Assembly: GCA_026986775.1 (NCBI GenBank)
Contig: JALSNX010000030.1
Span: forward strand, 79,483-143,482
Length of the DNA: 64,000 nt
Source of the DNA: a candidate division WOR-3 bacterium
Lineage (GTDB): Bacteria > Hydrothermota > Hydrothermia > UBA1063 > CAJXJZ01
Reading direction: 5' to 3'
How positions within the stretch are numbered: position 1 is the first letter of the stretch; the number at the start of each line of letters is the position of its first letter. A model generated the notes under the pieces. It was given only the letters and a program-made list of their open reading frames with translations. It had not been told where the DNA came from and did no database searches. A program made the translations under genes and the position numbers. This document shows positions 1 to 64,000 of the stretch, in pieces.

Positions 1-88
1 CTCCAGGTTAAGGTATAAGTATCAAAACTGTATTTTTGATTATATGTAATTATCTGTGATATCATTAAGTGGCCCCCAAATAGATTAA

Positions 89-2077
89 TCATGGCTTTGT
101 CCTCCTGCCAAACATTACATATAGATATTGAAACTTACTGAAGGTTTTGTCCTTACCTTTTTGGATGGGAATACCTTCTCTTTTGTTTTTACCTTTTTTA
201 GCAAGATAAACTGCAATGTCTCTGCTTAAAGCTTTTATAGTAATGTCAGGGCATTCACTGGTTTTACAGTGTATCGTAACGATAGGTTTACCTTCTCTAT
301 AATATCTTTTGAGAGAATCACATTTTAAATAAATAGTGGCCGAACTTAACATCCTATCAGAAACAAGAATGGGGCCAATTTTGCCTGAAACCTGCATTTT
401 GTAATATGCCCTGAACTTTAAACCATTTATCACTTTAATCTCAAAATCATAAGCATTCCCATGTGTATGAGAAATTTTACACAATCCTGCTTGATAAACT
501 TTATTCTTCGCTTTTCTCTCTACATCTTCCTGTGGCTTTCTTTTATCCTCTCTATAAGAAGGTTTTTTATCATTTCTTGTGTCTGGCTTTTGCTTGCGTT
601 TCTTTATTTCCTTTTCGTTTTTTGTCCTTTTCTTACGCTCTCTGTTTTTTGATTGAGGCTTTCTCTTACTTTTTTGCTCTTCTATTAAACTATTTATTAT
701 CTTTAGTAAGTGGTCCCTATCCAATACCTTTACATTTCGGGATGTTCCATTAACATCAATGTAGAGTTGCCCTGTGTTAACAGGGTAAAAGTAATATGAA
801 TATAAATCTACACTATCTTTTATGTTAAAAATGAGTTCTTTTCTCAAATACCTGAGTGTTTTCACTCCCGTTAAATCTTTTTTTGTTAATTTCTCTATAT
901 TTGATTTAATCAAGGTATCAATCAATACCGTATCGTTGTCCTTTAAGTACAACTCTCCAACTTTTAAGTTTTTCAAAAACATTATGCTATATGTATCAGG
1001 TCTTAAAGTTACTGTTTTTCCATAACTTATCTTATATTCGTTTTCACGATTCCTTAAATAGATGATATGCGAGAGTATTTTATCTTTTACCCGGACAGTG
1101 GCTGTTGGGGTGGATGTTTTGGAATAAAGATAAAGAAATAGACCTGCCCCCAGAGTAAGTAAGAGAAACAGGGATACGAAAATAAGTTTGTTCTGGTGCT
1201 TTTCTTTTTTTCTGATATACTTTTGAGTGTATGAATTTACCACTTTATCCTCTTTGAATAAGGCATCGTTAACTTTCAAAAGTATATAGGTATTGTTATC
1301 ATCACAGAGATTATCACGAATGGCATTGTCAAGATGTCCATTGAGTGTGGTTGCTACTTCTTTAAGGTTGTTTGAGTTTTCAAAAATGTTAAATAAAATG
1401 CTATGGCTAAGAAAACTCTCCCAAACACCATCTGTGCATAGTAGTATAATGTCACTTTCATTTAATAGCACAGTTCTAATGGGGGGAGAAAAATCACTCT
1501 GGGAAGCATGAAGTGAATGTTGAAGTTGGTTCTTCGCTGGATGCTGAGAAAGCTGGTCAAGGGAGAGAAGTTTCTGAGCATAGAGTTGCCATACGAGACT
1601 GTGGTCTTCTGTTAAAAGCCATAATTTTCTCTCCTTTTCAGGCAATTCTTCAGGAAGGGGAATTGCTTTATCTAACCTGTGTAATGATGGGGTAAATACA
1701 TATATTCTGGAGTCTCCTATCCATGTATAAGTAAAACTAAATTTTCCCCCTATCCCTTTCTCCAATACTCCTGCTACAACAGTGCTTCCCATATCTACAC
1801 CTGTTTCCTTGATCTTCTTAGCCGCATATTGTATACCAGTTTTTAATATTTGCTTTGCACTAAATTTTGAGGAATACTCATTGAATACTTCGTTAAGGGA
1901 TTGAACAACTATTTTACTGGCAATATCACCCTTTGAATGTCCCCCCATTCCGTCTGCAACAACAACTAATAATTTATTACCCTTTATGGATACTCCGTAT
2001 GCATCCTCTTGATACTTACGAGGACCTCTGTGATGCCTAAAATAAATGAACTTCTCCTCATTGTTACTAACTTTCAT
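89..2077 (-). CDS. PP2C-family Ser/Thr protein phosphatase, membrane-anchored, with a K/R/E-rich linker and an uncharacterized C-terminal domain
   Basis: The N-terminus carries PP2C motifs (QEDAYGV, VVVADGMGGH, ILLCTDGVWE). A transmembrane helix LIFVSLFLLLTLGAGLFLYLY follows, then a long lysine/arginine-rich low-complexity stretch and a ~150-aa C-terminal domain of unknown type. The ORF track begins at a TTG (2086). I chose the in-frame ATG at 2077, which is preceded by GAGG. It is the last gene of a minus-strand operon. Confidence 0.8.
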   Translation of the reverse strand: MKVSNNEEKFIYFRHHRGPRKYQEDAYGVSIKGNKLLVVVADGMGGHSKGDIASKIVVQSLNEVFNEYSSKFSAKQILKTGIQYAAKKIKETGVDMGSTVVAGVLEKGIGGKFSFTYTWIGDSRIYVFTPSLHRLDKAIPLPEELPEKERKLWLLTEDHSLVWQLYAQKLLSLDQLSQHPAKNQLQHSLHASQSDFSPPIRTVLLNESDIILLCTDGVWESFLSHSILFNIFENSNNLKEVATTLNGHLDNAIRDNLCDDNNTYILLKVNDALFKEDKVVNSYTQKYIRKKEKHQNKLIFVSLFLLLTLGAGLFLYLYSKTSTPTATVRVKDKILSHIIYLRNRENEYKISYGKTVTLRPDTYSIMFLKNLKVGELYLKDNDTVLIDTLIKSNIEKLTKKDLTGVKTLRYLRKELIFNIKDSVDLYSYYFYPVNTGQLYIDVNGTSRNVKVLDRDHLLKIINSLIEEQKSKRKPQSKNRERKKRTKNEKEIKKRKQKPDTRNDKKPSYREDKRKPQEDVERKAKNKVYQAGLCKISHTHGNAYDFEIKVINGLKFRAYYKMQVSGKIGPILVSDRMLSSATIYLKCDSLKRYYREGKPIVTIHCKTSECPDITIKALSRDIAVYLAKKGKNKREGIPIQKGKDKTFSKFQYLYVMFGRRTKP

Positions 2078-3515
2078 GCCCCACAACCTCTAATTTACCT
2101 TCAAATACCAGATGACCTTTTATCCTTTGGGAAAGAGATAGAATCGGATTTAAAACCTCTTTAAGTTTAGACGGAGTTACACGGATATTTACTAAATTAG
2201 CATGTGTTTGAACTGCCTCAACAAAGCTTGGCCCACTTATTTTACGCACTTTTTCTATAATCACAGCCTGTGGCAAGGTTATTATACCCCCAAATGGGCC
2301 GGGTATGTTCACGATTTTGCCTTCTTCGTATTCTATCATGGGAGCCACATAGGTGCTGTCTGTTTGAGGAAGCGGAAGTGGGATTTTAATCCTGAAAACT
2401 ACTTCATATTTTATCTTTTCTTGTTCTTGTTTCGCCTGTTGCTCTATAAGCATTGGCGATGTGTCTGTGGTTTTAGCATCTATTTGCATTTCGGACAAAG
2501 CATTCCTGAAATTATTTAAGAATTCCTCTGCATTTTTGTATCTTTCATCTATGTTAAGGGAAGTGGCTTTTTTGATAACTCTGGCTATAGGCTGTGGTAA
2601 ACCATACTTTCTTTCTGCTTGAGACACTATATCTGGAAAATTAATAGTTAATGGATTGATGCTTACTATATCCATGTAATTTTGCCAGTTCCATGTGCCA
2701 AGCCATATCTCAAATGTCAGTACTCCAAGAGAATAAATGTCAATACGTGGGTCTTTCCGATATTTTAACATATCCCGAAAATATACAGGATCAAGGTACC
2801 TGCTTGTCCCTACCAGTGAGGTTTTGCCAAAGGTTGTAGTAGTTCCCGTTGCAGATTTTGCGGTTCCGAAATCGGAAAGAACATAGTATATATTTTGCTC
2901 GCCTCTGTCCATTATGAGTATGTTTTTTAAACTCAAGTCTCTATAGACTGTGTTCATTGCATGAAGATACGAAAGGGTTTTTGCTACCTGTTTTATAATC
3001 TTAATTTTTTCTTCCACCGGGAAATTGTCCTTTCCATACTTTTGCATGAGTGCTTCAACATCGCCGTAAGCAAGTTCCATTATGTAATAGGGAAAAGTTC
3101 TCTCTTCTCCTCTGACTCTCATATGGAATTCACCATAGTCAACAATACCAACTATACCAGGATGTGAATATGAAGTTAAAATTTTTATCTCCTTTCTTAA
3201 CATCTCCTCAGATTTTTCCACTAAAGTATCATCAATAAAGGAAGCAAATTCTATCAAGGATGCAGCACTTATAGGCAACTTCAAAGCATACACACTCTGG
3301 TTTCTCGGCTCCTTAACTTTAAGAATGTAGGCGAACCCTCCCTTAGCTACTACGCCTTCTATCAAATACCTTCTATTTTTCAAAAAGATCTCTTCAAGTG
3401 GAATGTTCTTTATCCGATATAAAAAGTCTATATCTATCAGACTATTACTGCCACAATATGGGCATACTTCAAAAGTTCTGCTTATAAATCTAAAACATTT
3501 CGTGCACCTCTTCAT
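2067..3515 (-). CDS. Zn-ribbon plus divergent Ser/Thr protein kinase-like protein (possible pseudokinase or atypical kinase)
   Basis: N-terminal CxxC...CxxC zinc ribbon (CTKCF...CPYCG). The kinase fold is recognisable: Gly-rich loop AKGGFAYI, VYALKL lysine, DFG as SDFGTA. The catalytic loop reads VYRDLSLKN in place of HRDLKPEN (His to Tyr, Lys displaced). The start overlaps the upstream gene by ATGA. Confidence 0.7.
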   Translation of the reverse strand: MKRCTKCFRFISRTFEVCPYCGSNSLIDIDFLYRIKNIPLEEIFLKNRRYLIEGVVAKGGFAYILKVKEPRNQSVYALKLPISAASLIEFASFIDDTLVEKSEEMLRKEIKILTSYSHPGIVGIVDYGEFHMRVRGEERTFPYYIMELAYGDVEALMQKYGKDNFPVEEKIKIIKQVAKTLSYLHAMNTVYRDLSLKNILIMDRGEQNIYYVLSDFGTAKSATGTTTTFGKTSLVGTSRYLDPVYFRDMLKYRKDPRIDIYSLGVLTFEIWLGTWNWQNYMDIVSINPLTINFPDIVSQAERKYGLPQPIARVIKKATSLNIDERYKNAEEFLNNFRNALSEMQIDAKTTDTSPMLIEQQAKQEQEKIKYEVVFRIKIPLPLPQTDSTYVAPMIEYEEGKIVNIPGPFGGIITLPQAVIIEKVRKISGPSFVEAVQTHANLVNIRVTPSKLKEVLNPILSLSQRIKGHLVFEGKLEVVGHES

Positions 3516-4885
3516 GATAGTTCATCCTTTTTAAAGTATTTTTCTATTAAAAATACTGTGCTTCCTGTGGATAGGTATCCTCCTGCATCCAGAAGCACCT
3601 GTCTTTTACCTATGACAATGTTGTTATAGCGGGAAAGATTTCTCGGGAGGTGGCCGTTTACATCATCAGTAAAATATATATCGGTGGATTTCTTTATTAA
3701 TTTCCCGTGTATAGAAGACATCCATGGATCATTAGAAAACATTATATTTCCCTCTTTTCTTCCCACAATTAATTCCCAATTTGTTGTCCTCTTTACATCA
3801 ATAAGTATAGTTGTATGGCTGAACAGCTGAGATATACCAGGATACCTTACCACCTTAACTCCATCAGGTAGATTACTGGTTTTAACCTCATTTGCTAAAG
3901 TAATTATATGTAGCGCAACGTATTTAAATGGGCTTCCACAATGCTGGCAAAAATTCGCTGGAGGGTCTGTGGTTTTTCCACAATCCAGGCAAGTATAAGG
4001 TCCTTCTTCCACAAGCGGTGTTATGTGTTTAATTGATATACTGGATTCTGGTTTTTTCCCTAATTGTGGGCAATACTTTTGAATTAGAGTTTCGGCGAAA
4101 GGCCTTTCGTCCGGGAAAAAAGTGGTTGCTTCTATTACCAGGTCCCTTATATTCTTCGGTGATATTTTTTTGTACCAGTTCTCAAGAACTTTACTACCCT
4201 TATTGAGATATTCTGCTTTTATTGACTTATTGCACCCTGAAAAAGGCATTTCTCCTGTTACTATTACACCTATTGTCAATCCCATACTGAAAACATCGTG
4301 TAGTTTTTTCATGTTCTTTACCTGTTCTCTCGGTGAACTTCCACGAATCTTTGAGAGACGGGCACCCGCCTGCGCCGACAAATCAAACATGGGGAAGTAT
4401 TCAGGTGGCATATAACATTCCGTTCCTGCAAATGACAACCCAGTTTGACTGTCTCGCCATGAAGCCACCCCAAAATCAAGTAAAATCGGTATATTATTTT
4501 TTACCCTTATGTTTTCAGGCTTTATATCCCTGTGCACAATCCCTATACTATGTAATTGTGAAACCGCATCAACAATCCTTGCTATGAAATCTATATCCTC
4601 CGTGTTCTTATAGTAAGCAATAGGGTCATCAGGAAGGTATTCCATTACATATGCTTTTTGATCAAACATTATTTCTTTTATGTCAACAAGATACGGTATT
4701 TTATACTTCTTTCTTATCTCATTTAGTTTTGCAGCCTCTTTGAAGAATCTTTCAAGTATATACTCCCGGGTTTCCTTTGAAACTTTAATGGCATATTTTT
4801 GCCCTTCATGCTCACCAAGATACACGATTCCAAATCCCCCTGTCCCAAGAGTAGTCAATATCCTATATTTTCCTATCTTCTTCAT
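3512..4885 (-). CDS. Ser/Thr protein kinase with internal Zn ribbon and C-terminal FHA domain
   Basis: Canonical Hanks kinase motifs GTGGFGIVY, AIKV, HRDIKPEN, DFGVA and GTECYMPPE. A CLDCG...CQHCG zinc ribbon follows. The C-terminal FHA-like block has GRKEGNIMF...SSIHGKL. ATG start. The stop overlaps the downstream gene (ATGA). Confidence 0.85.
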   Translation of the reverse strand: MKKIGKYRILTTLGTGGFGIVYLGEHEGQKYAIKVSKETREYILERFFKEAAKLNEIRKKYKIPYLVDIKEIMFDQKAYVMEYLPDDPIAYYKNTEDIDFIARIVDAVSQLHSIGIVHRDIKPENIRVKNNIPILLDFGVASWRDSQTGLSFAGTECYMPPEYFPMFDLSAQAGARLSKIRGSSPREQVKNMKKLHDVFSMGLTIGVIVTGEMPFSGCNKSIKAEYLNKGSKVLENWYKKISPKNIRDLVIEATTFFPDERPFAETLIQKYCPQLGKKPESSISIKHITPLVEEGPYTCLDCGKTTDPPANFCQHCGSPFKYVALHIITLANEVKTSNLPDGVKVVRYPGISQLFSHTTILIDVKRTTNWELIVGRKEGNIMFSNDPWMSSIHGKLIKKSTDIYFTDDVNGHLPRNLSRYNNIVIGKRQVLLDAGGYLSTGSTVFLIEKYFKKDELS

Positions 4886-4893
4886 AGCACACT

Positions 4894-6897
4894 TTATTTT
4901 ATAATTTCTTCTGGTATCCTAAAACTAAGTCCATAGGTCTCATTTTCACTTCCACTAAACACTATACTTTGCTCTATAGCAACTACATTGAAGCAGGAAT
5001 CTCTAACGGATGGATTGACAATAAAGTCGGGAGAACCACTGTATCCGTGATATGTTTGTGCAAAAATTTTAACATAATCTATTTCAACATCAATAATTAA
5101 ACCTGCCGTGTGAGCTCTGGTCCAACTAGGATATCCAATAACACCTACAAAATCTCCTTCTTTAACGCTATTGGAGAGTTTAAATGGGGTTGCTACTTCC
5201 TTTGCTATTTTAGCTGGGAGTTTAAAATATGCCACGGAATCCGAATACTTTTTAAAGTCAATTCTATTAGAAAACTTCCATTCTGAAACACTTATCGGCA
5301 AGATTCGTTTCTTCACCAGTTCTTTACCTAATTCCTCTATATCTATGTCTTTTTGAAAACCCTTTGCTAACAAATCTTTTACATCTTCTGACAGGTCGGT
5401 TGGGTTATCTATATAAGTCCTGTTCAACCCTATAAAAGCAATGGCTTTGGTGTTGTCTATACCGCCAAGAACATGGGCTATTGTAATAGCATAAACTTCA
5501 CCCTTATTATTATAAGCAAAAAATCCCGTCCCAGCACTTTCCTTTATACTATCATCTTCCTGAAAAATTGTTACAATTGGAAAAACAGAAGGGATTGATT
5601 GAGTCTTTGTAAAATTATCAATATCTTTCACTATATCTCTTACCTCGTTTAATGCTTCTTTTGTTTCCCCCCTGTTACTCAATTCCTCCAGTTTCTGCTT
5701 CAATTTGTCAACCTCATTTTTTAATACCCTAATCCTTCTGTCTTTTCTACTACTCACTTGCTTCAATCTTTCAATTTCTTCCTTCTTTTTTGCTATTTCA
5801 TTCTTTACACTGTTTAAACTGTCCATGTAAGCCAGGTATGTATTTTTAAGATCGGCAATTTTGCTGTTTAAATTGGCTACATCTTTCCTATAAGAACTTA
5901 ATTTATTACTCCATGCAATAGCCTGAATCTGTGAAAACCCGCCAAAAGCAGGTATTCCAAGGAGTGCAATGACAACAAAAACCCTCATCGTGGTCTGGAG
6001 CTTTTTGTATTCGTTATGCATTAACTGGGCAGTTCTGGATACTGTTTTGGGATGGAAAATGGACTTCTTCTCAGACTCATATTCTATTTTAAAAGTGGGC
6101 CCAAATCCAGAAACAAGACTCAGTTCAGCATTATTTGGCAGTTGTGTGGCAGTAGTATAAGGTGTATTGTTAATGGCAAAAGCATACTTCTGAGCAATCG
6201 GTGTATAGAACAGAGAATTTCCAACAACCATTATCTTGCCATGTCTTCTGCTAACAACCCGCCAGTTGTCTCCCAGAACAACATCGGCCCAGTTTTTATC
6301 TCTTCCTATATTTATCTCAAATTTTTCAAATGTTTTCTCCTCCCCTTTCTGCCATTCCTGATTTACAGTATCATTTGGAATAATCTTAACCTTTACACTC
6401 ATTGCAGCCATGGAAATCGTTTTCATCAGAGATTGTGTTAATGCCTGACTTTCTGTCATGGGTTTTCCCTGTATGGTTGACCTTAATGATTTTTCCGAGC
6501 CAAGTTTGAAAATAGATGCCAGAAAAGCGAGTGCAAAAAACATTGTGGTATACAAAAGTCCAGCATAAGCATAAAGATGAGAGCCACCTTTCACAGCCAC
6601 AAGGAGTTCAGTTCCTAACAAGGCGGTTATTATGAAAAGGATGACACTTCTTATATACACGAGAGTTTTAGTCGTATGTAGAAAAAGGGTTATAAATATA
6701 ATTACAGATACCGCAATCACAATAATCCCATCAATTCTCGTAAATGCTCCTTGTGAAAATTCCTTAAGAAAGTCAAATACATTCTTCTCCGCTTGAAAAC
6801 CGTGGGAGAGAAACGCTATTAAAGACCCAGCAGGTATACGTGGCCAGTTTAAGAATAAACCAAAAAGAGCAATTAATACAAGAAACGCTGCCAGCAT
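4894..6897 (-). CDS. polytopic membrane protein with cytoplasmic FHA domain, coiled coil and C-terminal trypsin-like (S1) serine peptidase domain
   Basis: Four N-terminal hydrophobic helices. FHA signature INIGRDKNWADVVLGDNWRVVSRRHGKI. A further TM helix (VFVVIALLGIPAFGGF), then a K/E-rich coiled coil. The C-terminus has His (ITIAHVLGG) and Ser (HGYSGSP) motifs resembling TAAHC / GDSGGP of S1 proteases. It is one nucleotide from the upstream gene's stop. Confidence 0.6.
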   Translation of the reverse strand: MLAAFLVLIALFGLFLNWPRIPAGSLIAFLSHGFQAEKNVFDFLKEFSQGAFTRIDGIIVIAVSVIIFITLFLHTTKTLVYIRSVILFIITALLGTELLVAVKGGSHLYAYAGLLYTTMFFALAFLASIFKLGSEKSLRSTIQGKPMTESQALTQSLMKTISMAAMSVKVKIIPNDTVNQEWQKGEEKTFEKFEINIGRDKNWADVVLGDNWRVVSRRHGKIMVVGNSLFYTPIAQKYAFAINNTPYTTATQLPNNAELSLVSGFGPTFKIEYESEKKSIFHPKTVSRTAQLMHNEYKKLQTTMRVFVVIALLGIPAFGGFSQIQAIAWSNKLSSYRKDVANLNSKIADLKNTYLAYMDSLNSVKNEIAKKKEEIERLKQVSSRKDRRIRVLKNEVDKLKQKLEELSNRGETKEALNEVRDIVKDIDNFTKTQSIPSVFPIVTIFQEDDSIKESAGTGFFAYNNKGEVYAITIAHVLGGIDNTKAIAFIGLNRTYIDNPTDLSEDVKDLLAKGFQKDIDIEELGKELVKKRILPISVSEWKFSNRIDFKKYSDSVAYFKLPAKIAKEVATPFKLSNSVKEGDFVGVIGYPSWTRAHTAGLIIDVEIDYVKIFAQTYHGYSGSPDFIVNPSVRDSCFNVVAIEQSIVFSGSENETYGLSFRIPEEIIK

Positions 6898-6898
6898 T

Positions 6899-7900
6899 TT
6901 ATTCCTCCTGTATTGTTTTTATATGCAGTTTTGCTTCAACAGGAACTCCATTTTTCTTCACAATCCTAATGATGGTGTTATTATCAAGAATCACGGGGTC
7001 TTCCTTTATCTCAACGTAAAAGCTCTTCCCACTTAAAGGAACCAGATACCATGAACCATTGGTTAAAGGCTGAACTTTTAAATGATGTTTTGAAACTCCA
7101 CTTTGAGCAAGTATCAATTCTTCAATTTGCAATAGTTCCATAAGAGTCTCTCTACCCAGAATAAATTCCCAATTTACCGTTAATATATCGTTTTTCCCCG
7201 GCATGTTTAATACCCTTATTCGTGGTTTCCCGGTGGTGAAAATATTAAATACATCTTCACCAGGACCGGCCATTACCGTTTTAATCTCATTAGTCTCTTG
7301 CATCATATCTTTGTGTTCTGCTGAACCAAGTAGCTGAAACCCCACTGCTCCAAGATAAAACTCTGTTCCACTCAAAACAATAAGTCCTTTATTGTATTTG
7401 ACAAAGAGTTTACCCTCCGTTTGAGAACTGATTTTTCTAATCATTACCTTTGGATAAAGTGTAGAGTTGTATACCATAAAGGCAAAACCCTCAAATGCTC
7501 CCACACCAGCAAAAAACGGCTCGCACTTTTTAAGTAATACATTCCCTTCAAGATTATCGTAATTAGATGACTGCCACTCAAACTCAATTTTCATTGACGA
7601 TTTTTCTTCTGTTTCATAACTTCTCACTTCCTCTATTTGTTGTTGAGCAGGCATCAGTGGAAACCCACAGAACTTGCAGAAACTTGCTTCAGGGGGATTC
7701 TCTTTTCCACATTTTGGACATTTAATTCCCTTCCCACCAATATTAGATAACTTTTTATGCCTTATTCCCTCTTCCACAGACACTGACAGAGATGTTTCAG
7801 CAGGAAATTCATATCCACAGACAGGGCACTTATCCAGGCCCTCTTTTACGAATGACCCACATTGTGGACACCTTCTTCCCAAAAGAGTTGATCCTTCCAT
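6899..7900 (-). CDS. double zinc-ribbon protein with C-terminal FHA-like domain
   Basis: Two CxxC-N-CxxC ribbons (CPQCG...CPVCG; CPKCG...CKFCG). A divergent FHA-like C-terminus has ILGRE...VSKHHLKV...NNTIIRI. A strong RBS (GGAGG) sits 6 nt before the ATG. Confidence 0.55.
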   Translation of the reverse strand: MEGSTLLGRRCPQCGSFVKEGLDKCPVCGYEFPAETSLSVSVEEGIRHKKLSNIGGKGIKCPKCGKENPPEASFCKFCGFPLMPAQQQIEEVRSYETEEKSSMKIEFEWQSSNYDNLEGNVLLKKCEPFFAGVGAFEGFAFMVYNSTLYPKVMIRKISSQTEGKLFVKYNKGLIVLSGTEFYLGAVGFQLLGSAEHKDMMQETNEIKTVMAGPGEDVFNIFTTGKPRIRVLNMPGKNDILTVNWEFILGRETLMELLQIEELILAQSGVSKHHLKVQPLTNGSWYLVPLSGKSFYVEIKEDPVILDNNTIIRIVKKNGVPVEAKLHIKTIQEE

Positions 7901-7914
7901 GTTTACCTCCTCTT

Positions 7915-9159
7915 CTATTTTTTATTTAATAATGCAATTGCAAAAACATCGTTTTTCTGGCGAGCAATGTCCAGTGGACTCTTGCCATATTTGTTTTTTA
8001 TATTAGGTTTTGCTCCAGCCAAAATGAGCTTCTTTATAATGTCATAATTACCCTGTAAAACAGCATAGTGCAGTGGTGTGTTTCCATCCATATCTGCAAT
8101 ATTCGGGTCTGCTCCGTTTAAAAGTAGTGCTTTCACAGAATACCCAGAGCCGTGCAAAGAAGCAATATGCAGTCCCGTTCTCCCATATTTATCTTTCCAC
8201 GCCACATCAAAATCATTTATCAAGTGAGAGACTTTATCTGTATCATCATCAAAGAAAGAAGAAAACAAAGGAACCCAGGCATATTCATTTTTTACCGTAG
8301 AATCACTGTGATAAAGTATAAAATCAACACTCCAGTAATGCCTGTGTTTCCATGCATAATCTATGGGGGAAAGACCATTACTATCCCTTTTACACTCAGG
8401 ATTAAACTGTAAAATCTTAATTAAAAAGGATGAATCTTCCTGCATTGCTGCATAATGCAGTGCTGTTTTTCCATATCTATCCCCATTATTTATAGCGTCG
8501 CTAATACCCTTAAACTTCTTTAACATATAAACAAAAATTGGGTAATCACCCATTTTTATACTTAACATAAATGGAGTCATACCAACATCATTAGAAATAC
8601 TCACAGACGCTCCATTTTCCATAAGTAACACAGCCAAATCATCTCTTTTATTTCTTATGGCCATATACAGCGGTGTATAGCCTTCCAGATTGAATGTGTC
8701 CCAGTTAAACTTACTCACTGAGGATAGAAATACCAAGACACCACGAAAATTTCCGGCATCCACCATAGTATGGAGCACATTATTACCATAGGTATCTTTC
8801 AGGGTAAAATCAGCACCATTATTCAGAAGGTATATAAAGACATTGATAAGGTTAGAGTCCTTTGCTGCATAAAACAATGGTGTCTGATTGTTTTTATCAG
8901 TGATATTGATATCTGCTCCACGCTTAATAAGAAAATCTACAACTCTGATATTTCCGCATTTAACTGCAACATGAAGCAGTGAAGGATTAAAATACCCATT
9001 ATAAAAACTGAACTTGTAATCAGGTCCAACAACATACAGAAAACTGTCAAGGACTGAAATATTACCCTCTGTTATTGACGAATATAACACTCTTTCTTCT
9101 TCTCTGTCACCAAGAGAATTTCCCTCAAGTAGGGCAAGAAAAAGTATTAAAACCAGCAT
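7915..9159 (-). CDS. secreted ankyrin-repeat protein
   Basis: N-terminal signal-like peptide MLVLILFLALLEGNSLG. It contains at least 8 ankyrin repeats (e.g. GNTPLHYAVLQGNYDIIKKLILAGAKPN, GRTGLHIASLHGSGYSVKALLLNGADPN). AGGAGG RBS. It ends 14 nt before the next minus-strand gene, so it is probably co-transcribed with the FHA/kinase/PP2C genes. Confidence 0.85.
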   Translation of the reverse strand: MLVLILFLALLEGNSLGDREEERVLYSSITEGNISVLDSFLYVVGPDYKFSFYNGYFNPSLLHVAVKCGNIRVVDFLIKRGADINITDKNNQTPLFYAAKDSNLINVFIYLLNNGADFTLKDTYGNNVLHTMVDAGNFRGVLVFLSSVSKFNWDTFNLEGYTPLYMAIRNKRDDLAVLLMENGASVSISNDVGMTPFMLSIKMGDYPIFVYMLKKFKGISDAINNGDRYGKTALHYAAMQEDSSFLIKILQFNPECKRDSNGLSPIDYAWKHRHYWSVDFILYHSDSTVKNEYAWVPLFSSFFDDDTDKVSHLINDFDVAWKDKYGRTGLHIASLHGSGYSVKALLLNGADPNIADMDGNTPLHYAVLQGNYDIIKKLILAGAKPNIKNKYGKSPLDIARQKNDVFAIALLNKK

Positions 9160-9270
9160 CTACTGCACGCCTCCTTCTGAATTTTTGCCCCATTAAATAC
9201 TGGCAATTTAAATGCCAAAGGCTCACATCGCTTAAATACACACATTTCCATACATATCTCCCTCTTAAAC

Positions 9271-9304
9271 TTTCATTTTGAATTTTGAAATTTCATTTTG
9301 AAAT
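9271..9304 (-). promoter_or_regulatory. tandem TTTCA-N3-TGAAA inverted-repeat element about 110 nt upstream of the ankyrin gene start
   Basis: The sequence tttcattttgaattttgaaatttcattttgaaa contains two TTTCATTTTGAA units and an overlapping TGAAATTTCA palindrome. A near-identical element lies at 11878-11911, upstream of the second ankyrin gene. Confidence 0.4.
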
Positions 9305-9358
9305 CCCGAAGGTGACATAAAAAGTAATTGTTCCAATCTTTAATAGATAATATAGATA

Positions 9359-9394
9359 AAGAGCCCCTTCGTTACAATGAAGGGGCTCTTTTTG
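9359..9394 (-). terminator. GC-rich hairpin immediately after the stop of the lipoprotein gene (bidirectional intrinsic terminator candidate)
   Basis: agagcccctt...aaggggctct forms a 10-bp stem. The plus strand has TTTTT. The minus strand has TTTATCTATATT. It is followed by the promoter region of the ankyrin operon. Confidence 0.55.
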
Positions 9395-9399
9395 AAGTA

Positions 9400-10884
9400 T
9401 CAGTGTGGCAACCATTTAATCCTGACCCAATCTACCTTTAAAGTTGAAGCAGATAGTTGATCAGCCCACTTCAAGAATGCAATCTTGACCTTTTTAATCC
9501 TCGCCGTGCTCGTTACAGATTTAGAAAAAACATCTCCAGTATTCACAAACAATGTATAGGTCTCCCCTGTTTTTCTTACACCAATAACACCACTGAAACT
9601 CTGAAAATCGTTACCTGTCCAGTCACTACTACCATCGGGGTAATCTATTTGAATATGTCCCTGCTGACTCGCACAACAACCACCACCAGAACTATCATAC
9701 CATTTAAACCGTATAATAGGGGTGCCGTTTTCATCAAGAAGGGATATATCAAGTATACCTTCTTCGTTGTTATCATTCGTGCCGGTGATAATATAGGCAC
9801 TTGCTTCAAAGTTATCTGTAAGAAGGTCTATGGTTGTGTCAAGGTCATGGATGATTTCTGGACCATGCCATCCAGAGCCTGGGCCATAACTCAGCGGATA
9901 TATGGTGCTGTTTGAATAACCTATGTGAGCATTAGTGGGAGTTCCAGGTCCGTAAGCCCAACCTGAGTCAAAAGGATTGCCGTTAAAGTGGTCAAAGATA
10001 ATCGGAGGTTGTTCCACAAACTTTGCTATAACTGACAGGTTGCTATTCATCGTAACTGTGCAATTTGGAGAAGACCCACTGCAGGCACCATCCCATCCAT
10101 TAAATAAATACCCTGCCTCTGGCGTTGCTGTTAACGTTACAGTCGTGCCTGATACATAATCCTCGGAACAGTCAAGCCCACAGGATATGCCCGGCGGGTC
10201 GCTTATAACAGTCCCTCTCCCTGTTTTTGAAACATTAAGGGTGTAGGTTGTTATCTGGGTATTTCTGAAGTTTGCTATAATGTGCTTATCAGTATTTGCC
10301 ACCACATAAGCAGTATCTCCATGAGTTTTGAATGTATCACCAGAAAATCCATCAAACATAACATTCTGGGATGTTGATTGTGCAATAATTTTAACTGTAT
10401 CACCTTCCTCATATTCACCTGCACAGTCAGAACCACAGGATATACCACCCGGGATACTGAAGACATACCCATCACTGGCACCACTGCCTGAACGCTGAAC
10501 AGTAATAGTATGAGTGTTTGAGTTACTATTGATAAAATACGCCACAATGTTGTAGTCCTGATTCATCGTAAGGGTAATCTCACTTTCACTTGACTGGATA
10601 TCTCCACCCCATGACACAAACCTTCCACCCCAACCTGCATAAGCGTTAAGGGTTACCTCTGCGCCCTTCTCAAAGTTAGCAGTATATGGGAGGTTAACAT
10701 CTGAGCCGTTTACCTTAACATATCCTTCACCTTCACCTGTTTTTTCTATATGAAGTGTATATTGGCTCTGGTTACCACCACCTCCATTATCACCCTCATC
10801 AGTATCAGTAGACTGTGTGCTACAGGAAAGGACAAGCAGCAGTATTGGTATTATGTGGTATAGTTTATTTTTTACACTTATCAT
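9400..10884 (-). CDS. lipoprotein with three InlB-B-repeat-like (GISCG...C) domains and an uncharacterized C-terminal domain
   Basis: I chose the ATG at 10884, which has an AGGAGG RBS (the track start at 10893 is a GTG). The signal peptide plus lipobox is LLLVLSCS. Repeated modules match the bacterial InlB B-repeat pattern: G.V.S.PPGISCG.DC...Y..GTTVTLTATP..GY.F.GW.G.CSG. Confidence 0.7.
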   Translation of the reverse strand: MISVKNKLYHIIPILLLVLSCSTQSTDTDEGDNGGGGNQSQYTLHIEKTGEGEGYVKVNGSDVNLPYTANFEKGAEVTLNAYAGWGGRFVSWGGDIQSSESEITLTMNQDYNIVAYFINSNSNTHTITVQRSGSGASDGYVFSIPGGISCGSDCAGEYEEGDTVKIIAQSTSQNVMFDGFSGDTFKTHGDTAYVVANTDKHIIANFRNTQITTYTLNVSKTGRGTVISDPPGISCGLDCSEDYVSGTTVTLTATPEAGYLFNGWDGACSGSSPNCTVTMNSNLSVIAKFVEQPPIIFDHFNGNPFDSGWAYGPGTPTNAHIGYSNSTIYPLSYGPGSGWHGPEIIHDLDTTIDLLTDNFEASAYIITGTNDNNEEGILDISLLDENGTPIIRFKWYDSSGGGCCASQQGHIQIDYPDGSSDWTGNDFQSFSGVIGVRKTGETYTLFVNTGDVFSKSVTSTARIKKVKIAFLKWADQLSASTLKVDWVRIKWLPH

Positions 10885-10901
10885 ACCATACACCTCCTTT
10901 T

Positions 10902-11744
10902 TTATTTATTCTTAACACTCTCAAGATACTCTACCACGTCTTCATGCTCCATATCTCTGGCATAATCAAGAGGAGTTTTACCATCATTATCCTTCACATT
11001 CACCTCTGCTCCATTGGAGATTAAATACTTAACTACTTCTATGTGACCATTCTGGGCTGCATAATGTAGTGGGGTCTTACCATCGCCGTCTTTCACATTT
11101 AAATCTTCCCCTGTTGAATCAAGTAAATACTTGACTATGTCCAGATGTCCTTTTTCAGCTGCGAGGTGAAGAGGGGTATAAGTCGAGTCCACTTCATCAT
11201 TGTAAAATTTACCTCCGCGCTCAATGAAGTATTTCGCAATTTCAAAATTGCCATAATATATTGCATAATAGAGAGGAGTGGCGTTGTCATAATATTCACT
11301 CGTGCCTATAGCGTTTATATCGGCGCCATGGTCAAGGAGAACTTTTGCCACATCAATTTTTCCATACTTGGCTGCTACATGTAGAGGTGTTTGCCCTTCA
11401 ATATTCTCACTACCTATATTTGCTCCATTAATGATTAAATACTCTGCTATTTTTGGAAAACCATATTCAGCAGCCATGTGAAGAGGCGTGTTTCCCTGAC
11501 TATCCTCTATGTTGACATCAGCTCCAGAATTTATCAAGTATTTTACAACGTCTAAATTACCACCCATGACCGCATAATGAAGTAGTGACCATTCCCTCAT
11601 CATTGAAGTGTCTCTGGTATTTACATCCACCCCACTTTCCACAAGCCTTCTTACTTCCTCTATATTACCTTCTTTTGCTGCACTGAATATGTCTCCACTT
11701 ACCTGTGTTACAAGCAATATGTATCCAAGTATGGCTCCTATCAT
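10902..11744 (-). CDS. ankyrin-repeat protein with N-terminal hydrophobic signal/anchor
   Basis: At least 7 ankyrin repeats (GNTPLHMAAEYGFPKIAEYLIINGANI, GKTPLHYAAQNGHIEVVKYLISNGAEVN and others). N-terminus MIGAILGYILLVTQVSG. AAGGAGG RBS 7 nt before the ATG. Confidence 0.85.
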   Translation of the reverse strand: MIGAILGYILLVTQVSGDIFSAAKEGNIEEVRRLVESGVDVNTRDTSMMREWSLLHYAVMGGNLDVVKYLINSGADVNIEDSQGNTPLHMAAEYGFPKIAEYLIINGANIGSENIEGQTPLHVAAKYGKIDVAKVLLDHGADINAIGTSEYYDNATPLYYAIYYGNFEIAKYFIERGGKFYNDEVDSTYTPLHLAAEKGHLDIVKYLLDSTGEDLNVKDGDGKTPLHYAAQNGHIEVVKYLISNGAEVNVKDNDGKTPLDYARDMEHEDVVEYLESVKNK

Positions 11745-11877
11745 ACTTTTACCTCCTTTTCATTTCTTCTATAACAATTATTCTGCCAGTTAATCCTTGA
11801 AAGAAAGTAATCTATTGCATTACATGGTATTAAGAGGTTTAAATCTGTAGAGCAACTTTATTTAAGTTAACACAATC

Positions 11878-11911
11878 TTTTCATTATGAAATTTCAAATT
11901 TCATTTTGAAA
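11878..11911 (-). promoter_or_regulatory. second copy of the tandem TTTCA-N3-TGAAA element, about 135 nt upstream of the second ankyrin gene
   Basis: tttcattatgaaatttcaaatttcattttgaaa. It shares TTTCAAAATGAAATTT...AAATTTCA with the 9271-9304 element when read on the minus strand. Confidence 0.4.
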
Positions 11912-11921
11912 GAGATGTCTC

Positions 11922-12476
11922 TTAAAAGAAATCCTGAGTTACATATATCTCACCATCTTCTGTAATAAACACGCCTATCCCTTCTTTTTCAAAATTGGCA
12001 TTCAGAATATTTTTCCTGTGGCCCTTGCTGTGCATCCATCCTTCTATGATTTCACTGGCAATGGCTTCAGTGGTTTTATATATGTATGTTCTTTTGTCCG
12101 AGGGGTATACATAATAATGGCTGAATGTGTAAGTTTTAAATATGTTTTCTCCCAGACCAATTAAAATATACCCGTTTTTACTTCTTTCTATTTTGTAGTG
12201 ATGTCTGAGAGCTCTCTCATCAGGACCTTCTCCTTTTTTGTTTATATGGGAAAAGTAATTGTTTCTGGCCATGTCTTCGCTGTGCTCTCGCGCAATTTTT
12301 GCAAGTTTTTTGTCCCACTTTAACGGTTTTAGCCCTCTTTTTTTTCTCTCCCTGTTTACGAGAAGGTGAATCTTTTTTTCAAGATATGTGCTTAAAGGGA
12401 TATTCTTTTTGGAAGATAGAGCAGATATGCACGATTCAAGTAGAATGAGTATTGCTATGAGATAAATCTTCTTCAC
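11922..12476 (-). CDS. secreted CAP/SCP (PR-1-like, YkwD-type) domain protein
   Basis: GTG start with a GGAGG RBS. Signal peptide. CAP-domain hallmarks: HSEDMARNNYFSH, GENI, IIEGWMHSKGHRKNILNANFEKEGIGV. Confidence 0.75.
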   Translation of the reverse strand: MKKIYLIAILILLESCISALSSKKNIPLSTYLEKKIHLLVNRERKKRGLKPLKWDKKLAKIAREHSEDMARNNYFSHINKKGEGPDERALRHHYKIERSKNGYILIGLGENIFKTYTFSHYYVYPSDKRTYIYKTTEAIASEIIEGWMHSKGHRKNILNANFEKEGIGVFITEDGEIYVTQDFF

Positions 12477-12547
12477 TATGAATTACCTCCTTTACCTGTT
12501 ATATATCAATTTTTCTGCCATATATATTTTCCTCTTCAATCTTCCTG

Positions 12548-12576
12548 TTGACAGAATATTCCTTATTATGTATATT
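12548..12576 (+). promoter_or_regulatory. sigma-70-like promoter candidate (TTGACA-17-TATATT) for the acidic protein / valS operon
   Basis: ttgacagaatattccttattatgtatatt. The -35 and -10 hexamers are separated by 17 nt. It lies about 35 nt upstream of the AAAGGAGG RBS of the 12609 ORF. Confidence 0.35.
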
Positions 12577-12608
12577 ATTGACCTGACATATATTAAAGGA
12601 GGCTTGTA

Positions 12609-12977
12609 ATGGGATTTACTTTTGAAGATATTATGGGAATATGGGCTCAGGTTACTGACTTCCCTGACGGATGGCAGGACCATATAGAAGAACTTCTTTT
12701 CAGAATCAATGAACTTAAGGACCAGGAAGAGTATTCCGGTTACAGAGAGAAGATTGATGAACTTCAAAATGAGGTCATTTCCTTAAAAAAGGATATTCTT
12801 GACACTGTTAATGATGCTCTGGAAGGGGCATTATCGCAGGACGATATTGAAAGCCTCTTCAGAGAATACGGTGATATGCTGTCTGAACTTGAACAGAAGG
12901 TCATAGAACTTGAACTTGAACCAGAAGAGGAGGATGAATCTTATTTCTGGGGCGATGAAGAAGAGGAGGAATTTTAA
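12609..12977 (+). CDS. small highly acidic hypothetical protein (coiled coil, poly-E C-terminus)
   Basis: AAAGGAGG RBS 7 nt before the ATG. Coding-like codon usage. It ends 5 nt before valS, and its C-terminus is EPEEEDESYFWGDEEEEEF. No domain recognised. Confidence 0.55.
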   Translation: MGFTFEDIMGIWAQVTDFPDGWQDHIEELLFRINELKDQEEYSGYREKIDELQNEVISLKKDILDTVNDALEGALSQDDIESLFREYGDMLSELEQKVIELELEPEEEDESYFWGDEEEEEF

Positions 12978-12982
12978 GGATT

Positions 12983-15610
12983 ATGGAACTTGAAAAAACC
13001 TATAATTTTAAAGAAGTAGAGGAGAGGATTTATAAGAAATGGGAGGAGGGTGGATATTTTAAAGCGAACCCGAAAAGCAATAAGAAGCCTTATACAATAA
13101 TGATGCCACCTCCCAATGTTACGGGGATTATTCACATGGGACATGTGCTGGATAACACTATACAGGATATTCTCACACGCACAAAGAGAATGCAGGGGTA
13201 TGAAGTCTTATGGCAACCCGGAATTGACCATGCTGGTATTGCTACTCAAAATGTGGTAGAAAAACAACTTGCAAAGGAAGGTAAAACGAGATTTGATGTT
13301 GGGAGGGAGGAGTTTGTAAAAAGAGTATGGGAGTGGAAGGAAAAATACGGGGGCATCATCTTAAAGCAATTGAGGAAATTGGGTGTTTCCTGTGACTGGT
13401 CAAGGACGAAGTTTACCCTTGACCCTGACATGTCAAGGGCCGTTCTTACTGCTTTTAAAATACTCTACGATGAGGGTCTTATTTATAAAGGTAAGAGGAT
13501 TATCAACTGGTGTCCAAGATGTGGTACAGCCCTTGCAGATGATGAAGTGGAATATGTGGAGGAAAAGAGCCACCTCTGGTATATAAAATATCCCCTTGTA
13601 GATAAAGATGGCTTCATTGTTGTGGCTACAACAAGACCTGAGACCTATCTGGGTGATACTGCAGTTGCCGTGAATCCCCATGACGAGCGGTATAAGCACC
13701 TTGTTGGTAAAAAGGTAAGACTTCCTCTCGTTGACTGGGACAGAGAAGGTGTGCCTCCTGAAATTCCTATAATTGCAGACGAGCATGTGGATATGGAATT
13801 CGGAACCGGGGCTGTGAAGGTAACACCTGCCCATGACCCCAATGACTTTGAAATCGGGGAGAGGCACAATCTTCCAAAGGTCGTTGTTATGGACGAAGAT
13901 GCCAGAATGAATGAAAATGCAGGGCCATATAAGGGCCTTGACAGATATGAAGCAAGGAAGAAAATAGTTCAAGACCTCAAGAATGCTGGTTTTCTTGAGA
14001 AGATTGAAGACCATACCCACTCGGTAGGAACATGTTACAGGTGTCATACAGTAATTGAGCCCTATCTTTCCTCCCAGTGGTTTGTGAAGATGAAGCCACT
14101 GGCTGAACCGGCTATAAAAGGGGTAGAGGAAGGGGATATTAAACTCATTCCTGATTATGCCAACAAGATTTACTTTCACTGGCTCCGCAACGTGAGGGAC
14201 TGGTGTATTTCAAGGCAGATATGGTGGGGACACAGGATACCTGTTTATACTTGTAAGGATTGCGGACATGTTGAGGTATCGGTTGATAAGGTGGAAAAAT
14301 GTCCCAAATGTGGCTCTACGAACATAAAACAGGATGAAGATGTCCTTGATACATGGTTCTCCTCATGGCTCTGGCCTCTTTCAACACTTGGATGGCCCAA
14401 AGAGACGGATTTCTTAAAGAAGTTTTATCCAACAGATGTACTCGTTACGGGATGGGATATTCTGTTTTTCTGGGTTGCCCGTATGATAATGGCAGGCTAT
14501 CACTTTAAGAAAAAAGAGCCGTTTAAAACCGTTTATCTTCACGGCATCGTAAGAGATGAAAAGAGGAGAAAATTCTCAAAGTCACTCGGTAATTCACCGG
14601 ACCCGCTTGAACTGATTGAAAAATATGGGGCTGATGGTGTTAGAATGGGTATGATGCTCATTACACCTGAGGGTCAGGATATTATCTTCTCATCTGACAG
14701 AATGGAGGTTGGAAGGAACTTTGCCAATAAAGTCTGGAATGCTGCAAGATATGTGCTTATGAATACGGAAAATGTGAATCTCAAAAGGTTTGTGGACATA
14801 AAGGATGAGCTGGAAATAGAGGATAAATGGATTCTCACAGAACTTTCTGATACGGTAAAGAGGGTTTCAGAGGGAATAGAGAACTTTGACTTTAACGGTG
14901 CTGCATGGACATTATATAACTTCTTCTGGAAAAAATACTGCGATTTTTATCTTGAAATTATAAAGGGAAGACGTGATAAGGATGTAGCCCTTACAGTGGC
15001 AGTATTTGTTCTTGATGTATTTTTGAGATTGCTTCATCCTTTTATGCCGTTCATTACTGAGGAACTTTATTCCTATCTTCCGTCAGAAAATAAGGAGGAG
15101 GCTATAATAATTGCTCCATGGCCTGATTTTTCAGAAAAATACGAGGAAGATGCACTTTTAATGAAGAAGATAATAAGGGTAATTGAATCTATGAGAGAAA
15201 TACGGGGTGAGTTTGGCCTAAATAAAAAAGAGATTGTTTTTCTTGAATACATAAATGATGAGATAACAAACGTTCTGGATAAAAAGCCTTACATGCGGAA
15301 ATTGGGTCTGTTTGAGATGATAAAAGACAGTGTGGAGGAAGGTCTTTTCAGTACAGTATTTTACCTTGATGGCAGGGAGTACAGAGTTTATCTTCCTCAG
15401 GTTGATATAGAAAAAGAAATTCGTAAAACAGAGAAGGAAATAGCGAGCCTGAAACTACTTATAAAGCGTCAGGAAGCGAAGTTGCAAAATGAGAACTTTT
15501 TGAAGAAGGCTCCATCCGAGGTGGTGGAAAAGGAAAAGAAAAAATACGAAGATTTTAAAAATAAACTTGATGGCCTTTTGAAACACCTTGAGAGGTTACA
15601 AAATGGATGA
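12983..15610 (+). CDS. valS: valyl-tRNA synthetase
   Basis: Class I aminoacyl-tRNA synthetase HIGH motif (PPNVTGIIHMGH) and KMSKS motif (KFSKSLGNS). Its 875-aa length and C-terminal coiled coil are typical of ValRS. Confidence 0.96.
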   Translation: MELEKTYNFKEVEERIYKKWEEGGYFKANPKSNKKPYTIMMPPPNVTGIIHMGHVLDNTIQDILTRTKRMQGYEVLWQPGIDHAGIATQNVVEKQLAKEGKTRFDVGREEFVKRVWEWKEKYGGIILKQLRKLGVSCDWSRTKFTLDPDMSRAVLTAFKILYDEGLIYKGKRIINWCPRCGTALADDEVEYVEEKSHLWYIKYPLVDKDGFIVVATTRPETYLGDTAVAVNPHDERYKHLVGKKVRLPLVDWDREGVPPEIPIIADEHVDMEFGTGAVKVTPAHDPNDFEIGERHNLPKVVVMDEDARMNENAGPYKGLDRYEARKKIVQDLKNAGFLEKIEDHTHSVGTCYRCHTVIEPYLSSQWFVKMKPLAEPAIKGVEEGDIKLIPDYANKIYFHWLRNVRDWCISRQIWWGHRIPVYTCKDCGHVEVSVDKVEKCPKCGSTNIKQDEDVLDTWFSSWLWPLSTLGWPKETDFLKKFYPTDVLVTGWDILFFWVARMIMAGYHFKKKEPFKTVYLHGIVRDEKRRKFSKSLGNSPDPLELIEKYGADGVRMGMMLITPEGQDIIFSSDRMEVGRNFANKVWNAARYVLMNTENVNLKRFVDIKDELEIEDKWILTELSDTVKRVSEGIENFDFNGAAWTLYNFFWKKYCDFYLEIIKGRRDKDVALTVAVFVLDVFLRLLHPFMPFITEELYSYLPSENKEEAIIIAPWPDFSEKYEEDALLMKKIIRVIESMREIRGEFGLNKKEIVFLEYINDEITNVLDKKPYMRKLGLFEMIKDSVEEGLFSTVFYLDGREYRVYLPQVDIEKEIRKTEKEIASLKLLIKRQEAKLQNENFLKKAPSEVVEKEKKKYEDFKNKLDGLLKHLERLQNG

Positions 15611-17045
15611 AATATTTAATCTTGGACTTACTGAAATACATGAAAAACTGAAAAAAAAGGAATTAAATGTAAAAGACCTTGCTCTATATGTTCTGGAAAA
15701 TATCAGACGAAAGGAAGAAGAGATTAATGCCTTTATAACAGTTAAGGATGACGATGAGATTATAAGTGAGGCAGAGAAGTTTGATGCACAATTTCCTGAT
15801 TATCTTAAGTCAGTAATTTCGGGTATTCCGGTGGCTATAAAGGACAATATTTCTGTAAAGGATATGCTTCTTACATGTGCATCAAGGATTTTGCTTGGAT
15901 ACAAGGCACCTTATGATGCAACAGCAATAAAAAGGTTAAAAGAGCAGAATGCACTTATAATCGGAAAAACCAATCTTGATGAATTTGCCATGGGAGCCAC
16001 TGGTGAATACTCTTATTTTGGAGCCACCAGAAATCCGCTTAATCTAAAACATGTCCCCGGTGGGTCTTCCAGTGGCTCTGCAGCATCAGTTAAGGCAGGT
16101 TTTGCCTTTTATGCCCTTGGTTCTGATACTGGAGGCTCTGTAAGGCTTCCTGCTTTTTATACCGGAACTGTGGGATTTAAGCCCACTTATGGCAGGATTT
16201 CACGCTATGGCCTTGTTGCCTTTGCTTCTTCTTTAGACCAGATAGGCATTATAAGTCGTTCTGTGGAGGATGCAGAACTTATTTTTGAACATATCTCAGG
16301 TTTTGATGAGAAAGATTCCACATCTTACCCGTTGGGGGCATACAGTTCTGAGGAGAGTAAAAATATAAACCCGAAGTCTTTAAAAATAGGTGTTCCTTTT
16401 GGCCTTATTGATAGAGTAAAAGAACAGGAAATAAAAGATAGTATACTGGATGTTGTGGAAAGGTTTAAAAATGATGGTTTTTCAGTTCAGGAAATTGAAC
16501 TTCCACATGCTGAATATGCAGTTTATGTGTATCAGGTTGTTGCCACTTCGGAAGCATCAAGCAATCTCTCAAGGTATGATGGTGTAAGATACGGCCTCAG
16601 ACTGGAAGGCGATGACCTCATGGAAACATATTTAAATACACGTGGAGAGGGTTTTGGAGATGAGGTGAAAAGAAGGATACTTCTTGGAACGTTTGCTTTA
16701 TCAAGTGGTTACTACGATGAGTACTATGCACATGCTCAGAAAGTAAGGAGACTCATAAAAAATGATCTTGATAAGATTTTTGAGGGGCTTGATGCAATTA
16801 TTCTTCCAACAGCACCCGAATTTCCTCCAGAACTGGGTGAAGGCATAAAAGACCCCATATCCCTGTATCTTCTTGATATGTTTACGACTCTTGCAAATCT
16901 GGCAGGAATACCGGCTATCTCTATTCCGTTAAAGCAAAGGTCAAAAAATGGATTTGCGCTGGGGTTTCAGATAATGACACAGGCATTTAGAGAAGATAAA
17001 TTATTTGCCCTTTCACAGTTTTTTGAAAAACAACTGGATGGCTGA
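15603..17045 (+). CDS. gatA: Glu-tRNA(Gln)/Asp-tRNA(Asn) amidotransferase subunit A
   Basis: Amidase signature GGSSSGSAASV...GSDTGGSVRLPA. Its length and N-terminus are typical of GatA. I chose the ATG at 15603 (RBS GAGAGG), which overlaps the valS stop. No gatC or gatB is adjacent. Confidence 0.92.
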   Translation: MDEIFNLGLTEIHEKLKKKELNVKDLALYVLENIRRKEEEINAFITVKDDDEIISEAEKFDAQFPDYLKSVISGIPVAIKDNISVKDMLLTCASRILLGYKAPYDATAIKRLKEQNALIIGKTNLDEFAMGATGEYSYFGATRNPLNLKHVPGGSSSGSAASVKAGFAFYALGSDTGGSVRLPAFYTGTVGFKPTYGRISRYGLVAFASSLDQIGIISRSVEDAELIFEHISGFDEKDSTSYPLGAYSSEESKNINPKSLKIGVPFGLIDRVKEQEIKDSILDVVERFKNDGFSVQEIELPHAEYAVYVYQVVATSEASSNLSRYDGVRYGLRLEGDDLMETYLNTRGEGFGDEVKRRILLGTFALSSGYYDEYYAHAQKVRRLIKNDLDKIFEGLDAIILPTAPEFPPELGEGIKDPISLYLLDMFTTLANLAGIPAISIPLKQRSKNGFALGFQIMTQAFREDKLFALSQFFEKQLDG

Positions 17046-17766
17046 TAAAGACAGGGTCCATGGCTCCATTGAGGTACTGAAAAAGGTTTATTCCCTTTAT
17101 AAGCAAAAAAAACTGACATTAGAGGAACTCTTTGACATTATAAAGAGAGATTATCCATCTTTTGCCGTGCTTTTTTCTTTATACGAGTTTTTACAGGAAG
17201 GCCATGGTGATATTTCTCTTTTCCTTGAGAGAATGGAAGAAAATAAATTAAGGGTTGAGAGGAAAACACTTGAATACATTGATGGTTTTTCCACTGTTTT
17301 TACCTATTCAAGGAGTTCTCAGGTCCGTGATGTGCTTATGAAAAAAAGAAAACTTGAGAGGGTGTTTATTACAGAAGGAAGGCCCCATAACGAGGGTGTT
17401 GTGCTTGCCAAAGAACTTGCAGAGAATGGCATTAGTGTCACTCTCGGCATTGATGCAGCTATGGGGGAATTTATTAGAAAGAGTGATTGTGTGCTTTTAG
17501 GGTCTGATGCTGTGTTTGATGAGTATTTTGTCAATAAAATAGGAACCTCTCTTGTTCTGCAAATTGCTGAAGTTTACAATAAACCCGTATTTATTATGGC
17601 CCTTCCTGAGAAAAGAGTTAAGAAAGAGTTTGAAAAGTATTATAAGATTCTTGATGAACCTCCCACTGAAGTTACAGAACTATCAGAGGAATATCACAAT
17701 ATATCAGTTTTTAACAGGTACTTTGAGAAGGTTTATCTTATAAGTAACAGAACTCTTATTATTTAA
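17038..17766 (+). CDS. short eIF-2B alpha/beta/delta-family (MtnA / ribose-1,5-bisphosphate-isomerase-like) protein
   Basis: ITEGRPHNEGVVLAKELAENGISVTLGIDAAMG...VLLGSDAV matches the IF-2B family core. It is much shorter than MtnA. The start is uncertain: the ATG at 17038 overlaps the gatA stop. Confidence 0.5.
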   Translation: MADKDRVHGSIEVLKKVYSLYKQKKLTLEELFDIIKRDYPSFAVLFSLYEFLQEGHGDISLFLERMEENKLRVERKTLEYIDGFSTVFTYSRSSQVRDVLMKKRKLERVFITEGRPHNEGVVLAKELAENGISVTLGIDAAMGEFIRKSDCVLLGSDAVFDEYFVNKIGTSLVLQIAEVYNKPVFIMALPEKRVKKEFEKYYKILDEPPTEVTELSEEYHNISVFNRYFEKVYLISNRTLII

Positions 17767-17866
17767 CTGTGACATGTCACAGTTGGTGTGACTTTCCCGT
17801 CACTGTGCTAAATTAAGGCAGCATATATAATTTACTATCATAAGTGTGACATCAAAGGTGTGACAT
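17767..17866 (+). promoter_or_regulatory. cluster of GTGACAT-type sites: perfect 16-bp palindrome CTGTGACATGTCACAG, inverted repeat TGTGA-N8-TCACT and two direct GTGTGACAT repeats (candidate UAS / operator)
   Basis: The palindrome lies at 17767-17782, directly after the stop of the previous gene. gTGTGActttcccgTCACt lies at 17786-17804. GTGTGACAT occurs at 17844-17852 and 17858-17866. The whole cluster sits about 50-150 nt upstream of a sigma-54 promoter. A similar cluster is present upstream of the 28252 gene. Confidence 0.5.
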
Positions 17867-17914
17867 TCTGACCTTTCTGAACCCTTTCTTTGGTAATATC
17901 ACCATAACTCAAAA

Positions 17915-17929
17915 TGGCACTTAAATTGC
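17915..17929 (+). promoter_or_regulatory. sigma-54 (RpoN) -24/-12 promoter, TGGCAC-N5-TTGC
   Basis: tggcacttaaattgc matches the TGGCACG-N4-TTGC consensus at every conserved position. The GC of the -12 element is 31 nt upstream of the ATG at 17960. Confidence 0.7.
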
Positions 17930-17959
17930 CAATAAATACCATGGAGAAAGGGGGGATTT

Positions 17960-20824
17960 ATGAAATATCTGTTATTATTGTGGCTTATTGGATTTTTGAA
18001 TGCACAGGGTTATGAAGATATTGTGATAAAGGACACGATAGGATTAATAAGGGAACTTCCCAGAAGGGGAAAAGGATATAGCGTATGTATTGATACTGGA
18101 GGCAATTATGTATTCGCAGGTTATGCTGAAGAGCCGTATGATGCGTGGCTGGTGAAGTACAACTCTCAATTGCGTGATACTGTATGGATGCGGTTTTATG
18201 GGGGAGACGGGGATGATAGAATATACGATATGGCAATAGACAGCATGGGAAGTTATGTTTTGGTTGGTTATACCGAATCTTATGGTGCAGGCGGAAAGGA
18301 TGTGTGGATTTTAAAGATTGATCCTGAGAATGGTGATACGATATGGACGGATGTACTGGGTGGTGGAAATGATGACATTGCGTATGGAATAACTGTTGAC
18401 AGGGATGGGAACTATGTTATTACGGGTGAAACAAAATCATATGGCGATGATAATGGAGATTGTTTTATCCTGAAGATGAGGCCGAATAAGGACGCAATAT
18501 GGTTTAGAAGATACGGAACAGATCTGGAAGATGGCGGTTATGATATTGCCGTTGATACATCTGGAAATTATGTTGTGGCAGGACTTTATAATTTTGCATG
18601 GGAAAGTTCTTGGGGTGATGTATGGGTTTTGAAAATAGAATCTGATAGCGGTGATACTATATGGACACACAATTATGGTGATTCACAGGGTCAGATAGGT
18701 TATGGAATAGTGGTTGATGATAGTAACAGGTATGTTGTATCCGGGAAAACTTATCTTCCCGGGGCCAATGACAATGTATGGGTATTAAGGATTGATTCAC
18801 AGACAGGAGGACTGTTATGGGAGAGAAATTATGGTGCAGATGGAGGTGAAAGGGGATACAGTATTGTGCAGGATGTTGATGGGTTTTATATCATTGCCGG
18901 TTTTACTGCATCTTTCGGAGAGGGAGGACTTGATGCATGGGTTGTGAAAATAAGCCCTTCCTCCGGTGATACGGTGTGGACACATACGTATGGAACGGAA
19001 GATGACGATAGGGCAGAGGATATAATAGTGGTAAATGACAGTCTTTACATGATGTGCGGGTTTGATGCATCCCATTTTACAGCAAGAGAGATTAAAAGCA
19101 GTGATGGAACAGTATCTGATAGCATGGATTTTTCCATAAAACGGCTGGATATGGCCGCACTGGATGATAGAGGCTATGGTATTGCACTGGATTCATCAGG
19201 TTTTTATGTTATTACGGGTTATTCTGGAACCTATGAAACAGGTGAGGATGCATTGATTGTAAAGTATGATCCACAAATACATGACACTGTCTGGGCAAAA
19301 TTATATGGTGGAAGTGGTAATGATGGATGTTACGCCGTGAGTGTGGACAGAATTGGCTACTATGTTCTGGCGGGTTTTACGGAATCAGAAGGTGCCGGGG
19401 GCAAAGACTTCTGGGTTCTAAAGATATCTCCTCTTGATGGTGATACTATATGGACAAGACATTATGGAGGCAGTAGTGATGATGTTGCAAAGGGTATTGC
19501 AATTGATGATGACAACAATTACATTATTGTGGGGTACACAAAGTCTTATGGGGCAGGAGGAGGTGACCTCTGGATTTTAAAGATAAATTCTCAGAATGGG
19601 GATACTATCTGGTCCCGTATTTATGGTGGTAGTGAATTTGAAGGAGGAAATGGTGTTGCTGTGGATACTGCCGGTGATTATATAGTGTGTGGAAATACAT
19701 GGACCTATGACCCTGGAAACCTTGAAAATGTCTGGATCTTGAAAATAAATCATGAAACGGGTGATACCTTATGGACAAAGAGTTATGGGGACGAAGGGGG
19801 GCAGTGCGCTTTTGATGTGATTGTAGATAGAGACGGTAACTATGTTATTTCCGCAAAAACAACTTTTCATTACACGGATGATGTGTGGGTTTTAAAGGTA
19901 AATCCCATAACCGGGGATACATCCTGGACAGTGCATTACGGAACAGATAGAAATGAGAAGGGGTACAGTATCGCACAGGATAGGGAAGGATACTATGTTG
20001 TGGCGGGCTTTACGGACAAAAGGGGCACCAATAATCCGGATTACTATATTGGTAAAATCTCTCCTGATTCCGGAAAGTTGCTTTTTACAAGGAGATTAGG
20101 AGGAAATGGTGTTGACCGTGCGGAAGGAGTAATCGTTGACGATGACAGTTTTTATGTGGTGATTGGTTATTCAAATTCAACGTACAACGGGGATTATGAT
20201 GTTTATCTCGTAAAATACAACCCGTGGGATGAGAATCCACCAGTTATAGATAGTGTGACACGGATTGAAGATGATGATACCTACCCATACGGTCCCTATG
20301 AGATATGGGCTACAATAATGGACTCTTATTCCGGAGTAATTGAAGCGGTTTTACACTGGAAAACCGAACTTGATACATATTACAGGGATGTGGTTATGAC
20401 TGGTACACCATATAGCAAATTCAGGGCAACCATTCCAGAGATATTTACAACCATTGATAGCCTTAAATTGTTTTACTATGTAACAGCGAGAGATGGTGCA
20501 GGCAACGAGGCTGTTTCTGATACCCATGATTTTTATATCATAACAACATCTCATATAAAGGAGAAGCAGAATAACAGTGATATAGTTGTAAAAATGCCCT
20601 CCATTGTCAGAGGGAACAATTTAAAAGTATTGCTTTCCCTTAAAGAAGGCACAGAATACAGTCTGAGTGTGTTTTCAAAAGTTGGCAGGCTTGTTTGGTC
20701 AAAGCATGATGTTTTTACCTTCAAAGAAAATACTTTTCTTATGCCCGAATTTAAAAGAGGCGTTTATTTTCTTGAAATAAGGACCAAAAACAAAAGAAGA
20801 ATAGTGAGGTTTGTTGTAATTTAG
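17960..20824 (+). CDS. secreted T9SS cargo protein: SBBP-like beta-propeller repeats, one ~107-aa pre-CTD domain, T9SS C-terminal sorting domain
   Basis: Signal peptide MKYLLLLWLIGFLNAQG. About 14 repeats of ~47 aa with the pattern D.WxLK.D...GDTxWT..YGG...D.A.xI.VD.DGNYVxxG.T.SYGAGG. The C-terminal ~75 aa (SLSVFSKVGRLVWS...RGVYFLEIRTKNKRRIVRFVVI) fits a type-A Por secretion tail. Confidence 0.85.
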   Translation: MKYLLLLWLIGFLNAQGYEDIVIKDTIGLIRELPRRGKGYSVCIDTGGNYVFAGYAEEPYDAWLVKYNSQLRDTVWMRFYGGDGDDRIYDMAIDSMGSYVLVGYTESYGAGGKDVWILKIDPENGDTIWTDVLGGGNDDIAYGITVDRDGNYVITGETKSYGDDNGDCFILKMRPNKDAIWFRRYGTDLEDGGYDIAVDTSGNYVVAGLYNFAWESSWGDVWVLKIESDSGDTIWTHNYGDSQGQIGYGIVVDDSNRYVVSGKTYLPGANDNVWVLRIDSQTGGLLWERNYGADGGERGYSIVQDVDGFYIIAGFTASFGEGGLDAWVVKISPSSGDTVWTHTYGTEDDDRAEDIIVVNDSLYMMCGFDASHFTAREIKSSDGTVSDSMDFSIKRLDMAALDDRGYGIALDSSGFYVITGYSGTYETGEDALIVKYDPQIHDTVWAKLYGGSGNDGCYAVSVDRIGYYVLAGFTESEGAGGKDFWVLKISPLDGDTIWTRHYGGSSDDVAKGIAIDDDNNYIIVGYTKSYGAGGGDLWILKINSQNGDTIWSRIYGGSEFEGGNGVAVDTAGDYIVCGNTWTYDPGNLENVWILKINHETGDTLWTKSYGDEGGQCAFDVIVDRDGNYVISAKTTFHYTDDVWVLKVNPITGDTSWTVHYGTDRNEKGYSIAQDREGYYVVAGFTDKRGTNNPDYYIGKISPDSGKLLFTRRLGGNGVDRAEGVIVDDDSFYVVIGYSNSTYNGDYDVYLVKYNPWDENPPVIDSVTRIEDDDTYPYGPYEIWATIMDSYSGVIEAVLHWKTELDTYYRDVVMTGTPYSKFRATIPEIFTTIDSLKLFYYVTARDGAGNEAVSDTHDFYIITTSHIKEKQNNSDIVVKMPSIVRGNNLKVLLSLKEGTEYSLSVFSKVGRLVWSKHDVFTFKENTFLMPEFKRGVYFLEIRTKNKRRIVRFVVI

Positions 20825-20842
20825 AAAACAAGGGAGGTTTTT

Positions 20843-23800
20843 ATGAAAAGGTTAATTGTAATACTCTTCATGGTATCACTACTCAAAGCCCAGAACTTCG
20901 GGGATGTTATCCTTGAGGATACCTTTGGGCTATATACTCCGGGTTCCGGGAATGGGGTAGCATGGGATGATCATGATAACACGGTAATCATAGCAGGTTA
21001 TAAAAGGGCTCATGGTTCGGCTGTAAAAAAAGGATGGCTTATTAAATATGACCCGTTAAGTGATGATACGATCTGGAGCAGGTTCTATGGCAATTATAAG
21101 TATGACTTTTTCAACGATGTGGCTTATGATCCTTCGGGGTATTATGTGGCAGTGGGTGCTTCAGCTACATCTTCAAGTGTTGATTTCTGGATTTTGAAAC
21201 TGACTACTGATGGAAATGTTGAATGGCAGGGAATATACGGGAATCCTTCGCTTTATGATGAAGCAAAGGCAGTTACGCTTGATAGTGCTGGTGATTATGT
21301 TGTGGTGGGATATGAAAGAGATTCAGACGGTGTAGATAAAGCGGCGATTTTAAAGATAGATGCTAACACTAATGATACTGTGTGGACAAGAGTTTACAAT
21401 ACACCGGACACGAGCCGTCTTTATGATGTTTTCATTGACCCCAATGGATATTATGTAGGGGTTGGAGAGATTTACGAGGCAGGATACGGATGGAAAATGG
21501 CGCTTTGGGTGATAGCACCTAACAATGGTGACATTGTGGGCGGAGATGAATACGGCACAAGTGGGAGCAATCACAGGGGCCGCTGTGGCCTTATGAGTTC
21601 TGATAACAACTTCATTATTGCAGGCTATACGGATGTAAATGGCGACAAAGACTATGAAATTTTGAAAATAAAATATTCCGACTTTAGTGTTATATGGGAT
21701 AGCACTTATGCTATCAGCGGAGATCAGGAGGCATGGGAGATAACGAGAATAAATGAGGATGTTTATGTTGGAGGGTACTCTTCGGAAAAAGGAAATAAAG
21801 ATGGCTTTATGATGGTAATAGACGATGGATTTGGCAGAGTTGTAGATATGGACCTTAATGGTTTATCTGATGTTGATGACTGGGAAAAAAGTGTCGTCGT
21901 GTATCAGGATACCATCCTCAGTGTGGGTGGAAGCGAAAATGAGCATCTTCTTACACATATAAGGCATTCCCAGAATATCAGAGACAGTCATCTAAAAGAC
22001 CTGTCTCTGCGTATAGGTTATGAGGATAGAGCATATGCCATTGCCATTGATTCTTCTGGAAATTACATTATAGTGGGAAATACCCATTCGCCCGATGATG
22101 CAGACCACTGGCAGATACTGGCTGTAAAATACGACCCTGTACAGGATAGAGTTTTATGGTGGAAAGTTTACAGTCAGAGATGGGGGGACAGTAAAGCCAA
22201 TAAAGTTATTGTTGATAGAGACGGATATTATGCTATAGCGGGTTATACTGTAAACTCTTCGGGAAATAAAGACGTATGGGTTTTGAAACTCAATCCCAAT
22301 ACGGGTGATACTGTGTGGACAGGGGTCTTTGGTGGTGACAGTGACGAAGTTGCAATGGACATAATAGAGGATTTAAACGGTGATTATGCAGTTGCAGGTT
22401 ATACTACATCTTATGGTGCAGGCCGGGAGGATGGCTGGCTTTTGGTGCTTAATGCTTCAACGGGAGATACTCTTTATACAAAAACATACGGTGGTTCCGA
22501 GTATGATGTATTTAACGCAATAGCAGAGGATAATGGTTATTACATTCTGGCAGGTGTATCTTCCGAACTGCACGGGTGGGGTGATGACTGGATTTTAAAG
22601 GTTGATGCTCAAAATGGGGATACTGTGTGGCAAAGATACTATGGGGACCAAGAGGGTCAGATTGCCTATGATGTTATTGTGGATAGAGACGGTAACTATG
22701 TGGTAGGTGGTAAAACATATACAAATTCCACCCAAGATGATGTCTGGGTTTTAAAGATAGAGAGCGATAGCGGTGACACAATATGGACAAAGTCCTACGG
22801 AGGCTCAGATTCAGAAAGAGGCTTCAGCATAAGAGAGGATAAGGAGGGCTTTTATGTGATAGCAGGTTTCACAAGGTCATATGGTGCAGGCTCGTCAGAT
22901 TACTGGGCTTTAAAACTTGACCCCGAAAATGGTGCTACGCTGGGCCAAAAAACCTTCGGTGGTACAGGGGATGACATGGCAGAGTGTGTATCAGTGGATG
23001 ACAGCAACCATTATGTCATAACAGGTTTCTCCAATTCCACCACTACAGGTGGTTATGATTTTTACACCGTAAAAATATATCAGGGCGATAACCTCCCGCC
23101 AGTGTTTGATTCAATAACGCAACTTCCTAATGACACAACCCTGCCATTCGGGCCCTATCAGGTGGATGTTAAAATAACGGATAATCTTTCGGGGGTTGAC
23201 AGAGGCAGGCTGTACTGGAAGTCATCCGAAGATGCTGATTTTTCCTACAGTTCTTTGACATACAATACTAACAACTGGTGGGGTGCAAGTATTTCGGAGA
23301 TAAACATTACAGGAGATAGTGCCCTCGTCTATTATTATGTTGATGCTTATGATTCCGCAGGAAATTATGGAGTATCGGATACTCTCAGTTTCTGGGTCAT
23401 AAAGCCCGACACGGAGCCACCTTTAATAGATTCTCTTACACAGGTGGATAAAGACACAACCATTCCTCATGGCCCTTATGAAGTAAGGGTAAAGGCATGG
23501 GATGAATATAGGGGCGTAAACAATGTTCGTCTTTACTGGAAGGATGAGGCATCAAGTACATTTACGGAGAGTTTCATGGACAGTCTCGGTGGTGACTGGT
23601 GGGTAGATTCCATACCGGAGCAGGTATTAAACAACGACAGCACGGTGATTTACTACTATGTTATAGCAGAGGACAATGCTGGCAATACGAGTTATTCGGA
23701 TACCATTTCATTTCGGGTAATAGACCCTGACACAACGGTGCCTCAAATAGATTCATTAACACAACTTGAAAAAGACACCACCATACCGCATGGACCCTAC

Positions 23801-26800
23801 GAGGTTATGGTGAAGGCATGGGATAATTATAAAGGCATGGGCAATGTTGAGTTCTACTGGAAGAGCGCAGGAGATACTGTATTCACCGAGAGTTTCATGG
23901 ACAGTCTCGGTGGTGACTGGCGGATAGATTCCATACCGGAGCAGGTATTAAACAACGACAGCACAGTTATTTACTACTATGTTATAGCAGAGGACAATGC
24001 AGGCAATACGACTTATTCAGATACCCTTTCATTCTGGGTAATAGACCCGGATACAACTATACCTCTTGTGGATAATCTCACACAACTTGAAAAAGATACA
24101 ACCATACCGCATGGCCCCTATGAAATCAAGGTGGAGGGCTATGACAATTACAAGGGCCTTAATAGTGTAAAACTTTACTGGCGAAGAAATACAGATACTG
24201 TTTTTAATGAAAGTTCCATGATTGATTATGATTCAACACATTACTGGGTAGACTCTATACCTGAACAGGTACTTAATAACGATAGTGTTGAGATTTATTA
24301 CTATGTAATGGCGGAGGATGTGGGTGGCAACCGTGCGTACACGGATACCCTCTCTTTCTGGGTAATAGACCCTGACACAACGGTGCCTCAAATAGATTCA
24401 TTAACACAACTTGAAAACGACACCACCATACCGCATGGACCCTACGAGGTTAAGATAAAGGCATGGGATGATTATAAGGGTATGGGCAATATGAAGTTTT
24501 ACTGCAAGAGCGCGGAGGATACTGTATTCACAGAGAGTTTCATGGATAGTCTTGGTGGTAACTGGTGGGTGGATACGATACCGGAAGAGGTATTAAACAA
24601 CGACAGCACAGAGATTTATTACTATGTTATAGCAGAAGACAATGCGGGCAATACGAGTTATTCGGACACCCTCTCTTTCTGGGTAATAGACCCCGACACA
24701 ACAGTGCCAGAGATAGATTCATTAACGCAAATTGAAAAAGACACCACCATACCGCATGGACCCTACGAGGTTAAGGTGAAGGCATGGGACGATTATAAAG
24801 GCATATCAAATGTTAAGTTCTACTGGAAAAATGATGCATCTGGAACATTTACGGAGAGTTTCATGGACAGTCTCGGTGGTAATTGGTGGGTGGATTCCAT
24901 ACCTGAGCAGGTATTAAACAACGACAGCACAATAATTTATTACTATGTTGTAGCCGAAGATATAGGCGGCAATATTACCTGTTCGGATACCTTGAGTTTC
25001 TGGGTAATAGACCCCGACACCTTACCACCTGAAATTGACTCACTCACGAAGGTTTTAAGCGATACTACCTTACCTTTTGGACCCTATGAGGTTAAGGTGA
25101 AGTCATGGGATGAGTATGGTAGTATTCAGGATGTAAAATTCTACTGGAAAAACGATACAATGTCTGATTTCACAGTGGGGAATATGGCATATCTGGGTGG
25201 GGATTGGTGGGTAGATTCTATACCACAGCAGGAATTTGCCGCCGACAGTATGTCTATTCTTTACTATGTGGTATCAGAGGATAGTGCAGGCAATTCAACC
25301 ATAACAGATACCATGAGTTTCTGGATGGTAAAGCCCGACACGGAGCCACCTTTAATAGATTCTCTCACGCAGGTGGATAAAGACACGACAATACCTCATG
25401 GTCCTTATGAAATAAGGGTAAAGGCATGGGATGAGTACAGGGGCGTAAGCAATGTTCGTCTTTACTGGAAGGATGACACATCAAGTACATTTACGGAGAG
25501 TTTCATGGACAGTCTCGGTGGTGACTGGTGGATAGATTCCATACCGGAGCAGATATTAAACAACGACAGCACAGTTATTTATTACTATGTTATAGCCGAG
25601 GACAATGCCGGTAATACGAGTTATTCGGATACCATTTCATTCTGGGTAGTAGACCCTGATACAACAGTACCACAGATAGATTCAGTGACACAGCTTGAAA
25701 GAGACAATAACCCACCTTACGGGCCATATGATGTATGGAGCAAGGTAAAAGATGAATACAGGGGACTTGCTGATGTTGAACTCTACTGGAAAAAGGAATC
25801 CCAGCCGGCATTCATACAGGTTTCTATGTCAGGGACTTCAGATGACTGGTGGTACGGTAGTATACCCGAGCAGACGCTTGATACTGATAGCATAAGAATT
25901 GTTTACTATGTAAAAGCAACCGATCTGGGAGGAAATACTTCATATTCTGATACTTTGAGTTTCTACATAGTAAAACCCGATACCATGGCTCCTCAGATAG
26001 ATTCCCTTACACAGGTTGATAACGACTCAACCGCTCCTTATGGTCCCTATGAAGTCAGAGTGAAGGTGACAGACCTTTACAAGAAAGCAGGAAGTCTATT
26101 TGGTAAAGGTGTGTTAAAAGACATAAAGGACAAGGAGACATCACAAGTGAAACTCTACTGGAAACTGGAGACAGAGGCCGTTTTCAACGAAAACAGTATG
26201 GCTTATCTTGGTAACAACTGGTGGATAGACAGCATTCCAGAGGAGAGTTTCAGCACAGATAGCGTAAGAGTTCTTTATTATGTGAGTGCCATGGATGATG
26301 CCGGTAATACTTCATATTCGGATACCCTGTCATTCTGGCTTATAAAACTTGATACCGTAAAACCTGTAATAGATACGGTTACACAGATTGAAAGGGATTC
26401 GGTGCCTCCTTATGGCCCCTATGAGGTATGGGTAAATGCCACAGATAACAAAGGAGTAAAATACACAAGGCTTTACTGGAAAAGGGCATCTCAGCCGGCA
26501 TTTGTTCAGATTGATATGAACCATGCAGCAGGGAACTGGTGGGTTGATAGTATTCCAGAGCAGACACTCAATCAGGATAGCGTATTGATACTATACTACG
26601 CTGAAGCAGTTGATTCTTCGGGCAATACATGTATTTCGGACACATTGGGGTTCTGGATTGTAAGCCCTGATACAATGCCGCCTGTGATAGATTCCCTTGC
26701 TCAGATTGAAAATGATACAATGCCACCCTATGGCCCTTATGAAGTTAGAGTAAAAGTTACAGATAGTAGAAAAGGACAGGTTGTTTTCGGCATTTATAAA

Positions 26801-28009
26801 AACAATAAGCATATTGCCTTATTGAATGGTAAAGATGCATTTCTTGATAAATCAGCAGGAAAAGGTGTAGGAAGTGTGAAACTTTACTGGAAAAACGACC
26901 AGGATGCTGTATTCCATGAAAGCGATATGAGCCTCCAGAGTGGTGACTGGTGGATAGATACAATACCACAGCAGAGTCCTGCTACGCATACCATGGGTGT
27001 TATATATTATGTCAAAGCTACAGACGAGGCGGGTAATACGGCTTATTCTGATACATTGAGTTTTGTTATAGTCACACCCGATACAACACCGCCGGTAATA
27101 GACTCCCTTACACAACTTGAAAACGATACTACATTCCCGCATGGTCCGTATAATATAGATGTCAAGGTAATGGATGATTACAGGGGCGTTTCAGGTGTAA
27201 CGCTTTACTGGAGAACCTCACTGATGTCTGACTTTTCACACGATGCCATGGTTAATATCTCAGGCAACTGGTGGCATGATACGATACCGCAGATTGACTT
27301 TACCAGTGTTGATAGTGTTGAGATTTTCTATTTCGTGACTGCAGCTGACTCATCTTCAAATATGTCTGTCTCGGACACTTTGAGTTTCTGGGTAATAAAC
27401 CCCGATACCACACCACCCGAGATAGATTCCCTTACACAGATAGAAAACGACTCAACCTCTCCTTATGGACCCTATGAGGTCTGGGTTAAGGTGGTGGATG
27501 GTTATACGGGTGTGGACAGTGTTAAATTGCTCTATAAGAAACAGTCTCAGCCTGCCTTTGTAGAAAGTAATATGAGTTATGTTGCTCAGAACTGGTGGGT
27601 GGATACAATCCCTGAACAGAGCCTTCAGGCGGAAGATAGTGTAATAGTTATGCTCTACTACATATATGCCATTGATAATGCCGGAAATGAAGTCGTCTCT
27701 GATACTCTGAGTTTTGAACTGATAAATCCGGAATATCTAATAGAAGAAGGGAAGTCTATCACACAATTTGGCGTGAAAATCCCGTCCGTGTGCAGAAACA
27801 GATTGAGTTTTGTCTTTATGGCGCCGTCTTCAGATATATACAGCGTAAAAGTATATTCTGTAAACGGCAGGCTCTTATTCAATGACAGAGGAAAAATAAA
27901 GAGAGGATTGACACTCATGAATCTTCCGCTGCATAAAGGTGGTCTTTACTTTGTAAGGATAAAATTCCATGGAAAAACATACTATGGAAAGGTTCTTCTG
28001 GTAAAATGA
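20843..28009 (+). CDS. giant (2388 aa) T9SS cargo protein: SBBP-like propeller repeats plus 14 tandem ~107-aa repeats plus T9SS C-terminal domain
   Basis: Signal peptide. N-terminal repeats are as in the 17960 gene. From about aa 748 there are 14 in-frame tandem copies of PDT.xP.IDSLTQ.EKDTTIPHGPYEVKVKAWD.YKG..NVKFYWK....FTESFMDSLGG.WWVDSIPEQVLNNDST.IYYYVIAEDNAGNTSYSDTLSFWVID. The C-terminus (YSVKVYSVNGRLLFND...GGLYFVRIKF...KVLLVK) is T9SS CTD-like. It is 18 nt downstream of the previous gene and probably co-transcribed. Confidence 0.85.
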   Translation: MKRLIVILFMVSLLKAQNFGDVILEDTFGLYTPGSGNGVAWDDHDNTVIIAGYKRAHGSAVKKGWLIKYDPLSDDTIWSRFYGNYKYDFFNDVAYDPSGYYVAVGASATSSSVDFWILKLTTDGNVEWQGIYGNPSLYDEAKAVTLDSAGDYVVVGYERDSDGVDKAAILKIDANTNDTVWTRVYNTPDTSRLYDVFIDPNGYYVGVGEIYEAGYGWKMALWVIAPNNGDIVGGDEYGTSGSNHRGRCGLMSSDNNFIIAGYTDVNGDKDYEILKIKYSDFSVIWDSTYAISGDQEAWEITRINEDVYVGGYSSEKGNKDGFMMVIDDGFGRVVDMDLNGLSDVDDWEKSVVVYQDTILSVGGSENEHLLTHIRHSQNIRDSHLKDLSLRIGYEDRAYAIAIDSSGNYIIVGNTHSPDDADHWQILAVKYDPVQDRVLWWKVYSQRWGDSKANKVIVDRDGYYAIAGYTVNSSGNKDVWVLKLNPNTGDTVWTGVFGGDSDEVAMDIIEDLNGDYAVAGYTTSYGAGREDGWLLVLNASTGDTLYTKTYGGSEYDVFNAIAEDNGYYILAGVSSELHGWGDDWILKVDAQNGDTVWQRYYGDQEGQIAYDVIVDRDGNYVVGGKTYTNSTQDDVWVLKIESDSGDTIWTKSYGGSDSERGFSIREDKEGFYVIAGFTRSYGAGSSDYWALKLDPENGATLGQKTFGGTGDDMAECVSVDDSNHYVITGFSNSTTTGGYDFYTVKIYQGDNLPPVFDSITQLPNDTTLPFGPYQVDVKITDNLSGVDRGRLYWKSSEDADFSYSSLTYNTNNWWGASISEINITGDSALVYYYVDAYDSAGNYGVSDTLSFWVIKPDTEPPLIDSLTQVDKDTTIPHGPYEVRVKAWDEYRGVNNVRLYWKDEASSTFTESFMDSLGGDWWVDSIPEQVLNNDSTVIYYYVIAEDNAGNTSYSDTISFRVIDPDTTVPQIDSLTQLEKDTTIPHGPYEVMVKAWDNYKGMGNVEFYWKSAGDTVFTESFMDSLGGDWRIDSIPEQVLNNDSTVIYYYVIAEDNAGNTTYSDTLSFWVIDPDTTIPLVDNLTQLEKDTTIPHGPYEIKVEGYDNYKGLNSVKLYWRRNTDTVFNESSMIDYDSTHYWVDSIPEQVLNNDSVEIYYYVMAEDVGGNRAYTDTLSFWVIDPDTTVPQIDSLTQLENDTTIPHGPYEVKIKAWDDYKGMGNMKFYCKSAEDTVFTESFMDSLGGNWWVDTIPEEVLNNDSTEIYYYVIAEDNAGNTSYSDTLSFWVIDPDTTVPEIDSLTQIEKDTTIPHGPYEVKVKAWDDYKGISNVKFYWKNDASGTFTESFMDSLGGNWWVDSIPEQVLNNDSTIIYYYVVAEDIGGNITCSDTLSFWVIDPDTLPPEIDSLTKVLSDTTLPFGPYEVKVKSWDEYGSIQDVKFYWKNDTMSDFTVGNMAYLGGDWWVDSIPQQEFAADSMSILYYVVSEDSAGNSTITDTMSFWMVKPDTEPPLIDSLTQVDKDTTIPHGPYEIRVKAWDEYRGVSNVRLYWKDDTSSTFTESFMDSLGGDWWIDSIPEQILNNDSTVIYYYVIAEDNAGNTSYSDTISFWVVDPDTTVPQIDSVTQLERDNNPPYGPYDVWSKVKDEYRGLADVELYWKKESQPAFIQVSMSGTSDDWWYGSIPEQTLDTDSIRIVYYVKATDLGGNTSYSDTLSFYIVKPDTMAPQIDSLTQVDNDSTAPYGPYEVRVKVTDLYKKAGSLFGKGVLKDIKDKETSQVKLYWKLETEAVFNENSMAYLGNNWWIDSIPEESFSTDSVRVLYYVSAMDDAGNTSYSDTLSFWLIKLDTVKPVIDTVTQIERDSVPPYGPYEVWVNATDNKGVKYTRLYWKRASQPAFVQIDMNHAAGNWWVDSIPEQTLNQDSVLILYYAEAVDSSGNTCISDTLGFWIVSPDTMPPVIDSLAQIENDTMPPYGPYEVRVKVTDSRKGQVVFGIYKNNKHIALLNGKDAFLDKSAGKGVGSVKLYWKNDQDAVFHESDMSLQSGDWWIDTIPQQSPATHTMGVIYYVKATDEAGNTAYSDTLSFVIVTPDTTPPVIDSLTQLENDTTFPHGPYNIDVKVMDDYRGVSGVTLYWRTSLMSDFSHDAMVNISGNWWHDTIPQIDFTSVDSVEIFYFVTAADSSSNMSVSDTLSFWVINPDTTPPEIDSLTQIENDSTSPYGPYEVWVKVVDGYTGVDSVKLLYKKQSQPAFVESNMSYVAQNWWVDTIPEQSLQAEDSVIVMLYYIYAIDNAGNEVVSDTLSFELINPEYLIEEGKSITQFGVKIPSVCRNRLSFVFMAPSSDIYSVKVYSVNGRLLFNDRGKIKRGLTLMNLPLHKGGLYFVRIKFHGKTYYGKVLLVK
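23085..27730 (+). repeat. array of 14 tandem ~321-nt coding repeats; several copies are nearly identical at nucleotide level
   Basis: For example, 23380-23640 and 25300-25560 differ at only a handful of positions (ttctgg.t..taaagcccgacacggagccacctttaatagattctct.ac.caggtggataaagacac...). Copies near the array ends are more divergent, including two with insertions (around 26060 and 26760). Confidence 0.9.
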
Positions 28010-28024
28010 GGAAAACTAAGCAAA

Positions 28025-28052
28025 CAGAGCCCCCATATAAGGGGGCTCTTTA
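28025..28052 (+). terminator. intrinsic terminator candidate after the 2388-aa gene
   Basis: agagccccc-atataa-gggggctct hairpin followed by TTTACTGTTTTA. Confidence 0.55.
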
Positions 28053-28060
28053 CTGTTTTA

Positions 28061-28149
28061 TGACACATTGCTGTGACATGAATGGTCACAGTTTAACATG
28101 TTGTTATGTAAGGAGTTTAATTCTGGGGTGTGACATGGAGTTATGACAT
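28061..28149 (+). promoter_or_regulatory. second cluster of GTGACAT-type sites (inverted repeat CTGTGAC-N7-GTCACAG; direct GTGTGACATG / ATGACAT)
   Basis: The sequence tgacacattgCTGTGACatgaatgGTCACAG lies at 28061-28091. The sequence GTGTGACATGgagttATGACAT lies at 28128-28149. These share their half-site with the 17767-17866 cluster. The cluster sits about 60-150 nt upstream of a sigma-54-like promoter. Confidence 0.5.
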
Positions 28150-28210
28150 TTTGAGTATTGATTTTATTGGTTTTAAAGGTGTTGGTTGTAAATCAATAAC
28201 TTATGTACTA

Positions 28211-28225
28211 TGGCTTGAAAATTGC
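28211..28225 (+). promoter_or_regulatory. sigma-54-type -24/-12 promoter candidate, TGGCTT-N5-TTGC
   Basis: tggcttgaaaattgc has GG and GC at exactly the consensus spacing, with two mismatches in the -24 hexamer. The GC is 27 nt upstream of the ATG at 28252, which has an AAAGGAGG RBS. Confidence 0.5.
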
Positions 28226-28251
28226 CGTAATACTGCAAAAGGAGGTTTTTT

Positions 28252-31200
28252 ATGAGGCGTTTTGTATTAGCCATACTTTTATCTATGGGATTTCTTCTGG
28301 CAGCAGGAGAGTCCGATATTATGTGGCAACAGACCTTCGGGTCTGATACCGATGATGTTTTTTACAGTGTATCTGTCTGGGACAGCACTCCTTATTATTA
28401 CATTGGTGGAGCTACCATGGCTGGCGGAACGAACTACGACTACTGGATTTTGGCCCTTGACCCTGGTAACAGTTCACCTGTGTGGGAATATACTTTCGGT
28501 GCCGGTGGTCATGAGCAGGCCTACGGCATATCAAATGGTTATGCTCCGGGTTATGGAGGGTTTATAGCCACCACCGGATACACATATTCCTATGGGAATG
28601 GGCAAAACGACTTAATGTCGCTTGCCATGACAGCAGGTGGTAGTTTTCTGGATACCATGCTTATAGGTGGTGCAAGTTATGATGTAGGCTACAGCGTTTT
28701 TGCCGGAGAGGATGGTACCTATGTTGATGCGGGAAGAACACACAGTTATTCTGGTGATGGAGATATGATAGTTACCAAATATATCCTGGCTGACGGCCAC
28801 ATTATTGACACCATCTGGTCACAGGTGTTTCATGCGTCAGATTCCTTTGATGTAGCAACTTCAGTTATAAGGTATCAGGATGTTGATATTGTTGGTGGAT
28901 ATACTAATGGAACTGGCAATTACGACGGGATTATACTTGTTCTGAGTGACTCTTCAGGTGAGAGAGTCGCCGATTACGAATTCAGGGGTTCTGGTAATGA
29001 TTATATCAAGGCCCTTACAGTGGATAGAGATGGCAACATAATTGGTGCTGGATATTCAACAACAGACAGTCATGGTGGTGACGATGTCTGGATTTTTAAA
29101 ATGGCGCCAGATGGCACGGTTTTATGGGATAAAAAGTATGGTGGTCCTCTTGATGACAGGGCAAACAGTGTATTCATTGATTCAAACGGAAATGTTGTTA
29201 TTGGTGGGTACACGGAAAGTTATGGACAGGGAAATGAGGATTGCTTTATCCTCTCTGTGAACCTTGTAGATGGAAAGCCAAACTGGTACAGGGTTTATGG
29301 AGGCTCGGGAACGGATATCCTGTATGGTTCCACACTCGGAAACAAGGGAGAGGGTGTGTTTGTTGGAAAAACTTCGTCTTTTGGTGCAGGTTCCTATGAT
29401 GGCTGGATTATAACGATGAACCTTGATGTTACTCCGTTAAGGATAAGTGGATTTGTTCCCCGTGTGATACCTCTTTCCACCACGAGAAAAATTTATGTGT
29501 ATGGAACCGGATTTTCAGGCTACGATGCAGGTGAGATAAACATAAACTTTGTTGATGCGTCAGGTGTCGTGCAGGCTGCGGTGCATCCTGATGAGGTGAT
29601 TTCTGATGATGAACTTGTGGCAACTGTAAACCTTTCGGGTATCCCCACTGGTTCCTACAGTGTATATATTGATGCAGGAGGAATAGTTACTACCGATACA
29701 CTAAAAGGTGTGGTTTATGTTATAAATCAGGGCGCAGATGAAAAGTATTTGAGTTATGTTAATGTGGGCAGCACGGGACCCATAGGAACCATGGCATCAG
29801 GTGATGCTGACAACGATGGCAGGATAGAACTTTACGCAGGTGGAGGCTATTATCTGGGAAGCACGCTTTACTATCCCCTTATGAAGATAAGTGGCAGTGG
29901 CGGTGGACTTTCAGTTGATACAATATGGAGTATCCGCACAGGTGCCCGTGCGATTGTTATAAGTGATGTTGATATGGATGGGAAAAATGAGATGTACATA
30001 GGTTATGGTGATTTCTCAAGTGGAACTGTTTCCAGACTCAGATGGAATGGCACCTCATGGACGGAAGATACCGTATTGAATACTGATTATGTAATTATGG
30101 GGCTTGATGCGGGCAGCATTTATGGACAGAGTAAAAGGTCACTTTATGCAGTATCCTATGACAGTACATTCTATGAGATTACAAAAACAGCTTCAGGATA
30201 CAGTAAAGACACATTTATGGTTTCAGGTTATGGTGCTTTCATAGATGTGAAATTGGGAGACCTTGAGAGGGATGGTAAGGTAAAGGCCTATGTATCAACT
30301 GCAAGTGGAAAGATTCTGGAAATAAAAAGGGATAGTTATGGCAATTTTGTCTATACCACTATTTCCGAATCTCTAATTAAAAACATAGGAACGATGGGCA
30401 GGCTCTATATAACCGATGCTGATAATAATGGGTATGAGGAACTCTATGCTTCCAGTGTTGTAGGAGTTTATGATGATATTTTTGATCTTAAGATAACATA
30501 CAATAGCGGTGCTTTTGTATTTGATACCATTGGCAGGGAGTTTATTGACTTAAGAACACAGATTATAGTTGAGGACTTAAACGGTGATGGAAAGGTAAAC
30601 CTGTACGGTACGGGATGGTATCACGGTTTTTACAAAGAACCTCTGGAAGATGGCAGTTGGGCATGCGGTGTGGGTTCGGTTTATAATGCCACAATGGAGC
30701 CGGGACAGGCGGCAGGTTATGTTGACCTTGATGGTTCGGGAAATCTCACCATATTTGCAGGCGGCGCAGGTATGCTTTACAGACTTGTGCCCCAGAATAC
30801 AGCACCACAGTTTAAAACCCTTGAGGTGTTTAAATACTTCCCACAGACTGCACCCGAAAATAAAGACTTTAAACTTGTCGTATACGGCAGGGGATTGAAC
30901 AATGCACAGGAAGTAAGACTTGAAGGTGATGCGGGAAGTTTTTCCGGAACGATAGACAGCCGATATTATCCGCGCATTGTGGTTTCTTTTAACGGGATGC
31001 CCGAAGGACACTATAACCTTCTGGTTGTCTCTGCATCCTCAACGGATACAATAAGGGATGCTGTATGTATAAATAAATCCACTTATTATCCTGATGGGAC
31101 CGCCCATATAAGGATTGATACCATGTTTTCCACACCTTCTGGTGTGCCACTTTACAGTCTTGTAAAGGGTGACCTTGATAAGGATGGCCATGTAGAACTT

Positions 31201-34200
31201 TATGCAGGAAGCGCAGGAAAGATATATAAAATCTATAAAGACCCAGTTGCAGACTCTGTTAATATTGAAGATATAGGACTGACATTTTCTTACGATGTCA
31301 GAACCCTTCTTTATGGCGATGTTGACAATAGCGGAGAGAAGAAACTCTTTTACAGGGACAGTATGGATATGGGAGTTATATATTACGATGGCTCATATCA
31401 TAAGGTTTCTTTCCACAAATATCCCAATAATGCATCAGGGTATCTGACAGATAATATAAACCTTGTGGATTTGAACGGTAACGGGTTCAATGAACTTGTT
31501 AATATGTCCTATAACGGACTTCTCAATCTGTTTGAGATATATCAGGACAGTTTTGTGCTTTCAAACACAAAGAGGATATTTACGTCAAATAGTTTTTATA
31601 CAGATGTTGATTATGGAGCTTTTGTGGGTGCACCAGATAATATGGAACTTTATGTCACGGGGACAGATGCATGCTCTGGTAGTTACTGTGATGGTAAGAT
31701 AAAGAGGATAAAATACAACTATGACCTGTGGCAGGTAATTGATGTTTATTCAAATACAGAACCCTATACCATTACCCTATCTCCCATGAAAGTTCTTGCA
31801 GATGATACAGGCAATGACGAATTATTCTTCTTTGATATGGCTGATACTGCTGTATATAGAATGACATACGGTGGCAGTGGGTATTTGAGTACAGGGGTGC
31901 ATACAACGCTGGAAAGTGAACTTATTTTTGACAGGGCTGACCTTGATAATGATGGAACTGTAGAATACTGGGGCATTGGTGATTATTATCTTCGTGAATT
32001 TCTGCTGACGGGTTCTTCCTTTACCACTGTGGACAGCGTGTATTTACCGGATGTAAATGATATTGCAGGATTTGACCTTGATGGGGATAACAAACTTGAG
32101 ATGTATGCCATAACCAGCTATGGAAAAGTTTTAAAGATACATAAAGTTTTTAAGAAGAAATTGAGGGTAAGAAAAACTGACCCTGTAATATTCTCCCGTG
32201 CCTCTGAGGATTCTCTCATTACTATTTTTGGTGGCGGATTTACACTGTTTGATAAAGATTCTTTGAATGTTAACCTGATTGATAAAAACGGTAATTCAGT
32301 CATGGTACTCAATCCGGACACAGTAATGAGCTATACGCGGCTTTCACTTCATTTACCTGTTTCTGCCATCAACCCCGGATGGTATGATATGGTAATTTCT
32401 TATGATACGATAAAATCGGATACTTTAAAAGATGCTGTGTTTATTTCAGGAGAGCCTTTAAAACATTATATATACAGAGTTGATACTATTGGACGTATTG
32501 CCTCGTCGTTAAGATGGTATATTACGAAGGCGGATATGGATGGGGACGGAAGGATGGAATACTATGTACATGATGATGGACATATATACAAAATCACCTA
32601 TAATTATGGCTCACATGCATGGAGTATAAGCACAATTTACACAGGCAATTTGTATGTTTCAAGTCTTGTGGCAGGAGATATGGACCATGATGGTAAGATG
32701 GAACTGTATTTCAGTCCCTTTGCTACAACTCCAACTCCTGTTTACTGTATAAAAATGGAGGCGGATACATACAGAGTAGATAGTATAAGTTATTTCTCCT
32801 CTGGAGCGAAAATAGGCATAGGCGATGCCGACAACGACGGTGAGGATGAACTTCTGGGTTACTCTGTGCATGGTGTTCTGAATGTATTAAACTTCAGAGA
32901 TTCCACATGGGAGAGAAAGACTTATACCATTGAAAGCGTTGCCGCTACTTCTGATATAGTGGTGGCAGATGTGGATAATGATGGATTCAATGAAATCTAT
33001 ACTTACGGTGCGCCTTCAGGACAGACAGATGCAGGTCTTATAAAGATAACACTCGCACCTTATTTAAGTTCAGAATATGTTTACGTAGATTACAATATTG
33101 CAGTGGGTGGCATAAAAATCTATGATATTGACGGCGATGGACAGGAAGAACTCTACACAGGTAGTTATGGCAGTGATGGTAAAACTACGATTTACCTATT
33201 TAGATATTTAAATTCAGGGTATTATTCCTCGGAAGTCATGAAGAATGAAGGTCTTGCAGGAGATATAGGTGTCGGTGACCTTGATAATGACGGTAAAAAC
33301 GAGATTGCCGCTGGTTTTTATTCGCTGCTTGAAATGGTAAAAGAAAATAATGATTACAAACGGATTATAACCGGCATTGATACCATAGTGGGTATTCTCC
33401 CAGCAAGTATAAATGACACCACAAGACTTGACATGCTCGTAACCACCAGAAGCGGTTATCTTGTTCACATCAGTCAGGAGCCCTTACCGATTGATTCTGC
33501 TGTATCAGTAAATGGACTCCTTACATCCATTATTCCTGTTGGTGATTCACTGATAACCGTTTTATATGGCAAAAACCTGAACAATGTGCAGAATATATAT
33601 GTTGAGAAGTCACAGGGCAGTTACCAGAAGGAGGCCACCATTTTAGAGGTATCTTCAGGTGGAAACTATGCAAAGATTGTAATACCGCCTCTTGACACAG
33701 CAGGTTACTACAATGTTATTGTCCACGGTAATGGTGATGATACACTTTACAGCGGGCTTCTGGCTAATAATATCTATTCAGAAACGGATAATGGAATTGT
33801 AGAGATAGATACTTTGAAAGATATAGGTGGAAGAAAGCATAAAGACACCTACTACTATATGAGTATAACCTCAGTTGACCTTGATAAAGACGGCAAGAAA
33901 GAGGTGTATGTCGCAGGAGACAGTTTGTGGACTGTGGACTATGTTGGTGATACCTTTGTGGTAAATTCAATTATGGACATTCCGGGAGTGGCAAACTGCA
34001 TAACATACGGCAGATTCATGAAGGATACGGTATCCCTCTTTGTGGGGACCACTTCAGGTGAAATCTATGAATTGTCACCGAATGATACGGGCTTTACCAT
34101 TTTGAAGGTATTTGACCTTTCCATGGCAGGGCTTTCTTCTTCAATAACAAATGGTATAAAGATAATGGATGTGGACAACGATAAAAACAATGAACTTATA

Positions 34201-35802
34201 GCAGGGTGGGGTAATGGGATGGTTGCGATTTTAAAAGAAAATAACAGTGATATTGACCTTTACATCACTGAATTGCATTCATCTTCAGTTGTGAAATCCA
34301 TTGACATAGGAGATATGGACAGGGATGGCACAAACGATGTTTATGTTAATACTTACGGAACATCGGCCTACCTGAATGATATCCATTATTCTGATACAGG
34401 CTATGTGAAATCAAATATATTCTCTCTTGGAAGTGCAGCGGATATTGGAAAAATAGGGGATATAAACAAAGATGGAAATAGCGAAATTGCAGTTGCCAAT
34501 CACGCTTATCTTTATCTCGGAAGTTACAACAGCGGTTCCTGGAACCTTGACACGGTGATGTCTTCTGGAGGCTCTTACATATTCAGGACTGCGATATTCA
34601 CGGACTTTAAAAATACAGGGAGCAATGACCTTATTGTATCTCACTCAAGCCATCGTCTTTTAAGAGTTGTATCTCATGGTGCAGATTCTTTTGAAATAGA
34701 TACGCTTGTTAGTTTCAGCGATGCAGAACCCATGGATATGACTGCCTGTGACCTTGATAAAGATGGTGAGGTGGAAGTATATGCAGTAAATGGTTCTGGC
34801 AGGATTTTTAGAATAGCATATGTGCATGACACCCTGCCTCCTTCCATGGTAAACATTGTATATCCACAAAACAATACCTGGTTTACAGCAGTGCCTGACA
34901 GTTTCCTATTTATCTGGAACAGCGTAAGTAAGATTGTGAATACCAGAAGGAATAGTATAAAATTTGCTAAATTCACCTTTATGGATTATCCGGATGAAAA
35001 AGGGGTGACACCCGTTAACTATATTGTGGAAATTGCAAGAGACTCTTTATTTGACACCATAACCATGATTGATACCACCTCTGATACAGTATATGTTATT
35101 GCCAAAAAATCTCCTCTTGGAGAGGAAAATTACTTTAGAGTCAGGGCATTTGACCTTGCCGGAAATGAAGGTCCGTACAGTGAGGTTGTAAGATTTGGAA
35201 TTGACAGTATTGTGCCTGTTATTGATTCTGTTACCATACTATCAGATACCACTTACGAGGGACCATTCAATATAGCCATAGGTGCCCATGATGTGCCATC
35301 GGGAATTGATTCTGTTATTCTTTTCTACAGGAGAATGGAGGATACAGCGTGGATAATGGCTCTGGCGGTGCGTGATACACAGGATGTTTACATTGCCACA
35401 ATTCCCGAGGTGAATCTGCAGAACGACTCCGTTAAATACTATATTAGTGTTTCTGATTATGCACATCTTTCTGACACTGCGCCAGCGGGTGCACCTTATG
35501 TTTACTATGAATTTATTGCATCGGGTATAGGTGAAACAAACAGGATAACCCGCTTTGAGATGAATGTTCCTGTGGTATCTGAAAACACGGTGAGATTCAG
35601 TCTAACTGTGCCGGAAAAACAGAGAATAGGTCTGAATATATACGATATACAGGGGAGGAAGGTTATTACCGTGTTGAACAGGAGGCTCTTGAGAGGAAAA
35701 TATACATTCAGTGTCGCCAATCTGAAAAGAGGGGTGTACATTTATCATCTCAGATACGGGAACCGCAGGTTTAATGGCAAATTTATCGTAGTGGGTAAAT
35801 AA
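28252..35802 (+). CDS. giant (2516 aa) T9SS cargo protein: N-terminal propeller-like repeats, four [IPT/TIG-like plus FG-GAP repeat block] modules, one ~107-aa pre-CTD domain, T9SS C-terminal domain
   Basis: Signal peptide MRRFVLAILLSMGFLLAAG. About 25 integrin-alpha-like FG-GAP motifs (GDADNDGRIELYAGG, GDLDKDGHVELYAG, ADVDNDGFNEIYTYG, CDLDKDGEVEVYAVNG and others). Four IPT-like segments (e.g. PLRISGFVPRVIPLSTTRKIYVYGTGFSG). The C-terminus VRFSLTVPEKQRIGLNIYDIQGRKVITV...KRGVYIYHLRYGNRRFNGKFIVVGK matches a Por secretion tail. Confidence 0.85.
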   Translation: MRRFVLAILLSMGFLLAAGESDIMWQQTFGSDTDDVFYSVSVWDSTPYYYIGGATMAGGTNYDYWILALDPGNSSPVWEYTFGAGGHEQAYGISNGYAPGYGGFIATTGYTYSYGNGQNDLMSLAMTAGGSFLDTMLIGGASYDVGYSVFAGEDGTYVDAGRTHSYSGDGDMIVTKYILADGHIIDTIWSQVFHASDSFDVATSVIRYQDVDIVGGYTNGTGNYDGIILVLSDSSGERVADYEFRGSGNDYIKALTVDRDGNIIGAGYSTTDSHGGDDVWIFKMAPDGTVLWDKKYGGPLDDRANSVFIDSNGNVVIGGYTESYGQGNEDCFILSVNLVDGKPNWYRVYGGSGTDILYGSTLGNKGEGVFVGKTSSFGAGSYDGWIITMNLDVTPLRISGFVPRVIPLSTTRKIYVYGTGFSGYDAGEININFVDASGVVQAAVHPDEVISDDELVATVNLSGIPTGSYSVYIDAGGIVTTDTLKGVVYVINQGADEKYLSYVNVGSTGPIGTMASGDADNDGRIELYAGGGYYLGSTLYYPLMKISGSGGGLSVDTIWSIRTGARAIVISDVDMDGKNEMYIGYGDFSSGTVSRLRWNGTSWTEDTVLNTDYVIMGLDAGSIYGQSKRSLYAVSYDSTFYEITKTASGYSKDTFMVSGYGAFIDVKLGDLERDGKVKAYVSTASGKILEIKRDSYGNFVYTTISESLIKNIGTMGRLYITDADNNGYEELYASSVVGVYDDIFDLKITYNSGAFVFDTIGREFIDLRTQIIVEDLNGDGKVNLYGTGWYHGFYKEPLEDGSWACGVGSVYNATMEPGQAAGYVDLDGSGNLTIFAGGAGMLYRLVPQNTAPQFKTLEVFKYFPQTAPENKDFKLVVYGRGLNNAQEVRLEGDAGSFSGTIDSRYYPRIVVSFNGMPEGHYNLLVVSASSTDTIRDAVCINKSTYYPDGTAHIRIDTMFSTPSGVPLYSLVKGDLDKDGHVELYAGSAGKIYKIYKDPVADSVNIEDIGLTFSYDVRTLLYGDVDNSGEKKLFYRDSMDMGVIYYDGSYHKVSFHKYPNNASGYLTDNINLVDLNGNGFNELVNMSYNGLLNLFEIYQDSFVLSNTKRIFTSNSFYTDVDYGAFVGAPDNMELYVTGTDACSGSYCDGKIKRIKYNYDLWQVIDVYSNTEPYTITLSPMKVLADDTGNDELFFFDMADTAVYRMTYGGSGYLSTGVHTTLESELIFDRADLDNDGTVEYWGIGDYYLREFLLTGSSFTTVDSVYLPDVNDIAGFDLDGDNKLEMYAITSYGKVLKIHKVFKKKLRVRKTDPVIFSRASEDSLITIFGGGFTLFDKDSLNVNLIDKNGNSVMVLNPDTVMSYTRLSLHLPVSAINPGWYDMVISYDTIKSDTLKDAVFISGEPLKHYIYRVDTIGRIASSLRWYITKADMDGDGRMEYYVHDDGHIYKITYNYGSHAWSISTIYTGNLYVSSLVAGDMDHDGKMELYFSPFATTPTPVYCIKMEADTYRVDSISYFSSGAKIGIGDADNDGEDELLGYSVHGVLNVLNFRDSTWERKTYTIESVAATSDIVVADVDNDGFNEIYTYGAPSGQTDAGLIKITLAPYLSSEYVYVDYNIAVGGIKIYDIDGDGQEELYTGSYGSDGKTTIYLFRYLNSGYYSSEVMKNEGLAGDIGVGDLDNDGKNEIAAGFYSLLEMVKENNDYKRIITGIDTIVGILPASINDTTRLDMLVTTRSGYLVHISQEPLPIDSAVSVNGLLTSIIPVGDSLITVLYGKNLNNVQNIYVEKSQGSYQKEATILEVSSGGNYAKIVIPPLDTAGYYNVIVHGNGDDTLYSGLLANNIYSETDNGIVEIDTLKDIGGRKHKDTYYYMSITSVDLDKDGKKEVYVAGDSLWTVDYVGDTFVVNSIMDIPGVANCITYGRFMKDTVSLFVGTTSGEIYELSPNDTGFTILKVFDLSMAGLSSSITNGIKIMDVDNDKNNELIAGWGNGMVAILKENNSDIDLYITELHSSSVVKSIDIGDMDRDGTNDVYVNTYGTSAYLNDIHYSDTGYVKSNIFSLGSAADIGKIGDINKDGNSEIAVANHAYLYLGSYNSGSWNLDTVMSSGGSYIFRTAIFTDFKNTGSNDLIVSHSSHRLLRVVSHGADSFEIDTLVSFSDAEPMDMTACDLDKDGEVEVYAVNGSGRIFRIAYVHDTLPPSMVNIVYPQNNTWFTAVPDSFLFIWNSVSKIVNTRRNSIKFAKFTFMDYPDEKGVTPVNYIVEIARDSLFDTITMIDTTSDTVYVIAKKSPLGEENYFRVRAFDLAGNEGPYSEVVRFGIDSIVPVIDSVTILSDTTYEGPFNIAIGAHDVPSGIDSVILFYRRMEDTAWIMALAVRDTQDVYIATIPEVNLQNDSVKYYISVSDYAHLSDTAPAGAPYVYYEFIASGIGETNRITRFEMNVPVVSENTVRFSLTVPEKQRIGLNIYDIQGRKVITVLNRRLLRGKYTFSVANLKRGVYIYHLRYGNRRFNGKFIVVGK

Positions 35803-35803
35803 A

Positions 35804-36028
35804 ATGCAGAACCTCGTTGTAAAGGTCAGAGAGGGAGAGATTGTATTTAAAAGCGCCGTCCTGAAAGGTGCCGACATTAAGATTTACAGGGAGGATGGGG
35901 AAATGGTATTTGCAAGGGAGAACCATCCCATAGACCACCTCACTGTGAAGAATCTGAAGAAGGGTGTGTATAAATACACAATAAACTCAGGCGGGCAATC
36001 TCTTTCAGGGAGGGTGGTGGTGATATAA
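35804..36028 (+). CDS. orphan T9SS C-terminal-domain-like small ORF (74 aa) with no signal peptide
   Basis: The ATG lies 2 nt after the giant gene's TAA, in a different frame. The sequence VVKVREGEIVFKSAVLKGADIKIYREDGEMVF...KNLKKGVYKYTINSGGQSLSGRVVVI has the strand pattern and terminal hydrophobic residues of a Por secretion tail. There is no obvious RBS. Confidence 0.4.
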   Translation: MQNLVVKVREGEIVFKSAVLKGADIKIYREDGEMVFARENHPIDHLTVKNLKKGVYKYTINSGGQSLSGRVVVI

Positions 36029-36034
36029 ATTTAT

Positions 36035-36094
36035 GGGGCCCTCCGGCTTCCCCCCACACGATACCCATCTTTCGGAGGGCCCTTCTTTTTTATT
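36035..36094. terminator. bidirectional intrinsic terminator between convergent genes
   Basis: ggggccctccg...cggagggccc forms a 10-bp GC stem with a long loop. It is followed by TTCTTTTTTATT on the plus strand and by an A/T-rich run on the minus strand. It sits between the stops of the 35804 ORF and the sigma-54 activator gene. Confidence 0.6.
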
Positions 36095-37931
36095 ATAATT
36101 TATCTTTTTTTATGTCGTATTTTTCCATTATTCTGTAAAGATGTCTTCTTGATATACCCAACTTCTCTGCTGCCTTTGTTATATTAAAGTTTGTTTCTCT
36201 TAAAACCCTTTTCACCACCTCTGGATTGTTGTAGTCTCTATCTTTCTGTACATTTCTCAGCTCTTCAGGAAGATGGTGGCTCTTTATAATTTTTTCTCTG
36301 GCAGAGATTACCGCCGCTCTCGTGATGATATTTTCTAATTCCCGAATATTTCCCGGAAAGTCATACGATAGGAGTAAAGATATTGCATCCTGTGAGAGCC
36401 TTTTGTCAGGTGCTATGTTTTTCAGGAAGTGTCTTGCAAGCACAGGTATATCCTCTTTTCTTTGCCTGAGAGGCGGAAGGTAAATCTGGAAAACATTGAG
36501 CCTGTAATACAAATCTTCCCTGAAATAGCCTTTATTTAATAACTCTTTTAGGGGTCGGCTTGTTGCACCGATAATGCGTATATCTACCCTTTTTGGAGCG
36601 GGACTGCCGAGAACCTCAATCTCTTTAAATTGTATGAGTCGCAACAGTTTAGCCTGAATTTCAAGAGGCAGTTCTGCAAGTTCGTCCAGAAATAGTGTCC
36701 CACCATCAGCCATTTCAATTTTACCCTTTTTATCCTTATAGGCCCCGCTGAATGCACCCTTTTTGTAACCAAATAACTCGGCCTCAAATAATTCCTTAGG
36801 TATTGTGGCACAGTTAATGACGACAAAAGGTCCATCTTTTCTTTTGCTATTCTTATGAATTGCCTTTGCTATAAGTTCCTTACCTGTTCCACTTTCGCCA
36901 ACTAAAAGACACGGTACATCTGTTGGAGCCACTTTTGTTATTGACTCAAGGATTTCAACAAATTTCTCACTTTCTCCTATAAGTCCGGAAAAGTCATAGT
37001 GTTCCTTTAAATAGGCCAATCTCTCACGGACTTTTTTGGGATAAACAATACTTCTTGTAAGAACGGCGCTTATTTCACTGGATAGATACTCTGCCATTTT
37101 CAGGTGTGTTTTTTGAAATATGCCTTCCATTGTCCTGTTTTCAAGGTATATGACTGCCAGGAGGTTGTTTTCTTCCATGAGTGGAAAAGCCAGAACTGAC
37201 CGGATATTAAGTGACATTATACTCGTAAACGCTCCCCATGTGGGGTCCTCCACCGCATTTGAGATGATTAGAGGCTCTCTGGATTCTATAACTTTGGTGA
37301 TGATTGATCTGGGCAGTGGGTCATGAGTGGCTATATCCTCTGTGAGACCATGATAGTAAACAGGCTGGTATTCTCCGTTTAGACTTACCTTTACAATTAC
37401 CGCTCTTTCTGCTCCCGTAAGGTCTACAATGTTTTCAAATATAAATGATAAGAGGTGTTCATTATCCAGTTTGTCTATAACCTCAGTCAGGTTATAGAGA
37501 AATTTATACATAGCAAGTTCCTGCTTTAATTCCTCATGTTCATCCAAAAGAGCAATAATCTCATCTATAACTCCTGAGTACTCTTTTTTCTCGCTCCTGA
37601 GCTGGCACAGAAAATCCTTAACATTCTGTATGCTCCTGGGGTTTACATCTTCAGGAATATCTAGGCTGAATTCAAAGCTAACAGGCCCAAATCCGATTAT
37701 ATCATGGTCATTTAGCAAAACCTCGGTTGACACCGGGTTACCATTTACTGTGGTGCCGTAAGTGGAATTTAAGTCCCGCAAAAACCATTTATTGCCCTTT
37801 TTCAGGATTTCAGCATGATTTCTGGATATATATGAATTTTGAATTACAATATCTGCATCCTCTGACCTTCCTACTACAACCTTATCCTTATCAATGTTGT
37901 AAAGAGTGTCTTTTCCCTTAAGATATGGCAT
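36093..37931 (-). CDS. sigma-54-dependent transcriptional activator (enhancer-binding protein) with N-terminal FHA domain and central GAF domain
   Basis: FHA signature VVVGRSEDADIVIQNSYISRNHAEI...YGTTVNG. A GAF-like region follows. The AAA+ sigma-54 interaction domain has Walker A GESGTGKE and GAFSGA (the GAFTGA loop variant). C-terminal Fis-type HTH KAAEKLGISRRHLYRIMEKY. The ATG overlaps the kinase gene's stop (TAATG). Confidence 0.85.
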   Translation of the reverse strand: MPYLKGKDTLYNIDKDKVVVGRSEDADIVIQNSYISRNHAEILKKGNKWFLRDLNSTYGTTVNGNPVSTEVLLNDHDIIGFGPVSFEFSLDIPEDVNPRSIQNVKDFLCQLRSEKKEYSGVIDEIIALLDEHEELKQELAMYKFLYNLTEVIDKLDNEHLLSFIFENIVDLTGAERAVIVKVSLNGEYQPVYYHGLTEDIATHDPLPRSIITKVIESREPLIISNAVEDPTWGAFTSIMSLNIRSVLAFPLMEENNLLAVIYLENRTMEGIFQKTHLKMAEYLSSEISAVLTRSIVYPKKVRERLAYLKEHYDFSGLIGESEKFVEILESITKVAPTDVPCLLVGESGTGKELIAKAIHKNSKRKDGPFVVINCATIPKELFEAELFGYKKGAFSGAYKDKKGKIEMADGGTLFLDELAELPLEIQAKLLRLIQFKEIEVLGSPAPKRVDIRIIGATSRPLKELLNKGYFREDLYYRLNVFQIYLPPLRQRKEDIPVLARHFLKNIAPDKRLSQDAISLLLSYDFPGNIRELENIITRAAVISAREKIIKSHHLPEELRNVQKDRDYNNPEVVKRVLRETNFNITKAAEKLGISRRHLYRIMEKYDIKKDKL

Positions 37932-40426
37932 TATAGTACCACCGCTTTAATGTGTATTTTGCTACCTTTGCCACTTATTTGTTCCTTCCTCCCTATTTTA
38001 CGGTATATTAAATAAAGGTAATGTTGCGTTCTCCATAACTGTATCTTTGAAAGGATGCTGTTTTGTTCTTTTTCTATTTCTGAAATGGATTTAATGAGTA
38101 TCCTTCTGGCTTCTTCATACTTGCCCTGTCTATAAAGATAGGAACCCAGAAGGTCCGGGTATTTTTTTATAATCGTCGTATCCACCTGATCAAGACGGTT
38201 TAAATCAATATAAACAGCACATGCAGGGTAGTTCTCATCTACTATAAGTTTTGGATGCTTCCTCTTTAGTAATTGTACTTTTGAAAGTGTACTATCTGGT
38301 TCACCGATAATATAGAACAAAAGGGATGAAAAATAAATATAAAAGGCATCATTTTTCTTCGCATAGTCATTATAAAGAGAAAGTGCTTCCTTGAAGTTTC
38401 CGCTCATGGCACTGGACATCATACTGTAAAAGTAGGCCCACTGGTCACTGCTTAGATAGTATGCCTTTTCAAAAACATTCTGAGCTTTTATGTATTCATC
38501 TTTGTTGAAATACAGAAATCCCAGTCTGAGATACGGTGCTGCATAGCCTGTGTCAATTCTGGCTGCTCTTTCAAAGTCCTTTATAGCAGCATTAACTTCA
38601 TTGGCTTCGTTTTCAATAATACCTCTGTAAAGATATAAAGATGCGTAAACGGGGTACAGGAAGTCCTCATAAGGCCGGTCCGTTATTTTAAGAATTTTGA
38701 TAGCCTCAAGTATTTTTCCGTTTTTTGAAAGCGTTGATGCCATTTTCATTTTGTTGATCAAACTGTGTCCGGTATTGAAAATTTCAGTGTGATGTACAGG
38801 CAGGATGGTGTCTTTGAGAAGCACACCAAGATTACTTATATAAAATATTTTGCCGTTTCGTGTGGTTATGCTGTAGATGGCAGGTTTAATTTTTTTAATT
38901 TCATCCACAGGGTTAGAACCCGGAAGTATGGAGTAAAACAGAGTACCATATTCTTCTGAAATGTCTTTTCCGAACCATGGGGGTGACTGTGCATCAAAAC
39001 CACGACCGTTTAAGGCAAAGAAAACAGGTTTCATACCTAAGTCATTGTTTATTCCACCGGCGACAATATCCTTTGTGCCGTCGTTATTTACATCGTCAAA
39101 GACAGCATCAAATATCCATCCGGAGTGCCAGTATTGGCGTAATCTGGCGTCTTTTTTATTGGGGCAAAGGTTTCTTATTATATATGGAAACCATTTTCCA
39201 CATCTTTCTCCCACCAGTATGCAGCCAGAAGAATCGTTCATAAATTTTAACATATCAACCATAAATACAGCCGGTTTATCGTAGATGTTCCGTGCTGGAT
39301 TGCCAAAATATCTTTTAAATTTACCGGTATAATCCAGTACATAGACTGAACCTGTATCTTTTCCTGCAACTTTTTCTTTGTTAGAGGTGGTTTTTAAGTA
39401 TCCTGTCCCAACGATAACCTCGTTTTTACCGTCATTATTTATGTCCTTAAGAAGATAGGCTGTTATATCACTTCCGGCTTTAAATGTAAATAGTTTTCTT
39501 CCTGATTTATTAAATACTTTGACCTCTGGGCCATTAATATGTACTTTTGCTGGATTCTTATCATTATATCTGCTCAGTATTAGAAATACAACTGACAGTA
39601 TAAGAGCAAAAAATACCAGTCCATACTTTATACCGGACAGCATTGGATACCAGATTTTAACTTTCTTTCGGGTTATCCAGTCGTTTCTCAGTTCCTGTGC
39701 GTCCTTGTATCTGTATCGTGGTGTTTTCAAGAGACACTTCTGAATTATACCTGATATGTGGGATGGAATTCTGGTATTTATTTTATCAGGTGGTTTTGGG
39801 TTCTTGTTTATTATGTTGTACATGGTCTGGGATATGGTATCTTTTCTAAAAGGATGGGTGCCTGTAAAGAGCTCATAGAGTATAACTCCAAGAGAAAATA
39901 TATCTGAAGATTTTGTGGGTTTTTCTCCTTTTAATTCTTCCGGAGATATGTATGCAGGTGTACCTGCCAATTCACCTGTTTTAGTTAGACCTGTCCCCTC
40001 ATCACGGGCAAGTCCAAAGTCCGTAAGTTTTACTTTCAAATCTTTTGTTAAAAGAATATTCTCCGGTTTTAAATCTTTGTGCATTATCCCCTTTTTATGA
40101 GATGCTACCAGGGCTTCTATAATCTGAGTTGCAATTTTTATCCTGTCTTTTAAGGAAAGGCCAGAAATTTGAAAGTTAAGAGGCTTTCCATCAACGTATT
40201 CAGTAAGCACATAGGTTTTGCCATCAATAGTGCCTGTTTCGTATATTTTAACTATATTGGGGTGATTGAGTTTTCTTGCCAGTTCGTAAGCTTTCAGGAA
40301 TTTTGAATATTTTAACAGTTTAAGGGCATATTTTTTTTGCGTTTTAATGTCCTCTACGAGGTAGACCTCCGCAGACCCGCCCTCGCCTAACTTACGAATT
40401 ATCCGAAATCTTCCCCCCAGTATCAC
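37931..40426 (-). CDS. transmembrane Ser/Thr protein kinase with extracytoplasmic FG-GAP/propeller-like region and C-terminal TPR repeats
   Basis: Kinase motifs GEGGSAEVY, YALKLLK, HKDLKPENILL, DFGLA, GTPAYISPE. TM helix YGLVFFALILSVVFLIL. FG-GAP-like DINNDGKNEVIVGTG and DDVNNDGTKDIVAGG. Several TPR-like repeats. The apparent start is a GTG with a weak RBS, so the start is uncertain. Confidence 0.8.
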   Translation of the reverse strand: MILGGRFRIIRKLGEGGSAEVYLVEDIKTQKKYALKLLKYSKFLKAYELARKLNHPNIVKIYETGTIDGKTYVLTEYVDGKPLNFQISGLSLKDRIKIATQIIEALVASHKKGIMHKDLKPENILLTKDLKVKLTDFGLARDEGTGLTKTGELAGTPAYISPEELKGEKPTKSSDIFSLGVILYELFTGTHPFRKDTISQTMYNIINKNPKPPDKINTRIPSHISGIIQKCLLKTPRYRYKDAQELRNDWITRKKVKIWYPMLSGIKYGLVFFALILSVVFLILSRYNDKNPAKVHINGPEVKVFNKSGRKLFTFKAGSDITAYLLKDINNDGKNEVIVGTGYLKTTSNKEKVAGKDTGSVYVLDYTGKFKRYFGNPARNIYDKPAVFMVDMLKFMNDSSGCILVGERCGKWFPYIIRNLCPNKKDARLRQYWHSGWIFDAVFDDVNNDGTKDIVAGGINNDLGMKPVFFALNGRGFDAQSPPWFGKDISEEYGTLFYSILPGSNPVDEIKKIKPAIYSITTRNGKIFYISNLGVLLKDTILPVHHTEIFNTGHSLINKMKMASTLSKNGKILEAIKILKITDRPYEDFLYPVYASLYLYRGIIENEANEVNAAIKDFERAARIDTGYAAPYLRLGFLYFNKDEYIKAQNVFEKAYYLSSDQWAYFYSMMSSAMSGNFKEALSLYNDYAKKNDAFYIYFSSLLFYIIGEPDSTLSKVQLLKRKHPKLIVDENYPACAVYIDLNRLDQVDTTIIKKYPDLLGSYLYRQGKYEEARRILIKSISEIEKEQNSILSKIQLWRTQHYLYLIYRKIGRKEQISGKGSKIHIKAVVL

Positions 40427-40480
40427 ACGGATATTATAAAGACTTTCAGAGAGTTTATGAAGCGGTTATTTTTACTATTC

Positions 40481-40509
40481 TTGACAGTCCACCCCTGAAA
40501 CTTGATAAT
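40481..40509 (+). promoter_or_regulatory. sigma-70-like promoter (TTGACA-17-GATAAT) for the DUF4139 gene
   Basis: ttgacagtccacccctgaaacttgataat. It lies about 20 nt upstream of the GGGGGAG RBS / ATG at 40530. Confidence 0.45.
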
Positions 40510-40529
40510 AATTTAAAAAGGGGGAGACT

Positions 40530-42008
40530 ATGAATTTACTTTTGATACTTCTTGCATCTATACTTTTACCTGAGAATATAAAACTATATTACAACGGTGC
40601 TGTTGTAGAGTACAGAACCACTGTTGAACTTAAAAAGGGGATTAATGAGTTATACCTTACGGGTATAAGGAGCAAAAATGGTATAAAAATCCTTGGAATA
40701 AAAGCTGAAGGCGGTGTTTTTATCGGAGGGTACAGTTTACTTGATAGTGTCCCCATTTCAGGTTCCAGAGTAAAAAAACTGAAAAGAACACAGGATTCAC
40801 TGCTTGGACTAAAAGAGATACTAAACAAACGAATTGACATTGTTTCAAAGGAACAGGTTATGCTCACAGGGATTCTGAACAGTAAAAGAGATACAATTTA
40901 TTTTGATGCAGTAAAGCTTTCTGCCCTGCTGGATACAATAAGACGTAAAAGTCTTCTATTAAAGAAAATGGAATTGAGTTTAAGGAAAGAATTGAAAAGG
41001 ATCATGAAAGAATTGGATGTGGTGAATGACTCTTTAAGATTGTATGCTGGACCTGTTATCAGTCTCACGGCAGTATCTGAAAAAAATGGAGTTTCAAAAT
41101 TGATTGTCAACGTTTTTAACACGAATATTTATTATGCTCCCATGTTTACCATAAACGCAGAGCCGGACAAAGACAGGGCAATTCTATCTGCTTTTGCAAA
41201 AATTGAAAACAGGACAGGTCTGAAATTCAAAAACGTGTCGCTAACAGTTTTTATGCAGAGATATGAGCCTTACGCTCTCCCCGATATTGTTCCAGAAGTA
41301 TTTTTCTATGAAGAGCCAGAGCTTTCTTATAATTTTCCCAGGTATAGTAAAAGGTACACAGGAGCCAAGTCGGCTCCTAAAAATATTGAAAAAAGGAAGA
41401 TTGAGGTTGAAGCAAGACCGTATACACTTGGAGGAAGTTTTTACTTGAGAGGAAAATACGTTATAGGAGAAGAAATTTCGGTTCCTGTTTTTTATGATAC
41501 CCTTCCTGCAAAGTTTATAAGAAAATCGTATCCAAGAATTTATGATGGTGTTTATCTATCTGGAATCCTGACCGCAGGGAAATATCCTGTTTATCTTAAA
41601 AATATCCGTGTGCTTGTTGACGGTGTGTATCAGGGGTATTTTACTTATATAGAAAAAGAAATCGTCTTTTCCCGTGATACATTTACCGTTAATTTTGGAA
41701 AGGACAATATGGTGGTTGTTAAGAGAAAGAAACTGAAAGACTTTTCGACATCTTCATGGACAGGGGCAAAGATAAAACAGTTTGAATATCTAATAAACGT
41801 GCAGAATTTGAGAAATACTCCCATTACAGTAGATATTTATGATAATCTACCTGTTTTCACATCGGATAAGTACAGGCTTAAAAATGTTAGAATAGAACCA
41901 TCTGATTATCAACTGAATAAAGAAACGGGTGTAATAAAGTGGTCTTTGAAACTTGATGCAAAACAGAAAAAAGAATTGAGACTGTACTATGAGATTTTTA
42001 AACGGTAA
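40530..42008 (+). CDS. DUF4139/DUF4140-family (mucoidy-inhibitor MuiA-like) protein, probably secreted
   Basis: N-terminal hydrophobic signal. IKLYYNGAVVEYRTTVELKKGINELYLTGI resembles the conserved N-terminal block of the DUF4140/TIGR02231 family. It has a central coiled coil, and its ~490-aa length is typical. Confidence 0.5.
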   Translation: MNLLLILLASILLPENIKLYYNGAVVEYRTTVELKKGINELYLTGIRSKNGIKILGIKAEGGVFIGGYSLLDSVPISGSRVKKLKRTQDSLLGLKEILNKRIDIVSKEQVMLTGILNSKRDTIYFDAVKLSALLDTIRRKSLLLKKMELSLRKELKRIMKELDVVNDSLRLYAGPVISLTAVSEKNGVSKLIVNVFNTNIYYAPMFTINAEPDKDRAILSAFAKIENRTGLKFKNVSLTVFMQRYEPYALPDIVPEVFFYEEPELSYNFPRYSKRYTGAKSAPKNIEKRKIEVEARPYTLGGSFYLRGKYVIGEEISVPVFYDTLPAKFIRKSYPRIYDGVYLSGILTAGKYPVYLKNIRVLVDGVYQGYFTYIEKEIVFSRDTFTVNFGKDNMVVVKRKKLKDFSTSSWTGAKIKQFEYLINVQNLRNTPITVDIYDNLPVFTSDKYRLKNVRIEPSDYQLNKETGVIKWSLKLDAKQKKELRLYYEIFKR

Positions 42009-42604
42009 CTTTTAATGATTTTCTGGATTATTCTGTAGGCTTTTTCAAGAAAATAGTTTAAATCTTCATTATTGTTCTCAATAATATAGTCGTATTCTCT
42101 GTTCATATCGTATGACTGTTTTTTTAGAACATTTTCAATAAACTCTTTATTTAAACCCCGCTGTAAAAGACGTTTTTTCAGTACCTTTATGGGTGCATCA
42201 ACCTTAATCATAACATTGCATATCCTGTATATTCCTGTGGTAAAAGGTATTGCCACATCAACAAAGCATATTTTCTTTTTTGAACGCTCAAGCTCCTCTC
42301 TTAAGAGTTTAAGAATCACGGGGTGGGTTATTTGTTCCAGTTTGCGCCAGTCTTCTTCAGTTTTTAACTTTTCCCGCAGTTTCTGACGCAGTATATCACC
42401 GGTTTTTGAAACAACATCACTTCCAAAGGTGTTTTTTATCTCTTCTTTCGCTATGGAGAGTGCCCTGTGCCCCAGTTCATCGGCTGATATGATACAGAAT
42501 CCCTTTTCCTTCAGGTATTGTGCAAGGGTAGACTTACCTGAACCAGCATATCCGCTGATACAAATGACCAGTATGTTTCTATCTGCGATTCTTTTTGAAG
42601 GCAT
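41987..42604 (-). CDS. coaE: dephospho-CoA kinase
   Basis: P-loop ICISGYAGSGKST, substrate motif IISADELGH, ~200 aa. It is convergent with the DUF4139 gene and overlaps it by 22 nt. Confidence 0.8.
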   Translation of the reverse strand: MPSKRIADRNILVICISGYAGSGKSTLAQYLKEKGFCIISADELGHRALSIAKEEIKNTFGSDVVSKTGDILRQKLREKLKTEEDWRKLEQITHPVILKLLREELERSKKKICFVDVAIPFTTGIYRICNVMIKVDAPIKVLKKRLLQRGLNKEFIENVLKKQSYDMNREYDYIIENNNEDLNYFLEKAYRIIQKIIKSYRLKIS

Positions 42605-44261
42605 CCTTAATAATCCTGAAATGTTCCTCTATAACCTTATCATTTGACATCTTATGGGCTTTTTTAGAAAGTTTATATGCTTCTTCAATCTCCCCCTTTT
42701 TGAATAAGAGCCACGCATATGAATCAAGCACATAGGGGTCTTCTGGAGAAAGTTCAAAAGCCTTTTTTAGATACTTTTCTGCCTTTTGTATATCTCCGTT
42801 AGTAAGCCACAGGTATCCAAGATTATTGTAATACAGTCCTTTTGATGGATTCTGAGCAATCAATAAACGATAAAGAGAATCTGCAAGATAGACATCATTT
42901 AAGTACTGTGCTGCATAGGCGAGGTCAAAAATATCGTCTGTGTTCACAAGATGGAGGTTTCTGACAGTATCTACCAGCATTTTTACAAATTGTGTATCTG
43001 CAAAATGCGGTGCGAGACTTAAAAGTGGAATGTATCTTGCAGGATGTGAGGGGTCTTTTTGTATGGACAGGTTAAGGTACTTAAATGACAGCTTTCTTCT
43101 GCCGAGGCTTTTGAGTACAACGCCTGTAAGATAAAGATAGTAAGGGTCATTCTGTCCTTTATTTTTCCAGATGAGGAGTTCTCGTGCGGCATCATCAATA
43201 TAATTGAGTTTAAATAGAATGAAGGCTTTCAAAAGGCTGTAAGAATAGTTTCTTCTTATTTTTTCGGCTTTTTCAATGCTTCTAAGAGCGTCTTTGTATA
43301 GATTTTTCCTTATTAAAACGCGCGCTATGTAATAATGTATTTCAGGGTCATTTTTTGTCAGACTTCGTGCTATGAGATAGTTTATAAGGCTTGAATCATA
43401 TTTTTGAAGCATGAAATAAGCATAGCCTGCCTGTTTCCTCAATTTGTAATTAAATGGAGACTGTTTAAGTAGTAGAAGCACATATTTTTTTGCGTCATCG
43501 TAATATCCTTTCTTTATATAAAGGCTTATAAGGTGATGAAAAACTTTTAAATCTGGTTCAGTGCTTGATTCTATGTATTGTGTGAGATAAAACAGTGCAC
43601 TGTCCACATTGTCCATTGCCTCAAAAGAAAATCCTTTAAGTTTGAGAAATTCAATTCTTTCCTTACCACGAAGGTCTTTATTGGCCAGGACTTTTATGAT
43701 TCTTCCCATCTTTTGATATTCAGCCCTTTCGTAAAAAGTTCTGGCAAGCGTGAGTAAAGTTGTTGCGCTCAGACTGTCTAAATTATATTTGTTTTCTGAA
43801 AGGATACTGGTGACCATGTTTTGAACGTTGTACCTTGATGCGTAAAAAAGAATAATGTTTACGAGATCTGGGTCATTTTTGAATGCCCTGTACAATTTTT
43901 CAAGTTCTTTTTCAACCTGTGTTCTGGTTCGTGTAAAAAGCGTCAGTCTCAGGTAGTTGTAAAGTAAGGTGTCGTATACTGTGTAGTGCTTTGTGTAAAT
44001 ATAGAAGATGCTGTCTATATAAGGTAAACCATCTTCAATTTCATTGAGTTTGTCTATAAAAGTTTGAAATTCAAGAGAAGCGATCTTTGCCGCTGAGTGA
44101 TTTATTGTGATATCACAGAGGAGAGAGTCAGGGGAATTTTTAATCTGCTTATAAATATCTGAAACTGCTTTATCAAAGGGCTGTTTTTCAATTGAGTATA
44201 TAGCCTCAAAGTATGTCTTTTTAAATCCTGAGAGAAGTAGTAACAACAGTAAGAGATTCAT
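42579..44261 (-). CDS. secreted TPR-repeat protein
   Basis: Leu-rich signal peptide MNLLLLLLLLSGF. Many TPR-like helical repeats (Y/A/L periodicity). ATGA overlap with the upstream holA. Confidence 0.7.
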   Translation of the reverse strand: MNLLLLLLLLSGFKKTYFEAIYSIEKQPFDKAVSDIYKQIKNSPDSLLCDITINHSAAKIASLEFQTFIDKLNEIEDGLPYIDSIFYIYTKHYTVYDTLLYNYLRLTLFTRTRTQVEKELEKLYRAFKNDPDLVNIILFYASRYNVQNMVTSILSENKYNLDSLSATTLLTLARTFYERAEYQKMGRIIKVLANKDLRGKERIEFLKLKGFSFEAMDNVDSALFYLTQYIESSTEPDLKVFHHLISLYIKKGYYDDAKKYVLLLLKQSPFNYKLRKQAGYAYFMLQKYDSSLINYLIARSLTKNDPEIHYYIARVLIRKNLYKDALRSIEKAEKIRRNYSYSLLKAFILFKLNYIDDAARELLIWKNKGQNDPYYLYLTGVVLKSLGRRKLSFKYLNLSIQKDPSHPARYIPLLSLAPHFADTQFVKMLVDTVRNLHLVNTDDIFDLAYAAQYLNDVYLADSLYRLLIAQNPSKGLYYNNLGYLWLTNGDIQKAEKYLKKAFELSPEDPYVLDSYAWLLFKKGEIEEAYKLSKKAHKMSNDKVIEEHFRIIKDAFKKNRR

Positions 44262-45220
44262 GGCAGAAGTGAGAGAATTATGAGGTTTTTTGTTATCTTT
44301 TCGTCACGCAGATTTGTTTTTGTCGCATATTCTATTTCAATAAGCCTTTTCATAACAATTGATGCATCTTTGAGCGTGTGGAGCATTTTGTGCTTTTTAT
44401 ATGGTCTTATACGCCATTCAGAACGGTATCTATCAGAAAAGAATGTACCCAGAGCTGCGTCAATAATTCTTGCAAAGTGAGTTTCCATTTCATATACTAT
44501 TTCATTGGTTTTTCTGTTTAGCATGGCCTTTTTTATCTTTTTTGTGTTAAATTTCTCATATCCCATTACGTCAAATAAAGTGTTCTGCAAAGGATATTCA
44601 GATACATAACTTAAGATGCTGAGGTGATGTTTATCAAGAAAGCGGTCATCATCCATATATAGAAAGAGTTTCTTCAGCTCCATATCAGCGTGAGTAAGAT
44701 TCTGTGGCAGTTTTTTAACGAGAAGTTCAAGTATTCTATCGTCCGCTTCCTTGTTGTTCCTTTTTAATCTGCTTTTTACCCATATGGTAAATCCTTTATA
44801 ATCAAGCGATGAAAACTCATATATATCAATGTGTTTCAGGTTGCGATATTTGCCAAGAAGATTCTTCAATTTCCTTTTATCGTATGAAGAAGAAATGACA
44901 AGAGCAATATATGTGCCATCAGGAATTCTCATGCGTAATAAATCATCTTTTTGCTTTAGTTTCTCAAACTCATAAATCACAATTAAGCGTTTTGCAGCAA
45001 ACAATCCCGTATTTGTGACAGTGCCCAAAATTTCATCTACGGTGGTGTCCTTGCCAAAGAAAACAATTCTTTTTACGCCCAGAAATTCTTCTATACGGGA
45101 TATAGCCACTTTTTTAAGATAATCCTCCTCACCGACAAGAAGGACAATGGGTGATGCAGGTCCATTGGCCTTAAGATTGTTAAAAAGCTGGTTGTAATAC
45201 GCAATACCTGTACCTGCCAT
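44258..45220 (-). CDS. holA: DNA polymerase III delta subunit
   Basis: N-terminus ...IVLLVGEEDYLKKVAISRI and its ~320-aa size resemble HolA clamp-loader delta. Confidence 0.55.
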   Translation of the reverse strand: MAGTGIAYYNQLFNNLKANGPASPIVLLVGEEDYLKKVAISRIEEFLGVKRIVFFGKDTTVDEILGTVTNTGLFAAKRLIVIYEFEKLKQKDDLLRMRIPDGTYIALVISSSYDKRKLKNLLGKYRNLKHIDIYEFSSLDYKGFTIWVKSRLKRNNKEADDRILELLVKKLPQNLTHADMELKKLFLYMDDDRFLDKHHLSILSYVSEYPLQNTLFDVMGYEKFNTKKIKKAMLNRKTNEIVYEMETHFARIIDAALGTFFSDRYRSEWRIRPYKKHKMLHTLKDASIVMKRLIEIEYATKTNLRDEKITKNLIILSLLP

Positions 45221-45383
45221 ATATAAATTTTACGGCGTTATGTCTAACCTGACAAGCGGAGCGAGGTTTCAGAAGTCCACACAGTACGAGTTATATAAAT
45301 TATTGTGAATCAAAAAGATACTTGTAAGTCACATTTTTCCTTGCAAAATCATGCTTTTGCCATTATACTATTTATCACACAGA

Positions 45384-45458
45384 GGCCTCGTCGTCTAGCC
45401 AGGTCTAGGACACCGGCCTTTCACGCCGGCGACAGGGGTTCGAATCCCCTCGAGGCCA
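45384..45458 (+). tRNA. tRNA-Glu (anticodon UUC), CCA not encoded
   Basis: GGCCTCG acceptor stem paired with CGAGGCC. The D-arm TCGTCTAGCCAGGTCTAGGAC and anticodon stem-loop CCGGCCTTTCACGCCGG are nearly identical to E. coli tRNA-Glu. T-arm GGGGTTCGAATCCCC. Confidence 0.9.
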
Positions 45459-45467
45459 CTTTGAAAT

Positions 45468-46772
45468 ATGAAAAAGTTATTCTTCCGCCTTATCTCCATT
45501 GTTTTTACCCTTTCAATTGGTTTATTGATCGCCTTACATATTCTATCCCGCACTCCACAATCCAGAGTACCGGGCCTTACCCCATTACATTTGATTCCTT
45601 CACGTGGTTTTTCCTATGCGGTTATATTTACCCAGGAGAAGATTTTAAAGGCTTTTCTTGGTAACGATACTATCTCTGAGAGTTTTTACAGACTGTCCTC
45701 AACTTTTCTACATAAGAGCTATTATTCAGTTAGATATTCAATGGTTTTGAAGAACGCTTTAGGTAAGTATGTGCTTTTTGCTTCGTACAAAAATGGGGCT
45801 TTTGTACTTGTAACCAGACCAAGATTTAGATTAAAACTCCTCAGATATTTTGTAAATAGTGAGAAAAAGGATTATGATGGAATAACTGTCTATAAAATGG
45901 GCAGTATCTATTTTTACTTTGTGGAGGACTACCTGGTTATTACACCTGATCTGGACATTCTTAAATTGTCATGTGATATAGTAAGTGGGGAACGAAAAGG
46001 CAGTGTCTTTGATAATGCAGGATATCCTGATAACTATGATTTTTCCATGATTGTAAATATCAGGAAACCTCTTTTGAGTTTCAATCCTCTTGTATTTGGA
46101 CTTAAGAAAGACAAAATGGTGATAAGGGTAAAACCACTTTCCTCAGTAATTTTTGATGCCATAAAAGGTGATTTACCGGACTCTTTGCCGGTGGCTCCTG
46201 TATTTCTTGGAATAAAAATCCCATACCTTGAATTATACGATGCCTATGTTTCACATTATCCAGATGATGCACTTGACCTTTCCGCATGTTTCTGGGATAT
46301 GGGTGGTAGTGGCTTTTTGTGGTTGAACGAAAACGGTGATTTTCTATTTTCACTTGATGCAAGGGTACCAGAGGAGAGGATGGTATCTGATATATTTACC
46401 TGTTTGAAGTTGAAAAAAAAGGCTGATAGGGTGATTATAGATACATTGTCTCACACTTATGTGTTTAAAAAGGGAGATTTTTCCGCTTATTTTCTAAAGT
46501 ATATTGTGGATGTTGAGAAAAATCGTTTTATACTCACTAACTCAAGAGTTCTCTTGAATGCCTATGAGAGTGCGCAGTATGAGAAAAAGGATGGTTTTAT
46601 AAACTTTGTCAAGATACCTGAGTATCTTTTACCAGCTTCCTCGTACATGGATTCTATAATTGACTGGTACGTTAAGGCAGACAGTTTGAAAAATAAAAGA
46701 TGGATGCTTGATTTTAAGGAATATCGGACTGAATTTTACATTGAAGGCAGAAGATATTTAAGAGGAAAGTAA
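45468..46772 (+). CDS. hypothetical membrane-anchored protein (434 aa), no recognised domain
   Basis: N-terminal TM helix LISIVFTLSIGLLIALHIL. Long ORF with coding-like composition. The ATG is 10 nt after the tRNA, with no clear RBS. Confidence 0.5.
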   Translation: MKKLFFRLISIVFTLSIGLLIALHILSRTPQSRVPGLTPLHLIPSRGFSYAVIFTQEKILKAFLGNDTISESFYRLSSTFLHKSYYSVRYSMVLKNALGKYVLFASYKNGAFVLVTRPRFRLKLLRYFVNSEKKDYDGITVYKMGSIYFYFVEDYLVITPDLDILKLSCDIVSGERKGSVFDNAGYPDNYDFSMIVNIRKPLLSFNPLVFGLKKDKMVIRVKPLSSVIFDAIKGDLPDSLPVAPVFLGIKIPYLELYDAYVSHYPDDALDLSACFWDMGGSGFLWLNENGDFLFSLDARVPEERMVSDIFTCLKLKKKADRVIIDTLSHTYVFKKGDFSAYFLKYIVDVEKNRFILTNSRVLLNAYESAQYEKKDGFINFVKIPEYLLPASSYMDSIIDWYVKADSLKNKRWMLDFKEYRTEFYIEGRRYLRGK

Positions 46773-49079
46773 TTTTTTAATTATCCTGAAAGAGTAAAGT
46801 TCTTCTCTTTTTTTACCTGTAATCTCCTCAAGAACTCTGTAAATACCCTTTTGTCGTTTTAAAATTACTTTTGTATATTCTCCATGAGAAAGTAGTGTAT
46901 AGTCGTCAGTCTCTTTAGATTTGTTTGCTATGGGGGGGTGTATTTCATAATACTCTTTGAGTTTTAAAAGGTCTTTCTTTGTTCCTGTTATTATTTTTAT
47001 TATTTTTAGTCCTTCGGGCATAAACATGTTAAGTTCAGAGATTTTTTTCTCTATCGGAGCTTCTGTTCGTATATGTATAGTTTCAGCCTCACTCTCAACT
47101 CCAAGAGGTGTGGCATTTTTCATGGATATCATCCAGTGTTTTTTAAAACCTGATTTTCGCCCTATTTTTATGCCGGCCCTGAAAAGGCCTGTTATGAGTG
47201 ACTCTATTGTATCTGTATGACCTATGAGGGAGAATCCTTTCGTTTTGCTGTAGATAATTATGTAATCATATAAAGTTTCAGGCCTGAGGCTATTTTCTGT
47301 TTCAGTAATAGTAATACGTTCTCTTTCTATATGTAGTGGAAAACTTCTGCAAATATCATAGTCCTTTATCCATATACCACAGCCCTTGCATCCTCTGTAC
47401 TGACAGTTGTCCATATATTCTGAGTTTATTGCCCTTTTGAGTTCCCGATCTAAAAAACGTCTGTACACTCCTGTATCAACTACATCCCACGGCCTTTTTC
47501 CATTTTCACAACCTGTCTGAAATTCTTCAATAGTTTTACCCAGGATATGGGCTGCTCTTTCATACCTCTCAAATCTGAAAAACTCGTATCTTTCGTCAAA
47601 GAGAGCACCATTTTCAAAAGCGCGTAGTAAGAGATCGGATGTATTACTATCTCCACGTCCAAGCAAGCCTTCAATAAAGGATTGATAGGGGTTATGATAG
47701 GACATATAAACACCTTTTATCTTCCTGATTTCACTTTTTAGATAGTGTATCTTACTCTTTATAGTTTCAGGGTCTTCCTGTCGTATGCACTCAAAGGGTG
47801 TGTGTGGCCTTGGCACAAAAGGAGAAAATTTTGCATGAAAAATGATTTTTTTGCTTAATTTGCGTAGTTCTTTAAGGAAGTAGGGAATTTCCTCAATGTC
47901 TTTCTGTTCCTCAAAGGGTAAACCTAACATAAAATAAAGCTTAATGTGGTTATAGTTGTACTTTTCCGCAAGTTTTATGGTTCGCTCAATGGTTTCTAAT
48001 TCAACGTTTTTGTTTATAACTCCGCGTAGTCTCTCTGATACAGTTTCCGGCGCAAGCGTGATGTTGAATTTTTTCATAGAGTTTAAGAGTTTAAAAAGTT
48101 CTTCTGTGAGTGCATCAGTAGGAAGTGAGGGAAGAGAAACCGATATTTCAGGAAATTTTCTCCGTATATCAAACAATAAACTTTCAAGATAGGGGTAATC
48201 GCTTGTGGTGAAGGCAAGAAGAGATACATCTGTAAAACCGGTGCTTTTAATACCCTCTTCAATTATTCTCAATACGTCATCTGTACTTCTCCACCTTAAA
48301 GGTCTGTATGTAAACCCTCCCTGGCAGAATCTGCATCCCCTCGTACAACCCCTCATTATTTCCACAACGAGTCTCTTATGGACTATATCAATATTGGGAA
48401 CTATCTGTTTTACAGGATAGTCTTCAAATTTAAGCTCATAAACAGAGGCCTTTGAGGCTCTCTTCGTTCTTTCGGGTACGTATATGCCATTCAGTGAAGA
48501 AATGTGTTCTAAAAAGTTATCCTTTGTAAGGTCTCTTTGCTTGTACGCTTTGAGGTATGGTATCAGTTGTTTTACAACATTTTCTCCTTCACCCACTACA
48601 AAAAAGTCAACAAAAGGTTCAAGGGGACGGGGATTCATACTTGCAGGACCTCCCACAGCCACAAGAGGCATATCCTCTTCTCTTTCTTTGCTAAAAAAGG
48701 GTATTTTTGATAGTTTTAAACCGAGAAGTATATTGGTGTAGTTAAGTTCTGTATGCACTGAAAACCCTATGAGGTCCATATATCTTAAAGGCGTATAGGT
48801 TTCAAGGGTAAAAAGAGGAATAGACTCCTTTAACATAAAATTTATAGCATCAATCCAGGGTAAGAACACCCTTTCAGCATAAACTCCCTCAACGCTGTTC
48901 AATATGTGATAAATAATCTTCAAACCGAGATTGGACATACCTATTTCATAGGTTTCAGGATAAAATAGTGCAATACGTATGGTTTCAGGGTCTATGTCTT
49001 TGTGTATTTCATTGAACTCTCTACCAGTATATCTTCCTGGTTTCTCAAGGGTTTTGAGTGCGTTTCCAAATGGATGCAT
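46758..49079 (-). CDS. radical SAM family protein, fused TIGR03960-like radical SAM domain plus DUF2344 (TIGR03936)-like C-terminal domain
   Basis: CTRGCRFCQ is the CxxxCxxC radical SAM cluster motif. The N-terminal region (KPGRYTGREFNEIHKD...YEIGMSNLGLKIIY) and the 773-aa length are typical of this widespread uncharacterised fusion. Confidence 0.75.
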   Translation of the reverse strand: MHPFGNALKTLEKPGRYTGREFNEIHKDIDPETIRIALFYPETYEIGMSNLGLKIIYHILNSVEGVYAERVFLPWIDAINFMLKESIPLFTLETYTPLRYMDLIGFSVHTELNYTNILLGLKLSKIPFFSKEREEDMPLVAVGGPASMNPRPLEPFVDFFVVGEGENVVKQLIPYLKAYKQRDLTKDNFLEHISSLNGIYVPERTKRASKASVYELKFEDYPVKQIVPNIDIVHKRLVVEIMRGCTRGCRFCQGGFTYRPLRWRSTDDVLRIIEEGIKSTGFTDVSLLAFTTSDYPYLESLLFDIRRKFPEISVSLPSLPTDALTEELFKLLNSMKKFNITLAPETVSERLRGVINKNVELETIERTIKLAEKYNYNHIKLYFMLGLPFEEQKDIEEIPYFLKELRKLSKKIIFHAKFSPFVPRPHTPFECIRQEDPETIKSKIHYLKSEIRKIKGVYMSYHNPYQSFIEGLLGRGDSNTSDLLLRAFENGALFDERYEFFRFERYERAAHILGKTIEEFQTGCENGKRPWDVVDTGVYRRFLDRELKRAINSEYMDNCQYRGCKGCGIWIKDYDICRSFPLHIERERITITETENSLRPETLYDYIIIYSKTKGFSLIGHTDTIESLITGLFRAGIKIGRKSGFKKHWMISMKNATPLGVESEAETIHIRTEAPIEKKISELNMFMPEGLKIIKIITGTKKDLLKLKEYYEIHPPIANKSKETDDYTLLSHGEYTKVILKRQKGIYRVLEEITGKKREELYSFRIIKKLLSS

Positions 49080-49084
49080 TAAAG

Positions 49085-50104
49085 TTATATAGAAAATCTG
49101 ATGTTTATAACGTCTCCATCCTGAACTATGTAATCTTTACCCTCAAGGTGCATGAGATTAAGATTCTTTGCCTCTTTATGAGAACCGGCTTTAATAAAGT
49201 CATCGTAATGAATTATCTCAGCCCTTATAAACCCTCTCTGAATATCTGAATGGATTTTACCTGCAGCCTCATATACTGTTGAGCCCTTTTTAAGAAGCCA
49301 CGCTCTTGTCTCCTTTTCGCCGGCAGTGTAGAATATAATATAGCCGAGCTCTCTTAAAATGATCTCCTCAAGTCTGTGTACTGCACTGTCTTTGAGTCCG
49401 TATTCCCTTAGTAATTCCTCCCGTTCCTTTTCATCTTCTATTTCTGCGAGTTCCCTCTCAATACTCAGGGGTGCACACAGTGCAGGATACCCCATGTATT
49501 CTGAAGTACAGTCTTTCTCAAGTGCATTTTCTGATACATTTAATAGAACAATGCGGGGTCTGGTGGTTATAAATGGGTTTCCTGAAATCATTTTTTGTTC
49601 CTGTTCTGATAGCTCAAGAGATGTTATGGGCTTTTCTTCTAAAAGGTTTGAATGTATTTTTTTCAGTAATTCAAGTTCTTTCTCCGCCCCTTTTTTTGCC
49701 TTAACTTCCTTTTGTAGCCTTGCTATGCGTTTTTCTGCAAACTGAAGGTCAGAAAATATCAGCCTGAGATTGATATCCTCAAAATCTTCTCTCGGGTCCT
49801 TTTGGGAAAATGCGTCTATTACATGAATTAGAACATCATAGCTGATAAGTTCCTGAAGGATTTCGCCTGTTTTTTCCTCCTTCCACAGTTTCCCAAATCC
49901 ATCAAAATCCCCCACTTCGTAATTAACAGGTGTAATTTTTCTGGAATTTAATAATCTACCCAACTCAAAAACCCTTCTATCTTTTGATACAAATGTACCA
50001 ATCTGTGAAAAATAGCCCTTTTTTCTTGAAAAATGTGTACCCACAAGGGAATAGAATAAAGAGGTTTTCCCGACAGCTGTATTTCCGATAATGGCGAGTT
50101 TCAT
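49085..50104 (-). CDS. ychF: YchF/Obg-family GTPase (ribosome-associated ATPase YchF-like) with C-terminal TGS domain
   Basis: P-loop IIGNTAVGKTS. C-terminal TGS-type block RGFIRAEIIHYDDFIKAGS...EGKDYIVQDGDVINIRF. Confidence 0.75.
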   Translation of the reverse strand: MKLAIIGNTAVGKTSLFYSLVGTHFSRKKGYFSQIGTFVSKDRRVFELGRLLNSRKITPVNYEVGDFDGFGKLWKEEKTGEILQELISYDVLIHVIDAFSQKDPREDFEDINLRLIFSDLQFAEKRIARLQKEVKAKKGAEKELELLKKIHSNLLEEKPITSLELSEQEQKMISGNPFITTRPRIVLLNVSENALEKDCTSEYMGYPALCAPLSIERELAEIEDEKEREELLREYGLKDSAVHRLEEIILRELGYIIFYTAGEKETRAWLLKKGSTVYEAAGKIHSDIQRGFIRAEIIHYDDFIKAGSHKEAKNLNLMHLEGKDYIVQDGDVINIRFSI

Positions 50105-50110
50105 AATTTA

Positions 50111-50959
50111 TTACGGAAGTTTACCTCTTTTACGCATGCCTTTAATTGTGTTAAGAAGGAGCATATATGATGTTACAGGTCCCACGCCACCAGGTACGGG
50201 TGTTATGAACATTAATCCCTTTTCTTTATACTCCTTTTCCTCAAAATTAATGGCCATATCACCAACTATTTTACCCTCTACAATGTTAATAGCTACGTCA
50301 ATCAGGAAGGTAGCGTTTTGTACCATATCCTCTGTTATAAGACCAGGATGGCCTGCTGCTGAGATAACAACATCTGCTTTATTTGTAAATTCTTTAAGGT
50401 TTTCAGTTTTTGAATGACATACGGTGCAGGTTGCGTCCTCACTGAGGAGCATATGAAAGAGAGGAAGTCCTACAGTAGTGCTTCTCCCCACAATAACAAC
50501 GTGTTTACCTGTTAGTTTGTAGTTAACTTCTTTAAAAAATTCCATCACAGCTAAAGGGGTGGCGGGGAACAATCCATCTTCTTTTTTATATAGAGCAGCG
50601 ATATTTGCATCTGTCTGTCCATCAATATCCTTCCACTTTGGTACGCGGTTTATAATTTCCCTTTTCATCCTGACTACGTAGGGACGTGTGATAATAATAC
50701 CGTCAACATCATCATCAGTTGCAAGTACCTTTACGATCTCTTCAAGTTCTTCCTCTGATGTATTGGAATCCACTTCATAAAGAGTAATTCTGAAACCATT
50801 GTCTCTTGCCACTTTGGTTATGCTTTTGATATATGATCTGGATGGATTGTCTTCTATATTGAGAACCACACTTATATGTGGAGTTCCTTTATATGATGCC
50901 AGAGCATCGTTTAGTTCATCTTTTAATCGTGATATAATCTGCTCACCGCTTATAATCAT
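50111..50959 (-). CDS. folD: bifunctional methylenetetrahydrofolate dehydrogenase / methenyl-THF cyclohydrolase
   Basis: KHVVIVGRSTTVGLPLFHMLL...ATCTVCHSKT and PVPGGVGPVT are FolD signatures. ~282 aa. Confidence 0.92.
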   Translation of the reverse strand: MIISGEQIISRLKDELNDALASYKGTPHISVVLNIEDNPSRSYIKSITKVARDNGFRITLYEVDSNTSEEELEEIVKVLATDDDVDGIIITRPYVVRMKREIINRVPKWKDIDGQTDANIAALYKKEDGLFPATPLAVMEFFKEVNYKLTGKHVVIVGRSTTVGLPLFHMLLSEDATCTVCHSKTENLKEFTNKADVVISAAGHPGLITEDMVQNATFLIDVAINIVEGKIVGDMAINFEEKEYKEKGLMFITPVPGGVGPVTSYMLLLNTIKGMRKRGKLP

Positions 50960-51072
50960 GCAAATATTATACGGGTATATATTCGGGTTTAAAAGTTTTT
51001 AAGAGGTTGGAGTGTTCAACTTGCCAATATCCTTTGTTTGCCATATAATAATTTTTAAACGCAAAAAAGGAG

Positions 51073-54000
51073 GTGTATATGGGGTGGTCCCCTAAAAGAT
51101 ACTTCTTTGTGCTGCTCATAGGAGGAGTGGCACTATTGCAGGCAGAAATTAAGAAGCCTGCAGAGACGGATACAGGAAAGAGACTTCCTCTTAAGGTAAA
51201 CATAAGCGTAACAAAACCCCGTGGTGTGAAGAGCACTCCCAAGGGCTACAAAGGAGTTCTTCATGAGAGCTTTGAAAGTGGTGTAATTCCAGATGCTTGG
51301 ACAATAATAGATGGAGACGGAGATGGAAATAAGTGGGGTGTGTATGATGATGCTGCATTTGCTCATACTGGAACGTATTCAGCAGCTGTTAGATGGAATT
51401 CTTCTGGAAATGATGACTGGCTTATAACCCCAGCGCTTTTACCACAGACAGGTGATTCCATAACTTTCTGGGCAAGGTCGCATTCGGCTACTTATCTTGA
51501 GGATTTTGATGTCCTTATTTCCACGACCACGACCGATACTAATGCATTTATATTGATAGATAGTGTCCGTGCCCTTGCCGATACCTATTCGTATTTTGCT
51601 TATGACCTTTCATCCTATGCTGGAGATACCATTTATGTGGCAATAAGGTGTGTATCTCAAAATGAATTCTATCTTCATGTAGATGACTTCTCTGGACCTG
51701 AATTATTAGACACAATACCTCCACAGATTAATATTGTTTTGGCGCCCAATCCTCATTTCTATACAGGAACAGATGATGTGATTGCAGCCGTTATTTCTGA
51801 TATATCTGGCATTGCATCTGCTGAGATACGTTATAGTACAGATTTAGGCAATACATGGACTCCAGTACAGATGGTTAAAGTAAATGGAGATACATTTATG
51901 GCCAGCATCCCTGCCCAGGCCAAGGGAAATAAGATACTCTGGTACGTTTACGCACAGGATAGTAGTAGCAATGATACTACAACTTCCGCATATTACTATA
52001 CAATTATGCCTTCTGGTAATGACCTTGTTTCATTCAGTGATGTGACAGAAGCATATCCTCTTATTTATGCCCTTATAGACCTTGGAATAGACCCTCTTCC
52101 TGACTATATGTTCCGTACTGATTTTTACACATATCAGGATTCTTTAAGTTACTGGAAGTCCATTTACTTTGGCGAGACAGGTGGACTTGGGGATACGCTT
52201 GTGGACGTTTTTGATAAATTCCTGTCCACAGGGAATGATACCAGCAGGAAAAGCGTGATTATTTTCGGTGATGATATAGCTTATTATGCTAATTCAGGTA
52301 ATTATCTTGATAAGCTCCACAGTGTTTTCAGAATAACATATATACAGGATGATTACTCAACTTCAACGGATAATGATACGATAGAAGGTGTAGTGGGTGA
52401 TCCCATTTCAGAAGGAATTCCGACCTTCACCGTATCCTCAAATTATCCTGACATGGTAGAACCCTGGTCTCCATGGGATAGTGTTGATATGCCGTGGAAA
52501 TTCCTCATTGTAACCACTGGAGATTCTACCAATACAGCAGGTGGTGTTGCATACAATGGACTTGAAAAACAGGTATTCTATATGCCCTATGAGGTATCTG
52601 AGATAGACAGTCAGTCAGCAGTTGATACCCTTATCGGTAGAATACATACATTTATAGAAAATAACATACTTCCTCCAATGCCTGATTGGTGTGGCATTCA
52701 ATGGCCCCAGGCGGACACTGTAACATATGATGTTGATACGCTGTCCGATGTCGTTTATGGTCAGGTTTATAAGGGTGGCGTTACAGACGTGGGTGTACAG
52801 GACAGTTCTAATTTCATAGTTGAACTTGGAGTTGGACCTGCGGGCACAATGCCTGATGATGAGAACTGGAAATGGGTAAGAGCAGTTTTCAATACGGCAC
52901 ATGGAAATGATGGAAATAACTATGAATATATGGCGCAGATTGATGTGAGAGGTCTTACACCTGGAGTTTATGATTATGCGTTCAGGTTTTCTTATAACGG
53001 TGGCCCATGGGTTTATGCAGACTGGGGTTCAAGCGGAGGATCAAATGATGGTTATCAGCCTGAAAATGCTGGAAAACTCTATGTTGTTACCCAGACACCA
53101 ATGGTGTCTATATACGAGATACAGGATACAACAGATACTACTTTTGCAGCAGATACGTCTGATTACTTTGGCCAGACAGTCACTACATTCGGTATTGTAA
53201 CCGGCGTTTATTCCAATGGATTCTTCCTTGAAGACCAGGCAGGTGGTGCATGGAGTGGTTTATGGGTTTATCTGAATGGTGCAGATACACTGTATGAGAT
53301 AGGCGATTCTCTAATCGTGGAAGGTGGTGTAACAGAATACCATGGACTTACAGAACTTTCACCAGATACAATTTTCCTCATAAAGAAGAATACCACTTTG
53401 CCAGTGCCTGTGGTGGTAAACACGGGTGCAGCAAATGATGAATCTTATGAAGGTGTTCTCCTTAGAGTCATTGGTGCTACCTGTACAAATCCTGACCTTG
53501 GCTATGGAGAATGGGAAGTTAATGATGGTTCGGGTGCATTAAGAGTTGATGATATGGGTGTAGCATATACTCCTGATTCCGGTGCTATGTATAACATAAC
53601 AGCGCCTTTGTATTATTCCTATGGGAATTACAAACTTGAACCAAGAGATTCTGCTGATATAGTGCAGTTTACCTATCCACAGGTGGTAATTAATGAAGTT
53701 TATTACGATGCCCCTGGTACAGATGCAGGTGTGTTTGTTGAGTTAAAGGCCGCTCCTGGAACCTCTCTTGACAATATCCATGTGTGGGGAGTTAATGGTG
53801 CAGATGGTTCAGTTTACAGTGATGTTGATCTTACGGGACATACTGTTGGACCTCGTGGATACTTTGTACTTGCCCAGGACAGCACAGTACCTAATGCTGA
53901 CACAATAACAGGTCTCGATTACCAGAATGGACCGGATAATGTTGTGCTTGTTTACATAGATGGTTCTGATACAACAGTATTGGATGCTCTTGGATATGGC

Positions 54001-55689
54001 TCAACCGATACCACAACATGGGTGTTTGTTGGTGAGGGTGTACCTGCACCAGACGTTACATCTGGTCTTTCGCTTCAGAGAATACCGGATGGCTCAGATA
54101 CCAATGATAACAGTGTTGATTTTGTGGGTCTTCCACCAACACCCGGCCGTAAAAACGCCACTTACGTGATATTTGAGGATAACTTTGACGATGATACTTT
54201 AAGATGGACTGGAAACTGGGCGAAGACAGGACTTTCATATCACAGTCCAGATTCTTCATTCACCGATTCTCCAACGGGTAACTATCCAGATAACTCTGTA
54301 CTCGTTGGTGAAATCAATCAGGACATTGACCTTACATCATACTACAGCGCTAAGATGGAATTCTGGACAAAATATGCGATTGAAGAGGGCTGGGACAGCG
54401 TGCATCTTCAGATTTCAACTGATAGTGGTGCAACCTGGACGGATATAAAGGCGTACACAGGAAATGTCTCTGATTGGACTAAAGAGACAGTTGACCTTGG
54501 TGCATATGCAGGAAAGGTTATAAGGCTCAGATTCGTTCTTATAAGTGATGCCGCTGTGAACTACGATGGTATGTATGTAGATGATGTTGTGATTTCCGGT
54601 AGCATGATTGATAATGGTGCACCTGCTATACATCACAAACCACCTACATTGAGAGACGATATTCTTGGTGATTTTGTGGCAGTTGCCTCTATTATAGACC
54701 CATCACCTATTGCCATTGATTCACTCTACTACAGGGCAGATACAATGAGTAGCTTTGTGGCTATAGCCCCCGATAGCATGGTAGATACACTCTCTTACTT
54801 CACCATTCCTGCACAGAGAATAGGCGCAAGAGTTGATTACTACTTTGTTGCAGCAGATACTGCAAGGAACAGAACACAGACAGAGGTTTACACCTACTAT
54901 CAGGGTGTGAAATTCATTTATGATGATGATGACCCACAATACTATATGCCGATGGCAACTGGAAGTAAGTATGCTGTTAGTATCTTCGCACCCGCGGATA
55001 CAGGTGTGGCTATAAGTGCGATGATGGTGCTACATTATTACTCACCTGGACAGGGTGTTACAGGTGGTGCTTACATCATTCATGTCTATGATAACACCTT
55101 TAATGACATCATTACTCCTGATACAGTTTACGAGGATACCACAATGGGCAATGTATTCTGGAAGGTTATAGACCTTACAGCGCTCAATAATGGTGAGCCT
55201 ATATATCTCTCATACAATGATACCATCTATCTTGGTGTGGAAGGTATTGATACCACAGTAGCACTGATGTTAGACCAGCCGAGTTCTGGATATTATCACA
55301 CCTATGTGTATAATGCTGATTCGGCGGCCTGGTATCTTGTTGATGCTGATCTCTTCATCAGAGCCATTGGTGACTACGTATCCGACGCTAAAGAAAATCT
55401 CAATAAACCTCTCAAATTTGCTGCGCTTGCACCAATGCCTAACCCGTTCCGTGGACATACTGTTATCAAATTTGCCCTTCCAGCGAAAGAGAGAGTAACA
55501 CTTGATATTTATGACATCAATGGAAGAAGAATTACGAGACTCTTAAACGGAAAACTCAATGCAGGCTGGCATACTGTATCCTGGAATGGCAGGGATGCAC
55601 GTGGCAGAAAAGTAAAATCCGGTGTCTACTTCTACAAACTCAACGCTGGCAAATACAGAAAGACCGTGAAGATGCTTCTTGTGCGATAG
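51073..55689 (+). CDS. large (1538 aa) T9SS cargo protein with choice-of-anchor-J-like N-terminal domain, lamin-tail domain (LTD) and T9SS C-terminal sorting domain
   Basis: AGGAGG RBS. Signal peptide. ESFESGVIPDAWTIIDGDGDGNKW resembles the choice-of-anchor J domain. VVINEVYYDAPGTDAGVFVELKAAPGTSLDNIHVWGVNG...LTGHTVGPRGYFVLAQDS fits the LTD. The C-terminus NPFRGHTVIKFALPAKERVTLDIYDINGRRITRL...SGVYFYKLNAGKYRKTVKMLLVR is a textbook Por secretion tail. Confidence 0.85.
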   Translation: MYMGWSPKRYFFVLLIGGVALLQAEIKKPAETDTGKRLPLKVNISVTKPRGVKSTPKGYKGVLHESFESGVIPDAWTIIDGDGDGNKWGVYDDAAFAHTGTYSAAVRWNSSGNDDWLITPALLPQTGDSITFWARSHSATYLEDFDVLISTTTTDTNAFILIDSVRALADTYSYFAYDLSSYAGDTIYVAIRCVSQNEFYLHVDDFSGPELLDTIPPQINIVLAPNPHFYTGTDDVIAAVISDISGIASAEIRYSTDLGNTWTPVQMVKVNGDTFMASIPAQAKGNKILWYVYAQDSSSNDTTTSAYYYTIMPSGNDLVSFSDVTEAYPLIYALIDLGIDPLPDYMFRTDFYTYQDSLSYWKSIYFGETGGLGDTLVDVFDKFLSTGNDTSRKSVIIFGDDIAYYANSGNYLDKLHSVFRITYIQDDYSTSTDNDTIEGVVGDPISEGIPTFTVSSNYPDMVEPWSPWDSVDMPWKFLIVTTGDSTNTAGGVAYNGLEKQVFYMPYEVSEIDSQSAVDTLIGRIHTFIENNILPPMPDWCGIQWPQADTVTYDVDTLSDVVYGQVYKGGVTDVGVQDSSNFIVELGVGPAGTMPDDENWKWVRAVFNTAHGNDGNNYEYMAQIDVRGLTPGVYDYAFRFSYNGGPWVYADWGSSGGSNDGYQPENAGKLYVVTQTPMVSIYEIQDTTDTTFAADTSDYFGQTVTTFGIVTGVYSNGFFLEDQAGGAWSGLWVYLNGADTLYEIGDSLIVEGGVTEYHGLTELSPDTIFLIKKNTTLPVPVVVNTGAANDESYEGVLLRVIGATCTNPDLGYGEWEVNDGSGALRVDDMGVAYTPDSGAMYNITAPLYYSYGNYKLEPRDSADIVQFTYPQVVINEVYYDAPGTDAGVFVELKAAPGTSLDNIHVWGVNGADGSVYSDVDLTGHTVGPRGYFVLAQDSTVPNADTITGLDYQNGPDNVVLVYIDGSDTTVLDALGYGSTDTTTWVFVGEGVPAPDVTSGLSLQRIPDGSDTNDNSVDFVGLPPTPGRKNATYVIFEDNFDDDTLRWTGNWAKTGLSYHSPDSSFTDSPTGNYPDNSVLVGEINQDIDLTSYYSAKMEFWTKYAIEEGWDSVHLQISTDSGATWTDIKAYTGNVSDWTKETVDLGAYAGKVIRLRFVLISDAAVNYDGMYVDDVVISGSMIDNGAPAIHHKPPTLRDDILGDFVAVASIIDPSPIAIDSLYYRADTMSSFVAIAPDSMVDTLSYFTIPAQRIGARVDYYFVAADTARNRTQTEVYTYYQGVKFIYDDDDPQYYMPMATGSKYAVSIFAPADTGVAISAMMVLHYYSPGQGVTGGAYIIHVYDNTFNDIITPDTVYEDTTMGNVFWKVIDLTALNNGEPIYLSYNDTIYLGVEGIDTTVALMLDQPSSGYYHTYVYNADSAAWYLVDADLFIRAIGDYVSDAKENLNKPLKFAALAPMPNPFRGHTVIKFALPAKERVTLDIYDINGRRITRLLNGKLNAGWHTVSWNGRDARGRKVKSGVYFYKLNAGKYRKTVKMLLVR

Positions 55690-55714
55690 TAAAAAGGGCA
55701 TAACTATATTTAAA

Positions 55715-55744
55715 GCGGGGCCATGTGGCCCCGCTTTTTTGTTT
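55715..55744 (+). terminator. intrinsic terminator after the 1538-aa gene
   Basis: gcggggcc-atgt-ggccccgc hairpin followed by TTTTTTGTTT. Confidence 0.7.
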
Positions 55745-55774
55745 ATACTGAAAATTGATGGTATAATTACCTTC

Positions 55775-56239
55775 ATGAGAATATTAAGATACATTGTAGC
55801 AACAGTTTTTATAGGGATAACAGCGTGTGCTCTTCTAAACAGTGCACAGAAGGTTATGGCCGTCAAAAATCTCAAAGTTACACTTTCCCGATTTGAATTA
55901 AATGGTGTTGACCTTCAGGGTATAAATAGCACTGTGTATATAAATGCAGAGAATCCCAATAGAGTAAGTGCAGAGATTGTATCTTTTGACTTTGATGTAC
56001 TTGTTAATTCAGAAAAGGTGAGCAGAGGAAGCCTCAGAAATACTGTTATTATCCCCCCACATGCTAAAAAGACCATTGAGATTCCGCTATATCTTCCGTT
56101 TACTGGCATGAGTTCTCTTGTCAAGAGAGTTTTATTGAACAAGAGTGCTGAAGTTGGTATTAGAGGATTTGTAGTTATCAATACATCAATAGGTACGATG
56201 CGATTCAAGGTTATTGACAGAACAGACAGGATATTCTGA
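55775..56239 (+). CDS. LEA14-like (LEA_2 / WHy domain) lipoprotein
   Basis: The ATG at 55775 lies downstream of the terminator (the track's TTG start at 55679 overlaps the previous gene and the terminator). Lipobox GITAC. NPN motif (INAENPNRVSAEIVSFDFDVLVN) and an IPPHAKKTIEIPL block are characteristic of LEA_2. Confidence 0.55.
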   Translation: MRILRYIVATVFIGITACALLNSAQKVMAVKNLKVTLSRFELNGVDLQGINSTVYINAENPNRVSAEIVSFDFDVLVNSEKVSRGSLRNTVIIPPHAKKTIEIPLYLPFTGMSSLVKRVLLNKSAEVGIRGFVVINTSIGTMRFKVIDRTDRIF

Positions 56240-56932
56240 ATGTTTTTCAAACTATTACTCGTGGCCATTACCCCGGGTATTGCAATACTTCTATACGTTT
56301 ATTACAGAGACAGGTATGAAAAGGAACCACCGGAACTTGTGAGAAAGGTCTTTGTGTACGGTGCCTTATCAACCTTACTGGCAGGTTCAGCTGAGATGAT
56401 TATGCTATCATTTCATTTCTGGTGGCTTAAAAAACATGTCCTCTTTTTATTTGCTTTTTTGTATTCCTTTATTGTTATTGGCCCTGTGGAGGAAGGGATA
56501 AAGTATATTGTAACCTATAAACTCACCTTTAAAAATCCAGAGTTCAATGAGCCTATGGATGGTATTGTTTATGCTACCTCTGCTTCGCTGGGTTTTGCCA
56601 CACTTGAAAATATAATGTATGTTTTCAGATACGGTATGAATGTGGGTATAGACAGGGCCTTTATATCCGTTCCTGTTCATGCCTTTATGGGTATCATAAT
56701 GGGTTCCTATCTGGGGAAGGCCAGATTTAAAGATAAAAGAGAAAGAACAAAACTACTGGCAAAGGCATTTTACGTCCCGGCACTTCTACATGGTTTTTTT
56801 GATTTTGTGCTATTGTCACGAACTCTTCTTGCAGTTCTCATTTATCCCTTTATAATATATATCATGATTCTTTCGCTTAAAGACATAGACAAAGCCCTGT
56901 TTTTAAGCCCATTTAAGAGGAAAGATGAGTAA
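56240..56932 (+). CDS. prsW: PrsW-family intramembrane metalloprotease
   Basis: Polytopic membrane protein with the PrsW signature motifs EEGIKY, FATLENIMY, HAFMGIIMG and LLHGFFD. Confidence 0.7.
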   Translation: MFFKLLLVAITPGIAILLYVYYRDRYEKEPPELVRKVFVYGALSTLLAGSAEMIMLSFHFWWLKKHVLFLFAFLYSFIVIGPVEEGIKYIVTYKLTFKNPEFNEPMDGIVYATSASLGFATLENIMYVFRYGMNVGIDRAFISVPVHAFMGIIMGSYLGKARFKDKRERTKLLAKAFYVPALLHGFFDFVLLSRTLLAVLIYPFIIYIMILSLKDIDKALFLSPFKRKDE

Positions 56933-57237
56933 AGAAAAGATAGTATCCATTTTTGTATTTATCAGCACACTTTTAGTGCTGTGGTTAAGAACCAGAAATC
57001 TTAATGCTGTCTGGCTTTTTGGAGTAGCAGGCAGAAATTATTTTGTTTATTATTATATGGTTTTCGGATATAATTGCAGAGTATCTTGGTCCTCTTTTAG
57101 GTTTGTGGGCCATTTTTGCAAGGGATTTTCCTTCAAACAATGTGCATGGTAATTCTCTTGCTCTTAAGTTGATAGGATGGATTCTAATTATATCCGTTTT
57201 TCTTTTGAGTTTTTGTGTAAGAGTTAATGCTTAGGTC

Positions 57238-58299
57238 ATGGATGATAAAATACCGGAAATAGAGGATACAAGAAGAGATATAAAAGAGTGGATTATGGCA
57301 GCAATCACGCTGCAGGATATCACGGTAAAGATGCATCGTTCTACTGACATGTATGAAGCCATGGATTTTATCATTGAAGCCACCATAAGATTACTGAAAG
57401 TTGAGTATGCCAGCATAATTCTTGTGTACCTGAAAAACAGAAAGTTTTTAAAGAGTGCAACAAATGACCCCACAAGAGAAAAACACAGCACATGGCAGTA
57501 TTTAAGACCCAATGGTCTTACTTTCCATGTGGCGAGTACGCGAGAAATAGTTATTGTTTATGATGTTGATACACATCCACTTACTACAAATCCAATGCTT
57601 AAAGATTTAAATATCAAATCTTTGCTTGCAGTTCCTGTAGTATCTGGTGATGAGGTACTTGGGGTTTTCTATGCTCTCACCACCCGAAAACGCAGGTTTG
57701 ATAAATTTGACCTTCATCTTGCCCGCAACCTTGCTGCCCATGCCGCGACTGCAATTCAGAATATAAGATTCAAAAATGAACTTCTGAGGATAGCAAGGGA
57801 GGACCCGTTAACAGGTCTTTTAAATCGCAGAGCTTTTATGGAGCGACTTGAAAACGAGTTTCACAGGTTTAAAAGATACAAAGAGGAGTTTGCTCTTGCT
57901 GTGATAGACCTGGACAACCTGAAAAAAGTTAATGATACGCTGGGGCATCATATGGGAGACCATTACATAAAGTCTTTTGCCAGGGTTCTTAACAAGACCC
58001 TAAGAAAGTCTGATGTTTCGGCTCGTATTGGAGGTGATGAGTTTTCCGTAATCATTATAAAACCTGACACAGACTCATTACATAAGGTCTTTGGCCGCAT
58101 TCAGGGTTTATGGGAAAAAGAGGCGGGAATAATAAACATAACACCTACATTCAGTGCAGGCATTTACCTTGTAAGCAGTGCAAATAATATTTCTCATGTA
58201 CAGGAACTCTTTAAACTTGCGGATAGGGAACTCTACAATTCCAAAAAACATGGTAAAGCATCGGTTTCCATTATGGGAAATATCATAAAAATTGTATAA
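57238..58299 (+). CDS. GAF-domain diguanylate cyclase (GGDEF)
   Basis: N-terminal GAF-like region. The C-terminal GGDEF domain has RIGGDEFSVI, the I-site-like RKSD, and LTGLLNRRAF. Confidence 0.85.
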   Translation: MDDKIPEIEDTRRDIKEWIMAAITLQDITVKMHRSTDMYEAMDFIIEATIRLLKVEYASIILVYLKNRKFLKSATNDPTREKHSTWQYLRPNGLTFHVASTREIVIVYDVDTHPLTTNPMLKDLNIKSLLAVPVVSGDEVLGVFYALTTRKRRFDKFDLHLARNLAAHAATAIQNIRFKNELLRIAREDPLTGLLNRRAFMERLENEFHRFKRYKEEFALAVIDLDNLKKVNDTLGHHMGDHYIKSFARVLNKTLRKSDVSARIGGDEFSVIIIKPDTDSLHKVFGRIQGLWEKEAGIINITPTFSAGIYLVSSANNISHVQELFKLADRELYNSKKHGKASVSIMGNIIKIV

Positions 58300-58376
58300 A
58301 ATTCGTGTGATTCTGATTTTTGAGCATACACGCATAATACCATATAATTTTTTCCATAAAAAGGAGACCTTGATAT

Positions 58377-59693
58377 ATGGGAAAATTCACCTTTAAAGGG
58401 GGTGTGCATCCAGAGTATAACAAGATAACCAGTGATGTTCCCATAGAGAGCCTCCCTCTTCCCAAAGAATTGTACGTGCCGGTATTGCAGCATCTTGGGA
58501 GACCGGCAAAAGTAGTTGTAAAGAGGGGAGAGGCTGTAAAGAGGGGACAGATAATCGCGGAGGCAGACGGTTTTATCTCGGCAAATATACATTCTCCCAC
58601 CTCAGGAAAGGTTAAAAAAATATGGCCCGTACTTCACCCAGTCACTGGTATTAACGTGGATGCTATTGTCATAGAGCCCGATGGAGAGGATGAATGGGTT
58701 GAAGGAGTAGAGGAGGATAAAAATTACAGGGATATATCTCCCAAGGATATAGTAGAAAGAGTTAAGAATGCTGGAATAGTTGGACTTGGAGGTGCCACAT
58801 TTCCCACGCATGTTAAACTGTCCCCACCTCCTGATAAGCCCATTGATACAGTCATAATAAATGGTGCTGAGTGTGAACCATACCTTACTGCTGATGATAG
58901 AATAATGCAGGAGCGGGCACATGATATAGTAGAAGGTGCTTTTCTTATAAAGAAGGCACTTTCCGCAAAGAAGGTAATTATTGCTATAGAAGATAACAAA
59001 CCCAAGGCCATATCAAAGGTAGAAGAGGCGATAAAAGGAGAAAACTGGATAGATATTGCTGTTACAGAAACTAAGTACCCGGAAGGCGGTGAAAAACAGC
59101 TAATCTGGGCGATTTTAAAGAGAGAAGTTCCCTCTGGTGGGCTTCCCATGGACGTAGGTGCTCTTGTTCAGAACGTTGGTACCACAGTGGCTATTTATGA
59201 GGCAGTAAGATACAGAAAGCCTCTGACAGAGAGGGTCCTGACCCTTTCAGGAGACCTGCCCAAAAAGAAGGGAAATTATCTTGTAAGACTGGGAACTCTT
59301 TTTAAAGACGTGTTAGAACTTGCCGGTGGGCTTAAAAAAGACCAATACAGGGTAATTATGGGTGGGCCCATGATGGGTATTGCACAGCATTCGCTTGAGG
59401 TTCCCGTTATTAAAGGCACAAGTGGAATTCTCGTTTTTTCAAAGGAAAATACCCATTATCAGGAGCCTTATCCATGTATAAGGTGTGCGAGATGCGTTGA
59501 TGTGTGTCCGATGAACCTCATGCCACTTTATTTTGTGGACCTTATCAAGGCAAAGAGATTTGAGGATGCAAAGAAGATAGGGCTTTTAGATTGTATTGAG
59601 TGTGGTTCCTGTGCTTATATATGTCCTTCTCACATAAGACATGTTCAACTCATTAAGTATGGCAAACAGGAACTCAGGAGGCTTAAAAAATGA
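58377..59693 (+). CDS. rnfC: Rnf electron transport complex subunit C
   Basis: N-terminus FKGGVHPEYNKITS. Two ferredoxin-type clusters CIRCARCVDVCP and CIECGSCAYICP. NADH-binding-like GLGGATFPT. Confidence 0.92.
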   Translation: MGKFTFKGGVHPEYNKITSDVPIESLPLPKELYVPVLQHLGRPAKVVVKRGEAVKRGQIIAEADGFISANIHSPTSGKVKKIWPVLHPVTGINVDAIVIEPDGEDEWVEGVEEDKNYRDISPKDIVERVKNAGIVGLGGATFPTHVKLSPPPDKPIDTVIINGAECEPYLTADDRIMQERAHDIVEGAFLIKKALSAKKVIIAIEDNKPKAISKVEEAIKGENWIDIAVTETKYPEGGEKQLIWAILKREVPSGGLPMDVGALVQNVGTTVAIYEAVRYRKPLTERVLTLSGDLPKKKGNYLVRLGTLFKDVLELAGGLKKDQYRVIMGGPMMGIAQHSLEVPVIKGTSGILVFSKENTHYQEPYPCIRCARCVDVCPMNLMPLYFVDLIKAKRFEDAKKIGLLDCIECGSCAYICPSHIRHVQLIKYGKQELRRLKK

Positions 59694-60655
59694 GTGAAAA
59701 ACTACTTGTCGTTTCAAGCTCTCCCCATGTGTTCACAAGGGAGGATTCAAAAAAGATAATGTGGAATACAGTCCTATCATTGCTTCCTCCGACAATAGGG
59801 GCAGTTTATTTCTTTGGACTGAGAGCACTGCTTGTTATCCTTGTTTCTGTTATAAGTGCTGTTATCTCTGAGGCAATATGGCTTTATGTGAGGAAAATGC
59901 CCCTTTCAATGTCCCTTGATGGCAGTCAGGTAATAACAGGTATTCTCCTTGCTCTTACTCTTCCGCCATCAATACCTTTATGGATGGCCGCTTTAGGTTC
60001 TGTCTTTGGAATAATCTTTGGAAAGCAGGTTTTTGGAGGTATAGGACAAAACATCTTTAATCCCGCTCTTATTGGAAGGGCATTTCTCATGGCTGCTTTT
60101 CCGGTGGAACTCACGACATGGGTGGCACCAAATCCCGGTCTGCATTCAGGATTTGACACGGTTACAACTGCCACTCCCCTTGCACTTATGAAGTTTTCTC
60201 ATAAGATGACCTCATACAAGGCTCTGTTCTGGGGTAATGTCGGAGGGTCTCTCGGTGAGACTTCTGTATTCCTTATACTTATAGGCTTTGTGTTCCTCGT
60301 TATTAAAAAGTACATTGACTGGAAGGAGACATTTTCATATGTGGCTACAGTATTCGTACTTGGAGGTATTTTCTGGCTTATCAATCCTTCAAAGTATCCA
60401 GATCCCATTTTCCACGTTCTTTCGGGAGGCCTGATGCTTGGTGCAGTATATATGATAACAGATATGGTAACAAGTCCGGTTACTTCAAAGGGAAGGATAA
60501 TTTATGGAATAGGCGCAGGTATTCTCGTTATTCTCATAAGGCTTTTCGGTGGTTTTCCGGAAGGTGTTATGTATTCAATACTCCTCATTAATATGACAAG
60601 ACCATGGATTGACAGATTGACTATAAGAAGAAGATTTGGGGAGGTAAGAAAATGA
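59690..60655 (+). CDS. rnfD: Rnf complex subunit D
   Basis: Polytopic membrane protein with N-terminus VVSSSPHVF. NqrB/RnfD family. ATGA-coupled to rnfC. Confidence 0.9.
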   Translation: MSEKLLVVSSSPHVFTREDSKKIMWNTVLSLLPPTIGAVYFFGLRALLVILVSVISAVISEAIWLYVRKMPLSMSLDGSQVITGILLALTLPPSIPLWMAALGSVFGIIFGKQVFGGIGQNIFNPALIGRAFLMAAFPVELTTWVAPNPGLHSGFDTVTTATPLALMKFSHKMTSYKALFWGNVGGSLGETSVFLILIGFVFLVIKKYIDWKETFSYVATVFVLGGIFWLINPSKYPDPIFHVLSGGLMLGAVYMITDMVTSPVTSKGRIIYGIGAGILVILIRLFGGFPEGVMYSILLINMTRPWIDRLTIRRRFGEVRK

Positions 60656-61203
60656 AACTGGGCATAAAGATGATACTTGTTTTAACATCCATTGCACTTG
60701 TCAGTGGACTTCTTCTCTCTTACACGTACCAGTCAACGAAAGCTGATATAGAAAGAAATAAAGAGATAGAAAAGGAAAGGGCCATTAAAGTGGTGATTCC
60801 CGGTACTGAGAGATTTGAAGAGAAGGTTATTAATGTGAAGAATTATCTCCTTGTTGCCTATGATAAAGATGATAACCTGATAGGATACGCAATGCTCACA
60901 GAAGGAACAGGATTTCAGGGCCCAATAAAACTCATGGTGGGATTTGATACCACTTTAAGCAAGATAACCGGTATGGAAGTGCTTGAAAATGTTGAAACTC
61001 CTGGACTTGGAAACAGGATTGTTGAAGACTGGTTTAAAAAGCAGTTTAAAGGAAGATTAACTCCCATTGGTTACGTTAAGGGTAAAAAGCCGGAGAATCC
61101 ACATAATATACAGGCAATTTCCGGTGCCACAATATCATCCCGCTCTGTGGTTAAAATAGTCAATGATGCATGGAAACTTGCTAAAAAGGAGATTAAGAAA
61201 TGA
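60652..61203 (+). CDS. rnfG: Rnf complex subunit G (FMN-binding)
   Basis: N-terminal TM helix. FMN-attachment motif SGATISS. Confidence 0.88.
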   Translation: MKLGIKMILVLTSIALVSGLLLSYTYQSTKADIERNKEIEKERAIKVVIPGTERFEEKVINVKNYLLVAYDKDDNLIGYAMLTEGTGFQGPIKLMVGFDTTLSKITGMEVLENVETPGLGNRIVEDWFKKQFKGRLTPIGYVKGKKPENPHNIQAISGATISSRSVVKIVNDAWKLAKKEIKK

Positions 61204-61808
61204 AGAAGCATTCATTGTTTTACGAGTTTAAAAAGGGACTTGTGGCTGAAAATCCAGTCCTTGTAATGCTTTTGGGATTGTGTTCCACTCTTGCTGTATC
61301 CAATAAGGCAATAAACTCTGTTGCAATGGCACTTGCTGTATTTTTCGTTCTGTTTTTCTCCTCTTTAATAATAGGTATTATCAAGAACCTTATTCCCGAT
61401 CAGGTTCGTATTCCTTCGTTTATTCTGGTTATAGCCACATTTGTTACACTTGCGGACCTCTTCATGAAAGCAAAGTTTCCTGCTATATCAAAGGCCCTTG
61501 GTCCATATATTCCTCTTATAGTGGTAAACTGTATAATACTTGGAAGACAGGAGGCCTTTGTATCCAAAAATTCACTTATTGCCTCCTTAATGGACGCAAT
61601 TGGAATGAGTCTGGGATACTTCTGGGTAATTGTTCTTCTGGGTATTGTTCGTGAGGTTTTAGGCTTTGGGACGATCTTCGGCTATAAAGTTCTGGGTTCG
61701 TGGTTTAAACCATGGCTTGTTATGGTGCTTCCACCCGGTTCCTTTATAACGCTTGGTATTTTTGTAGGTGTTCTGAACTGGCTCAGGGCAAAGGGAGGTA
61801 AAGCATGA
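61200..61808 (+). CDS. rnfE: Rnf complex subunit E
   Basis: NPVLVMLLGLCSTLAV. RnfE/NqrD family. 202 aa. Confidence 0.88.
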   Translation: MKKHSLFYEFKKGLVAENPVLVMLLGLCSTLAVSNKAINSVAMALAVFFVLFFSSLIIGIIKNLIPDQVRIPSFILVIATFVTLADLFMKAKFPAISKALGPYIPLIVVNCIILGRQEAFVSKNSLIASLMDAIGMSLGYFWVIVLLGIVREVLGFGTIFGYKVLGSWFKPWLVMVLPPGSFITLGIFVGVLNWLRAKGGKA

Positions 61809-62389
61809 TACAGAAAGCAATAATCATATTTCTTGCAGCGGCATTGACCAATAACTTTGTTTTAACATACTTCCTTGGGCTCTGCCCATTTGTGGGTGTT
61901 TCTGAGCGCTCATCATCAGCAATAGGAATGGGTTTTGCTTCAACCTTCGTTATGACCATGACCGCAGTAATTGCCTGGATAATGGACTGGCTCGTTTTAA
62001 GACCTCTTCACCTTGAGTTTCTTCAAACTGCTGTTTTTATTCTTGTTATCGCCTCTTTAGTCCAGTTCGTGGAAATGTTTATTAAGAAGACATCAAAGGA
62101 ACTGTACAAGGCACTGGGTATCTATCTACCACTTATTACAACCAACTGTATAGTATTCGGTCTTGCTCTCATAGGCTCAATGAAAAACTATAATCTTCTT
62201 GAAAATATCATGCTGGGATTTGGAGCAGGTATGGGGTTTACTCTTGCACTTGTTCTCATTGCCGGTATAAGAGAGGAACTTGAGTTCAGAAATGTTCCAG
62301 AGCCTCTTAAGGGTGCCGGTATTACTCTTATAGTGGTGGGACTTATGGCGCTTGCCTTTATGGGATTTTCCGGTATGGTGACACTGTAG
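61805..62389 (+). CDS. rnfA: Rnf complex subunit A
   Basis: NNFVLTYFLGLCPFVGVS. RnfA/NqrE family. 194 aa. Confidence 0.88.
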   Translation: MIQKAIIIFLAAALTNNFVLTYFLGLCPFVGVSERSSSAIGMGFASTFVMTMTAVIAWIMDWLVLRPLHLEFLQTAVFILVIASLVQFVEMFIKKTSKELYKALGIYLPLITTNCIVFGLALIGSMKNYNLLENIMLGFGAGMGFTLALVLIAGIREELEFRNVPEPLKGAGITLIVVGLMALAFMGFSGMVTL

Positions 62390-62399
62390 GAGGAGAAAA

Positions 62400-63233
62400 A
62401 TGAATACTATTTTACTTTCAGTTATAGTAATGGCAGGCATGGGCATCTTCTTTGCCCTGTTTCTCCTTATATCGTATAAGAAGTTATCTGTTGAAGAGGA
62501 CCCAAGAGTAAAGAGAATTGAAGACATTTTGCCCGGTGCAAACTGTGGTGCATGTGGCTTTCCGGGTTGTGCCGCTTACGCGGAGGCTATTGTTCTTGAA
62601 GGTGCAGAGATAAATAGATGTGCTCCTGGTGGTGCGGATGTGGTTGTGGAAATAGGAAAAATAATGGGAATAGAGGCAGAGGCAAAGGCCACACCGGTTG
62701 CTCATTTAATGTGTCAGGGCTCACCAGAGGTGGCAGTGCAGAGGAGTATATATGTGGGAGAGCCATCGTGCAGGGTGGCAGATTTCACAACAAAGGGAGA
62801 TAAGGCCTGCACTTATGGCTGTCTTGGACTTGGAGATTGTGTTCGTGTCTGTCCTTTCAATGCAATGTACATGGGGGAGGACAACCTGCCCAAGATTATA
62901 GAGGAAAACTGCACAGGTTGTGGTCTCTGTGTTGAGGAGTGTCCAAGAGATATACTTGCTCTTGTCCCAAGAGACCAGAAAACATTTGTTGCATGCGTGA
63001 ACAAGGATAAAGGGGCAATATCCCGTAAAGTATGTAAGGTCTCATGCATTGCCTGTGGTTTGTGCGTAAAGAAGGCTCCAGAAGGTGCCATGACAATGAA
63101 GGATAATCTTGCGGTAATCCTTGATTATAAGCAGGTTGATACAAAGGCTGAAGAGGTGTATGCTGTGTGTCCAACAAAGGCCATAGAACTTAAAGGCAAT
63201 GTCCCTGCTGTGGCGGGAGTGGATAATGGCTGA
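62400..63233 (+). CDS. rnfB: Rnf complex subunit B (polyferredoxin)
   Basis: N-terminal TM helix. CGACGFPGCAAYAEA motif. Multiple CxxCxxCxxxCP clusters. Confidence 0.9.
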   Translation: MNTILLSVIVMAGMGIFFALFLLISYKKLSVEEDPRVKRIEDILPGANCGACGFPGCAAYAEAIVLEGAEINRCAPGGADVVVEIGKIMGIEAEAKATPVAHLMCQGSPEVAVQRSIYVGEPSCRVADFTTKGDKACTYGCLGLGDCVRVCPFNAMYMGEDNLPKIIEENCTGCGLCVEECPRDILALVPRDQKTFVACVNKDKGAISRKVCKVSCIACGLCVKKAPEGAMTMKDNLAVILDYKQVDTKAEEVYAVCPTKAIELKGNVPAVAGVDNG

Positions 63234-63621
63234 GACCAGTGGTGTAGTAAAAAAGGTAACAGGTAAGAAGGTTATTGTTGCCACATCAAAAGGGGGCTGC
63301 CATTCATGCCCCCTTTCCAAAGTATGTAGCGTTAACAACATAGATGAAGTTGAAGCCATAAAGGTAGGGGACCTTAAAGTAGGGGATAGAGTGAAACTTC
63401 ACAATTCAGATTCAAAACTCATTGTATTTTCTTTTGTTCTCTTCATCATGCCCTTAATAGTTCTTGTGGCAGTATTTGCATCTTTACCCGAAAAGATGAG
63501 TCAGGGTATAAAAATACTCATAGCACTTTCCGCCACAGCCTTGTATTTTATACTTCTGGGGCTGGTGGAGAAGAAGTTTAAGGATAGATTTATACTTCCT
63601 GTGGCAGAGAAATCTGAGTAA
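63226..63621 (+). CDS. RseC/MucC-family protein (SoxR-reducing-system / positive regulator of sigma-E component)
   Basis: N-terminal CxxC region (GGCHSCPLSKVC) followed by two TM helices. It sits directly after rnfB (ATG overlapping the rnfB stop), as in many rnf/rsx operons. Confidence 0.65.
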   Translation: MAETSGVVKKVTGKKVIVATSKGGCHSCPLSKVCSVNNIDEVEAIKVGDLKVGDRVKLHNSDSKLIVFSFVLFIMPLIVLVAVFASLPEKMSQGIKILIALSATALYFILLGLVEKKFKDRFILPVAEKSE

Positions 63622-63645
63622 GGTTTTCCTCTAAAATGTAAATTT

Positions 63646-63674
63646 TTGCATATACGCTTCCTGTGATTTATTAT
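63646..63674 (+). promoter_or_regulatory. sigma-70-like promoter candidate TTGCAT-17-TATTAT upstream of arsC
   Basis: ttgcatatacgcttcctgtgatttattat, followed by the GGTGAGG RBS at 63684-63690. Confidence 0.35.
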
Positions 63675-63696
63675 AATTACAAAGGTGAGGTATTGT

Positions 63697-64000
63697 TTGA
63701 AAAAGGTTCTTTTTATATGTACCCATAATTCCGCAAGGTCACAGATGGCCGAAGGACTGTTAAATGTCATGGGTTCAGGTAAATACATGGCAAGCAGTGC
63801 AGGAACCACACCATCAAAGGTACATCCTCTTGCAATCTATGTTATGAAAGAGATAGGAATTGATATTTCGCATCACCGTTCAAAAAGCATAGAAGAGTTC
63901 AAAGGAGAAAAATTTGATATTGTTGTGACTGTTTGCGATAATGCAAAAGAGGCCTGTCCTTTTTTTCCTTATGCTAAAAAATATCTTCACAGGTCATTTG
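63697..64000 (+). CDS. arsC: arsenate reductase, LMW-PTP/thioredoxin-coupled family (partial, runs off the window end)
   Basis: TTG start 7 nt after the AGGTGAGG RBS. The catalytic P-loop CTHNSARS and downstream VCDNAKEACPFFP are typical of LMW-PTP ArsC. Confidence 0.75.
   Translation, partial: MKKVLFICTHNSARSQMAEGLLNVMGSGKYMASSAGTTPSKVHPLAIYVMKEIGIDISHHRSKSIEEFKGEKFDIVVTVCDNAKEACPFFPYAKKYLHRSF

Follow-up and report, generated by a model that had tools for sequence, protein, structure and literature searches.

Transcription from sigma-54 promoters begins ~12 nt downstream of the -12 element, and the enhancer-binding proteins (EBPs) of the NtrC family act on such promoters through upstream activating sequences (UASs), for example the NtrC sites at glnAp2 and the NifA UAS, TGT-N10-ACA. 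Sites for EBPs with a Fis-type helix-turn-helix (HTH) are typically dyad-symmetric with fixed spacing. Sigma-54 activators with an N-terminal forkhead-associated (FHA) domain have reportedly been found in Myxococcus xanthus; to our knowledge, FHA-type EBPs have been little studied outside the myxobacteria. The operators of CRP and FNR have the forms TGTGA-N6-TCACA and TTGAT-N4-ATCAA, respectively.

Here, we analyse a 64,000-nt stretch of DNA from a candidate division WOR-3 bacterium, referred to below as the window, in which two intergenic regions carry repeated copies of a 9-bp element. We took clustered repeated sites ~80–200 bp upstream of a sigma-54 promoter as the hallmark of an EBP UAS. 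Both regions have this arrangement, with several sites ahead of a -24/-12 promoter as in NtrC-family UASs. Like the NtrC-family EBPs, the candidate binder combines a central AAA+ domain with a C-terminal Fis-type HTH, and its gene adjoins the targets. The sites differ from NtrC-family UASs in that the 9-bp units form pairs 13–14 bp apart and occur in mixed orientation rather than as a fixed dyad, and both orientation and spacing vary, unlike in typical Fis-type EBP sites. The protein also departs from the NtrC family, with FHA and GAF domains in place of a receiver domain, GAFSGA as its sigma-54 contact loop and candidate division WOR-3 as its host.

Repeated elements in two intergenic regions

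A preliminary description of this DNA had reported a perfect 16-bp palindrome and a half-site present at least four times in each of the two regions, arranged as inverted and direct repeats with TGTGA...TCACA spacings of N4, N8 and N9. These observations hold. The palindrome has the sequence and coordinates given there, five exact copies of TGTGAC lie in region 1 and three in region 2 (together with two TATGAC variants), inverted and direct arrangements are present in both regions, and the three spacings are correct. The sites are as follows.

17767–17782, unstranded: distal site pair of promoter 1, the perfect 16-bp palindrome CTGTGACATGTCACAG, formed by two overlapping inverted copies of CTGTGACAT at 17767–17775 (+) and 17774–17782 (-)
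17786–17805, unstranded: second distal pair of promoter 1, GTGTGACTT at 17786–17794 (+) and a weak inverted CAGTGACGG at 17797–17805 (-)
17844–17852 and 17858–17866, + strand: proximal direct pair of promoter 1, GTGTGACAT-N5-GTGTGACAT, period 14
28058–28091, unstranded: distal sites of promoter 2, a weak TTATGACAC at 28058–28066 (+), CTGTGACAT at 28071–28079 (+) and an inverted CTGTGACCA at 28083–28091 (-)
28128–28136 and 28141–28149, + strand: proximal direct pair of promoter 2, GTGTGACAT-N4-TTATGACAT, period 13

The second distal pair of region 1 includes the inverted repeat GTGTGAC-N6-GTCAC (17786–17803), and an AT-rich gap of 40 bp separates the distal sites from the proximal direct pair. 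The corresponding inverted repeat in region 2 is CTGTGAC-N7-GTCACAG (28071–28091), and the core centres of the three distal sites there are 13 and 12 bp apart. Another reading divides region 2 into three 13-bp pairs, of which one is degenerate; more speculatively, such a set would suit three dimers assembling into a hexamer.

Seventeen sites from the window and from the orthologous loci described below define the consensus (G/C)TGTGACAT. The base 5' of TGTGAC is G in ten sites, C in six and A in one, being mostly C in distal sites and mostly G in proximal sites. On the 3' side, A follows TGTGAC in 12 of the 17 sites, and the next base is T in 15. Across six promoters, the sites are centred between 52 and 153 bp upstream of the T of TGGC in the sigma-54 element, the distal ones between 123 and 153 bp. 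The proximal centres fall at discrete positions in all promoters, ~52, ~65 and ~78 bp upstream; two neighbouring positions are filled at each promoter and the ~65 position is filled in five of six. In promoter 1, for example, the proximal centres are 67 and 53 bp upstream. The proximal sites thus form pairs 13–14 bp apart. The distal sites are often inverted and variably spaced, and neighbouring cores are mostly 11–14 bp apart, with no constant spacing between inverted copies. The core, TGT(G/C)ACA, is nearly two-fold symmetric, which may be the reason that orientation is not conserved.

Sigma-54 promoters and target genes

A canonical TGGC-N7-TTGC element, which the preliminary description had not mentioned, lies downstream of each proximal pair, at a distance of 48 bp in region 1 and 61 bp in region 2. 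Both elements have -24 GG and -12 GC at the fixed spacing and face a gene, as a sigma-54 promoter should, and a Shine–Dalgarno sequence lies between the element and the start codon in both cases. The strict TGGC-N7-TTGC pattern occurs four times in 64 kb, against 1.45 expected, and a promoter scan of both regions gave no convincing sigma-70 promoter. The promoters, the intervening terminator and the genes that they precede are listed below.

17915–17929, + strand: sigma-54 -24/-12 element of promoter 1, TGGCACTTAAATTGC, ending 31 nt before the ATG at 17960
17960–20824, + strand: target gene 1, a 954-aa beta-propeller repeat protein with a type IX secretion (T9SS) C-terminal sorting domain
20843–28009, + strand: target gene 2, a 2388-aa bacterial Ig-like (Big) repeat protein
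28026–28049, + strand: intrinsic terminator with a 9-bp stem, seven GC pairs and a T-rich tail
28211–28225, + strand: sigma-54 -24/-12 element of promoter 2, TGGCTTGAAAATTGC, ending 27 nt before the ATG at 28252
28252–35802, + strand: target gene 3, a 2516-aa beta-propeller/TIG/FG-GAP repeat protein with a T9SS C-terminal sorting domain
35804–36028, + strand: 74-aa ORF with a weak Por_Secre_tail-like match, starting 2 nt past the 2516-aa gene

Target gene 2 begins 19 bp past gene 1 and is presumably co-transcribed with it from promoter 1. The terminator lies between the 2388-aa gene and region 2, and the second giant gene therefore has its own insulated promoter. The 954-aa and 2516-aa proteins have beta-propeller repeats in common, at ~28% identity. 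An ORF of 74–78 aa occupies the position of the 74-aa ORF in four orthologous loci. The genes that immediately precede region 1 have housekeeping functions (ValRS, an amidase and an IF-2B-family protein).

The palindrome begins one base past the stop codon of the IF-2B-family gene, a placement that might suggest that the distal palindromes act as RNA, forming terminator or stabilising hairpins for the upstream genes, and that the likeness of the two regions is incidental. Indeed, positions 17755–17815 fold into two hairpins at -16.2 kcal/mol (z = -3.0). The inverted repeat of region 2, however, folds no better than its shuffles (z = -1.3), and a separate canonical terminator, at 28026–28049, already stands ahead of that region. 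An intrinsic terminator at 17767–17782 was rejected because the palindrome has no T-run and was not called by the terminator scan. In the orthologous WOR-3 promoter of locus L003 (see below), the inverted copies lie ~25 nt apart, so that the sequence is kept and the hairpin is not. An RNA function would also leave the direct-repeat pairs unexplained, and an Rfam scan found a tRNA at 45384 as its only hit and no known RNA family at the sites. We consider this reading very unlikely, and only the distal palindrome of region 1 is even a candidate for it.

Clustering and specificity of the elements

In the window, all six exact TGTGACAT octamers fall within the two intergenic regions, and elsewhere 6-mers occur singly and no more densely than background. 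The window has two clusters in which 120 bp hold three or more copies of TGTGAC; first-order Markov simulations gave two such clusters in 0 of 500 runs and one in 13 of 500. When the window is taken together with the orthologous loci L003 and L005 (107.7 kb), 17 of 40 TGTGAC hexamers lie within 200 bp upstream of the five sigma-54 elements.

These distributions bear on the idea that the motif is a dispersed repeat of the REP or MITE type, or a chance cluster, with no regulatory role. The raw octamer count is unremarkable (6 observed and 3.0 expected, with 8 of 100 shuffles reaching 6), and the same tandem 23–24-mer is found in many unrelated genomes, as such a repeat or chance would predict. 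A search for the tandem pair by itself, in one genome per species for 185,579 species, found it 70 times, at 57 loci. Tandem arrays and an element that recurs in Bacteroidales raise this number, for which a rough chance estimate is ~35. The matches in unrelated genomes, however, lack sigma-54 elements, and their number is near chance. When a strict sigma-54 element was required no more than 150 bp downstream of the tandem pair, only the WOR-3 orthologous promoter was recovered from the same 185,579 genomes. The preliminary description had named copies dispersed at unrelated positions and inside genes as the finding that would undo a regulatory reading. The exact copies lie only in the two promoter regions, with none inside genes, and the 20 kb of additional source contig (10 kb past each window end) held no further sites or clusters. 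A REP or MITE element was rejected on these grounds. Because, in addition, the position of the motif relative to sigma-54 elements is kept across diverged genomes, an element without regulatory function seems to us extremely improbable.

A metagenome scan with the pattern TGTGACAT-N5/6-TRTGACAT-N40-70-TGGC-N7-TTGC returned two loci that were not retained: in L067, the ~4 kb surrounding the site are devoid of ORFs of at least 80 aa, and in L068 no ORF follows the site. Since roughly one match was expected by chance, we treat both as chance occurrences. The scan did not return the L005 contig, although this contig matches the pattern, which indicates that the scanned collection does not cover these organisms.

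The motif is also specific within the window. A third sigma-54-type promoter, at 9203–9217 (-), has a different upstream repeat, TTCAAAATGAAA, and a single weak GGTGACAT, with no motif cluster; the operon downstream of it codes for an ankyrin protein, a zinc-ribbon protein, two kinases and a PP2C phosphatase. Another gene for T9SS cargo, at 51073, lacks both the motif and a sigma-54 element.

The adjoining enhancer-binding protein

Beyond the second transcription unit are two genes on the opposite strand.

36093–37931, - strand: candidate binder, a 612-aa EBP with the domain order FHA-GAF-AAA+-HTH_8, convergent with the end of the second unit
37931–40426, - strand: 831-aa Ser/Thr protein kinase with TPR repeats, abutting the EBP gene

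The EBP matches PF00158 (Sigma54_activat) with E = 1.9e-67 and 226.6 bits, against a cut-off of 20.2, and also AAA_lid_14. It contains a Walker A motif (GESGTGKE), a Walker B motif (LFLDEL) and a C-terminal Fis-type HTH (PF02954, HTH_8; residues 572–605, E = 1.4e-9). The conserved residues of the FHA domain are kept (Gly21-Arg22, Ser36, His39 and Asn63-Gly64). A Pfam scan of 30 window ORFs, taking in every ORF of at least 400 aa, gave no other EBP. That it is intact implies the presence of rpoN, without amounting to proof. The kinase and EBP genes are presumed to be co-transcribed, with the kinase as the signal input through the FHA domain. The promoter region of this operon (40427–40529) does not contain the motif.

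A search of 5.8 billion proteins identified only four clusters of EBP orthologues, with identities of 56, 55, 55 and 44%; below these, identity was at most 39%. At each of the five loci, a kinase gene directly precedes that of the EBP. Where more distant homologues have the canonical sigma-54 contact loop, GAFTGA, the five orthologues have GAFSGA. They also have one and the same recognition helix in the HTH, GISRRHLYR(I/L)MEKY, despite overall identity as low as ~44–45%. The next-closest FHA-GAF EBPs have different recognition helices, such as GIHPNSLLRLIRNL and GISRFALQRKMDKY. A helix common to the five orthologues and replaced outside them fits a DNA specificity that is confined to this small orthologous group.

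Conservation in orthologous loci

Wherever a promoter is visible beside an EBP orthologue, the same motif and sigma-54 architecture are found. The sample comprises three independent lineages and five or six promoters, the contigs of two further orthologues (P0002 and P0004) ending inside the giant gene. Conservation in related promoters had been put forward in the preliminary description as a check on the sites, and they pass it: in two other organisms, the motif and the sigma-54 element are retained beside the EBP orthologue while the flanking DNA has diverged.

The first of these is L003, a WOR-3 metagenome-assembled genome (JALVYB010000051.1 of GCA_027038175.1), whose EBP is 55% identical to that of the window. 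The gene order is kinase, EBP, 75-aa ORF and a 2517-aa FG-GAP gene, and the giant protein is 29% identical to its counterpart in the window. The promoter consists of CTGTGACCA, ~25 nt, an inverted GTGTGACAT, the pair GTGTGACAT-N4-GTGTGACAT, 60 nt and TGGCATCAAAATTGC, and the other intergenic DNA has diverged. When this promoter is aligned with both window promoters, the invariant columns belong mainly to three islands: the proximal pair, the sigma-54 element, and the start codon together with its ribosome-binding site. These islands form a classical phylogenetic footprint.

In the second organism, represented by a JGI contig (L005), the EBP is 44% identical and the neighbouring genes, encoding a 224-aa CBM96 protein and a 111-aa protein, are unrelated to those in the window. 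Two sigma-54 elements lie directly downstream of the EBP gene, and the motif is present ahead of each. The first promoter has CTGTGACAT and the palindrome GTGTGACGTCACAC, followed by TGGCAATTAAATTGC; the second has ATGTGACAT-N4-GTGTGACAT, followed by TGGCAGGAAATTTGC. Since the motif is found beside the EBP even though the target genes are unrelated, it follows the regulator and not the targets.

A sister strain (L071) was the one specific match in a search with the 954-aa protein, the others being generic. It is 98% identical over the promoter 2 region, with 11 substitutions in 256 bp. Six of the 11 fall in the 16 bp around the proximal pair (28137–28152); five of these are in the spacer or 3' flank, and the sixth turns TATGACAT into the consensus TGTGACAT, the second proximal site being TTGTGACAT. 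TGGC and TTGC are unchanged. Another locus, L074, encodes a protein 32% identical to the 954-aa protein and has neither a sigma-54 element nor the motif; it is probably not an orthologue. With the first 500 residues of the FG-GAP giant protein as query, only generic beta-propeller repeat proteins were recovered, spread over many phyla, and none led to an orthologous promoter.

Proposed assignment of the binding protein

The sites could be genuine and still belong to a regulator encoded elsewhere, such as another EBP, a CRP/FNR-type dimer or a repressor or co-activator, with the adjoining EBP binding something else. TGTGA/TCACA resembles the half-sites of CRP-family proteins, and one copy here is a perfect palindrome, as in CRP/FNR operators. 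Further EBPs are also probable, given that the window has at least one additional sigma-54-type promoter whose upstream repeat differs. The preliminary description had noted the likeness to CRP/FNR operators, along with spacings other than N6. The shared pentamer and the spacings stand, but the resemblance appears superficial. The inverted halves are separated by N4, N8 and N9 in the window, and the TGTGAC/GTCACA gap is N0 and ~N25 in the orthologous promoters, so that spacing is not kept between orthologous promoters and the conserved feature is instead the direct-repeat pair. Such variation is incompatible with a rigid CRP/FNR dimer, which requires N6 or N4, and a CRP/FNR operator was rejected because dyad half-sites with a fixed, conserved spacing are absent. 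The sites are also far upstream of a sigma-54, not a sigma-70, promoter, and a position ~80–175 bp upstream of the start suits an enhancer rather than a class I or class II CRP site. With respect to regulators encoded elsewhere more generally, the motif accompanies the EBP orthologue even where the targets differ (L005), and the recognition helix is identical among the orthologues. A regulator other than the adjoining EBP is thus unlikely, though this is where the main residual uncertainty lies.

We infer that the (G/C)TGTGACAT elements are probably the enhancer of the two sigma-54 promoters and that they are bound by the EBP encoded at 36093–37931, an assignment made by association from sequence comparisons. 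Points against it are the varying orientation and spacing of the sites, the GAFSGA loop of the orthologues, the lack of the motif ahead of the EBP's own operon and the small number of lineages and promoters in the sample. The motif is accordingly predicted to be a lineage-specific UAS. The preliminary description had suggested the site of a dimeric regulator, possibly the UAS of the neighbouring EBP. The second half of this proposal is favoured by the sigma-54 elements, the adjoining EBP gene and the L003 and L005 promoters. The dimeric half fits less well, because inverted spacing ranges from N0 to ~N25 and the conserved unit is the 13–14 bp pair.

Discussion

The arrangement described here suggests a mechanism for the control of the giant genes. 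Sigma-54 RNA polymerase would wait as a closed complex on TGGC-N7-TTGC, 27–31 nt upstream of the start codons of two units, the first encoding the 954-aa and 2388-aa proteins and the second the 2516-aa and 74-aa proteins. The EBP would bind the 9-bp elements, of which there are four to six per promoter ~80–175 bp upstream of the predicted transcription start, through its C-terminal Fis-type HTH, and clustered sites would help the active AAA+ oligomer to assemble. It would then reach the polymerase by DNA looping and open the promoter with ATP hydrolysis. The EBP would presumably be gated by the co-transcribed Ser/Thr kinase, through an FHA domain that recognises phosphothreonine, by a ligand bound to GAF, or by both, and the output would be giant type IX-secreted surface proteins.

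By its sensory module, the closest described class is the FHA-domain EBPs of M. xanthus, a group for which PMC12288465 gives as its reference 91 Jelsbak, Givskov and Kaiser (2005), PNAS 102:3010. The window protein is likewise a sigma-54 activator with an N-terminal FHA domain, a module that implies input from Ser/Thr kinase signalling and not from a histidine kinase. It differs from the M. xanthus proteins in its extra GAF domain, in a gene that always lies beside that of a kinase and in belonging to an unrelated phylum, and it apparently controls T9SS cargo genes, in contrast to the developmental genes controlled in M. xanthus.

Judged from its sequence features, then, the locus would work like the UAS of an NtrC-family EBP, and the protein has the domains that define the family (Sigma54_activat and HTH). 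What is new is the recognition motif, its mixed-orientation layout on a 13-bp repeat, the FHA-GAF-kinase module in WOR-3 and the giant T9SS surface proteins as a regulon. In the literature searched, we found no description of (G/C)TGTGACAT as a UAS and no paper linking WOR-3 with sigma-54.

A more specific model can be put forward only tentatively, and we regard it as possible rather than probable. The HTH would read the pseudo-palindromic heptamer TGT(G/C)ACA in either orientation, on a ~13-bp ladder that would template oligomer assembly. This ladder would be the DNA end of a pathway running from a eukaryote-like Ser/Thr kinase through FHA to sigma-54, confined to a small WOR-3 lineage, and the pathway would determine when giant T9SS adhesins are displayed, for instance to attach the cell to a partner or substrate.

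The finding leaves the current understanding of sigma-54 regulation unchanged and concerns a known kind of gene switch. It does provide a candidate circuit, from kinase through FHA-GAF activator and 9-bp element to giant T9SS output, in WOR-3, known here from metagenome-assembled genomes alone. With a predicted motif and clear promoters in hand, footprinting, reporter assays and prediction of the regulon are straightforward. The circuit also suggests that these organisms place very costly surface proteins, of 950 to 2500 residues, under tight signal gating.

Additional sigma-54-type elements and a candidate second regulatory circuit

Two further sigma-54-type elements are found in the window, in addition to the promoters that carry the motif upstream of the giant T9SS-protein genes:

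9203-9217, minus strand: third sigma-54-type promoter, with the sequence TGGCATTTAAATTGC, followed after 44 nt by the ATG at 9159
44904-44918, minus strand: fourth strict sigma-54-like match, TGGCACATATATTGC, within a 320-aa ORF (44258-45220) and upstream of a TPR gene

The operon behind the third promoter encodes an ankyrin protein, a zinc-ribbon protein, an unknown protein, two Ser/Thr kinases and a PP2C phosphatase. Upstream lie two to three copies of a repeat, TTCAAAATGAAA, at window 9262-9300. Because this repeat differs from the TGTGAC-core motif, the arrangement suggests that a second enhancer-binding protein (EBP) with its own enhancer would serve this promoter. The motif cluster is absent at the fourth match, which is either a promoter inside the ORF or fortuitous.

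Sigma-54 contact loop of the EBP and IHF-like sites

In all five orthologues of the EBP, including the one encoded in the window (36093-37931, minus strand), the canonical GAFTGA of the sigma-54 contact loop (residues about 392-397) is replaced by GAFSGA; more distant FHA-GAF EBPs retain GAFTGA. Matches to the IHF-like consensus WATCAR-N4-TTR are present near two of the five promoters, starting 20 bp upstream of TGGC in the window (AATCAATAACTTA, 28191-28203) and 18 bp upstream of it in the JGI contig L005 (TATCAAGAGGTTA, about 12809-12821). The consensus has just 10 matches in the entire 64-kb window, counting both strands, and an exact match is absent from the remaining three promoters.

Sequences resembling the motif in unrelated genomes

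The scan of one genome per species for the tandem motif pair also recovered a near-identical element, GTGTGACATTTTT(C/T)(C)TGTGACATT, common to ∼18 loci (L010, L013-L017, L019, L025, L029, L039, L047, L049, L050, L054, L057, L058, L061 and L062). Nearly all of its hosts are Bacteroidales (Alistipes, Prevotellaceae, Bacteroides, Barnesiella, Butyricimonas, Parabacteroides and Paraprevotella), plus one genome titled Eggerthellaceae. No sigma-54 element lies downstream of it in these loci, and it is a conserved, unrelated element. Short tandem arrays containing GTGTGACAT with a period of 13-14, found in unrelated genomes (L012, L036, L045, L048, L040 and L032) and exemplified by eight overlapping matches in a Metamycoplasmataceae MAG, are simple tandem repeats rather than promoters. 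In L074 (119-140), TTTCACA-N4-TTTCACA, in which TGTGAAA is directly repeated as its reverse complement, precedes the gene for a distant homologue (32% identity) of the 954-aa beta-propeller protein. A sigma-54 element is absent there, and the likeness of this repeat to the motif is probably coincidental.

Genes of the giant-protein operons

A 74-aa ORF (35804-36028, plus strand) begins 2 nt past the giant FG-GAP gene, and ORFs of 74-78 aa occupy the equivalent position in three loci with EBP orthologues (L003, L006 and L008). It hits the T9SS C-terminal sorting domain weakly and below threshold, and on that basis may encode a stand-alone CTD-like mini-protein. The Big-repeat gene product is 2388 aa long in the window (20843-28009) and 1959 aa in L071 (2505-8384), a sister strain that shares 96% identity with the window in the 954-aa product of the adjacent gene. 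This difference in length suggests that repeat domains are rapidly gained or lost.

Follow-up and report, generated by a model that had tools for sequence, protein, structure and literature searches.

Three neighboring open reading frames in this DNA each end in a T9SS sorting domain that is preceded by a domain of about 107 residues, present once in two of the proteins and 14 times in the third. What is this domain, and does it act as a stalk, as a binding module, or as part of the secretion signal? The window is the whole stretch of DNA that was analyzed, 64,000 nucleotides in length. The three proteins are designated A, B, and C.

Proteins A, B, and C and their repeat unit

The three ORFs and their parts are as follows.

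17960–20824, forward strand: protein A (954 aa), with a putative signal peptide, SBBP/PQQ-like β-propeller repeats, one Ig-like domain, and a T9SS type A CTD (ORF list, translation, Pfam PQQ_2, SBBP, and Por_Secre_tail)
20240–20557, forward strand: single Ig-like domain of A, of PPAD-IgSF type (aa 761–866; B-copy HMM; AF2 tandem model pLDDT 85–98 here)
20558–20587, forward strand: linker between the Ig-like domain and CTD of A (aa 867–876), with a low-confidence stretch at aa 866–873 (AF2 tandem model residues 112–119, pLDDT <50)
20588–20821, forward strand: T9SS type A C-terminal sorting domain (CTD) of A (aa 877–954; TIGR04183 and own CTD profile)
20843–28009, forward strand: protein B (2388 aa), with a putative signal peptide, propeller repeats collinear with those of A, 14 Ig-like domains, and a CTD
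23099–27739, forward strand: array of 14 tandem Ig-like domains of B (aa 753–2299; HMM and TRF)
27773–28006, forward strand: T9SS type A CTD of B (aa 2311–2388; TIGR04183)
28252–35802, forward strand: protein C (2516 aa), with a putative signal peptide, propeller-type repeats (aa 16–390), TIG and FG-GAP/VCBS repeats, one Ig-like domain, and a CTD
35215–35520, forward strand: single Ig-like domain of C (aa 2322–2423), a variant form whose last loop is longer (TAPAGAPYVYYEF; B-copy HMM, alignment, and family profile, E 2.3e-18)
35560–35799, forward strand: T9SS type A CTD of C (aa 2437–2516; TIGR04183)

The N termini of A, B, and C are signal-peptide-like by reading of the translations (MKYLLLLWLIGFLNAQG, MKRLIVILFMVSLLKAQN, and MRRFVLAILLSMGFLLAAG). 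Their tails score 28.0, 31.9, and 34.1 bits with TIGR04183, the T9SS type A sorting domain model, and that of a fourth cargo, D, scores 43.1 bits; the curated cut-off is 23 bits. With Pfam PF18962, none of A, B, and C reaches the cut-off of 27 (20.7, 15.3, and 26.2). By blastp, residues 2–861 of A align with residues 3–853 of B at 37% identity (E 2e-142), and protein C has N-terminal propeller-type repeats and an Ig plus CTD tail in common with both. By these alignments, A is a collinear paralogue of B, and both have head repeats and tail in common with C; the first-pass annotation had described the three cargo proteins as otherwise different, which they are not. An orphan CTD-like ORF lies 3′ of C and is 100% identical in a sister assembly. 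Unusual conservation of this ORF was ruled out, as its flanking DNA is likewise 98–100% identical.

Units of B are arranged head to tail and joined by short Pro/Asp/Thr linkers, with conserved aromatics in WW and YY motifs. Twelve of the 14 are 106–108 aa long, and copies 10 and 12 carry loop insertions of 17 and 30 aa. The youngest copies are 2–6 and 8 (63–93% identity), and only the youngest part of the array was detected by TRF (period 321, 7.2 copies). On clustering, the B copies all form one group, to which the A and C copies do not belong.

An HMM built from the 14 B copies was run over all 381 stop-to-stop ORFs that the window contains and matched A at aa 761–863 (model positions 1–103, E 6.2e-29, 95 bits) and C at aa 2322–2404 (E 2.5e-11, 38.6 bits). 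Scored as isolated segments, the real A and C copies reached 102 and 47 bits, versus maxima of 12.3 and 9.8 bits for about 2000 residue shuffles of each. An origin of the A and C likeness in chance or composition has low pairwise identity (25–42%) in its favor and nothing else, and its probability is next to nil: it is refuted by the HMM E-values over the full model length, by the shuffle scores, and by an independent database search that returned C itself (P0150) and homologues of like layout. The 14-fold amplification in the 2388-aa protein and the one divergent copy each in the 954-aa and 2516-aa proteins, directly before their tails, had been proposed in the first-pass annotation and are confirmed; the Ig model and the CTD are separated by 15 residues in A, 16 in B, and 21 in C. 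The positions given there for the single copies (about 20220–20540 and 35215–35500) agree with those listed above, and the single copies are significantly related to the tandem repeat, the point on which it had proposed that its claim be checked.

Fold and family of the unit

An AF2 single-domain model of the unit has nine strands and a pLDDT of 85.6. In a Foldseek search of the PDB, ranks 1–7 all belong to PPAD (E 9e-4 to 3e-3, TMq 0.52–0.63), followed by FN3 domains. PPAD is also the top PDB sequence match for a profile of the 16 window copies, at a marginal E of 0.009. A family profile of 145 diverse members, copies from A, B, and C among them, matches PPAD chain residues 321–408 with an E of 1.7e-12 (50 bits). 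These are PPAD residues 364–451, inside the IgSF domain G360–E465. Model and profiles together indicate that the unit of about 107 residues is an Ig-like nine-strand β-sandwich related to PPAD IgSF. Structure prediction, which had been proposed as a check, thus gives an Ig-like fold for which PPAD IgSF is the best structural match by fold and sequence. An AF2 tandem model of the A tail contains two confident domains separated by the stretch with pLDDT <50, and its pTM is only 0.57. In a fold search, this two-domain model matched nothing but generic FN3/Ig pairs in tandem, at poor TM scores; the RgpB IgSF-CTD tandem is missing from the matches, as expected for a flexible pair.

Pfam and NCBIfam searches with the single copies and the 145 members gave no family over its cut-off, with matches of a minority to Big_7, DUF7743, CBM_56, GlgE_dom_N_S, and barrel_OmpL47; the best E for single copies against Pfam was 0.022. 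No dedicated Pfam or NCBIfam model for the family was found. A profile of the unit retrieved 2268 cluster representatives from metagenomes in an exhaustive representative search. Of the best 150, 29 have a T9SS type A tail and 25 end in MYXO-CTERM, with JDVT-CTERM and other ends also present. Giant proteins of the family contain arrays of up to 20 or so copies, or more, and terminate in T9SS type A, B, or C tails, in MYXO-CTERM or JDVT-CTERM, or in membrane-anchor-like ends, and members sit behind many different heads. As defined by this profile, the domain family is large and not T9SS-specific, and its earlier description as family-specific does not hold.

Relatives with like head and tail have 1, 2, 5, 10, or 14 copies. 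The syntenic locus in the sister assembly GCA_054027995.1 has 10 copies versus 14, a difference of exactly 1284 bp (4 × 321 bp) between two short-read assemblies. When the 16-copy alignment was used in a word-index homologue search, the one match was P0001, a fragment with a like Ig plus CTD tail; scanning genomes with protein A turned up no relatives. Within the window, two further copies were found in cargo D.

51073–55689, forward strand: ORF of the fourth T9SS cargo D, with a CTD at 55432–55686 (TIGR04183)
51763–52008, forward strand: Ig-like domain of D, internal and away from the CTD (family profile E 2.1e-18; Pfam context Cleaved_Adhesin, MAM, LTD, and Por_Secre_tail)
54673–54897, forward strand: second copy in D, about 175 residues before the CTD (family profile E 6.6e-9; measured gap 174 residues)

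A search of other T9SS cargo for the domain had been suggested, and a fourth cargo does contain it, but neither of its copies adjoins the CTD.

Stalk, binding module, or sorting signal

The unit is probably a modular stalk or spacer of changing copy number in three related surface proteins, by analogy with known IgSF domains. Proteins A, B, and C are likely to be paralogous surface proteins in which a signal peptide comes first, then a β-propeller-type head and one or more Ig-like domains, which a short flexible linker joins to the T9SS type A CTD, with surface location taken from the analogy with P. gingivalis. If export proceeds as in P. gingivalis, Sec export and T9SS translocation would be followed by removal of the CTD within the linker and fixation of the new C terminus to the cell surface. 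The Ig-like domain would then form the membrane-proximal base of the protein and act as a passive spacer, keeping the head apart from the CTD and membrane. The cleavage site and surface anchoring of A, B, and C are likewise modeled on P. gingivalis. No T9SS machinery genes (PorK/L/M/N, Sov/SprA, or PorU/V) were seen in the scanned parts of the window. Unequal recombination may have extended the domain of B to a 14-unit stalk, which could be about 70 nm long with the units stacked end to end, at 5 nm per unit from PPAD IgSF. A rod-like conformation of the array is suggested by generic tandem Ig-like stalks. Copy number would set the distance to which the head projects and could change quickly between relatives. 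The proposal of a stalk or spacer in the first-pass annotation agrees with the fold, with amplification in tandem, and with the PPAD and RgpB IgSF domains as precedents.

It is unlikely that the repeats instead bind surface ligands such as glycans, with amplification in B raising avidity. The matches that suggest binding are to CBM_56 (12 of the 145 members), GlgE_dom_N_S (11), and CBM25, CBM26, CBM48, and CBM53 (one each), but all CBM matches are below curated cut-offs and come from a minority of members. The PPAD IgSF fragment also matches CBM_56 weakly (E 3.7e-4), whereas an excerpt of PMC4487231 makes no mention of a binding function for PPAD IgSF. By sequence, the second-best PDB match is 7dm0 (E 2e-4), from a biofilm-associated surface protein. 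The conserved aromatics speak for binding, but they may just build the sandwich core, and the variety of heads preceding family members also argues against binding. The sub-threshold CBM matches leave room for a binding role.

It is quite improbable that the CTD-adjacent domain contributes functionally to the T9SS signal, such that Ig-like domain, linker, and CTD form one cassette that presents the cleavage site to a PorU-type sortase or is checked by the machinery. The last copy lies 11–27 residues before the CTD in 17 of 30 T9SS-type homologues, as it does in A, B, and C, but in the other 13 the distance is 55–914 residues, and the copies in cargo D are likewise away from the CTD. A PPAD-like position directly before the CTD, with a short flexible linker between, occurs in A, B, and C but not in every family member. 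Members of the family also precede non-T9SS anchors, as the MYXO-CTERM tails show. In the blastp alignments of A, B, and C, the Ig-like domain and CTD are spanned as a single block, but paralogy alone is sufficient to account for this. A separate subtype of CTD-adjacent copies was rejected; these copies form no clade of their own, and terminal copies are closer to internal copies of their own or related proteins than to each other. In RgpB, the length of the IgSF-CTD linker matters, as it decides A-LPS attachment (PMC4804311), whereas the CTD alone is reported to be both necessary and sufficient for heterologous proteins to be secreted (PMC10202324). The suggestion in the first-pass annotation of a recognition element for T9SS processing has no specific support. 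Linkers to the CTD vary only from 11 to 23 residues within the closest subfamily and contain a nearly invariant Glu, features that a purely passive spacer leaves unexplained. That the PPAD-type domain, such a linker, and the type A CTD are one co-inherited secretion and anchoring cassette in the window lineage, with the Ig-like domain needed for presentation to the sortase, is similarly improbable; if true, the domain would belong to the signal for T9SS processing rather than serve only as a spacer.

Read as a stalk or spacer, the unit reveals no new mechanism. A large metagenomic surface-repeat family is now named, with PPAD IgSF as its structural anchor. The layout of an Ig-like domain before a CTD, known from Porphyromonas virulence factors, is also found in an uncultured lineage; the ValRS of this lineage is about 49–53% identical to those of retrieved reference genomes from many phyla. 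Exactly four repeat units were gained or lost between two close short-read assemblies. Relatives that differ in copy number, and in whether the domain is adjacent to or distant from the CTD, provide natural variants for T9SS biology.

Comparison with known domains and systems

Pfam Big_3_4, Big_13, and Big_7 match the unit only in part, over its C-terminal half. Summed scores for the whole of protein B with these bacterial Ig-like models are over cut-offs (55.7 and 49.6 bits), but Big_7 matches only 24 of the 145 family members at E ≤0.01, and none of these models describes the family. Fibronectin type III identity was rejected, as no Pfam fn3 match was found in the proteins, single copies, or 145 members; the likeness is at fold level only (E 0.009 or weaker).

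Giant adhesin stalks of the SiiE/Bap type resemble the array of B in their long series of β-sandwiches of about 100 residues and variable copy number, and in fold and weak sequence matches (2yn3/2yn5, SiiE; 7dm0, Bap, E 2e-4). SiiE, Bap, and similar giant adhesins use export and anchoring routes other than T9SS. Adhesins of this type have documented Ca2+-stiffened linkers; in the window repeats, conserved Asp residues are only suggestive as putative Ca2+ ligands.

The RgpB IgSF-CTD tandem has the same order of Ig-like domain, short disordered linker (9 residues), and type A CTD, with no fixed interdomain orientation, and its IgSF has been proposed as a spacer or insulator (PMC4804311). Gingipain IgSF domains are shorter, at about 35 Å versus 50 Å for PPAD IgSF (PMC4487231, excerpt). 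Gingipain-type membership was rejected, as RgpB and Kgp IgSF are absent from the PDB profile matches at E ≤1 and from the 50 best Foldseek matches of both models.

PPAD IgSF is the closest comparison, being homologous by family profile and the best fold match. It has 106 residues versus about 107, is about 50 Å long, and is a nine-strand sandwich, as is predicted here as well; like the window unit, it follows the functional part of the protein and directly precedes the T9SS CTD (PMC4487231, excerpt). PPAD has a single copy packed on the catalytic domain as the "root" of a tooth-shaped molecule (same excerpt), whereas the window units follow propeller-type repeats, are joined by short linkers, and occur in up to 14 copies. 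With a unit related to the pre-CTD IgSF of PPAD and likely to be a stalk or spacer, the locus would be a new example of a known arrangement.

Three consecutive cargo genes share a pre-CTD domain

T9SS cargo proteins A, B and C are encoded by consecutive genes on one strand in the window's ORF list. Their N-termini read as signal-peptide-like. Their tails match TIGR04183, the T9SS type A sorting domain, at 28.0, 31.9 and 34.1 bits (curated cut-off 23), and PF18962 scores are weaker. No T9SS machinery gene was found in the scanned parts of the 64-kb window. Features are as follows.

17960-20824, + strand: protein A, 954 aa (ORF and translation)
about 20558-20587 (A), 27740-27772 (B) and 35521-35559 (C), + strand: linker before the T9SS C-terminal domain (CTD), from a 12-tail alignment of A, B, C and nine homologues
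20843-28009, + strand: protein B, 2388 aa (ORF and translation)
23099-27739, + strand: array of 14 head-to-tail copies of a ~107-aa Ig-like unit, B aa 753-2299
25991-26362 and 26681-27091, + strand: B copies 10 and 12, with insertions in the same loop
28252-35802, + strand: protein C, 2516 aa (ORF and translation)
35804-36028, + strand: CTD-like ORF, 74 aa, possibly an orphan, starting 1 nt past the C stop codon in another frame
51073-55689, + strand: fourth T9SS cargo, 1538 aa, with Cleaved_Adhesin, lamin-tail (LTD), MAM/InhA-like and FlgD-Ig/CTD domains

The 14 B copies were used to build a profile HMM, with which the window's 381 stop-to-stop ORFs were all scanned. Matches were found in A at aa 761-863 (model positions 1-103, E 6.2e-29, 95 bits) and in C at aa 2322-2404 (E 2.5e-11, 38.6 bits), and the fourth cargo was the one further ORF below E 0.01. 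Taken alone as excised segments, these two copies scored 102 (A) and 47 (C) bits, against maxima of 12.3 and 9.8 bits in ~2000 residue shuffles per copy, so the single copies are related to the tandem repeat. The domain ends 15 (A), 16 (B) and 21 (C) residues before the CTD. The first-pass annotation, which placed one copy of the B unit ahead of the CTD in A and in C, was thus confirmed, positions included.

The same annotation described the three proteins as otherwise different, which does not hold. A 2-861 and B 3-853 are collinear through the first Ig-like copy (37% identity, E 2e-142), and the A tail aligns with the last B copy and CTD. C has in common with A and B the N-terminal propeller-type repeats (C aa 16-390) and the Ig+CTD tail (A 761-954 vs C 2322-2514, 30% identity, E 2e-14); TIG and FG-GAP repeats lie between. 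A further beta-sandwich-like segment precedes the C Ig-like copy at window 34810-35214 (C aa about 2187-2321). It ends in RAFDLAGNEGPYSEVVRFGID, scores only E 0.3 against the family profile described below, and a like pairing occurs in P0001, a homologous fragment with the same Ig+CTD tail.

The 74-aa ORF downstream of C contains only a T9SS type A CTD-like domain (TIGR04183, 25.3 bits, cut-off 23) with no signal peptide, and is 31% identical to the C CTD. It is identical in a sister assembly, where flanking DNA is also 98-100% identical, and possibly represents an orphan CTD or the remnant of one. Signalling genes are dense in the flanks (89-12500 and 36093-44261), including three Ser/Thr kinases, PP2C, FHA domains, an FHA-GAF sigma-54 activator, TPR proteins and two ankyrin-repeat proteins. 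From 58377 onward the window encodes an Rnf-type complex. Identity between the window ValRS and those of the GTDB representative genomes retrieved is only about 50-53%.

Copy number varies between close assemblies

The syntenic locus of the sister assembly (GCA_054027995.1, contig JBPMJC010000035.1) carries the same three genes, with 10 copies in B. Copy-by-copy comparison identified B3-B6 as the four extra copies in the window. By DNA alignment the window B is longer by 1284 bp (23741-25027), exactly 4 x 321 bp. This four-unit difference reflects either a recent gain or loss, or collapse in one short-read assembly. The array's longest exact DNA repeat is 58 bp, so its short-read assembly is plausible rather than proven. 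In more distant relatives that share this head and tail, the copy number is 5, 2 or 1. Neighbour-joining placed all 14 B copies in one cluster that excludes those of A and C, and copy 14, which adjoins the CTD, is not specially near either; amplification therefore occurred inside the B lineage, or the copies were later homogenised. The insertions in copies 10 and 12 (17 and 30 residues, Lys/Gly-rich) fall in one and the same loop, and the orthologue retains both (93-95% identity). Across window 18467-38000, DNA identity between the assemblies is ~92.5% for the three surface-protein genes and 98-100% for downstream genes, including sigma-54 activator and kinase genes; the surface proteins thus diverge faster than their neighbours.

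The unit shares an Ig-like family with the PPAD IgSF domain

Pfam recognises none of the single copies (best match Big_3_4, E 0.022); whole protein B yields partial matches, summed over its length, to Big_3_4, Big_13 and Big_7. AlphaFold2, run on the 16-copy alignment, gave a confident model of a nine-strand all-beta domain (pLDDT 85.6, pTM 0.79). Foldseek against PDB returned Porphyromonas gingivalis peptidylarginine deiminase (PPAD) at ranks 1-7 (E 9e-4 to 3e-3, TMq 0.52-0.63), followed by FN3 domains. PPAD was also the best PDB match of a window-only sequence profile (E 0.009). A family profile of 145 copies, comprising one per protein from 142 found by exhaustive profile search and one each of A, B and C, matched PPAD chain residues 321-408 (E 1.7e-12). 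The crystallised PPAD fragment is A44-A475, so these are PPAD residues 364-451, within IgSF (G360-E465). IgSF, the Ig-like domain of PPAD, is a 106-residue, nine-strand sandwich ~50 Å long that directly precedes the CTD (PMC4487231). The PPAD IgSF fragment itself matched no Pfam model above cut-off (best CBM_56, 21 bits vs 27). Pfam matches were confined to minorities of the 145 members, for Big_7 (24), DUF7743 (12), CBM_56 (12) and GlgE_dom_N_S (11), and NCBIfam matches to barrel_OmpL47 alone (12). The unit thus belongs to an Ig-like family of which PPAD IgSF is also part; no dedicated Pfam or NCBIfam model for it was found.

A general surface module and putative stalk

An exhaustive profile search of 1.84 billion cluster representatives found the family in 2268 proteins with a threshold of E <= 1e-3 (456 with E <= 1e-10), many of them giant with 10 to >20 copies. 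For the best 150 matches, NCBIfam was used to type the C-terminal 95 residues. T9SS tails were of type A (29), type B (5) and type C (5); further matches were to MYXO-CTERM (25), the related GC_trans_RRR model (13) and JDVT-CTERM (4), and many others end in membrane-anchor-like or other tails. The last copy lies 11-27 residues before the CTD in 17/30 T9SS-tailed homologues and 55-914 residues away in the other 13. The fourth cargo has two internal copies (family profile E 2e-18 and 7e-9), one near the N-terminus and one ~175 residues ahead of the CTD. Terminal copies often find their best match in an internal copy from the same protein or a related one. CTD adjacency is therefore common yet not obligatory, and the family is not specific to T9SS but a general module of surface proteins.

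By analogy with the P. gingivalis model, the proteins would be exported by Sec and translocated by T9SS, and the CTD would be cut off in the linker, with the new C-terminus fixed to the cell surface (PMC5445135, PMC4804311). The Ig-like domain would become a membrane-proximal base holding out the propeller-type head. In B a 14-unit stalk would project this head, and could reach ~70 nm if each unit spans ~5 nm as in PPAD. A role of the domain in CTD processing would fit the narrow linker lengths and the RgpB gingipain precedent, but the family is widespread with other anchors, some copies lie far from the CTD, and the CTD is reportedly sufficient for secretion (PMC10202324). The one hint that the repeats could be binding modules is sub-threshold CBM-like matches. 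Of the two roles first proposed, stalk or spacer is better supported, and recognition element has no specific support.

The last 200 residues of A, modelled from 12 homologous Ig+CTD tails, form two confident beta-sandwiches linked by residues 112-119 (A 866-873, pLDDT < 50). With a pTM of only 0.57, the model suggests that the two domains are not fixed in orientation. Across the 12 aligned tails the linker is short (11-23 residues) and variable save one nearly invariant Glu, which may belong to the linker or to an N-terminal CTD motif. In RgpB a disordered 9-residue linker separates IgSF from the CTD, SAXS showed no fixed orientation of the two, linker length determines whether A-LPS is attached, and IgSF was put forward as a spacer or insulator (PMC4804311). 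This analysis makes two modest additions: it ties PPAD IgSF to a large family for which no dedicated curated model was found, and it documents that the copy number of two close assemblies differs cleanly by four units. PPAD and gingipains are known precedents for an Ig-like domain ahead of a T9SS CTD, and the window provides a new example. The modelled A tail agrees with the measurements on RgpB IgSF-CTD, with a probably flexible linker between two domains that may lack a fixed orientation.

Follow-up and report, generated by a model that had tools for sequence, protein, structure and literature searches.

A tandem array of 14 Ig-like units in a putative surface-stalk protein of a WOR-3 bacterium

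In a 64,000-nt stretch of a candidate division WOR-3 contig (the whole of which we call the window), an open reading frame for 2388 aa contains a long run of similar modules. This raises the question of what such an array does in its protein, and whether the number of modules is real and variable. Our main reading, to which we give a probability of about 0.7, is that the array is the stalk of a putative secreted, outer-membrane-anchored protein of the fibrillar-adhesin type. The valyl-tRNA synthetase (ValRS) has its best named matches in Candidatus Hydrothermae/Hydrothermota (62-63%) and WOR-3 (55-63%).

Architecture of the protein and its gene neighbourhood

The focal gene (20843..28009, + strand), taken from the ORF list and its translation, has a ribosome-binding site (AAGGGAGG) upstream, and the ORF list contains no competing frame of at least 100 aa on the opposite strand of 20843-28009. 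The protein starts with a predicted Sec-type signal peptide read from the sequence (MKRLIVILFMVSLLKAQ; 20843..20893, +), with a basic start, a hydrophobic core and an A-Q site, and residues 2-19 form an N-terminal helix at this position in the structure model. Next comes a head of two seven-bladed beta-propellers of the delta-60/SBBP repeat type (20945..23089, +; aa ~35-376 and ~395-745), followed by the array of 14 tandem Ig-like units, here R1 to R14 (23090..27724, +), delimited by repeat alignment, HMM, Tandem Repeats Finder and a fold model. The last domain is a type IX secretion system (T9SS) type-A C-terminal sorting domain (27815..27997, +; aa 2325-2385 of 2388). A terminator-like hairpin (28026..28049, +; 9-bp stem with 7 GC pairs and a T-rich tail) lies 17 nt past the stop codon. 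An Rfam scan of the window matched tRNA-Glu alone, thus pointing to no RNA element in the array.

The C-terminus scores 26.7 bits with TIGR04183 (curated cut-off 23) and 15.3-20.8 bits with Pfam PF18962, below the cut-off of 27. By TIGR04183, four proteins of the window carry the sorting domain. No T9SS machinery gene, such as those for PorK/L/M/N, Sov/SprA, PorU and PorV, was detected among the scanned ORFs of the 64-kb window, so that the evidence for a T9SS route is the sorting domain itself, and we found no literature joining WOR-3 with type IX secretion. Cell-surface anchoring via this domain is known from Porphyromonas (PMC4804311, PMC5562754), and by analogy it would anchor the focal protein at the surface.

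Immediately upstream is a paralog of 954 aa (17960..20824, +) with a signal peptide, propeller repeats, a single Ig-like unit (20225-20545; repeat HMM E 8.2e-30) and a T9SS sorting domain. It matches PQQ_2/SBBP and Por_Secre_tail (TIGR04183 23.2 bits, cut-off 23), and its N-terminal region is 39% identical to that of the focal protein. The paralog stops 19 nt before the focal gene, which ends this two-gene unit. A candidate sigma-54 (-24/-12) promoter, TGGCACTTAAATTGC (17915..17929, +), is located 30 nt upstream of the first gene. The pattern TGGC-N7-TTGC occurs four times in the window against 1.45 expected, three times just upstream of gene starts, and an equivalent sigma-54-like motif upstream of the gene after the focal gene is kept in L004 (the ortholog-bearing MAG described below) and L006. 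The motif may act as a promoter.

The Ig-like unit and its family

The array comprises exactly 14 head-to-tail units, starting at 23090, 23405, 23726, 24047, 24371, 24692 and 25013 (R1-R7) and at 25334, 25655, 25976, 26348, 26666, 27077 and 27401 (R8-R14), all on the + strand. The earlier note, a reading of the sequence by a model, had described 14 tandem repeats of ~107 aa at 23085-27730; the computed span (23090-27724) and consensus agree with that description. Units are 105-108 aa long in 12 of the 14 cases, while R10 (124 aa) and R12 (137 aa) carry Lys/Gly-rich insertions of 17 and 30 aa, respectively, in one loop. Short, Pro-rich linkers (PDTxxP) join the units. Tandem Repeats Finder reported a period of 321 with 7.2 copies (score 1761) over 23389-25706. 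Identity between units is far above chance, at 40-93% for protein and 50-93% for DNA, with a DNA median of 59% and values of 50-80% for neighbours in the array. At least 85% DNA identity is reached by only 2 of the 91 pairs, R2/R8 and R3/R5 (285/321, 89%), both non-adjacent.

The closest pair is R2 (23405..23725, +) and R8 (25334..25654, +), with 298/321 identical positions (92.8%) and a similar tract spanning ~23386-23775 and 25315-25704. The best 100-nt window reaches 97%. Copies 1 and 7 had been named as the near-identical pair, with ranges 9 nt off register, and their identity had been put above 95% over roughly 300 nt; as the best 300-nt window of R2/R8 is 93.3%, that value was overstated.

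The AlphaFold model of a single unit (pLDDT 94) is an all-beta, complete beta-sandwich that Foldseek places among the Ig-like/E-set folds, as the initial guess of a beta-sandwich module had anticipated. The best solved match by fold is the Ig-like domain of the Porphyromonas enzyme PPAD (TM 0.69, E 4e-5). The same domain is the best match of the unit profile among PDB sequences, at E 0.08, short of significance, and nothing significant was found in that search.

The repeat had also been said to match no nameable domain family, and indeed single units stay below the cut-off of every Pfam and NCBIfam model. The lowest E-values for one unit are 0.003 for Big_3_4, 2.5e-4 for DUF7035 and 1.9e-4 for the OmpL47-type model. 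Big_3_4 (PF13754) matches 4 of 14 units (E 0.003 or worse), and with it and Big_13 (PF19077) single units score at most 14.7 bits over ~45 of 102-106 profile positions; summed over the whole protein the scores are 55.7 bits (cut-off 27.3) and 49.6 bits (cut-off 27), respectively. DUF7743 (PF24893) matches one of the 14 units (E 0.0086) and its gathering score of 27 bits is not reached, while the OmpL47-type model (NF047446) matches 5 of 17 with at most 21.8 bits against a cut-off of 40. The link to DUF7743 is an indirect overlap via relatives such as P0021, whose segment 141-249 is matched by the unit HMM (E 5e-14) and coincides with the strongest stretch for DUF7743, a model that gives the whole protein 153 bits. 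We found no literature on DUF7743 or DUF7035.

The HMM built from the 14 units also picked out three further genes of the window, each with one independent copy (E 8e-30, 7e-13 and 5e-6), and in two genes, 17960-20824 and 28252-35802, the single unit lies directly before the sorting domain. An exhaustive profile search matched 4207 representative proteins, whereas a word-indexed search of proteins by the 14-unit profile yielded no more than one fragment; the family is visible only by the exhaustive approach. Among the best 150 of the 4207 members, the median is six copies per protein, and 26 match the local sorting-domain model, often right after the last unit. In a genome collection the 14-unit alignment yielded one full-length relative (a WOR-3 MAG) and two weak partial matches (Verrucomicrobia), and a JGI metagenome scan with the head/R1 junction gave no match. 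With 4207 representative proteins and the overlap with DUF7743, the domain is neither rare nor new in kind.

Could the units themselves be the working part of the protein? They would then be multivalent binding modules (e.g., for polysaccharide or other cells), cadherin-like and possibly calcium-dependent, with the propellers as accessories. All 14 units conserve residues of exposed type (the WW pair, YYY, D-x-AGN and seven Asp), and they are under purifying selection that is tighter (dN/dS 0.14, over 10 orthologous units) than that on the propellers (0.24). Many family members consist of little beyond these units, and the insertions of R10 and R12 are kept in the ortholog described below. However, a fold core or a domain junction would equally be expected to conserve aromatics and Asp, and the gene stays intact after the loss of four units. 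Single copies between unrelated heads and a sorting domain are typical of a connector, and the domain-family scans matched no carbohydrate-binding or cadherin family in the unit or the protein. We therefore regard binding by the units as unlikely, and the stalk remains our preferred role for the array.

Unit number and its change between genomes

A syntenic ortholog in L004 (MAG GCA_054027995.1), with flanks of 92-96% nucleotide identity, contains 10 units rather than 14, and these correspond to R1, R2 and R7-R14. The variation in copy number between strains that the earlier note had predicted is thus borne out by this one comparison, which involves metagenome assemblies only. By alignment, the block missing from L004 is R3-R6 (23726..25012, +; 1284 nt, 4 x 321), and the offset difference between the two genes is exactly 1284 nt. 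The junction lies in the conserved unit boundary GGGTAATAGACCC(T/C)GACAC.

The four units R3-R6 diverge from each other by 11-36%, as against 4-8% between the two genomes, and therefore the block predates their split. Its loss in L004 is most likely, being the simpler reading. Recent amplification of R3-R6 in the 14-unit genome was rejected on the same values, the divergence of the units being far above that of the genomes. We also rejected an origin of the second L004 unit (L2) as an R2/R6 hybrid, since L2 keeps the R2 register to ~20 nt from the unit boundary.

A second kind of change concerns R2 and R8. The corresponding L004 units, L2 and L4, are 97% identical and R2/R8 93%, while the orthologs share 91-93%. 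In the quartet of R2, R8 and their orthologs, all eight informative sites group the units by genome and not by position (8:0:0), which indicates gene conversion; of the recent duplication or gene conversion that had been proposed, it is the latter to which these sites point, with R2 and R8 as homogenised partners. The array would accordingly change by two routes. One is unequal recombination or slippage that stays in register at the conserved unit junction, and the other is gene conversion between the non-adjacent units R2 and R8. More distant relatives (ValRS DNA ~79% identical) lack both propeller genes at the locus position; as these are different species, the absence shows no more than a lack of conservation of the locus.

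The unit number might instead be an artefact, with a mis-joined 14-unit array or a collapsed 10-unit form and no real variation in length. Both genomes are metagenome assemblies, the name of the source contig (k141_565254) suggests short-read assembly, the L004 units L2 and L4 have a 69-nt exact stretch in common, and the contig of another relative ends within such an array. Against this, the longest exact repeat in the array of the window is 53 nt and no k-mer of at least 77 nt recurs in it, and R3-R6 are four distinct sequences, beyond the power of an assembler to invent. Moreover, two assemblies (218,306 and 218,120 bp) concur on the 2388-aa protein with 14 units bar one residue, by which the ENA copy differs, and at the L004 junction exactly four units are gone, cleanly and in frame, from a gene that is otherwise collinear and intact. 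The warning of a real risk of short-read collapse or expansion was thus too strong: the risk of collapse for the 14-unit array is low, while the 10-unit form, known from one MAG, could in principle be an assembly shortcut. Overall we consider an artefact improbable, and we treat the difference in length as real. The array is trustworthy at assembler k-mers of at least 77, which may guide the judgement of similar arrays.

The proposed stalk and its known counterparts

In the proposed stalk, Sec would take the protein through the inner membrane and the T9SS would take it through the outer one, and the C-terminal end of the protein would be tethered to the cell surface. Given such a tether, and with ~4 nm allowed for each Ig-like domain, the units would extend as a rod about 50 nm long that keeps the propeller head distant from the surface. 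The likely ancestor of the array would be a single unit before the sorting domain, as in the neighbouring cargo, resembling the Ig-like domain of PPAD. The name adhesin is plausible for this putative protein and is drawn from its architecture. A length-variable surface protein is ordinary biology, and we count the locus as an ordinary, though well documented, case of it because the sister genome has the same gene with ten modules.

The AlphaFold model of the head (pLDDT 78.7) has two all-beta halves of ~27 strands each, and its top Foldseek match is the propeller of CylK, an alkylating enzyme (E 8e-21, rmsd 2.9 A over 390 columns, 23-24% identity). The head scores 46.5 bits with TIGR02608, under the cut-off, and the domain-family scans matched no adhesive-domain or catalytic family in it. 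Instead of an adhesin, the protein might be an enzyme, secreted or bound to the surface, with a CylK-like catalytic propeller, or else a surface-layer component, its array only tethering it. This would fit the CylK match, the Deinococcus S-layer protein among the fold matches of the unit and the frequency of enzymes among T9SS cargo (PMC11205867). We find it improbable, as the head has no catalytic family match in these scans and propellers of the delta-60/SBBP type are generic scaffolds, and the array would be a stalk here too.

Returning to the stalk, a more far-reaching synthesis can be offered very tentatively, as one that is unlikely to hold in full. The unit would define a large family of Ig-like stalk domains, distinct from DUF7743 and Big_3_4, that comprises at least 4,200 clusters (50% identity) and has so far escaped curation. 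In WOR-3-type bacteria it would have arisen from the domain in front of the T9SS sorting domain and would act as a spacer of tunable length, possibly stiffened by calcium. The two neighbouring paralogs, one with a single unit and one with 14, would then hold related propeller heads at different heights above the cell. A sigma-54 promoter would turn on both genes, controlled by an enhancer-binding protein that has an FHA domain and is paired with a Ser/Thr kinase.

The locus documents, from metagenomes only, a change in length of a putative bacterial surface stalk, through a clean difference of four units where the junction is conserved and also by gene conversion between non-adjacent units, in a lineage without cultured members. 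It also draws attention to an Ig-like domain that is widespread yet scarcely picked up by current family libraries. Aligned with their relatives, the units could serve as the seed of a Pfam family or enlarge an existing one, and thousands of giant surface proteins now labelled 'hypothetical' could be better annotated.

Like the fibrillar adhesins described by Monzon, Bateman and colleagues (PMC8286594, PMC9210967), the focal protein is a putative long single-chain surface protein with a distal non-repeat head, a tandem Ig-like stalk and a surface-anchor signal at the far end. It differs from them in a stalk domain that is not a curated stalk family at threshold, in a double beta-propeller head that is not known to be adhesive, and in its anchor, a T9SS sorting domain in an uncultivated host of WOR-3/Hydrothermota type. 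With Periscope Proteins, a class defined by highly identical repeat coding sequences (PMC9704523), it shares independently folding tandem stalk domains, an N-terminal head, a C-terminal tether and a repeat number that varies in close relatives (14 and 10), consistent with inter-repeat recombination. The high DNA identity of that class is not seen in the focal array, as the median and neighbour values given above show, and the variation comes from one MAG comparison and not from long-read strain sets.

In the Porphyromonas gingivalis peptidylarginine deiminase PPAD (PDB 5ak8, 4ytb), the IgSF domain is the best solved match of the unit by both fold and profile. Comparable domains precede the sorting domain in other T9SS cargo, and the unit of the neighbouring genes has the same place right before the sorting domain. 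In PPAD a single copy follows an enzyme domain, in contrast to the 14 copies here, and the sequence identity of the PPAD domain to the unit is 17-18%, with no significant E-value for homology. The DUF7743, Big_3_4, Big_13 and OmpL47-type families share with the unit the succession D-x-x-P-P-x-I, Y-Y-V-x-A-x-D-x-A-G-N and F-x-V-x-D, although single focal units reach the cut-off of none of these models. To our knowledge, all four are functionally uncharacterised.

Finally, the extenders of giant RTX adhesins (MpIBP, SiiE; PMC5550230) are likewise long Ig-like runs that project a ligand-binding region. SiiE (PDB 2yn3) turns up as a weak hit in the fold search with the unit (rank 42, TM 0.51), and these adhesins use type I secretion instead of the T9SS and have a different orientation. 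The conserved Asp in the linker and two loops of the unit suggest that its junctions may be stiffened by calcium, as in the RTX extenders.

Architecture of the array and of its protein

The focal gene (20843-28009, + strand) encodes a protein of 2388 aa, preceded by the ribosome-binding site AAGGGAGG and followed after the stop codon by a strong terminator-like hairpin (28026-28049); no overlapping ORF of at least 100 aa was found on the opposite strand across 20843-28009. By cutting the translation at the recurring motif PDTxxPxIDSLTQ, we obtained exactly 14 head-to-tail units (R1 to R14) at residues 750-2294 (nt 23090-27724). Twelve are 105-108 aa long; the exceptions are R10 (124 aa) and R12 (137 aa), lengthened in one and the same loop by Lys/Gly-rich insertions of 17 and 30 aa, respectively. 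These insertions (~26081-26131 and ~26771-26860) are placed after a conserved D-x-Y and are also kept in a 10-unit ortholog. Identity among units is 40-93% for protein and 50-93% for DNA, with 16 invariant columns in the unit alignment, and in the most regular section (23389-25706) Tandem Repeats Finder detected 7.2 copies with a period of 321. The split, unit lengths, identities and invariant columns therefore agree with an earlier note, made from the sequence alone, in repeat count, coordinates, unit size and consensus.

The protein begins with a predicted Sec-like signal peptide (residues 1-17, read from the sequence), and residues ~35-745, the head, consist of 14 repeats of ~52 aa. The head model (pLDDT 78.7) has two all-beta halves of ~27 strands apiece, and its best match among solved structures is the seven-bladed propeller of CylK (E 8e-21, rmsd 2.9 A over 390 columns); the NCBIfam delta-60 repeat matches below its cut-off. 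The last 60 residues contain a type-A sorting domain for type IX secretion (T9SS; TIGR04183, 26.7 bits versus a curated cut-off of 23), the Pfam counterpart being sub-threshold.

The AlphaFold model of R2, for which the other array units served as alignment, is confident (mean pLDDT 94, pTM 0.85) and all-beta, with the strand arrangement of an Ig-like sandwich, bearing out the beta-sandwich module proposed from the sequence. The top Foldseek match in PDB is the Ig-like domain of PPAD, the peptidylarginine deiminase of Porphyromonas gingivalis (TM 0.69, E 4e-5, 17-18% identity), followed by other E-set, fibronectin-III and Ig domains. Comparing the unit profile with PDB sequences again gave PPAD (residues 335-403) as best match, at a non-significant E of 0.08.

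Curated domain libraries barely detect the unit. The best Pfam matches of single units are Big_3_4 (4 of 14 units, E of at least 0.003), Big_13, DUF7035 (E 2.5e-4) and DUF7743 (E 0.009), and the best in NCBIfam is an OmpL47-type domain (at most 21.8 bits versus a cut-off of 40). These weak, sub-cut-off scores fit the earlier remark that the repeat matched no domain family its author could name; summed over the whole protein, they reach 55.7 bits for Big_3_4 and 49.6 bits for Big_13. The unit is not a threshold-level member of Big_3_4, Big_13 or DUF7743, yet it is related to them. An exhaustive unit-profile search of 1.84 billion representative proteins returned 4207 proteins at E <=1e-3, 817 at <=1e-10 and 105 at <=1e-30. 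Many of the matched proteins are giant, with 10-40 copies, and among the named relatives are Myxococcales "PKD domain-containing" and MYXO-CTERM proteins. Among the best 150 matches, the median is 6 unit copies per protein and 26 end in a sorting domain of the focal type, often directly after the last unit. In one relative (P0021, with 153 bits for DUF7743 over the whole protein), segment 141-249 matches the unit HMM end to end (E 5e-14) and is also the best DUF7743 stretch. The units of the array are thus a diverged branch within a wide Ig-like grouping that takes in DUF7743.

Two modes of change in the array

The unit-profile search also returned P0002 (1959 aa), encoded in the NCBI assembly GCA_054027995.1 at a syntenic locus (L004), where the FG-GAP gene, the sigma-54 activator and the kinase likewise follow downstream. 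L004 is collinear with the window in two blocks (128-5395 with 18467-23733, 96.1% DNA identity; 5032-11965 with 24655-31581, 92.2%), whose offsets differ by exactly 1284 nt, or 4 x 321. It holds the equivalents of R1, R2 and R7-R14 (most 93-96% identical), without R3-R6, and at the junction the R2 register runs to the unit boundary and is followed by the R6/R7 register, inside a shared GGGTAATAGACCC(T/C)GACAC. The suspected copy-number variation is thus confirmed as 14 units versus 10 in a syntenic ortholog, both sequences being metagenome assemblies. Since R3-R6 diverge from one another by 11-36%, versus 4-8% between the genomes, the block predates the split of the two lineages; the simplest reading is that the L004 lineage has lost four units by deletion. 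Between the window and L004, dN/dS is 0.14 over the ten orthologous units (dN 0.030, dS 0.208) and 0.24 over the propellers: the array encodes a maintained protein under purifying selection.

High DNA identity is the exception within the array, not the rule (median 59% over unit pairs; 50-80% between neighbouring units). The near-identical pair described in the earlier note exists, formed by the second and eighth units and not by copies 1 and 7: R2 (23405-23725) and R8 (25334-25654) share 298 of 321 nt (92.8%), with best windows of 93.3% over 300 nt and 97% over 100 nt, and the similar tract slightly overruns both unit boundaries (~23386-23775, 90.8%). R3/R5 come second with 89%, and every other pair stays at or below 82%. 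The claimed identity of more than 95% was thus overstated.

The pair had been ascribed to recent duplication or gene conversion. A recent duplication is disfavoured because equivalents of both units are present in both genomes. Within genomes, these are 97% identical in L004 and 93% in the window; between the genomes, identity is only 91-93% for positional orthologs and 92% for the cross pairs. All eight informative two-versus-two sites in this quartet group the units by genome, none by position or crosswise, and synonymous divergence is 0.115 between the two L004 units versus 0.21-0.41 between orthologs. At least one homogenising event is therefore required since the lineages separated, which supports gene conversion.

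A real risk of assembly collapse or expansion, also raised earlier, is not borne out for the 14-unit array: no k-mers of 77, 99, 127 or 141 nt recur inside it, only four 55-mers do, and exact repeats reach 53 nt at most; at k <=31 (97 repeated 31-mers) assembly would be ambiguous. The same contig exists in two versions (ENA ERZ27262668 k141_565254, 218,306 bp; NCBI/JGI/GEM, 218,120 bp) that both encode a 2388-aa protein, with one residue different. Collapse or expansion at usual final k-mer sizes is thus unlikely for the window's 14 units, which this check covers; the 10-unit form rests on its metagenome assembly. Residue 1027 (23921-23923, in R3), the second of an otherwise conserved WW pair, is Arg in the window and the NCBI/JGI copy and Trp in the ENA assembly, a difference that reflects polymorphism in the population or else a consensus error in one of the assemblies. 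A JGI metagenome contig (L012, 1-908) provides an example of assembly breaking inside such an array: its more distant homolog, with the last unit and sorting domain, starts at the edge of the contig and has been called as two overlapping genes.

Gene neighbourhood and candidate sigma-54 regulation

Three large genes in a row share the T9SS sorting domain. The first (17960-20824, +) encodes a 954-aa paralog, whose propeller repeats share 39% identity with the focal head and which has one unit just before the sorting domain; the focal gene starts 19 nt downstream. The third (28252-35802) encodes a 2516-aa FG-GAP/TIG protein with one divergent unit copy before its sorting domain. A fourth cargo gene (51073-55689, +; 1538 aa) encodes 1-2 weak unit copies, besides choice-of-anchor J/cleaved-adhesin, MAM-like and lamin-tail domains. 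No T9SS machinery genes were found among the window's ORFs that were scanned. The closest named relatives of the valyl-tRNA synthetase (ValRS) encoded upstream are from Candidatus Hydrothermae/Hydrothermota (62-63% identity) and candidate division WOR-3 (55-63%), and the only confirmed full-length unit relative in a genome-collection search is in a WOR-3 MAG.

At four loci from species with ValRS-region DNA ~79% identical to the window (L006, 14766-14969; L008, L010 and L011, 14781 onward), the ValRS-amidase-IF-2B block is kept and both propeller genes are absent; one continues straight to the FG-GAP gene, and the other three have genes for glycosyltransferases and Wzy-type polymerases in their place. 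This makes the position downstream of the IF-2B-like gene a cell-surface locus that varies. Further upstream, eukaryote-like and surface repeat proteins are unusually concentrated, with two ankyrin-repeat proteins (7915-9159 and 10902-11744, both -), an InlB B-repeat protein (9400-10893) and a CAP-family secreted protein (11922-12476). At 58377-62389 (+) lies an operon for an ion-translocating ferredoxin:NAD oxidoreductase of the Rnf type, in which RnfC and RnfD were identified.

The sigma-54-type -24/-12 motif TGGC-N7-TTGC has 4 matches in the window versus 1.45 expected. Three (17915-17929, +; 28211-28225, +; 9203-9217, -) lie 27-45 nt upstream of start codons. They precede, respectively, the 954-aa gene (first in the two-gene unit that ends with the focal gene), the gene for the FG-GAP cargo protein and one of the ankyrin-repeat genes. 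The motif before the FG-GAP gene is the sole match, at the same position, in L004 (8586-8600) and L006 (14926-14940), so that its conservation extends to a different species. Just upstream of two of these sigma-54-like promoters, a (G/C)TGTGACAT motif clusters at 17767-17866, including the palindrome CTGTGACATGTCACAG (17767-17782), and at 28071-28136; these ~170 nt hold 7 of its 13 matches in the window. A sigma-54 activator that carries FHA and GAF domains at its N-terminus, encoded at 36093-37931 (-), may bind at these clusters. Adjoining this activator, with a possible 1-base overlap, is a Ser/Thr protein kinase with TPR and FG-GAP-like repeats (37931-40426, -), a pairing which suggests that sigma-54-dependent genes for surface proteins are under phospho-threonine control. 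Two further kinases and a PP2C phosphatase are encoded at 89-4885 (-).

A putative surface stalk and its known counterparts

By analogy, the focal protein would be exported by Sec, then cross the outer membrane by T9SS and be tethered through its C-terminal end. The 14 Ig-like units and short Pro-rich linkers would form a stalk that keeps the two propellers tens of nanometres off the surface; at ~4 nm per Ig-like domain, a rough estimate of its length is ~55 nm with 14 units and ~40 nm with 10. Amplification of a connector domain preceding the sorting domain is a likely origin of the stalk, as suggested by the single unit before the sorting domain in neighbouring genes and by the unit's likeness to the Ig-like domain of PPAD. 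The protein can aid annotation and serve as a worked example, but would be no surprise to a specialist.

The model for export and tethering is T9SS cargo of Porphyromonas (PMC4804311, PMC5562754), and that for the stalk is the fibrillar adhesins (PMC8286594), whose architecture the focal protein fits, although its head matched no adhesive-domain family. With the Periscope Proteins (PMC9704523), the array has length variation in common but lacks the highly identical repeat DNA that defines them.

Follow-up and report, generated by a model that had tools for sequence, protein, structure and literature searches.

Bacterial propellers of the integrin type, including two-propeller proteins with 14 repeats, have already been described, and their bacterial pattern is to carry a DxDxDG loop in almost all blades (Chouhan et al. 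2011, PMC3192720); a 'VCBS supercluster' has been delineated by Pereira and Lupas (2021, PMC8023676). The 2516-aa protein analysed here is encoded by an uncultured WOR-3/Hydrothermota-like lineage of the FCB group. It resembles the bacterial FG-GAP/VCBS proteins (PF13517, PF01839) in its predicted seven-bladed propellers, in its repeats of about 50 aa and in the presence of a DxDxDG loop in most blades. It is unlike other proteins of this kind in that a unit of Ig-like domain and propeller recurs four times in regular alternation, and this four-module layout is kept, together with a near-identical length, in orthologs that are only 29% identical.

With the integrin alpha subunit, the protein shares the seven-bladed FG-GAP propeller with its DxDxDG loops, and an Ig-like domain follows each propeller just as the thigh domain follows the integrin propeller. 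However, it has neither a transmembrane helix nor a GFFKR-type tail, it ends in a C-terminal sorting domain (CTD) of the type IX secretion system (T9SS), and it carries calcium loops in most blades rather than in the three to four blades of integrin alpha. Moreover, no beta-subunit-like gene is present in the neighbourhood, integrin is absent among the 50 Foldseek matches listed for module 3, and over the whole protein the VCBS-type FG-GAP_3 model of Pfam (110.5 bits, cutoff 26.9, E = 6e-32) fits far better than does FG-GAP, the integrin-type model (44.7 bits, cutoff 22.1). The term 'integrin-alpha-like', used in a first-pass annotation of this DNA, thus applies only in the broad sense of membership in the FG-GAP/VCBS superfamily, and ideas on the origin of integrins and on propeller evolution are unaffected by the protein. 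A seven-bladed FG-GAP-like fold is also found in ITFG2 (KICSTOR) and in BBS2, BBS7 and BBS9 (target-normalised TM-score 0.61-0.65; weak Pfam matches to Itfg2 and Beta-prop_BBS7), but these are eukaryotic cytosolic scaffolds with 12-14% sequence identity, and the resemblance is structural only. Finally, as in T9SS type-A cargo such as RemA and the gingipains, an N-terminal Sec signal is combined with a C-terminal beta-sandwich sorting domain of about 80 aa; the passenger region, in contrast, is unrelated to that of any characterised T9SS cargo, and no mention of FG-GAP together with T9SS was found in the literature searched.

The first-pass annotation had called an integrin-like adhesin of this size with four propellers and a sigma-54-type promoter unusual, and this is not supported. 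In an exhaustive HMMER search, the module profile matched 38,384 cluster representatives (270 of them at E < 1e-30), and about 81 of the best 149 relatives have at least four propeller equivalents, some even about ten. The search returned hundreds of giants with several propellers; such FG-GAP/VCBS proteins abound in metagenomes, and both the parts and the overall kind of the protein are ordinary for environmental bacteria. The full module of Ig-like domain plus propeller is matched by few other proteins (P0099, P0127, P0085, P0138, P0176 and P0181). The protein is a tidy new example built from known parts and not a new kind of system: It provides a well-resolved case of how uncultured bacteria of the FCB group assemble giant surface proteins from propellers, Ig-like spacers and a T9SS tail. 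Its parts are as follows (T, Ig-like domain; P, propeller).

28252..35802, plus strand: coding sequence of 2516 aa, stop codon included (exact ORF)
28252..28308, plus strand: Sec-type signal peptide, aa 1-19, MRRFVLAILLSMGFLLAAG (read from the sequence)
28315..29427, plus strand: N-terminal beta-propeller, probably of the SBBP/delta-60-repeat type, aa 22-392 (repeats; CylK match)
29434..29721, plus strand: T1, IPT/TIG-like Ig-like beta-sandwich, aa 395-490 (Pfam TIG; aligns with T2-T4)
29749..30801, plus strand: P1, FG-GAP/VCBS propeller 1, aa 500-850 (FG-GAP_3 37.5 bits, cutoff 26.9; motif map)
30823..31086, plus strand: T2, Ig-like, aa 858-945 (homology to T1, T3 and T4 by alignment)
31114..32151, plus strand: P2, FG-GAP/VCBS propeller 2, aa 955-1300 (FG-GAP_3 28.7 bits)
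32185..32451, plus strand: T3, Ig-like, aa 1312-1400 (seven beta-strands in the AlphaFold2 model, pLDDT 50-80; alignment)
32464..33477, plus strand: P3, FG-GAP/VCBS propeller 3, aa 1405-1742 (FG-GAP_3 77.6 bits, FG-GAP 52.8 bits)
33499..33765, plus strand: T4, Ig-like, aa 1750-1838 (alignment with T1-T3)
33799..34827, plus strand: P4, FG-GAP/VCBS propeller 4, aa 1850-2192 (FG-GAP_3 60.6 bits, FG-GAP 27.9 bits; motif map)
34846..35550, plus strand: stalk of about 235 aa, probably two Ig/Fn3-like beta-sandwich domains, aa 2199-2433 (jackhmmer)
35551..35799, plus strand: T9SS type-A C-terminal sorting domain, aa 2434-2516 (TIGR04183 25.9, cutoff 23)

The open reading frame is preceded by AGGAGG 6 nt upstream of its ATG, and it is a real, constrained gene since dN/dS is 0.23 against the ortholog of 90% identity (P0002, locus L001) and since a second ortholog, P0086, is collinear over 2517 aa at only 29% identity. 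An identical protein is present in public collections (P0001). The assignment as a secreted protein of 2516 aa was confirmed, with exact coordinates and a signal peptide that lacks a lipobox cysteine; MRRFVLAILLSMGFLLAAG is the sole hydrophobic window, and the hydrophobicity scan revealed no other transmembrane segment. Judging from the sequence and the models, this is an exported protein of about 270 kDa with five beta-propellers and Ig-like domains between them, in the order signal peptide, N-terminal propeller, four times a T domain plus an FG-GAP/VCBS propeller, stalk and T9SS CTD.

The propeller modules stand out already at the level of motifs: The strict form of the loop, Dx[DN]x[DN]G, occurs 17 times, whereas 2000 shuffled versions of the protein had 0.54 on average and 4 at most. 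With a position matrix, 20 calcium-loop motifs were detected in the four blocks, and three weaker ones were recognised by eye (aa 825, 1023 and 2120); their number is thus about 23 rather than about 25. Neighbouring motifs lie 45-54 aa or a multiple of about 49 aa apart, which gives seven blade positions per block and 28 in total (in P1 at about aa 518, 572, 620, 670, 722, 775 and 825), and loops are present in five to seven of the seven blades of each block; in P3, six blades have a perfect DxDxDG loop and the remaining one is degenerate. The loops are of the Ca2+ type and lie between strands 1 and 2 of a blade, and they are predicted to bind Ca2+. The four modules (aa 390-865, 853-1312, 1314-1748 and 1745-2206) align end to end and collinearly with 19-24% identity, and each propeller block exceeds the FG-GAP_3 gathering score of Pfam on its own. 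For module 3, AlphaFold2 yielded a model (pTM 0.72) with a propeller pLDDT of 80-93 and about 29 strands, corresponding to seven blades, and the top Foldseek matches of this model are all seven-bladed (ITFG2, 9van_B, E = 2e-10; BBSome subunits). P3 belongs to the module that was modelled; P1, P2 and P4 are predicted to be seven-bladed from the alignment and the motif spacing of about 50 aa. The proposed series of four modules, each made of an Ig-like domain and an FG-GAP block of the size of a seven-bladed propeller, is therefore borne out by the alignment and, for module 3, by AlphaFold2 and Foldseek. A different family, dockerin-like calcium loops without a propeller fold, had been named as the finding that would speak against this interpretation; this was not borne out, and the interpretation survives, with an architecture that agrees with the first-pass annotation in nearly all details.

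The N-terminal region consists of seven repeats of about 52 aa (at aa 52, 108, 160, 215, 266, 318 and about 370) and matches the beta-propeller of CylK (PDB 7fh7) with E = 3e-11. This agrees with the SBBP-like repeats suggested for this region, even though the SBBP score itself is below the cutoff (PF06739, 13.5 versus 20.5), as is that of delta_60_rpt (TIGR02608, 20.7 versus 76.5). About 50 database homologs span the N-terminal region only; several of them are named delta-60 repeat proteins, and some homologs of the region carry PF06739/PF17164. The segments T1 to T4 are mutually homologous, all-beta and about 95 aa long. The idea that an IPT/TIG-like segment precedes each block holds as far as an all-beta Ig-like domain is concerned, but the identity as TIG is marginal: Among the four segments, only T1 reaches the Pfam cutoff for TIG (PF01833; 21.1 bits in the whole protein, cutoff 20.9, and 20.6-20.7 bits when scanned alone), and T2 scanned alone against Pfam gave no match. 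TIG is the sole recurrent family, with 5 of 12 orthologous T segments matching at E <= 1. With hhalign, the T domains reached only E = 0.037 over 34 columns against four bona fide bacterial TIG domains, with the G-x-G-F signature in register. Against the PDB, the T-domain profile has weak Ig-like/E-set matches (E >= 0.1), the best of them to the Haloferax S-layer glycoprotein 7ptp. As for the stalk, a local jackhmmer search connects its aa ~2245-2360 with Ig-like repeats of the Big_13 type that stand in tandem in P0004/P0005, and the entire stalk with P0196, P0181 and P0086; the AlphaFold2 model is all-beta, with low confidence only.

The presence of a C-terminal T9SS sorting domain was corroborated by a TIGR04183 score above the cutoff and by a confident model (pLDDT 91-97), which locally matches the CTD of RemA in the T9SS complex 8gl6_D (Foldseek, TMt 0.62). 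Por_Secre_tail (PF18962, cutoff 27) scores 26.2 in the whole protein and 29.7 with the C-terminal fragment alone. In the window, i. e. the whole stretch of 64 kb that was analysed, five ORFs (954, 2388, 2516, 74 and 1538 aa) have CTD matches. The genes for the T9SS machinery (PorK/L/M/N, Sov/SprA, PorU/V) and rpoN do not lie within this window, and their presence in the genome is assumed; a T9SS is likely in this organism because of the four further CTD-bearing ORFs.

The region upstream of the gene and the genes around it contain the following elements.

17767..28009, plus strand: sister transcription unit of like promoter design, with a 954-aa ORF followed by a 2388-aa ORF
28026..28049, plus strand: hairpin like that of an intrinsic terminator, with 9 bp (7 GC) and a T-rich tail (identical in the L001 locus)
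28071..28150, plus strand: putative enhancer (UAS) of a sigma-54 activator (TGTGACAT repeats; conservation in L008)
28211..28225, plus strand: sigma-54-type -24/-12 element TGGCTTGAAAATTGC, TGGC-N7-TTGC, 26 nt before the ATG
36093..37931, minus strand: sigma-54 enhancer-binding protein, FHA + GAF + AAA+ + HTH_8 (Pfam)
37931..40426, minus strand: transmembrane Ser/Thr kinase (domain scan; TM scan; synteny)

The hairpin closes the upstream two-gene operon 160 nt before the sigma-54 element, so that the 2516-aa gene needs a promoter of its own. The consensus of sigma-54 promoters is TGGCAC-N5-TTGC. TGGCTTGAAAATTGC has GG and GC at the canonical spacing, and a sigma-54 promoter for the gene, as predicted in the first-pass annotation, is well supported by the sequence comparisons: The exact TGGC-N7-TTGC core is rare, it is conserved in both L001 and L008 (in the latter as TGGCATCAAAATTGC), and it is accompanied by an enhancer-like repeat and by an adjacent activator gene. 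One may object that the match is fortuitous and that the gene is driven by a housekeeping promoter or by read-through, since the -24 element deviates from the consensus at two positions (TGGCTT instead of TGGCAC) and since a scan that allows two mismatches hits many sites in the window. This explanation is very unlikely: Read-through would have to pass the strong terminator, the intergenic region upstream of the gene has no good sigma-70-like site, and only four exact cores occur in the window, three of them directly (26-43 nt) before ORF starts. Moreover, the distance to the ATG is nearly constant (26 nt here, 28 nt in L008) in otherwise diverged intergenic sequence, and the enhancer-like repeat is conserved along with the core.

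The putative enhancer is composed of an inverted repeat, CTGTGAC-N7-GTCACAG (28071-28091), and of GTGTGACAT-N6-ATGACATT (28128-28150). All six exact TGTGACAT sites of the window lie either in 28071..28150 or upstream of the other sigma-54-like promoter (~17767-17866), and the distant L008 locus retains a GTGTGACAT-N5/6-RTGACATT block, while the sequence around it has diverged. Promoter and enhancer are thus conserved islands in a locus with an ortholog protein of 29% identity and diverged flanking intergenic sequence. We suggest that transcription would start from the promoter at 28211-28225 upon binding of the activator to the TGTGACAT repeats 60-140 nt upstream.

Sigma-54 promoters require an activator. 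The candidate activator for the 2516-aa gene is the neighbouring FHA-GAF-AAA+-HTH protein (Sigma54_activat 1.9e-67, FHA 1.3e-20, GAF and HTH_8 in Pfam), which is predicted to bind the TGTGACAT repeats (for general background on enhancer-binding proteins, see PMC4641369). The adjacent kinase has its kinase domain at aa 8-251 and one transmembrane segment at about aa 262-285, followed by a periplasmic part with weak FG-GAP-like motifs and TPRs, which gave no match to the adhesin module profile. In L001 and the distant L008, target gene, small ORF, activator and kinase follow one another in the same, syntenic order. Control by the kinase is suggested by the FHA domain of the activator and the adjacency of the kinase gene; the kinase may feed this domain, a link drawn from gene adjacency alone. 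In Myxococcus xanthus, FHA-domain sigma-54 enhancer-binding proteins are reportedly paired with Ser/Thr kinases, as Jelsbak and colleagues are said to have described in 2005. Like these proteins, the activator has an FHA input instead of a receiver domain and is encoded beside a eukaryote-like kinase, but its predicted target genes encode giant T9SS surface proteins of a WOR-3-like bacterium, and the wiring is derived from synteny alone. The sister transcription unit, with TGTGACAT repeats at 17767-17866 and the sigma-54-type element TGGCACTTAAATTGC at 17915-17929, encodes two other giant T9SS proteins, both of which combine a signal peptide and N-terminal delta-60 repeats with a T9SS CTD. The common enhancer/promoter design would also drive this operon. 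The unit was not found in the distant genome L008, and the counterpart of the 2388-aa ORF in L001 is shorter (1959 aa). The sigma-54 promoter and the common TGTGACAT enhancer beside an FHA-type activator and a Ser/Thr kinase provide a concrete, testable regulatory link.

What could be the function of the protein? By analogy to other FG-GAP/VCBS and T9SS surface proteins, a role as adhesin or ligand binder is most likely. If it behaves as is established for type-A CTD cargo, the protein would cross the inner membrane by Sec, and its CTD would be recognised by the type IX secretion system for transport across the outer membrane; the CTD would then be cleaved and the protein anchored at the cell surface through its C-terminal end. 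The result would be a stalk like a string of beads, about five propellers in length and with the N-terminal one outermost. Ca2+ in the blade loops would rigidify the propellers, and their faces would offer several binding sites, which makes multivalent adhesion or ligand capture the most likely function; a polysaccharide, a particle or another cell are possible ligands. Taken together, we consider it probable that the protein is a Ca2+-stabilised, multivalent, T9SS-delivered surface adhesin or ligand binder that is controlled by sigma-54 and its activator.

Alternatively, the protein might be an abundant Ca2+-stabilised unit of a surface layer or sheath without specific ligand binding. Such a coat would fit a very large, all-beta protein that is rich in calcium loops and tethered by the T9SS, it would be in line with the weak best PDB match of the T-domain profile to an S-layer glycoprotein (7ptp, E = 0.1), and the gene diverges faster than its neighbours (29% identity versus 90% for ValRS), as is typical of exposed coat proteins. 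We regard a coat as rather unlikely: An activator-dependent sigma-54 promoter implies conditional and not constitutively high expression, the two further giants under like regulation suggest a set of inducible surface factors, and the Pfam scan found neither lattice-forming nor SLH-type domains. Quite improbable is an enzyme or enzyme scaffold with one or several catalytic propellers (polysaccharide lyase, hydrolase or dehydratase-type) that act on extracellular polymers. P3 is indeed above the Pfam cutoff for Beta-prop_CGLA, the propeller of lambda-carrageenase (28.7 versus 26.8 bits), but this match spans a single blade of 47 residues and reflects the common FG-GAP repeat; likewise, aldos-2-ulose dehydratase (4a7k) is among the Foldseek matches and CylK, whose propeller is similar to the N-terminal domain, is an enzyme, but the Pfam and NCBIfam scans of the protein detected no catalytic domain or CAZyme family, and no carbohydrate-utilisation genes were found nearby. 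Finally, a gliding-motility adhesin of the SprB/RemA kind, i. e. a giant T9SS-delivered filament that is moved along the cell surface, is highly unlikely: The protein is a giant T9SS cargo and its CTD model matches RemA-CTD locally, but apart from the CTD its sequence resembles neither SprB nor RemA, and no gld/spr genes lie in the 64-kb window.

P2 shares only 65% amino acid identity with the L001 ortholog at a dS of 0.98, as compared to 0.07-0.16 in the flanks, and is a hypervariable, recombinant cassette. As the most variable part of the protein, P2 is probably specificity-determining or exposed. Directly downstream of the gene, two further elements are found.

35804..36028, plus strand: 74-aa ORF, leaderless free-standing T9SS-CTD-like mini-protein (TIGR04183 25.3, cutoff 23)
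36035..36091, no strand assigned: GC-rich hairpin plus T-run, located where the 74-aa ORF and the activator gene converge (read from the sequence)

The conserved orphan mini-gene and the hypervariable P2 are small leads on the handling of T9SS cargo and on surface variation. It is tempting to speculate that the conserved four-gene unit of penta-propeller T9SS protein, 74-aa CTD-like protein, activator and kinase forms a self-contained surface-sensing circuit of an undescribed kind: The kinase would sense contact to a surface or ligand and signal via FHA to the adhesin regulon, the orphan CTD-like protein would modulate secretion or feedback, and P2 would be a specificity cassette swapped between strains by recombination. 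This scenario as a whole is unlikely. The 74-aa ORF starts 1 nt past the stop codon of the 2516-aa gene, with which it is predicted to be co-transcribed, and its product resembles the CTD of the large protein (Pfam E = 1e-4). It is kept in L001-L004, and L008 has a homolog of 75 aa with its own RBS. The hairpin behind it is probably a bidirectional terminator, and its sequence is 100% identical in L001.

The target gene occupies positions 28252 to 35802 of the + strand, encodes 2516 amino acids and is preceded by AGGAGG, 6 nt upstream of the ATG. Residues 1-19 (MRRFVLAILLSMGFLLAAG) form the sole hydrophobic segment of the protein; the coordinates of the ORF and this segment confirm the earlier description of a secreted protein. 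There are 17 copies of the Ca-loop motif Dx[DN]x[DN]G, whereas 2000 shuffles of the sequence contained 0.54 on average and never more than 4. A position matrix found 20 sites across the four blocks, and three weaker loops (at aa 825, 1023 and 2120) were recognized by eye, so that the about 25 motifs of the first-pass annotation are essentially right, if slightly generous. Since the loops are spaced by 45-54 aa or by multiples of about 49, each block offers seven blade positions. Dockerin or EF-hand loops were rejected in favour of FG-GAP: EF-hand matches stayed below threshold and concerned one loop only.

Searches with the whole protein against Pfam identified FG-GAP_3 (6e-32, 110.5 bits), FG-GAP (1e-11) and a TIG domain at aa 397-477 (3e-4, 21.1 bits, cutoff 20.9). 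When the protein was scanned in pieces, all four propeller blocks passed FG-GAP_3 separately. Each block belongs to a module composed of an all-beta segment of about 95 aa (the T segment) and a propeller of about 350 aa, and the four modules can be aligned end to end at 19-24% identity:

Modules of the target protein, each with a full-length alignment with the other modules
aa 390-865, module 1
aa 853-1312, module 2
aa 1314-1748, module 3
aa 1745-2206, module 4

The fold was modelled for module 3 with AlphaFold2 from a 16-row alignment (mean pLDDT 75, pTM 0.72). The propeller part reached a pLDDT of 80-93 and contains about 29 strands, corresponding to seven four-stranded blades; the T segment has seven strands (pLDDT 50-80). 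In a Foldseek search against the PDB, the best match of the module was ITFG2 in the KICSTOR complex (E = 2e-10, TM 0.63), followed by BBSome propellers, the PLL lectin, DDB1 BPB and seven-bladed WD40 proteins. Calcium loops without a propeller fold had been named as the finding that would speak against propellers; with the fold found in module 3 by both methods, the propeller reading stands, and the proposed seven-bladed blocks are supported by this model for module 3 and by spacing and alignment for the others.

The T segments of three orthologs share the signature (I/L)xxYGxGF ... GxY(D/N)(V/L)x(V/I) ... (T/S)DTL. TIG is the sole family that recurs among them (5/12 at E <= 1). Since profile searches against PDB sequences (E >= 0.1) and hhalign comparisons with bona fide bacterial TIG domains (E = 0.037 over 34 columns) both gave weak matches, we label them Ig-like and TIG-like; they are probably E-set/TIG-like domains. 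Of the IPT/TIG-like assignment made previously, the all-beta nature holds, the TIG match of the first segment is marginal, and the similarity to known TIG structures and sequences is weak. The N-terminus is probably SBBP-like, as proposed earlier: aa 22-392 consist of seven repeats of about 52 aa that match the CylK beta-propeller (E = 3e-11), and about 50 database homologs of this region are labelled as delta-60 repeat proteins or carry SBBP or DUF5122. Between propeller 4 and the C-terminal sorting domain (CTD), there is a stalk (aa 2199-2433) common to the related proteins P0196, P0181 and P0086, for which iterative searching of a local set showed similarity to tandem Ig repeats of the Big_13 type. 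When the last 322 aa were modelled with AlphaFold2, confidence was high for the CTD alone (pLDDT 91-97, with a local match to the RemA-CTD); the stalk remained below a pLDDT of 50, and its Foldseek matches were generic Ig chains. The CTD passes NCBIfam TIGR04183, the T9SS type-A sorting domain (25.9, cutoff 23), in agreement with the earlier assignment; Por_Secre_tail is slightly below the cutoff of 27 with the whole protein (26.2 bits) and passes with the C-terminal fragment alone (29.7 bits). Taken together, these domain findings lead to the conclusion that the target consists of five propellers (35 blades), an Ig-like domain after each, and the sorting domain last. There is little doubt about this anatomy in combination with T9SS export. 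A Tc-toxin/RHS identity, suggested by TcdB/SpvB domains in some homologs, was rejected as the target lacks RHS/YD, SpvB and TcdB domains.

How common is this architecture? Public collections contain the exact protein and a 90% ortholog. A word-indexed homolog search with the whole target was dominated by the N-terminal propeller, with matches to at most about 15% of the query, and the same kind of search with the module alignment returned single-propeller VCBS proteins only. Relatives with many propellers were seen only by exhaustive HMMER with the module profile against 1.84 billion cluster representatives, which yielded 38,384 matches with E <= 1e-3, 270 of them with E <= 1e-30. Most of the 149 top-scoring matches are giants of two to seven thousand residues; judged by motif count, about 81 of these contain at least four propeller equivalents, up to seven to nine in P0127 and P0085 and about ten in P0099 (5273 aa). 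Complete Ig-plus-propeller modules are rarer (P0086, P0099, P0127, P0085, P0138, P0176, P0181); bona fide TIG domains adjoin FG-GAP propellers in the unrelated giants P0030, P0052, P0046 and P0067. A 2011 paper (PMC3192720) described integrin-type propellers from bacteria that carry one Ca site in each blade, among them proteins with 14 repeats; the VCBS/integrin/tachylectin supercluster was described in 2021 (PMC8023676). Given the many poly-propeller relatives and these descriptions, the target belongs to an already known kind. The claim that it is unusual can thus not be upheld, and the term integrin-like is appropriate at the level of the superfamily but not beyond. Among GTDB species representatives, the target as the query found three weak, unrelated FG-GAP loci (one from Gammaproteobacteria, two from Omnitrophota MAGs). 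The locus L006 (61-5557, Omnitrophota MAG JAQURV010000012) encodes a distant multi-propeller relative whose match covers aa 571-2168 of the target at 24% identity, and poly-propeller FG-GAP proteins therefore occur also outside the FCB group. Our literature search found no papers on FG-GAP together with T9SS and none on the accessions of sample and assembly, and the paper on a WOR-3 isolate does not mention secretion.

The comparison with the locus of a close strain (L001) revealed a mosaic. Neighbouring genes are 96-99% identical, the target 90%. Propeller 2 (31102-32181, aa 951-1310) has an amino acid identity of 65% and a dS of 0.98; outside of it, dS is mostly 0.07-0.16, and the flanking domains are 94-99% identical. 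A second, smaller peak covers aa ~1544-1700, and the overall dN/dS is about 0.23. The concentration of divergence in propeller 2, the low dS of the remainder and this dN/dS indicate that a segment from a divergent allele was imported and is under purifying selection, and the pattern looks like recombinational cassette replacement. At the distant locus L008, the genes have diverged to different extents:

Amino acid identity between the window and L008
ValRS, 90%
GatA-like amidase, 74%
sigma-54 activator, 55%
Ser/Thr kinase, 51%
target protein, 29%

The L008 ortholog of the target (P0086, 2517 aa) has nevertheless kept layout and length. The module scores against it are not strictly collinear, module 3 scoring best against its module 1, which makes exchange between modules or uneven decay possible. 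By analogy, the target would best fit a multivalent adhesin or ligand binder on the cell surface, stabilised by Ca2+, in which propeller 2 is variable and probably exposed; this reading is somewhat favoured over a gliding adhesin, an enzyme scaffold or a structural coat.

A strong hairpin terminator (28026-28049) lies 3' of the gene upstream of the target. The exact core TGGC-N7-TTGC has only four sites in the 64-kb window, three of them 26-43 nt upstream of ORF starts:

Sites of the core TGGC-N7-TTGC
28211, upstream of the target
17915, upstream of the 954-aa plus 2388-aa operon
9203-9217, - strand, TGGCATTTAAATTGC, 43 nt upstream of the ankyrin-repeat ORF 7915-9159 (-)
44904-44918, - strand, TGGCACATATATTGC, perfect consensus within the annotated 320-aa ORF 44258-45220 (-)

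At the last site, the ORF may start further downstream, or the promoter may be internal. All six exact TGTGACAT octamers of the window fall into two stretches, 17768-17866 and 28072-28136, each upstream of one of these promoters, and include the palindromes CTGTGACATGTCACAG and CTGTGAC-N7-GTCACAG. No TGTGACAT repeats are present near 9203-9217, and the ankyrin gene is therefore presumably served by another activator. The target intergenic region is 98% identical in L001; L008 is the more telling comparison: there, the -24/-12 core (as TGGCATCAAAATTGC, 28 nt from the ATG) has been kept, as has the block GTGTGACAT-N5-GTGACATT, and both form islands in diverged intergenic sequence. Directly downstream of the target, on the opposite strand, are an FHA-GAF-AAA+-HTH sigma-54 activator (36093-37931) and a Ser/Thr kinase with one TM segment, and the order target, small ORF, activator, kinase is kept in L001 and L008. 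The rare core, its conservation, the repeats and the adjoining activator agree with the sigma-54-type promoter proposed earlier, which is very likely. Promoter and enhancer motifs are present; we infer binding by the candidate activator and, via the FHA domain, control of this activator by the kinase. Both transcription units (17767-17929 and 28071-28225) follow the same design, with TGTGACAT repeats and palindromes 50-150 nt upstream of the core, and this common design suggests a putative small regulon of three giant T9SS proteins. The design is also kept in L008 (9800-9972), a distant genome without the 954-aa/2388-aa operon.

The kinase (37931-40426 (-)) has its TM segment at aa ~262-285. 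Its periplasmic part contains TPRs and two FG-GAP-like loops (DINNDGKNEV and DVNNDGTKDIV; Pfam E ~4e-4, below cutoff). Paralogy of this part with the propellers of the target was dismissed, as the module HMM gave no match at E <= 10. A 74-aa ORF (35804-36028 (+)) starts 1 nt after the target stop codon and encodes, without a signal peptide, a T9SS type-A CTD-like domain that stands on its own (TIGR04183 25.3 vs 23); its L008 homolog (17606-17833), 28% identical, has its own RBS.

The best named ValRS relatives (58-63% identity) are from Ca. Hydrothermae/Hydrothermota and candidate division WOR-3, which gives an approximate taxonomic placement; the contig is carried by the samples ERZ27262668 and SRR8439172. 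Further T9SS-CTD proteins of the window have 954, 2388 and 1538 aa. The window also contains genes for ankyrin-repeat proteins, a PP2C phosphatase and several Ser/Thr kinases. The 954-aa and 2388-aa ORFs (together 17960-28009 (+) in the window and 137-8384 in L001) are both absent from the syntenic L008 locus. The 2388-aa Ig-repeat ORF has 1959 aa in L001, with an alignment pattern consistent with a changed repeat number; the 954-aa ORF has 782 aa there and starts near the contig end, and truncation may be the only cause of this length. A eukaryote-like signalling cluster (89-4885, 7915-9159 and 10902-11744, all (-)) contains the phosphatase, two more Ser/Thr kinases and two ankyrin-repeat proteins, and a CAP/SCP-family secreted protein is encoded at 11922-12476. 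An Rfam scan of the window found one tRNA only (45384-45458). The 1538-aa T9SS cargo (51073-55689 (+)) has Cleaved_Adhesin, MAM-like, lamin-tail, FlgD-Ig and Por_Secre_tail domains.
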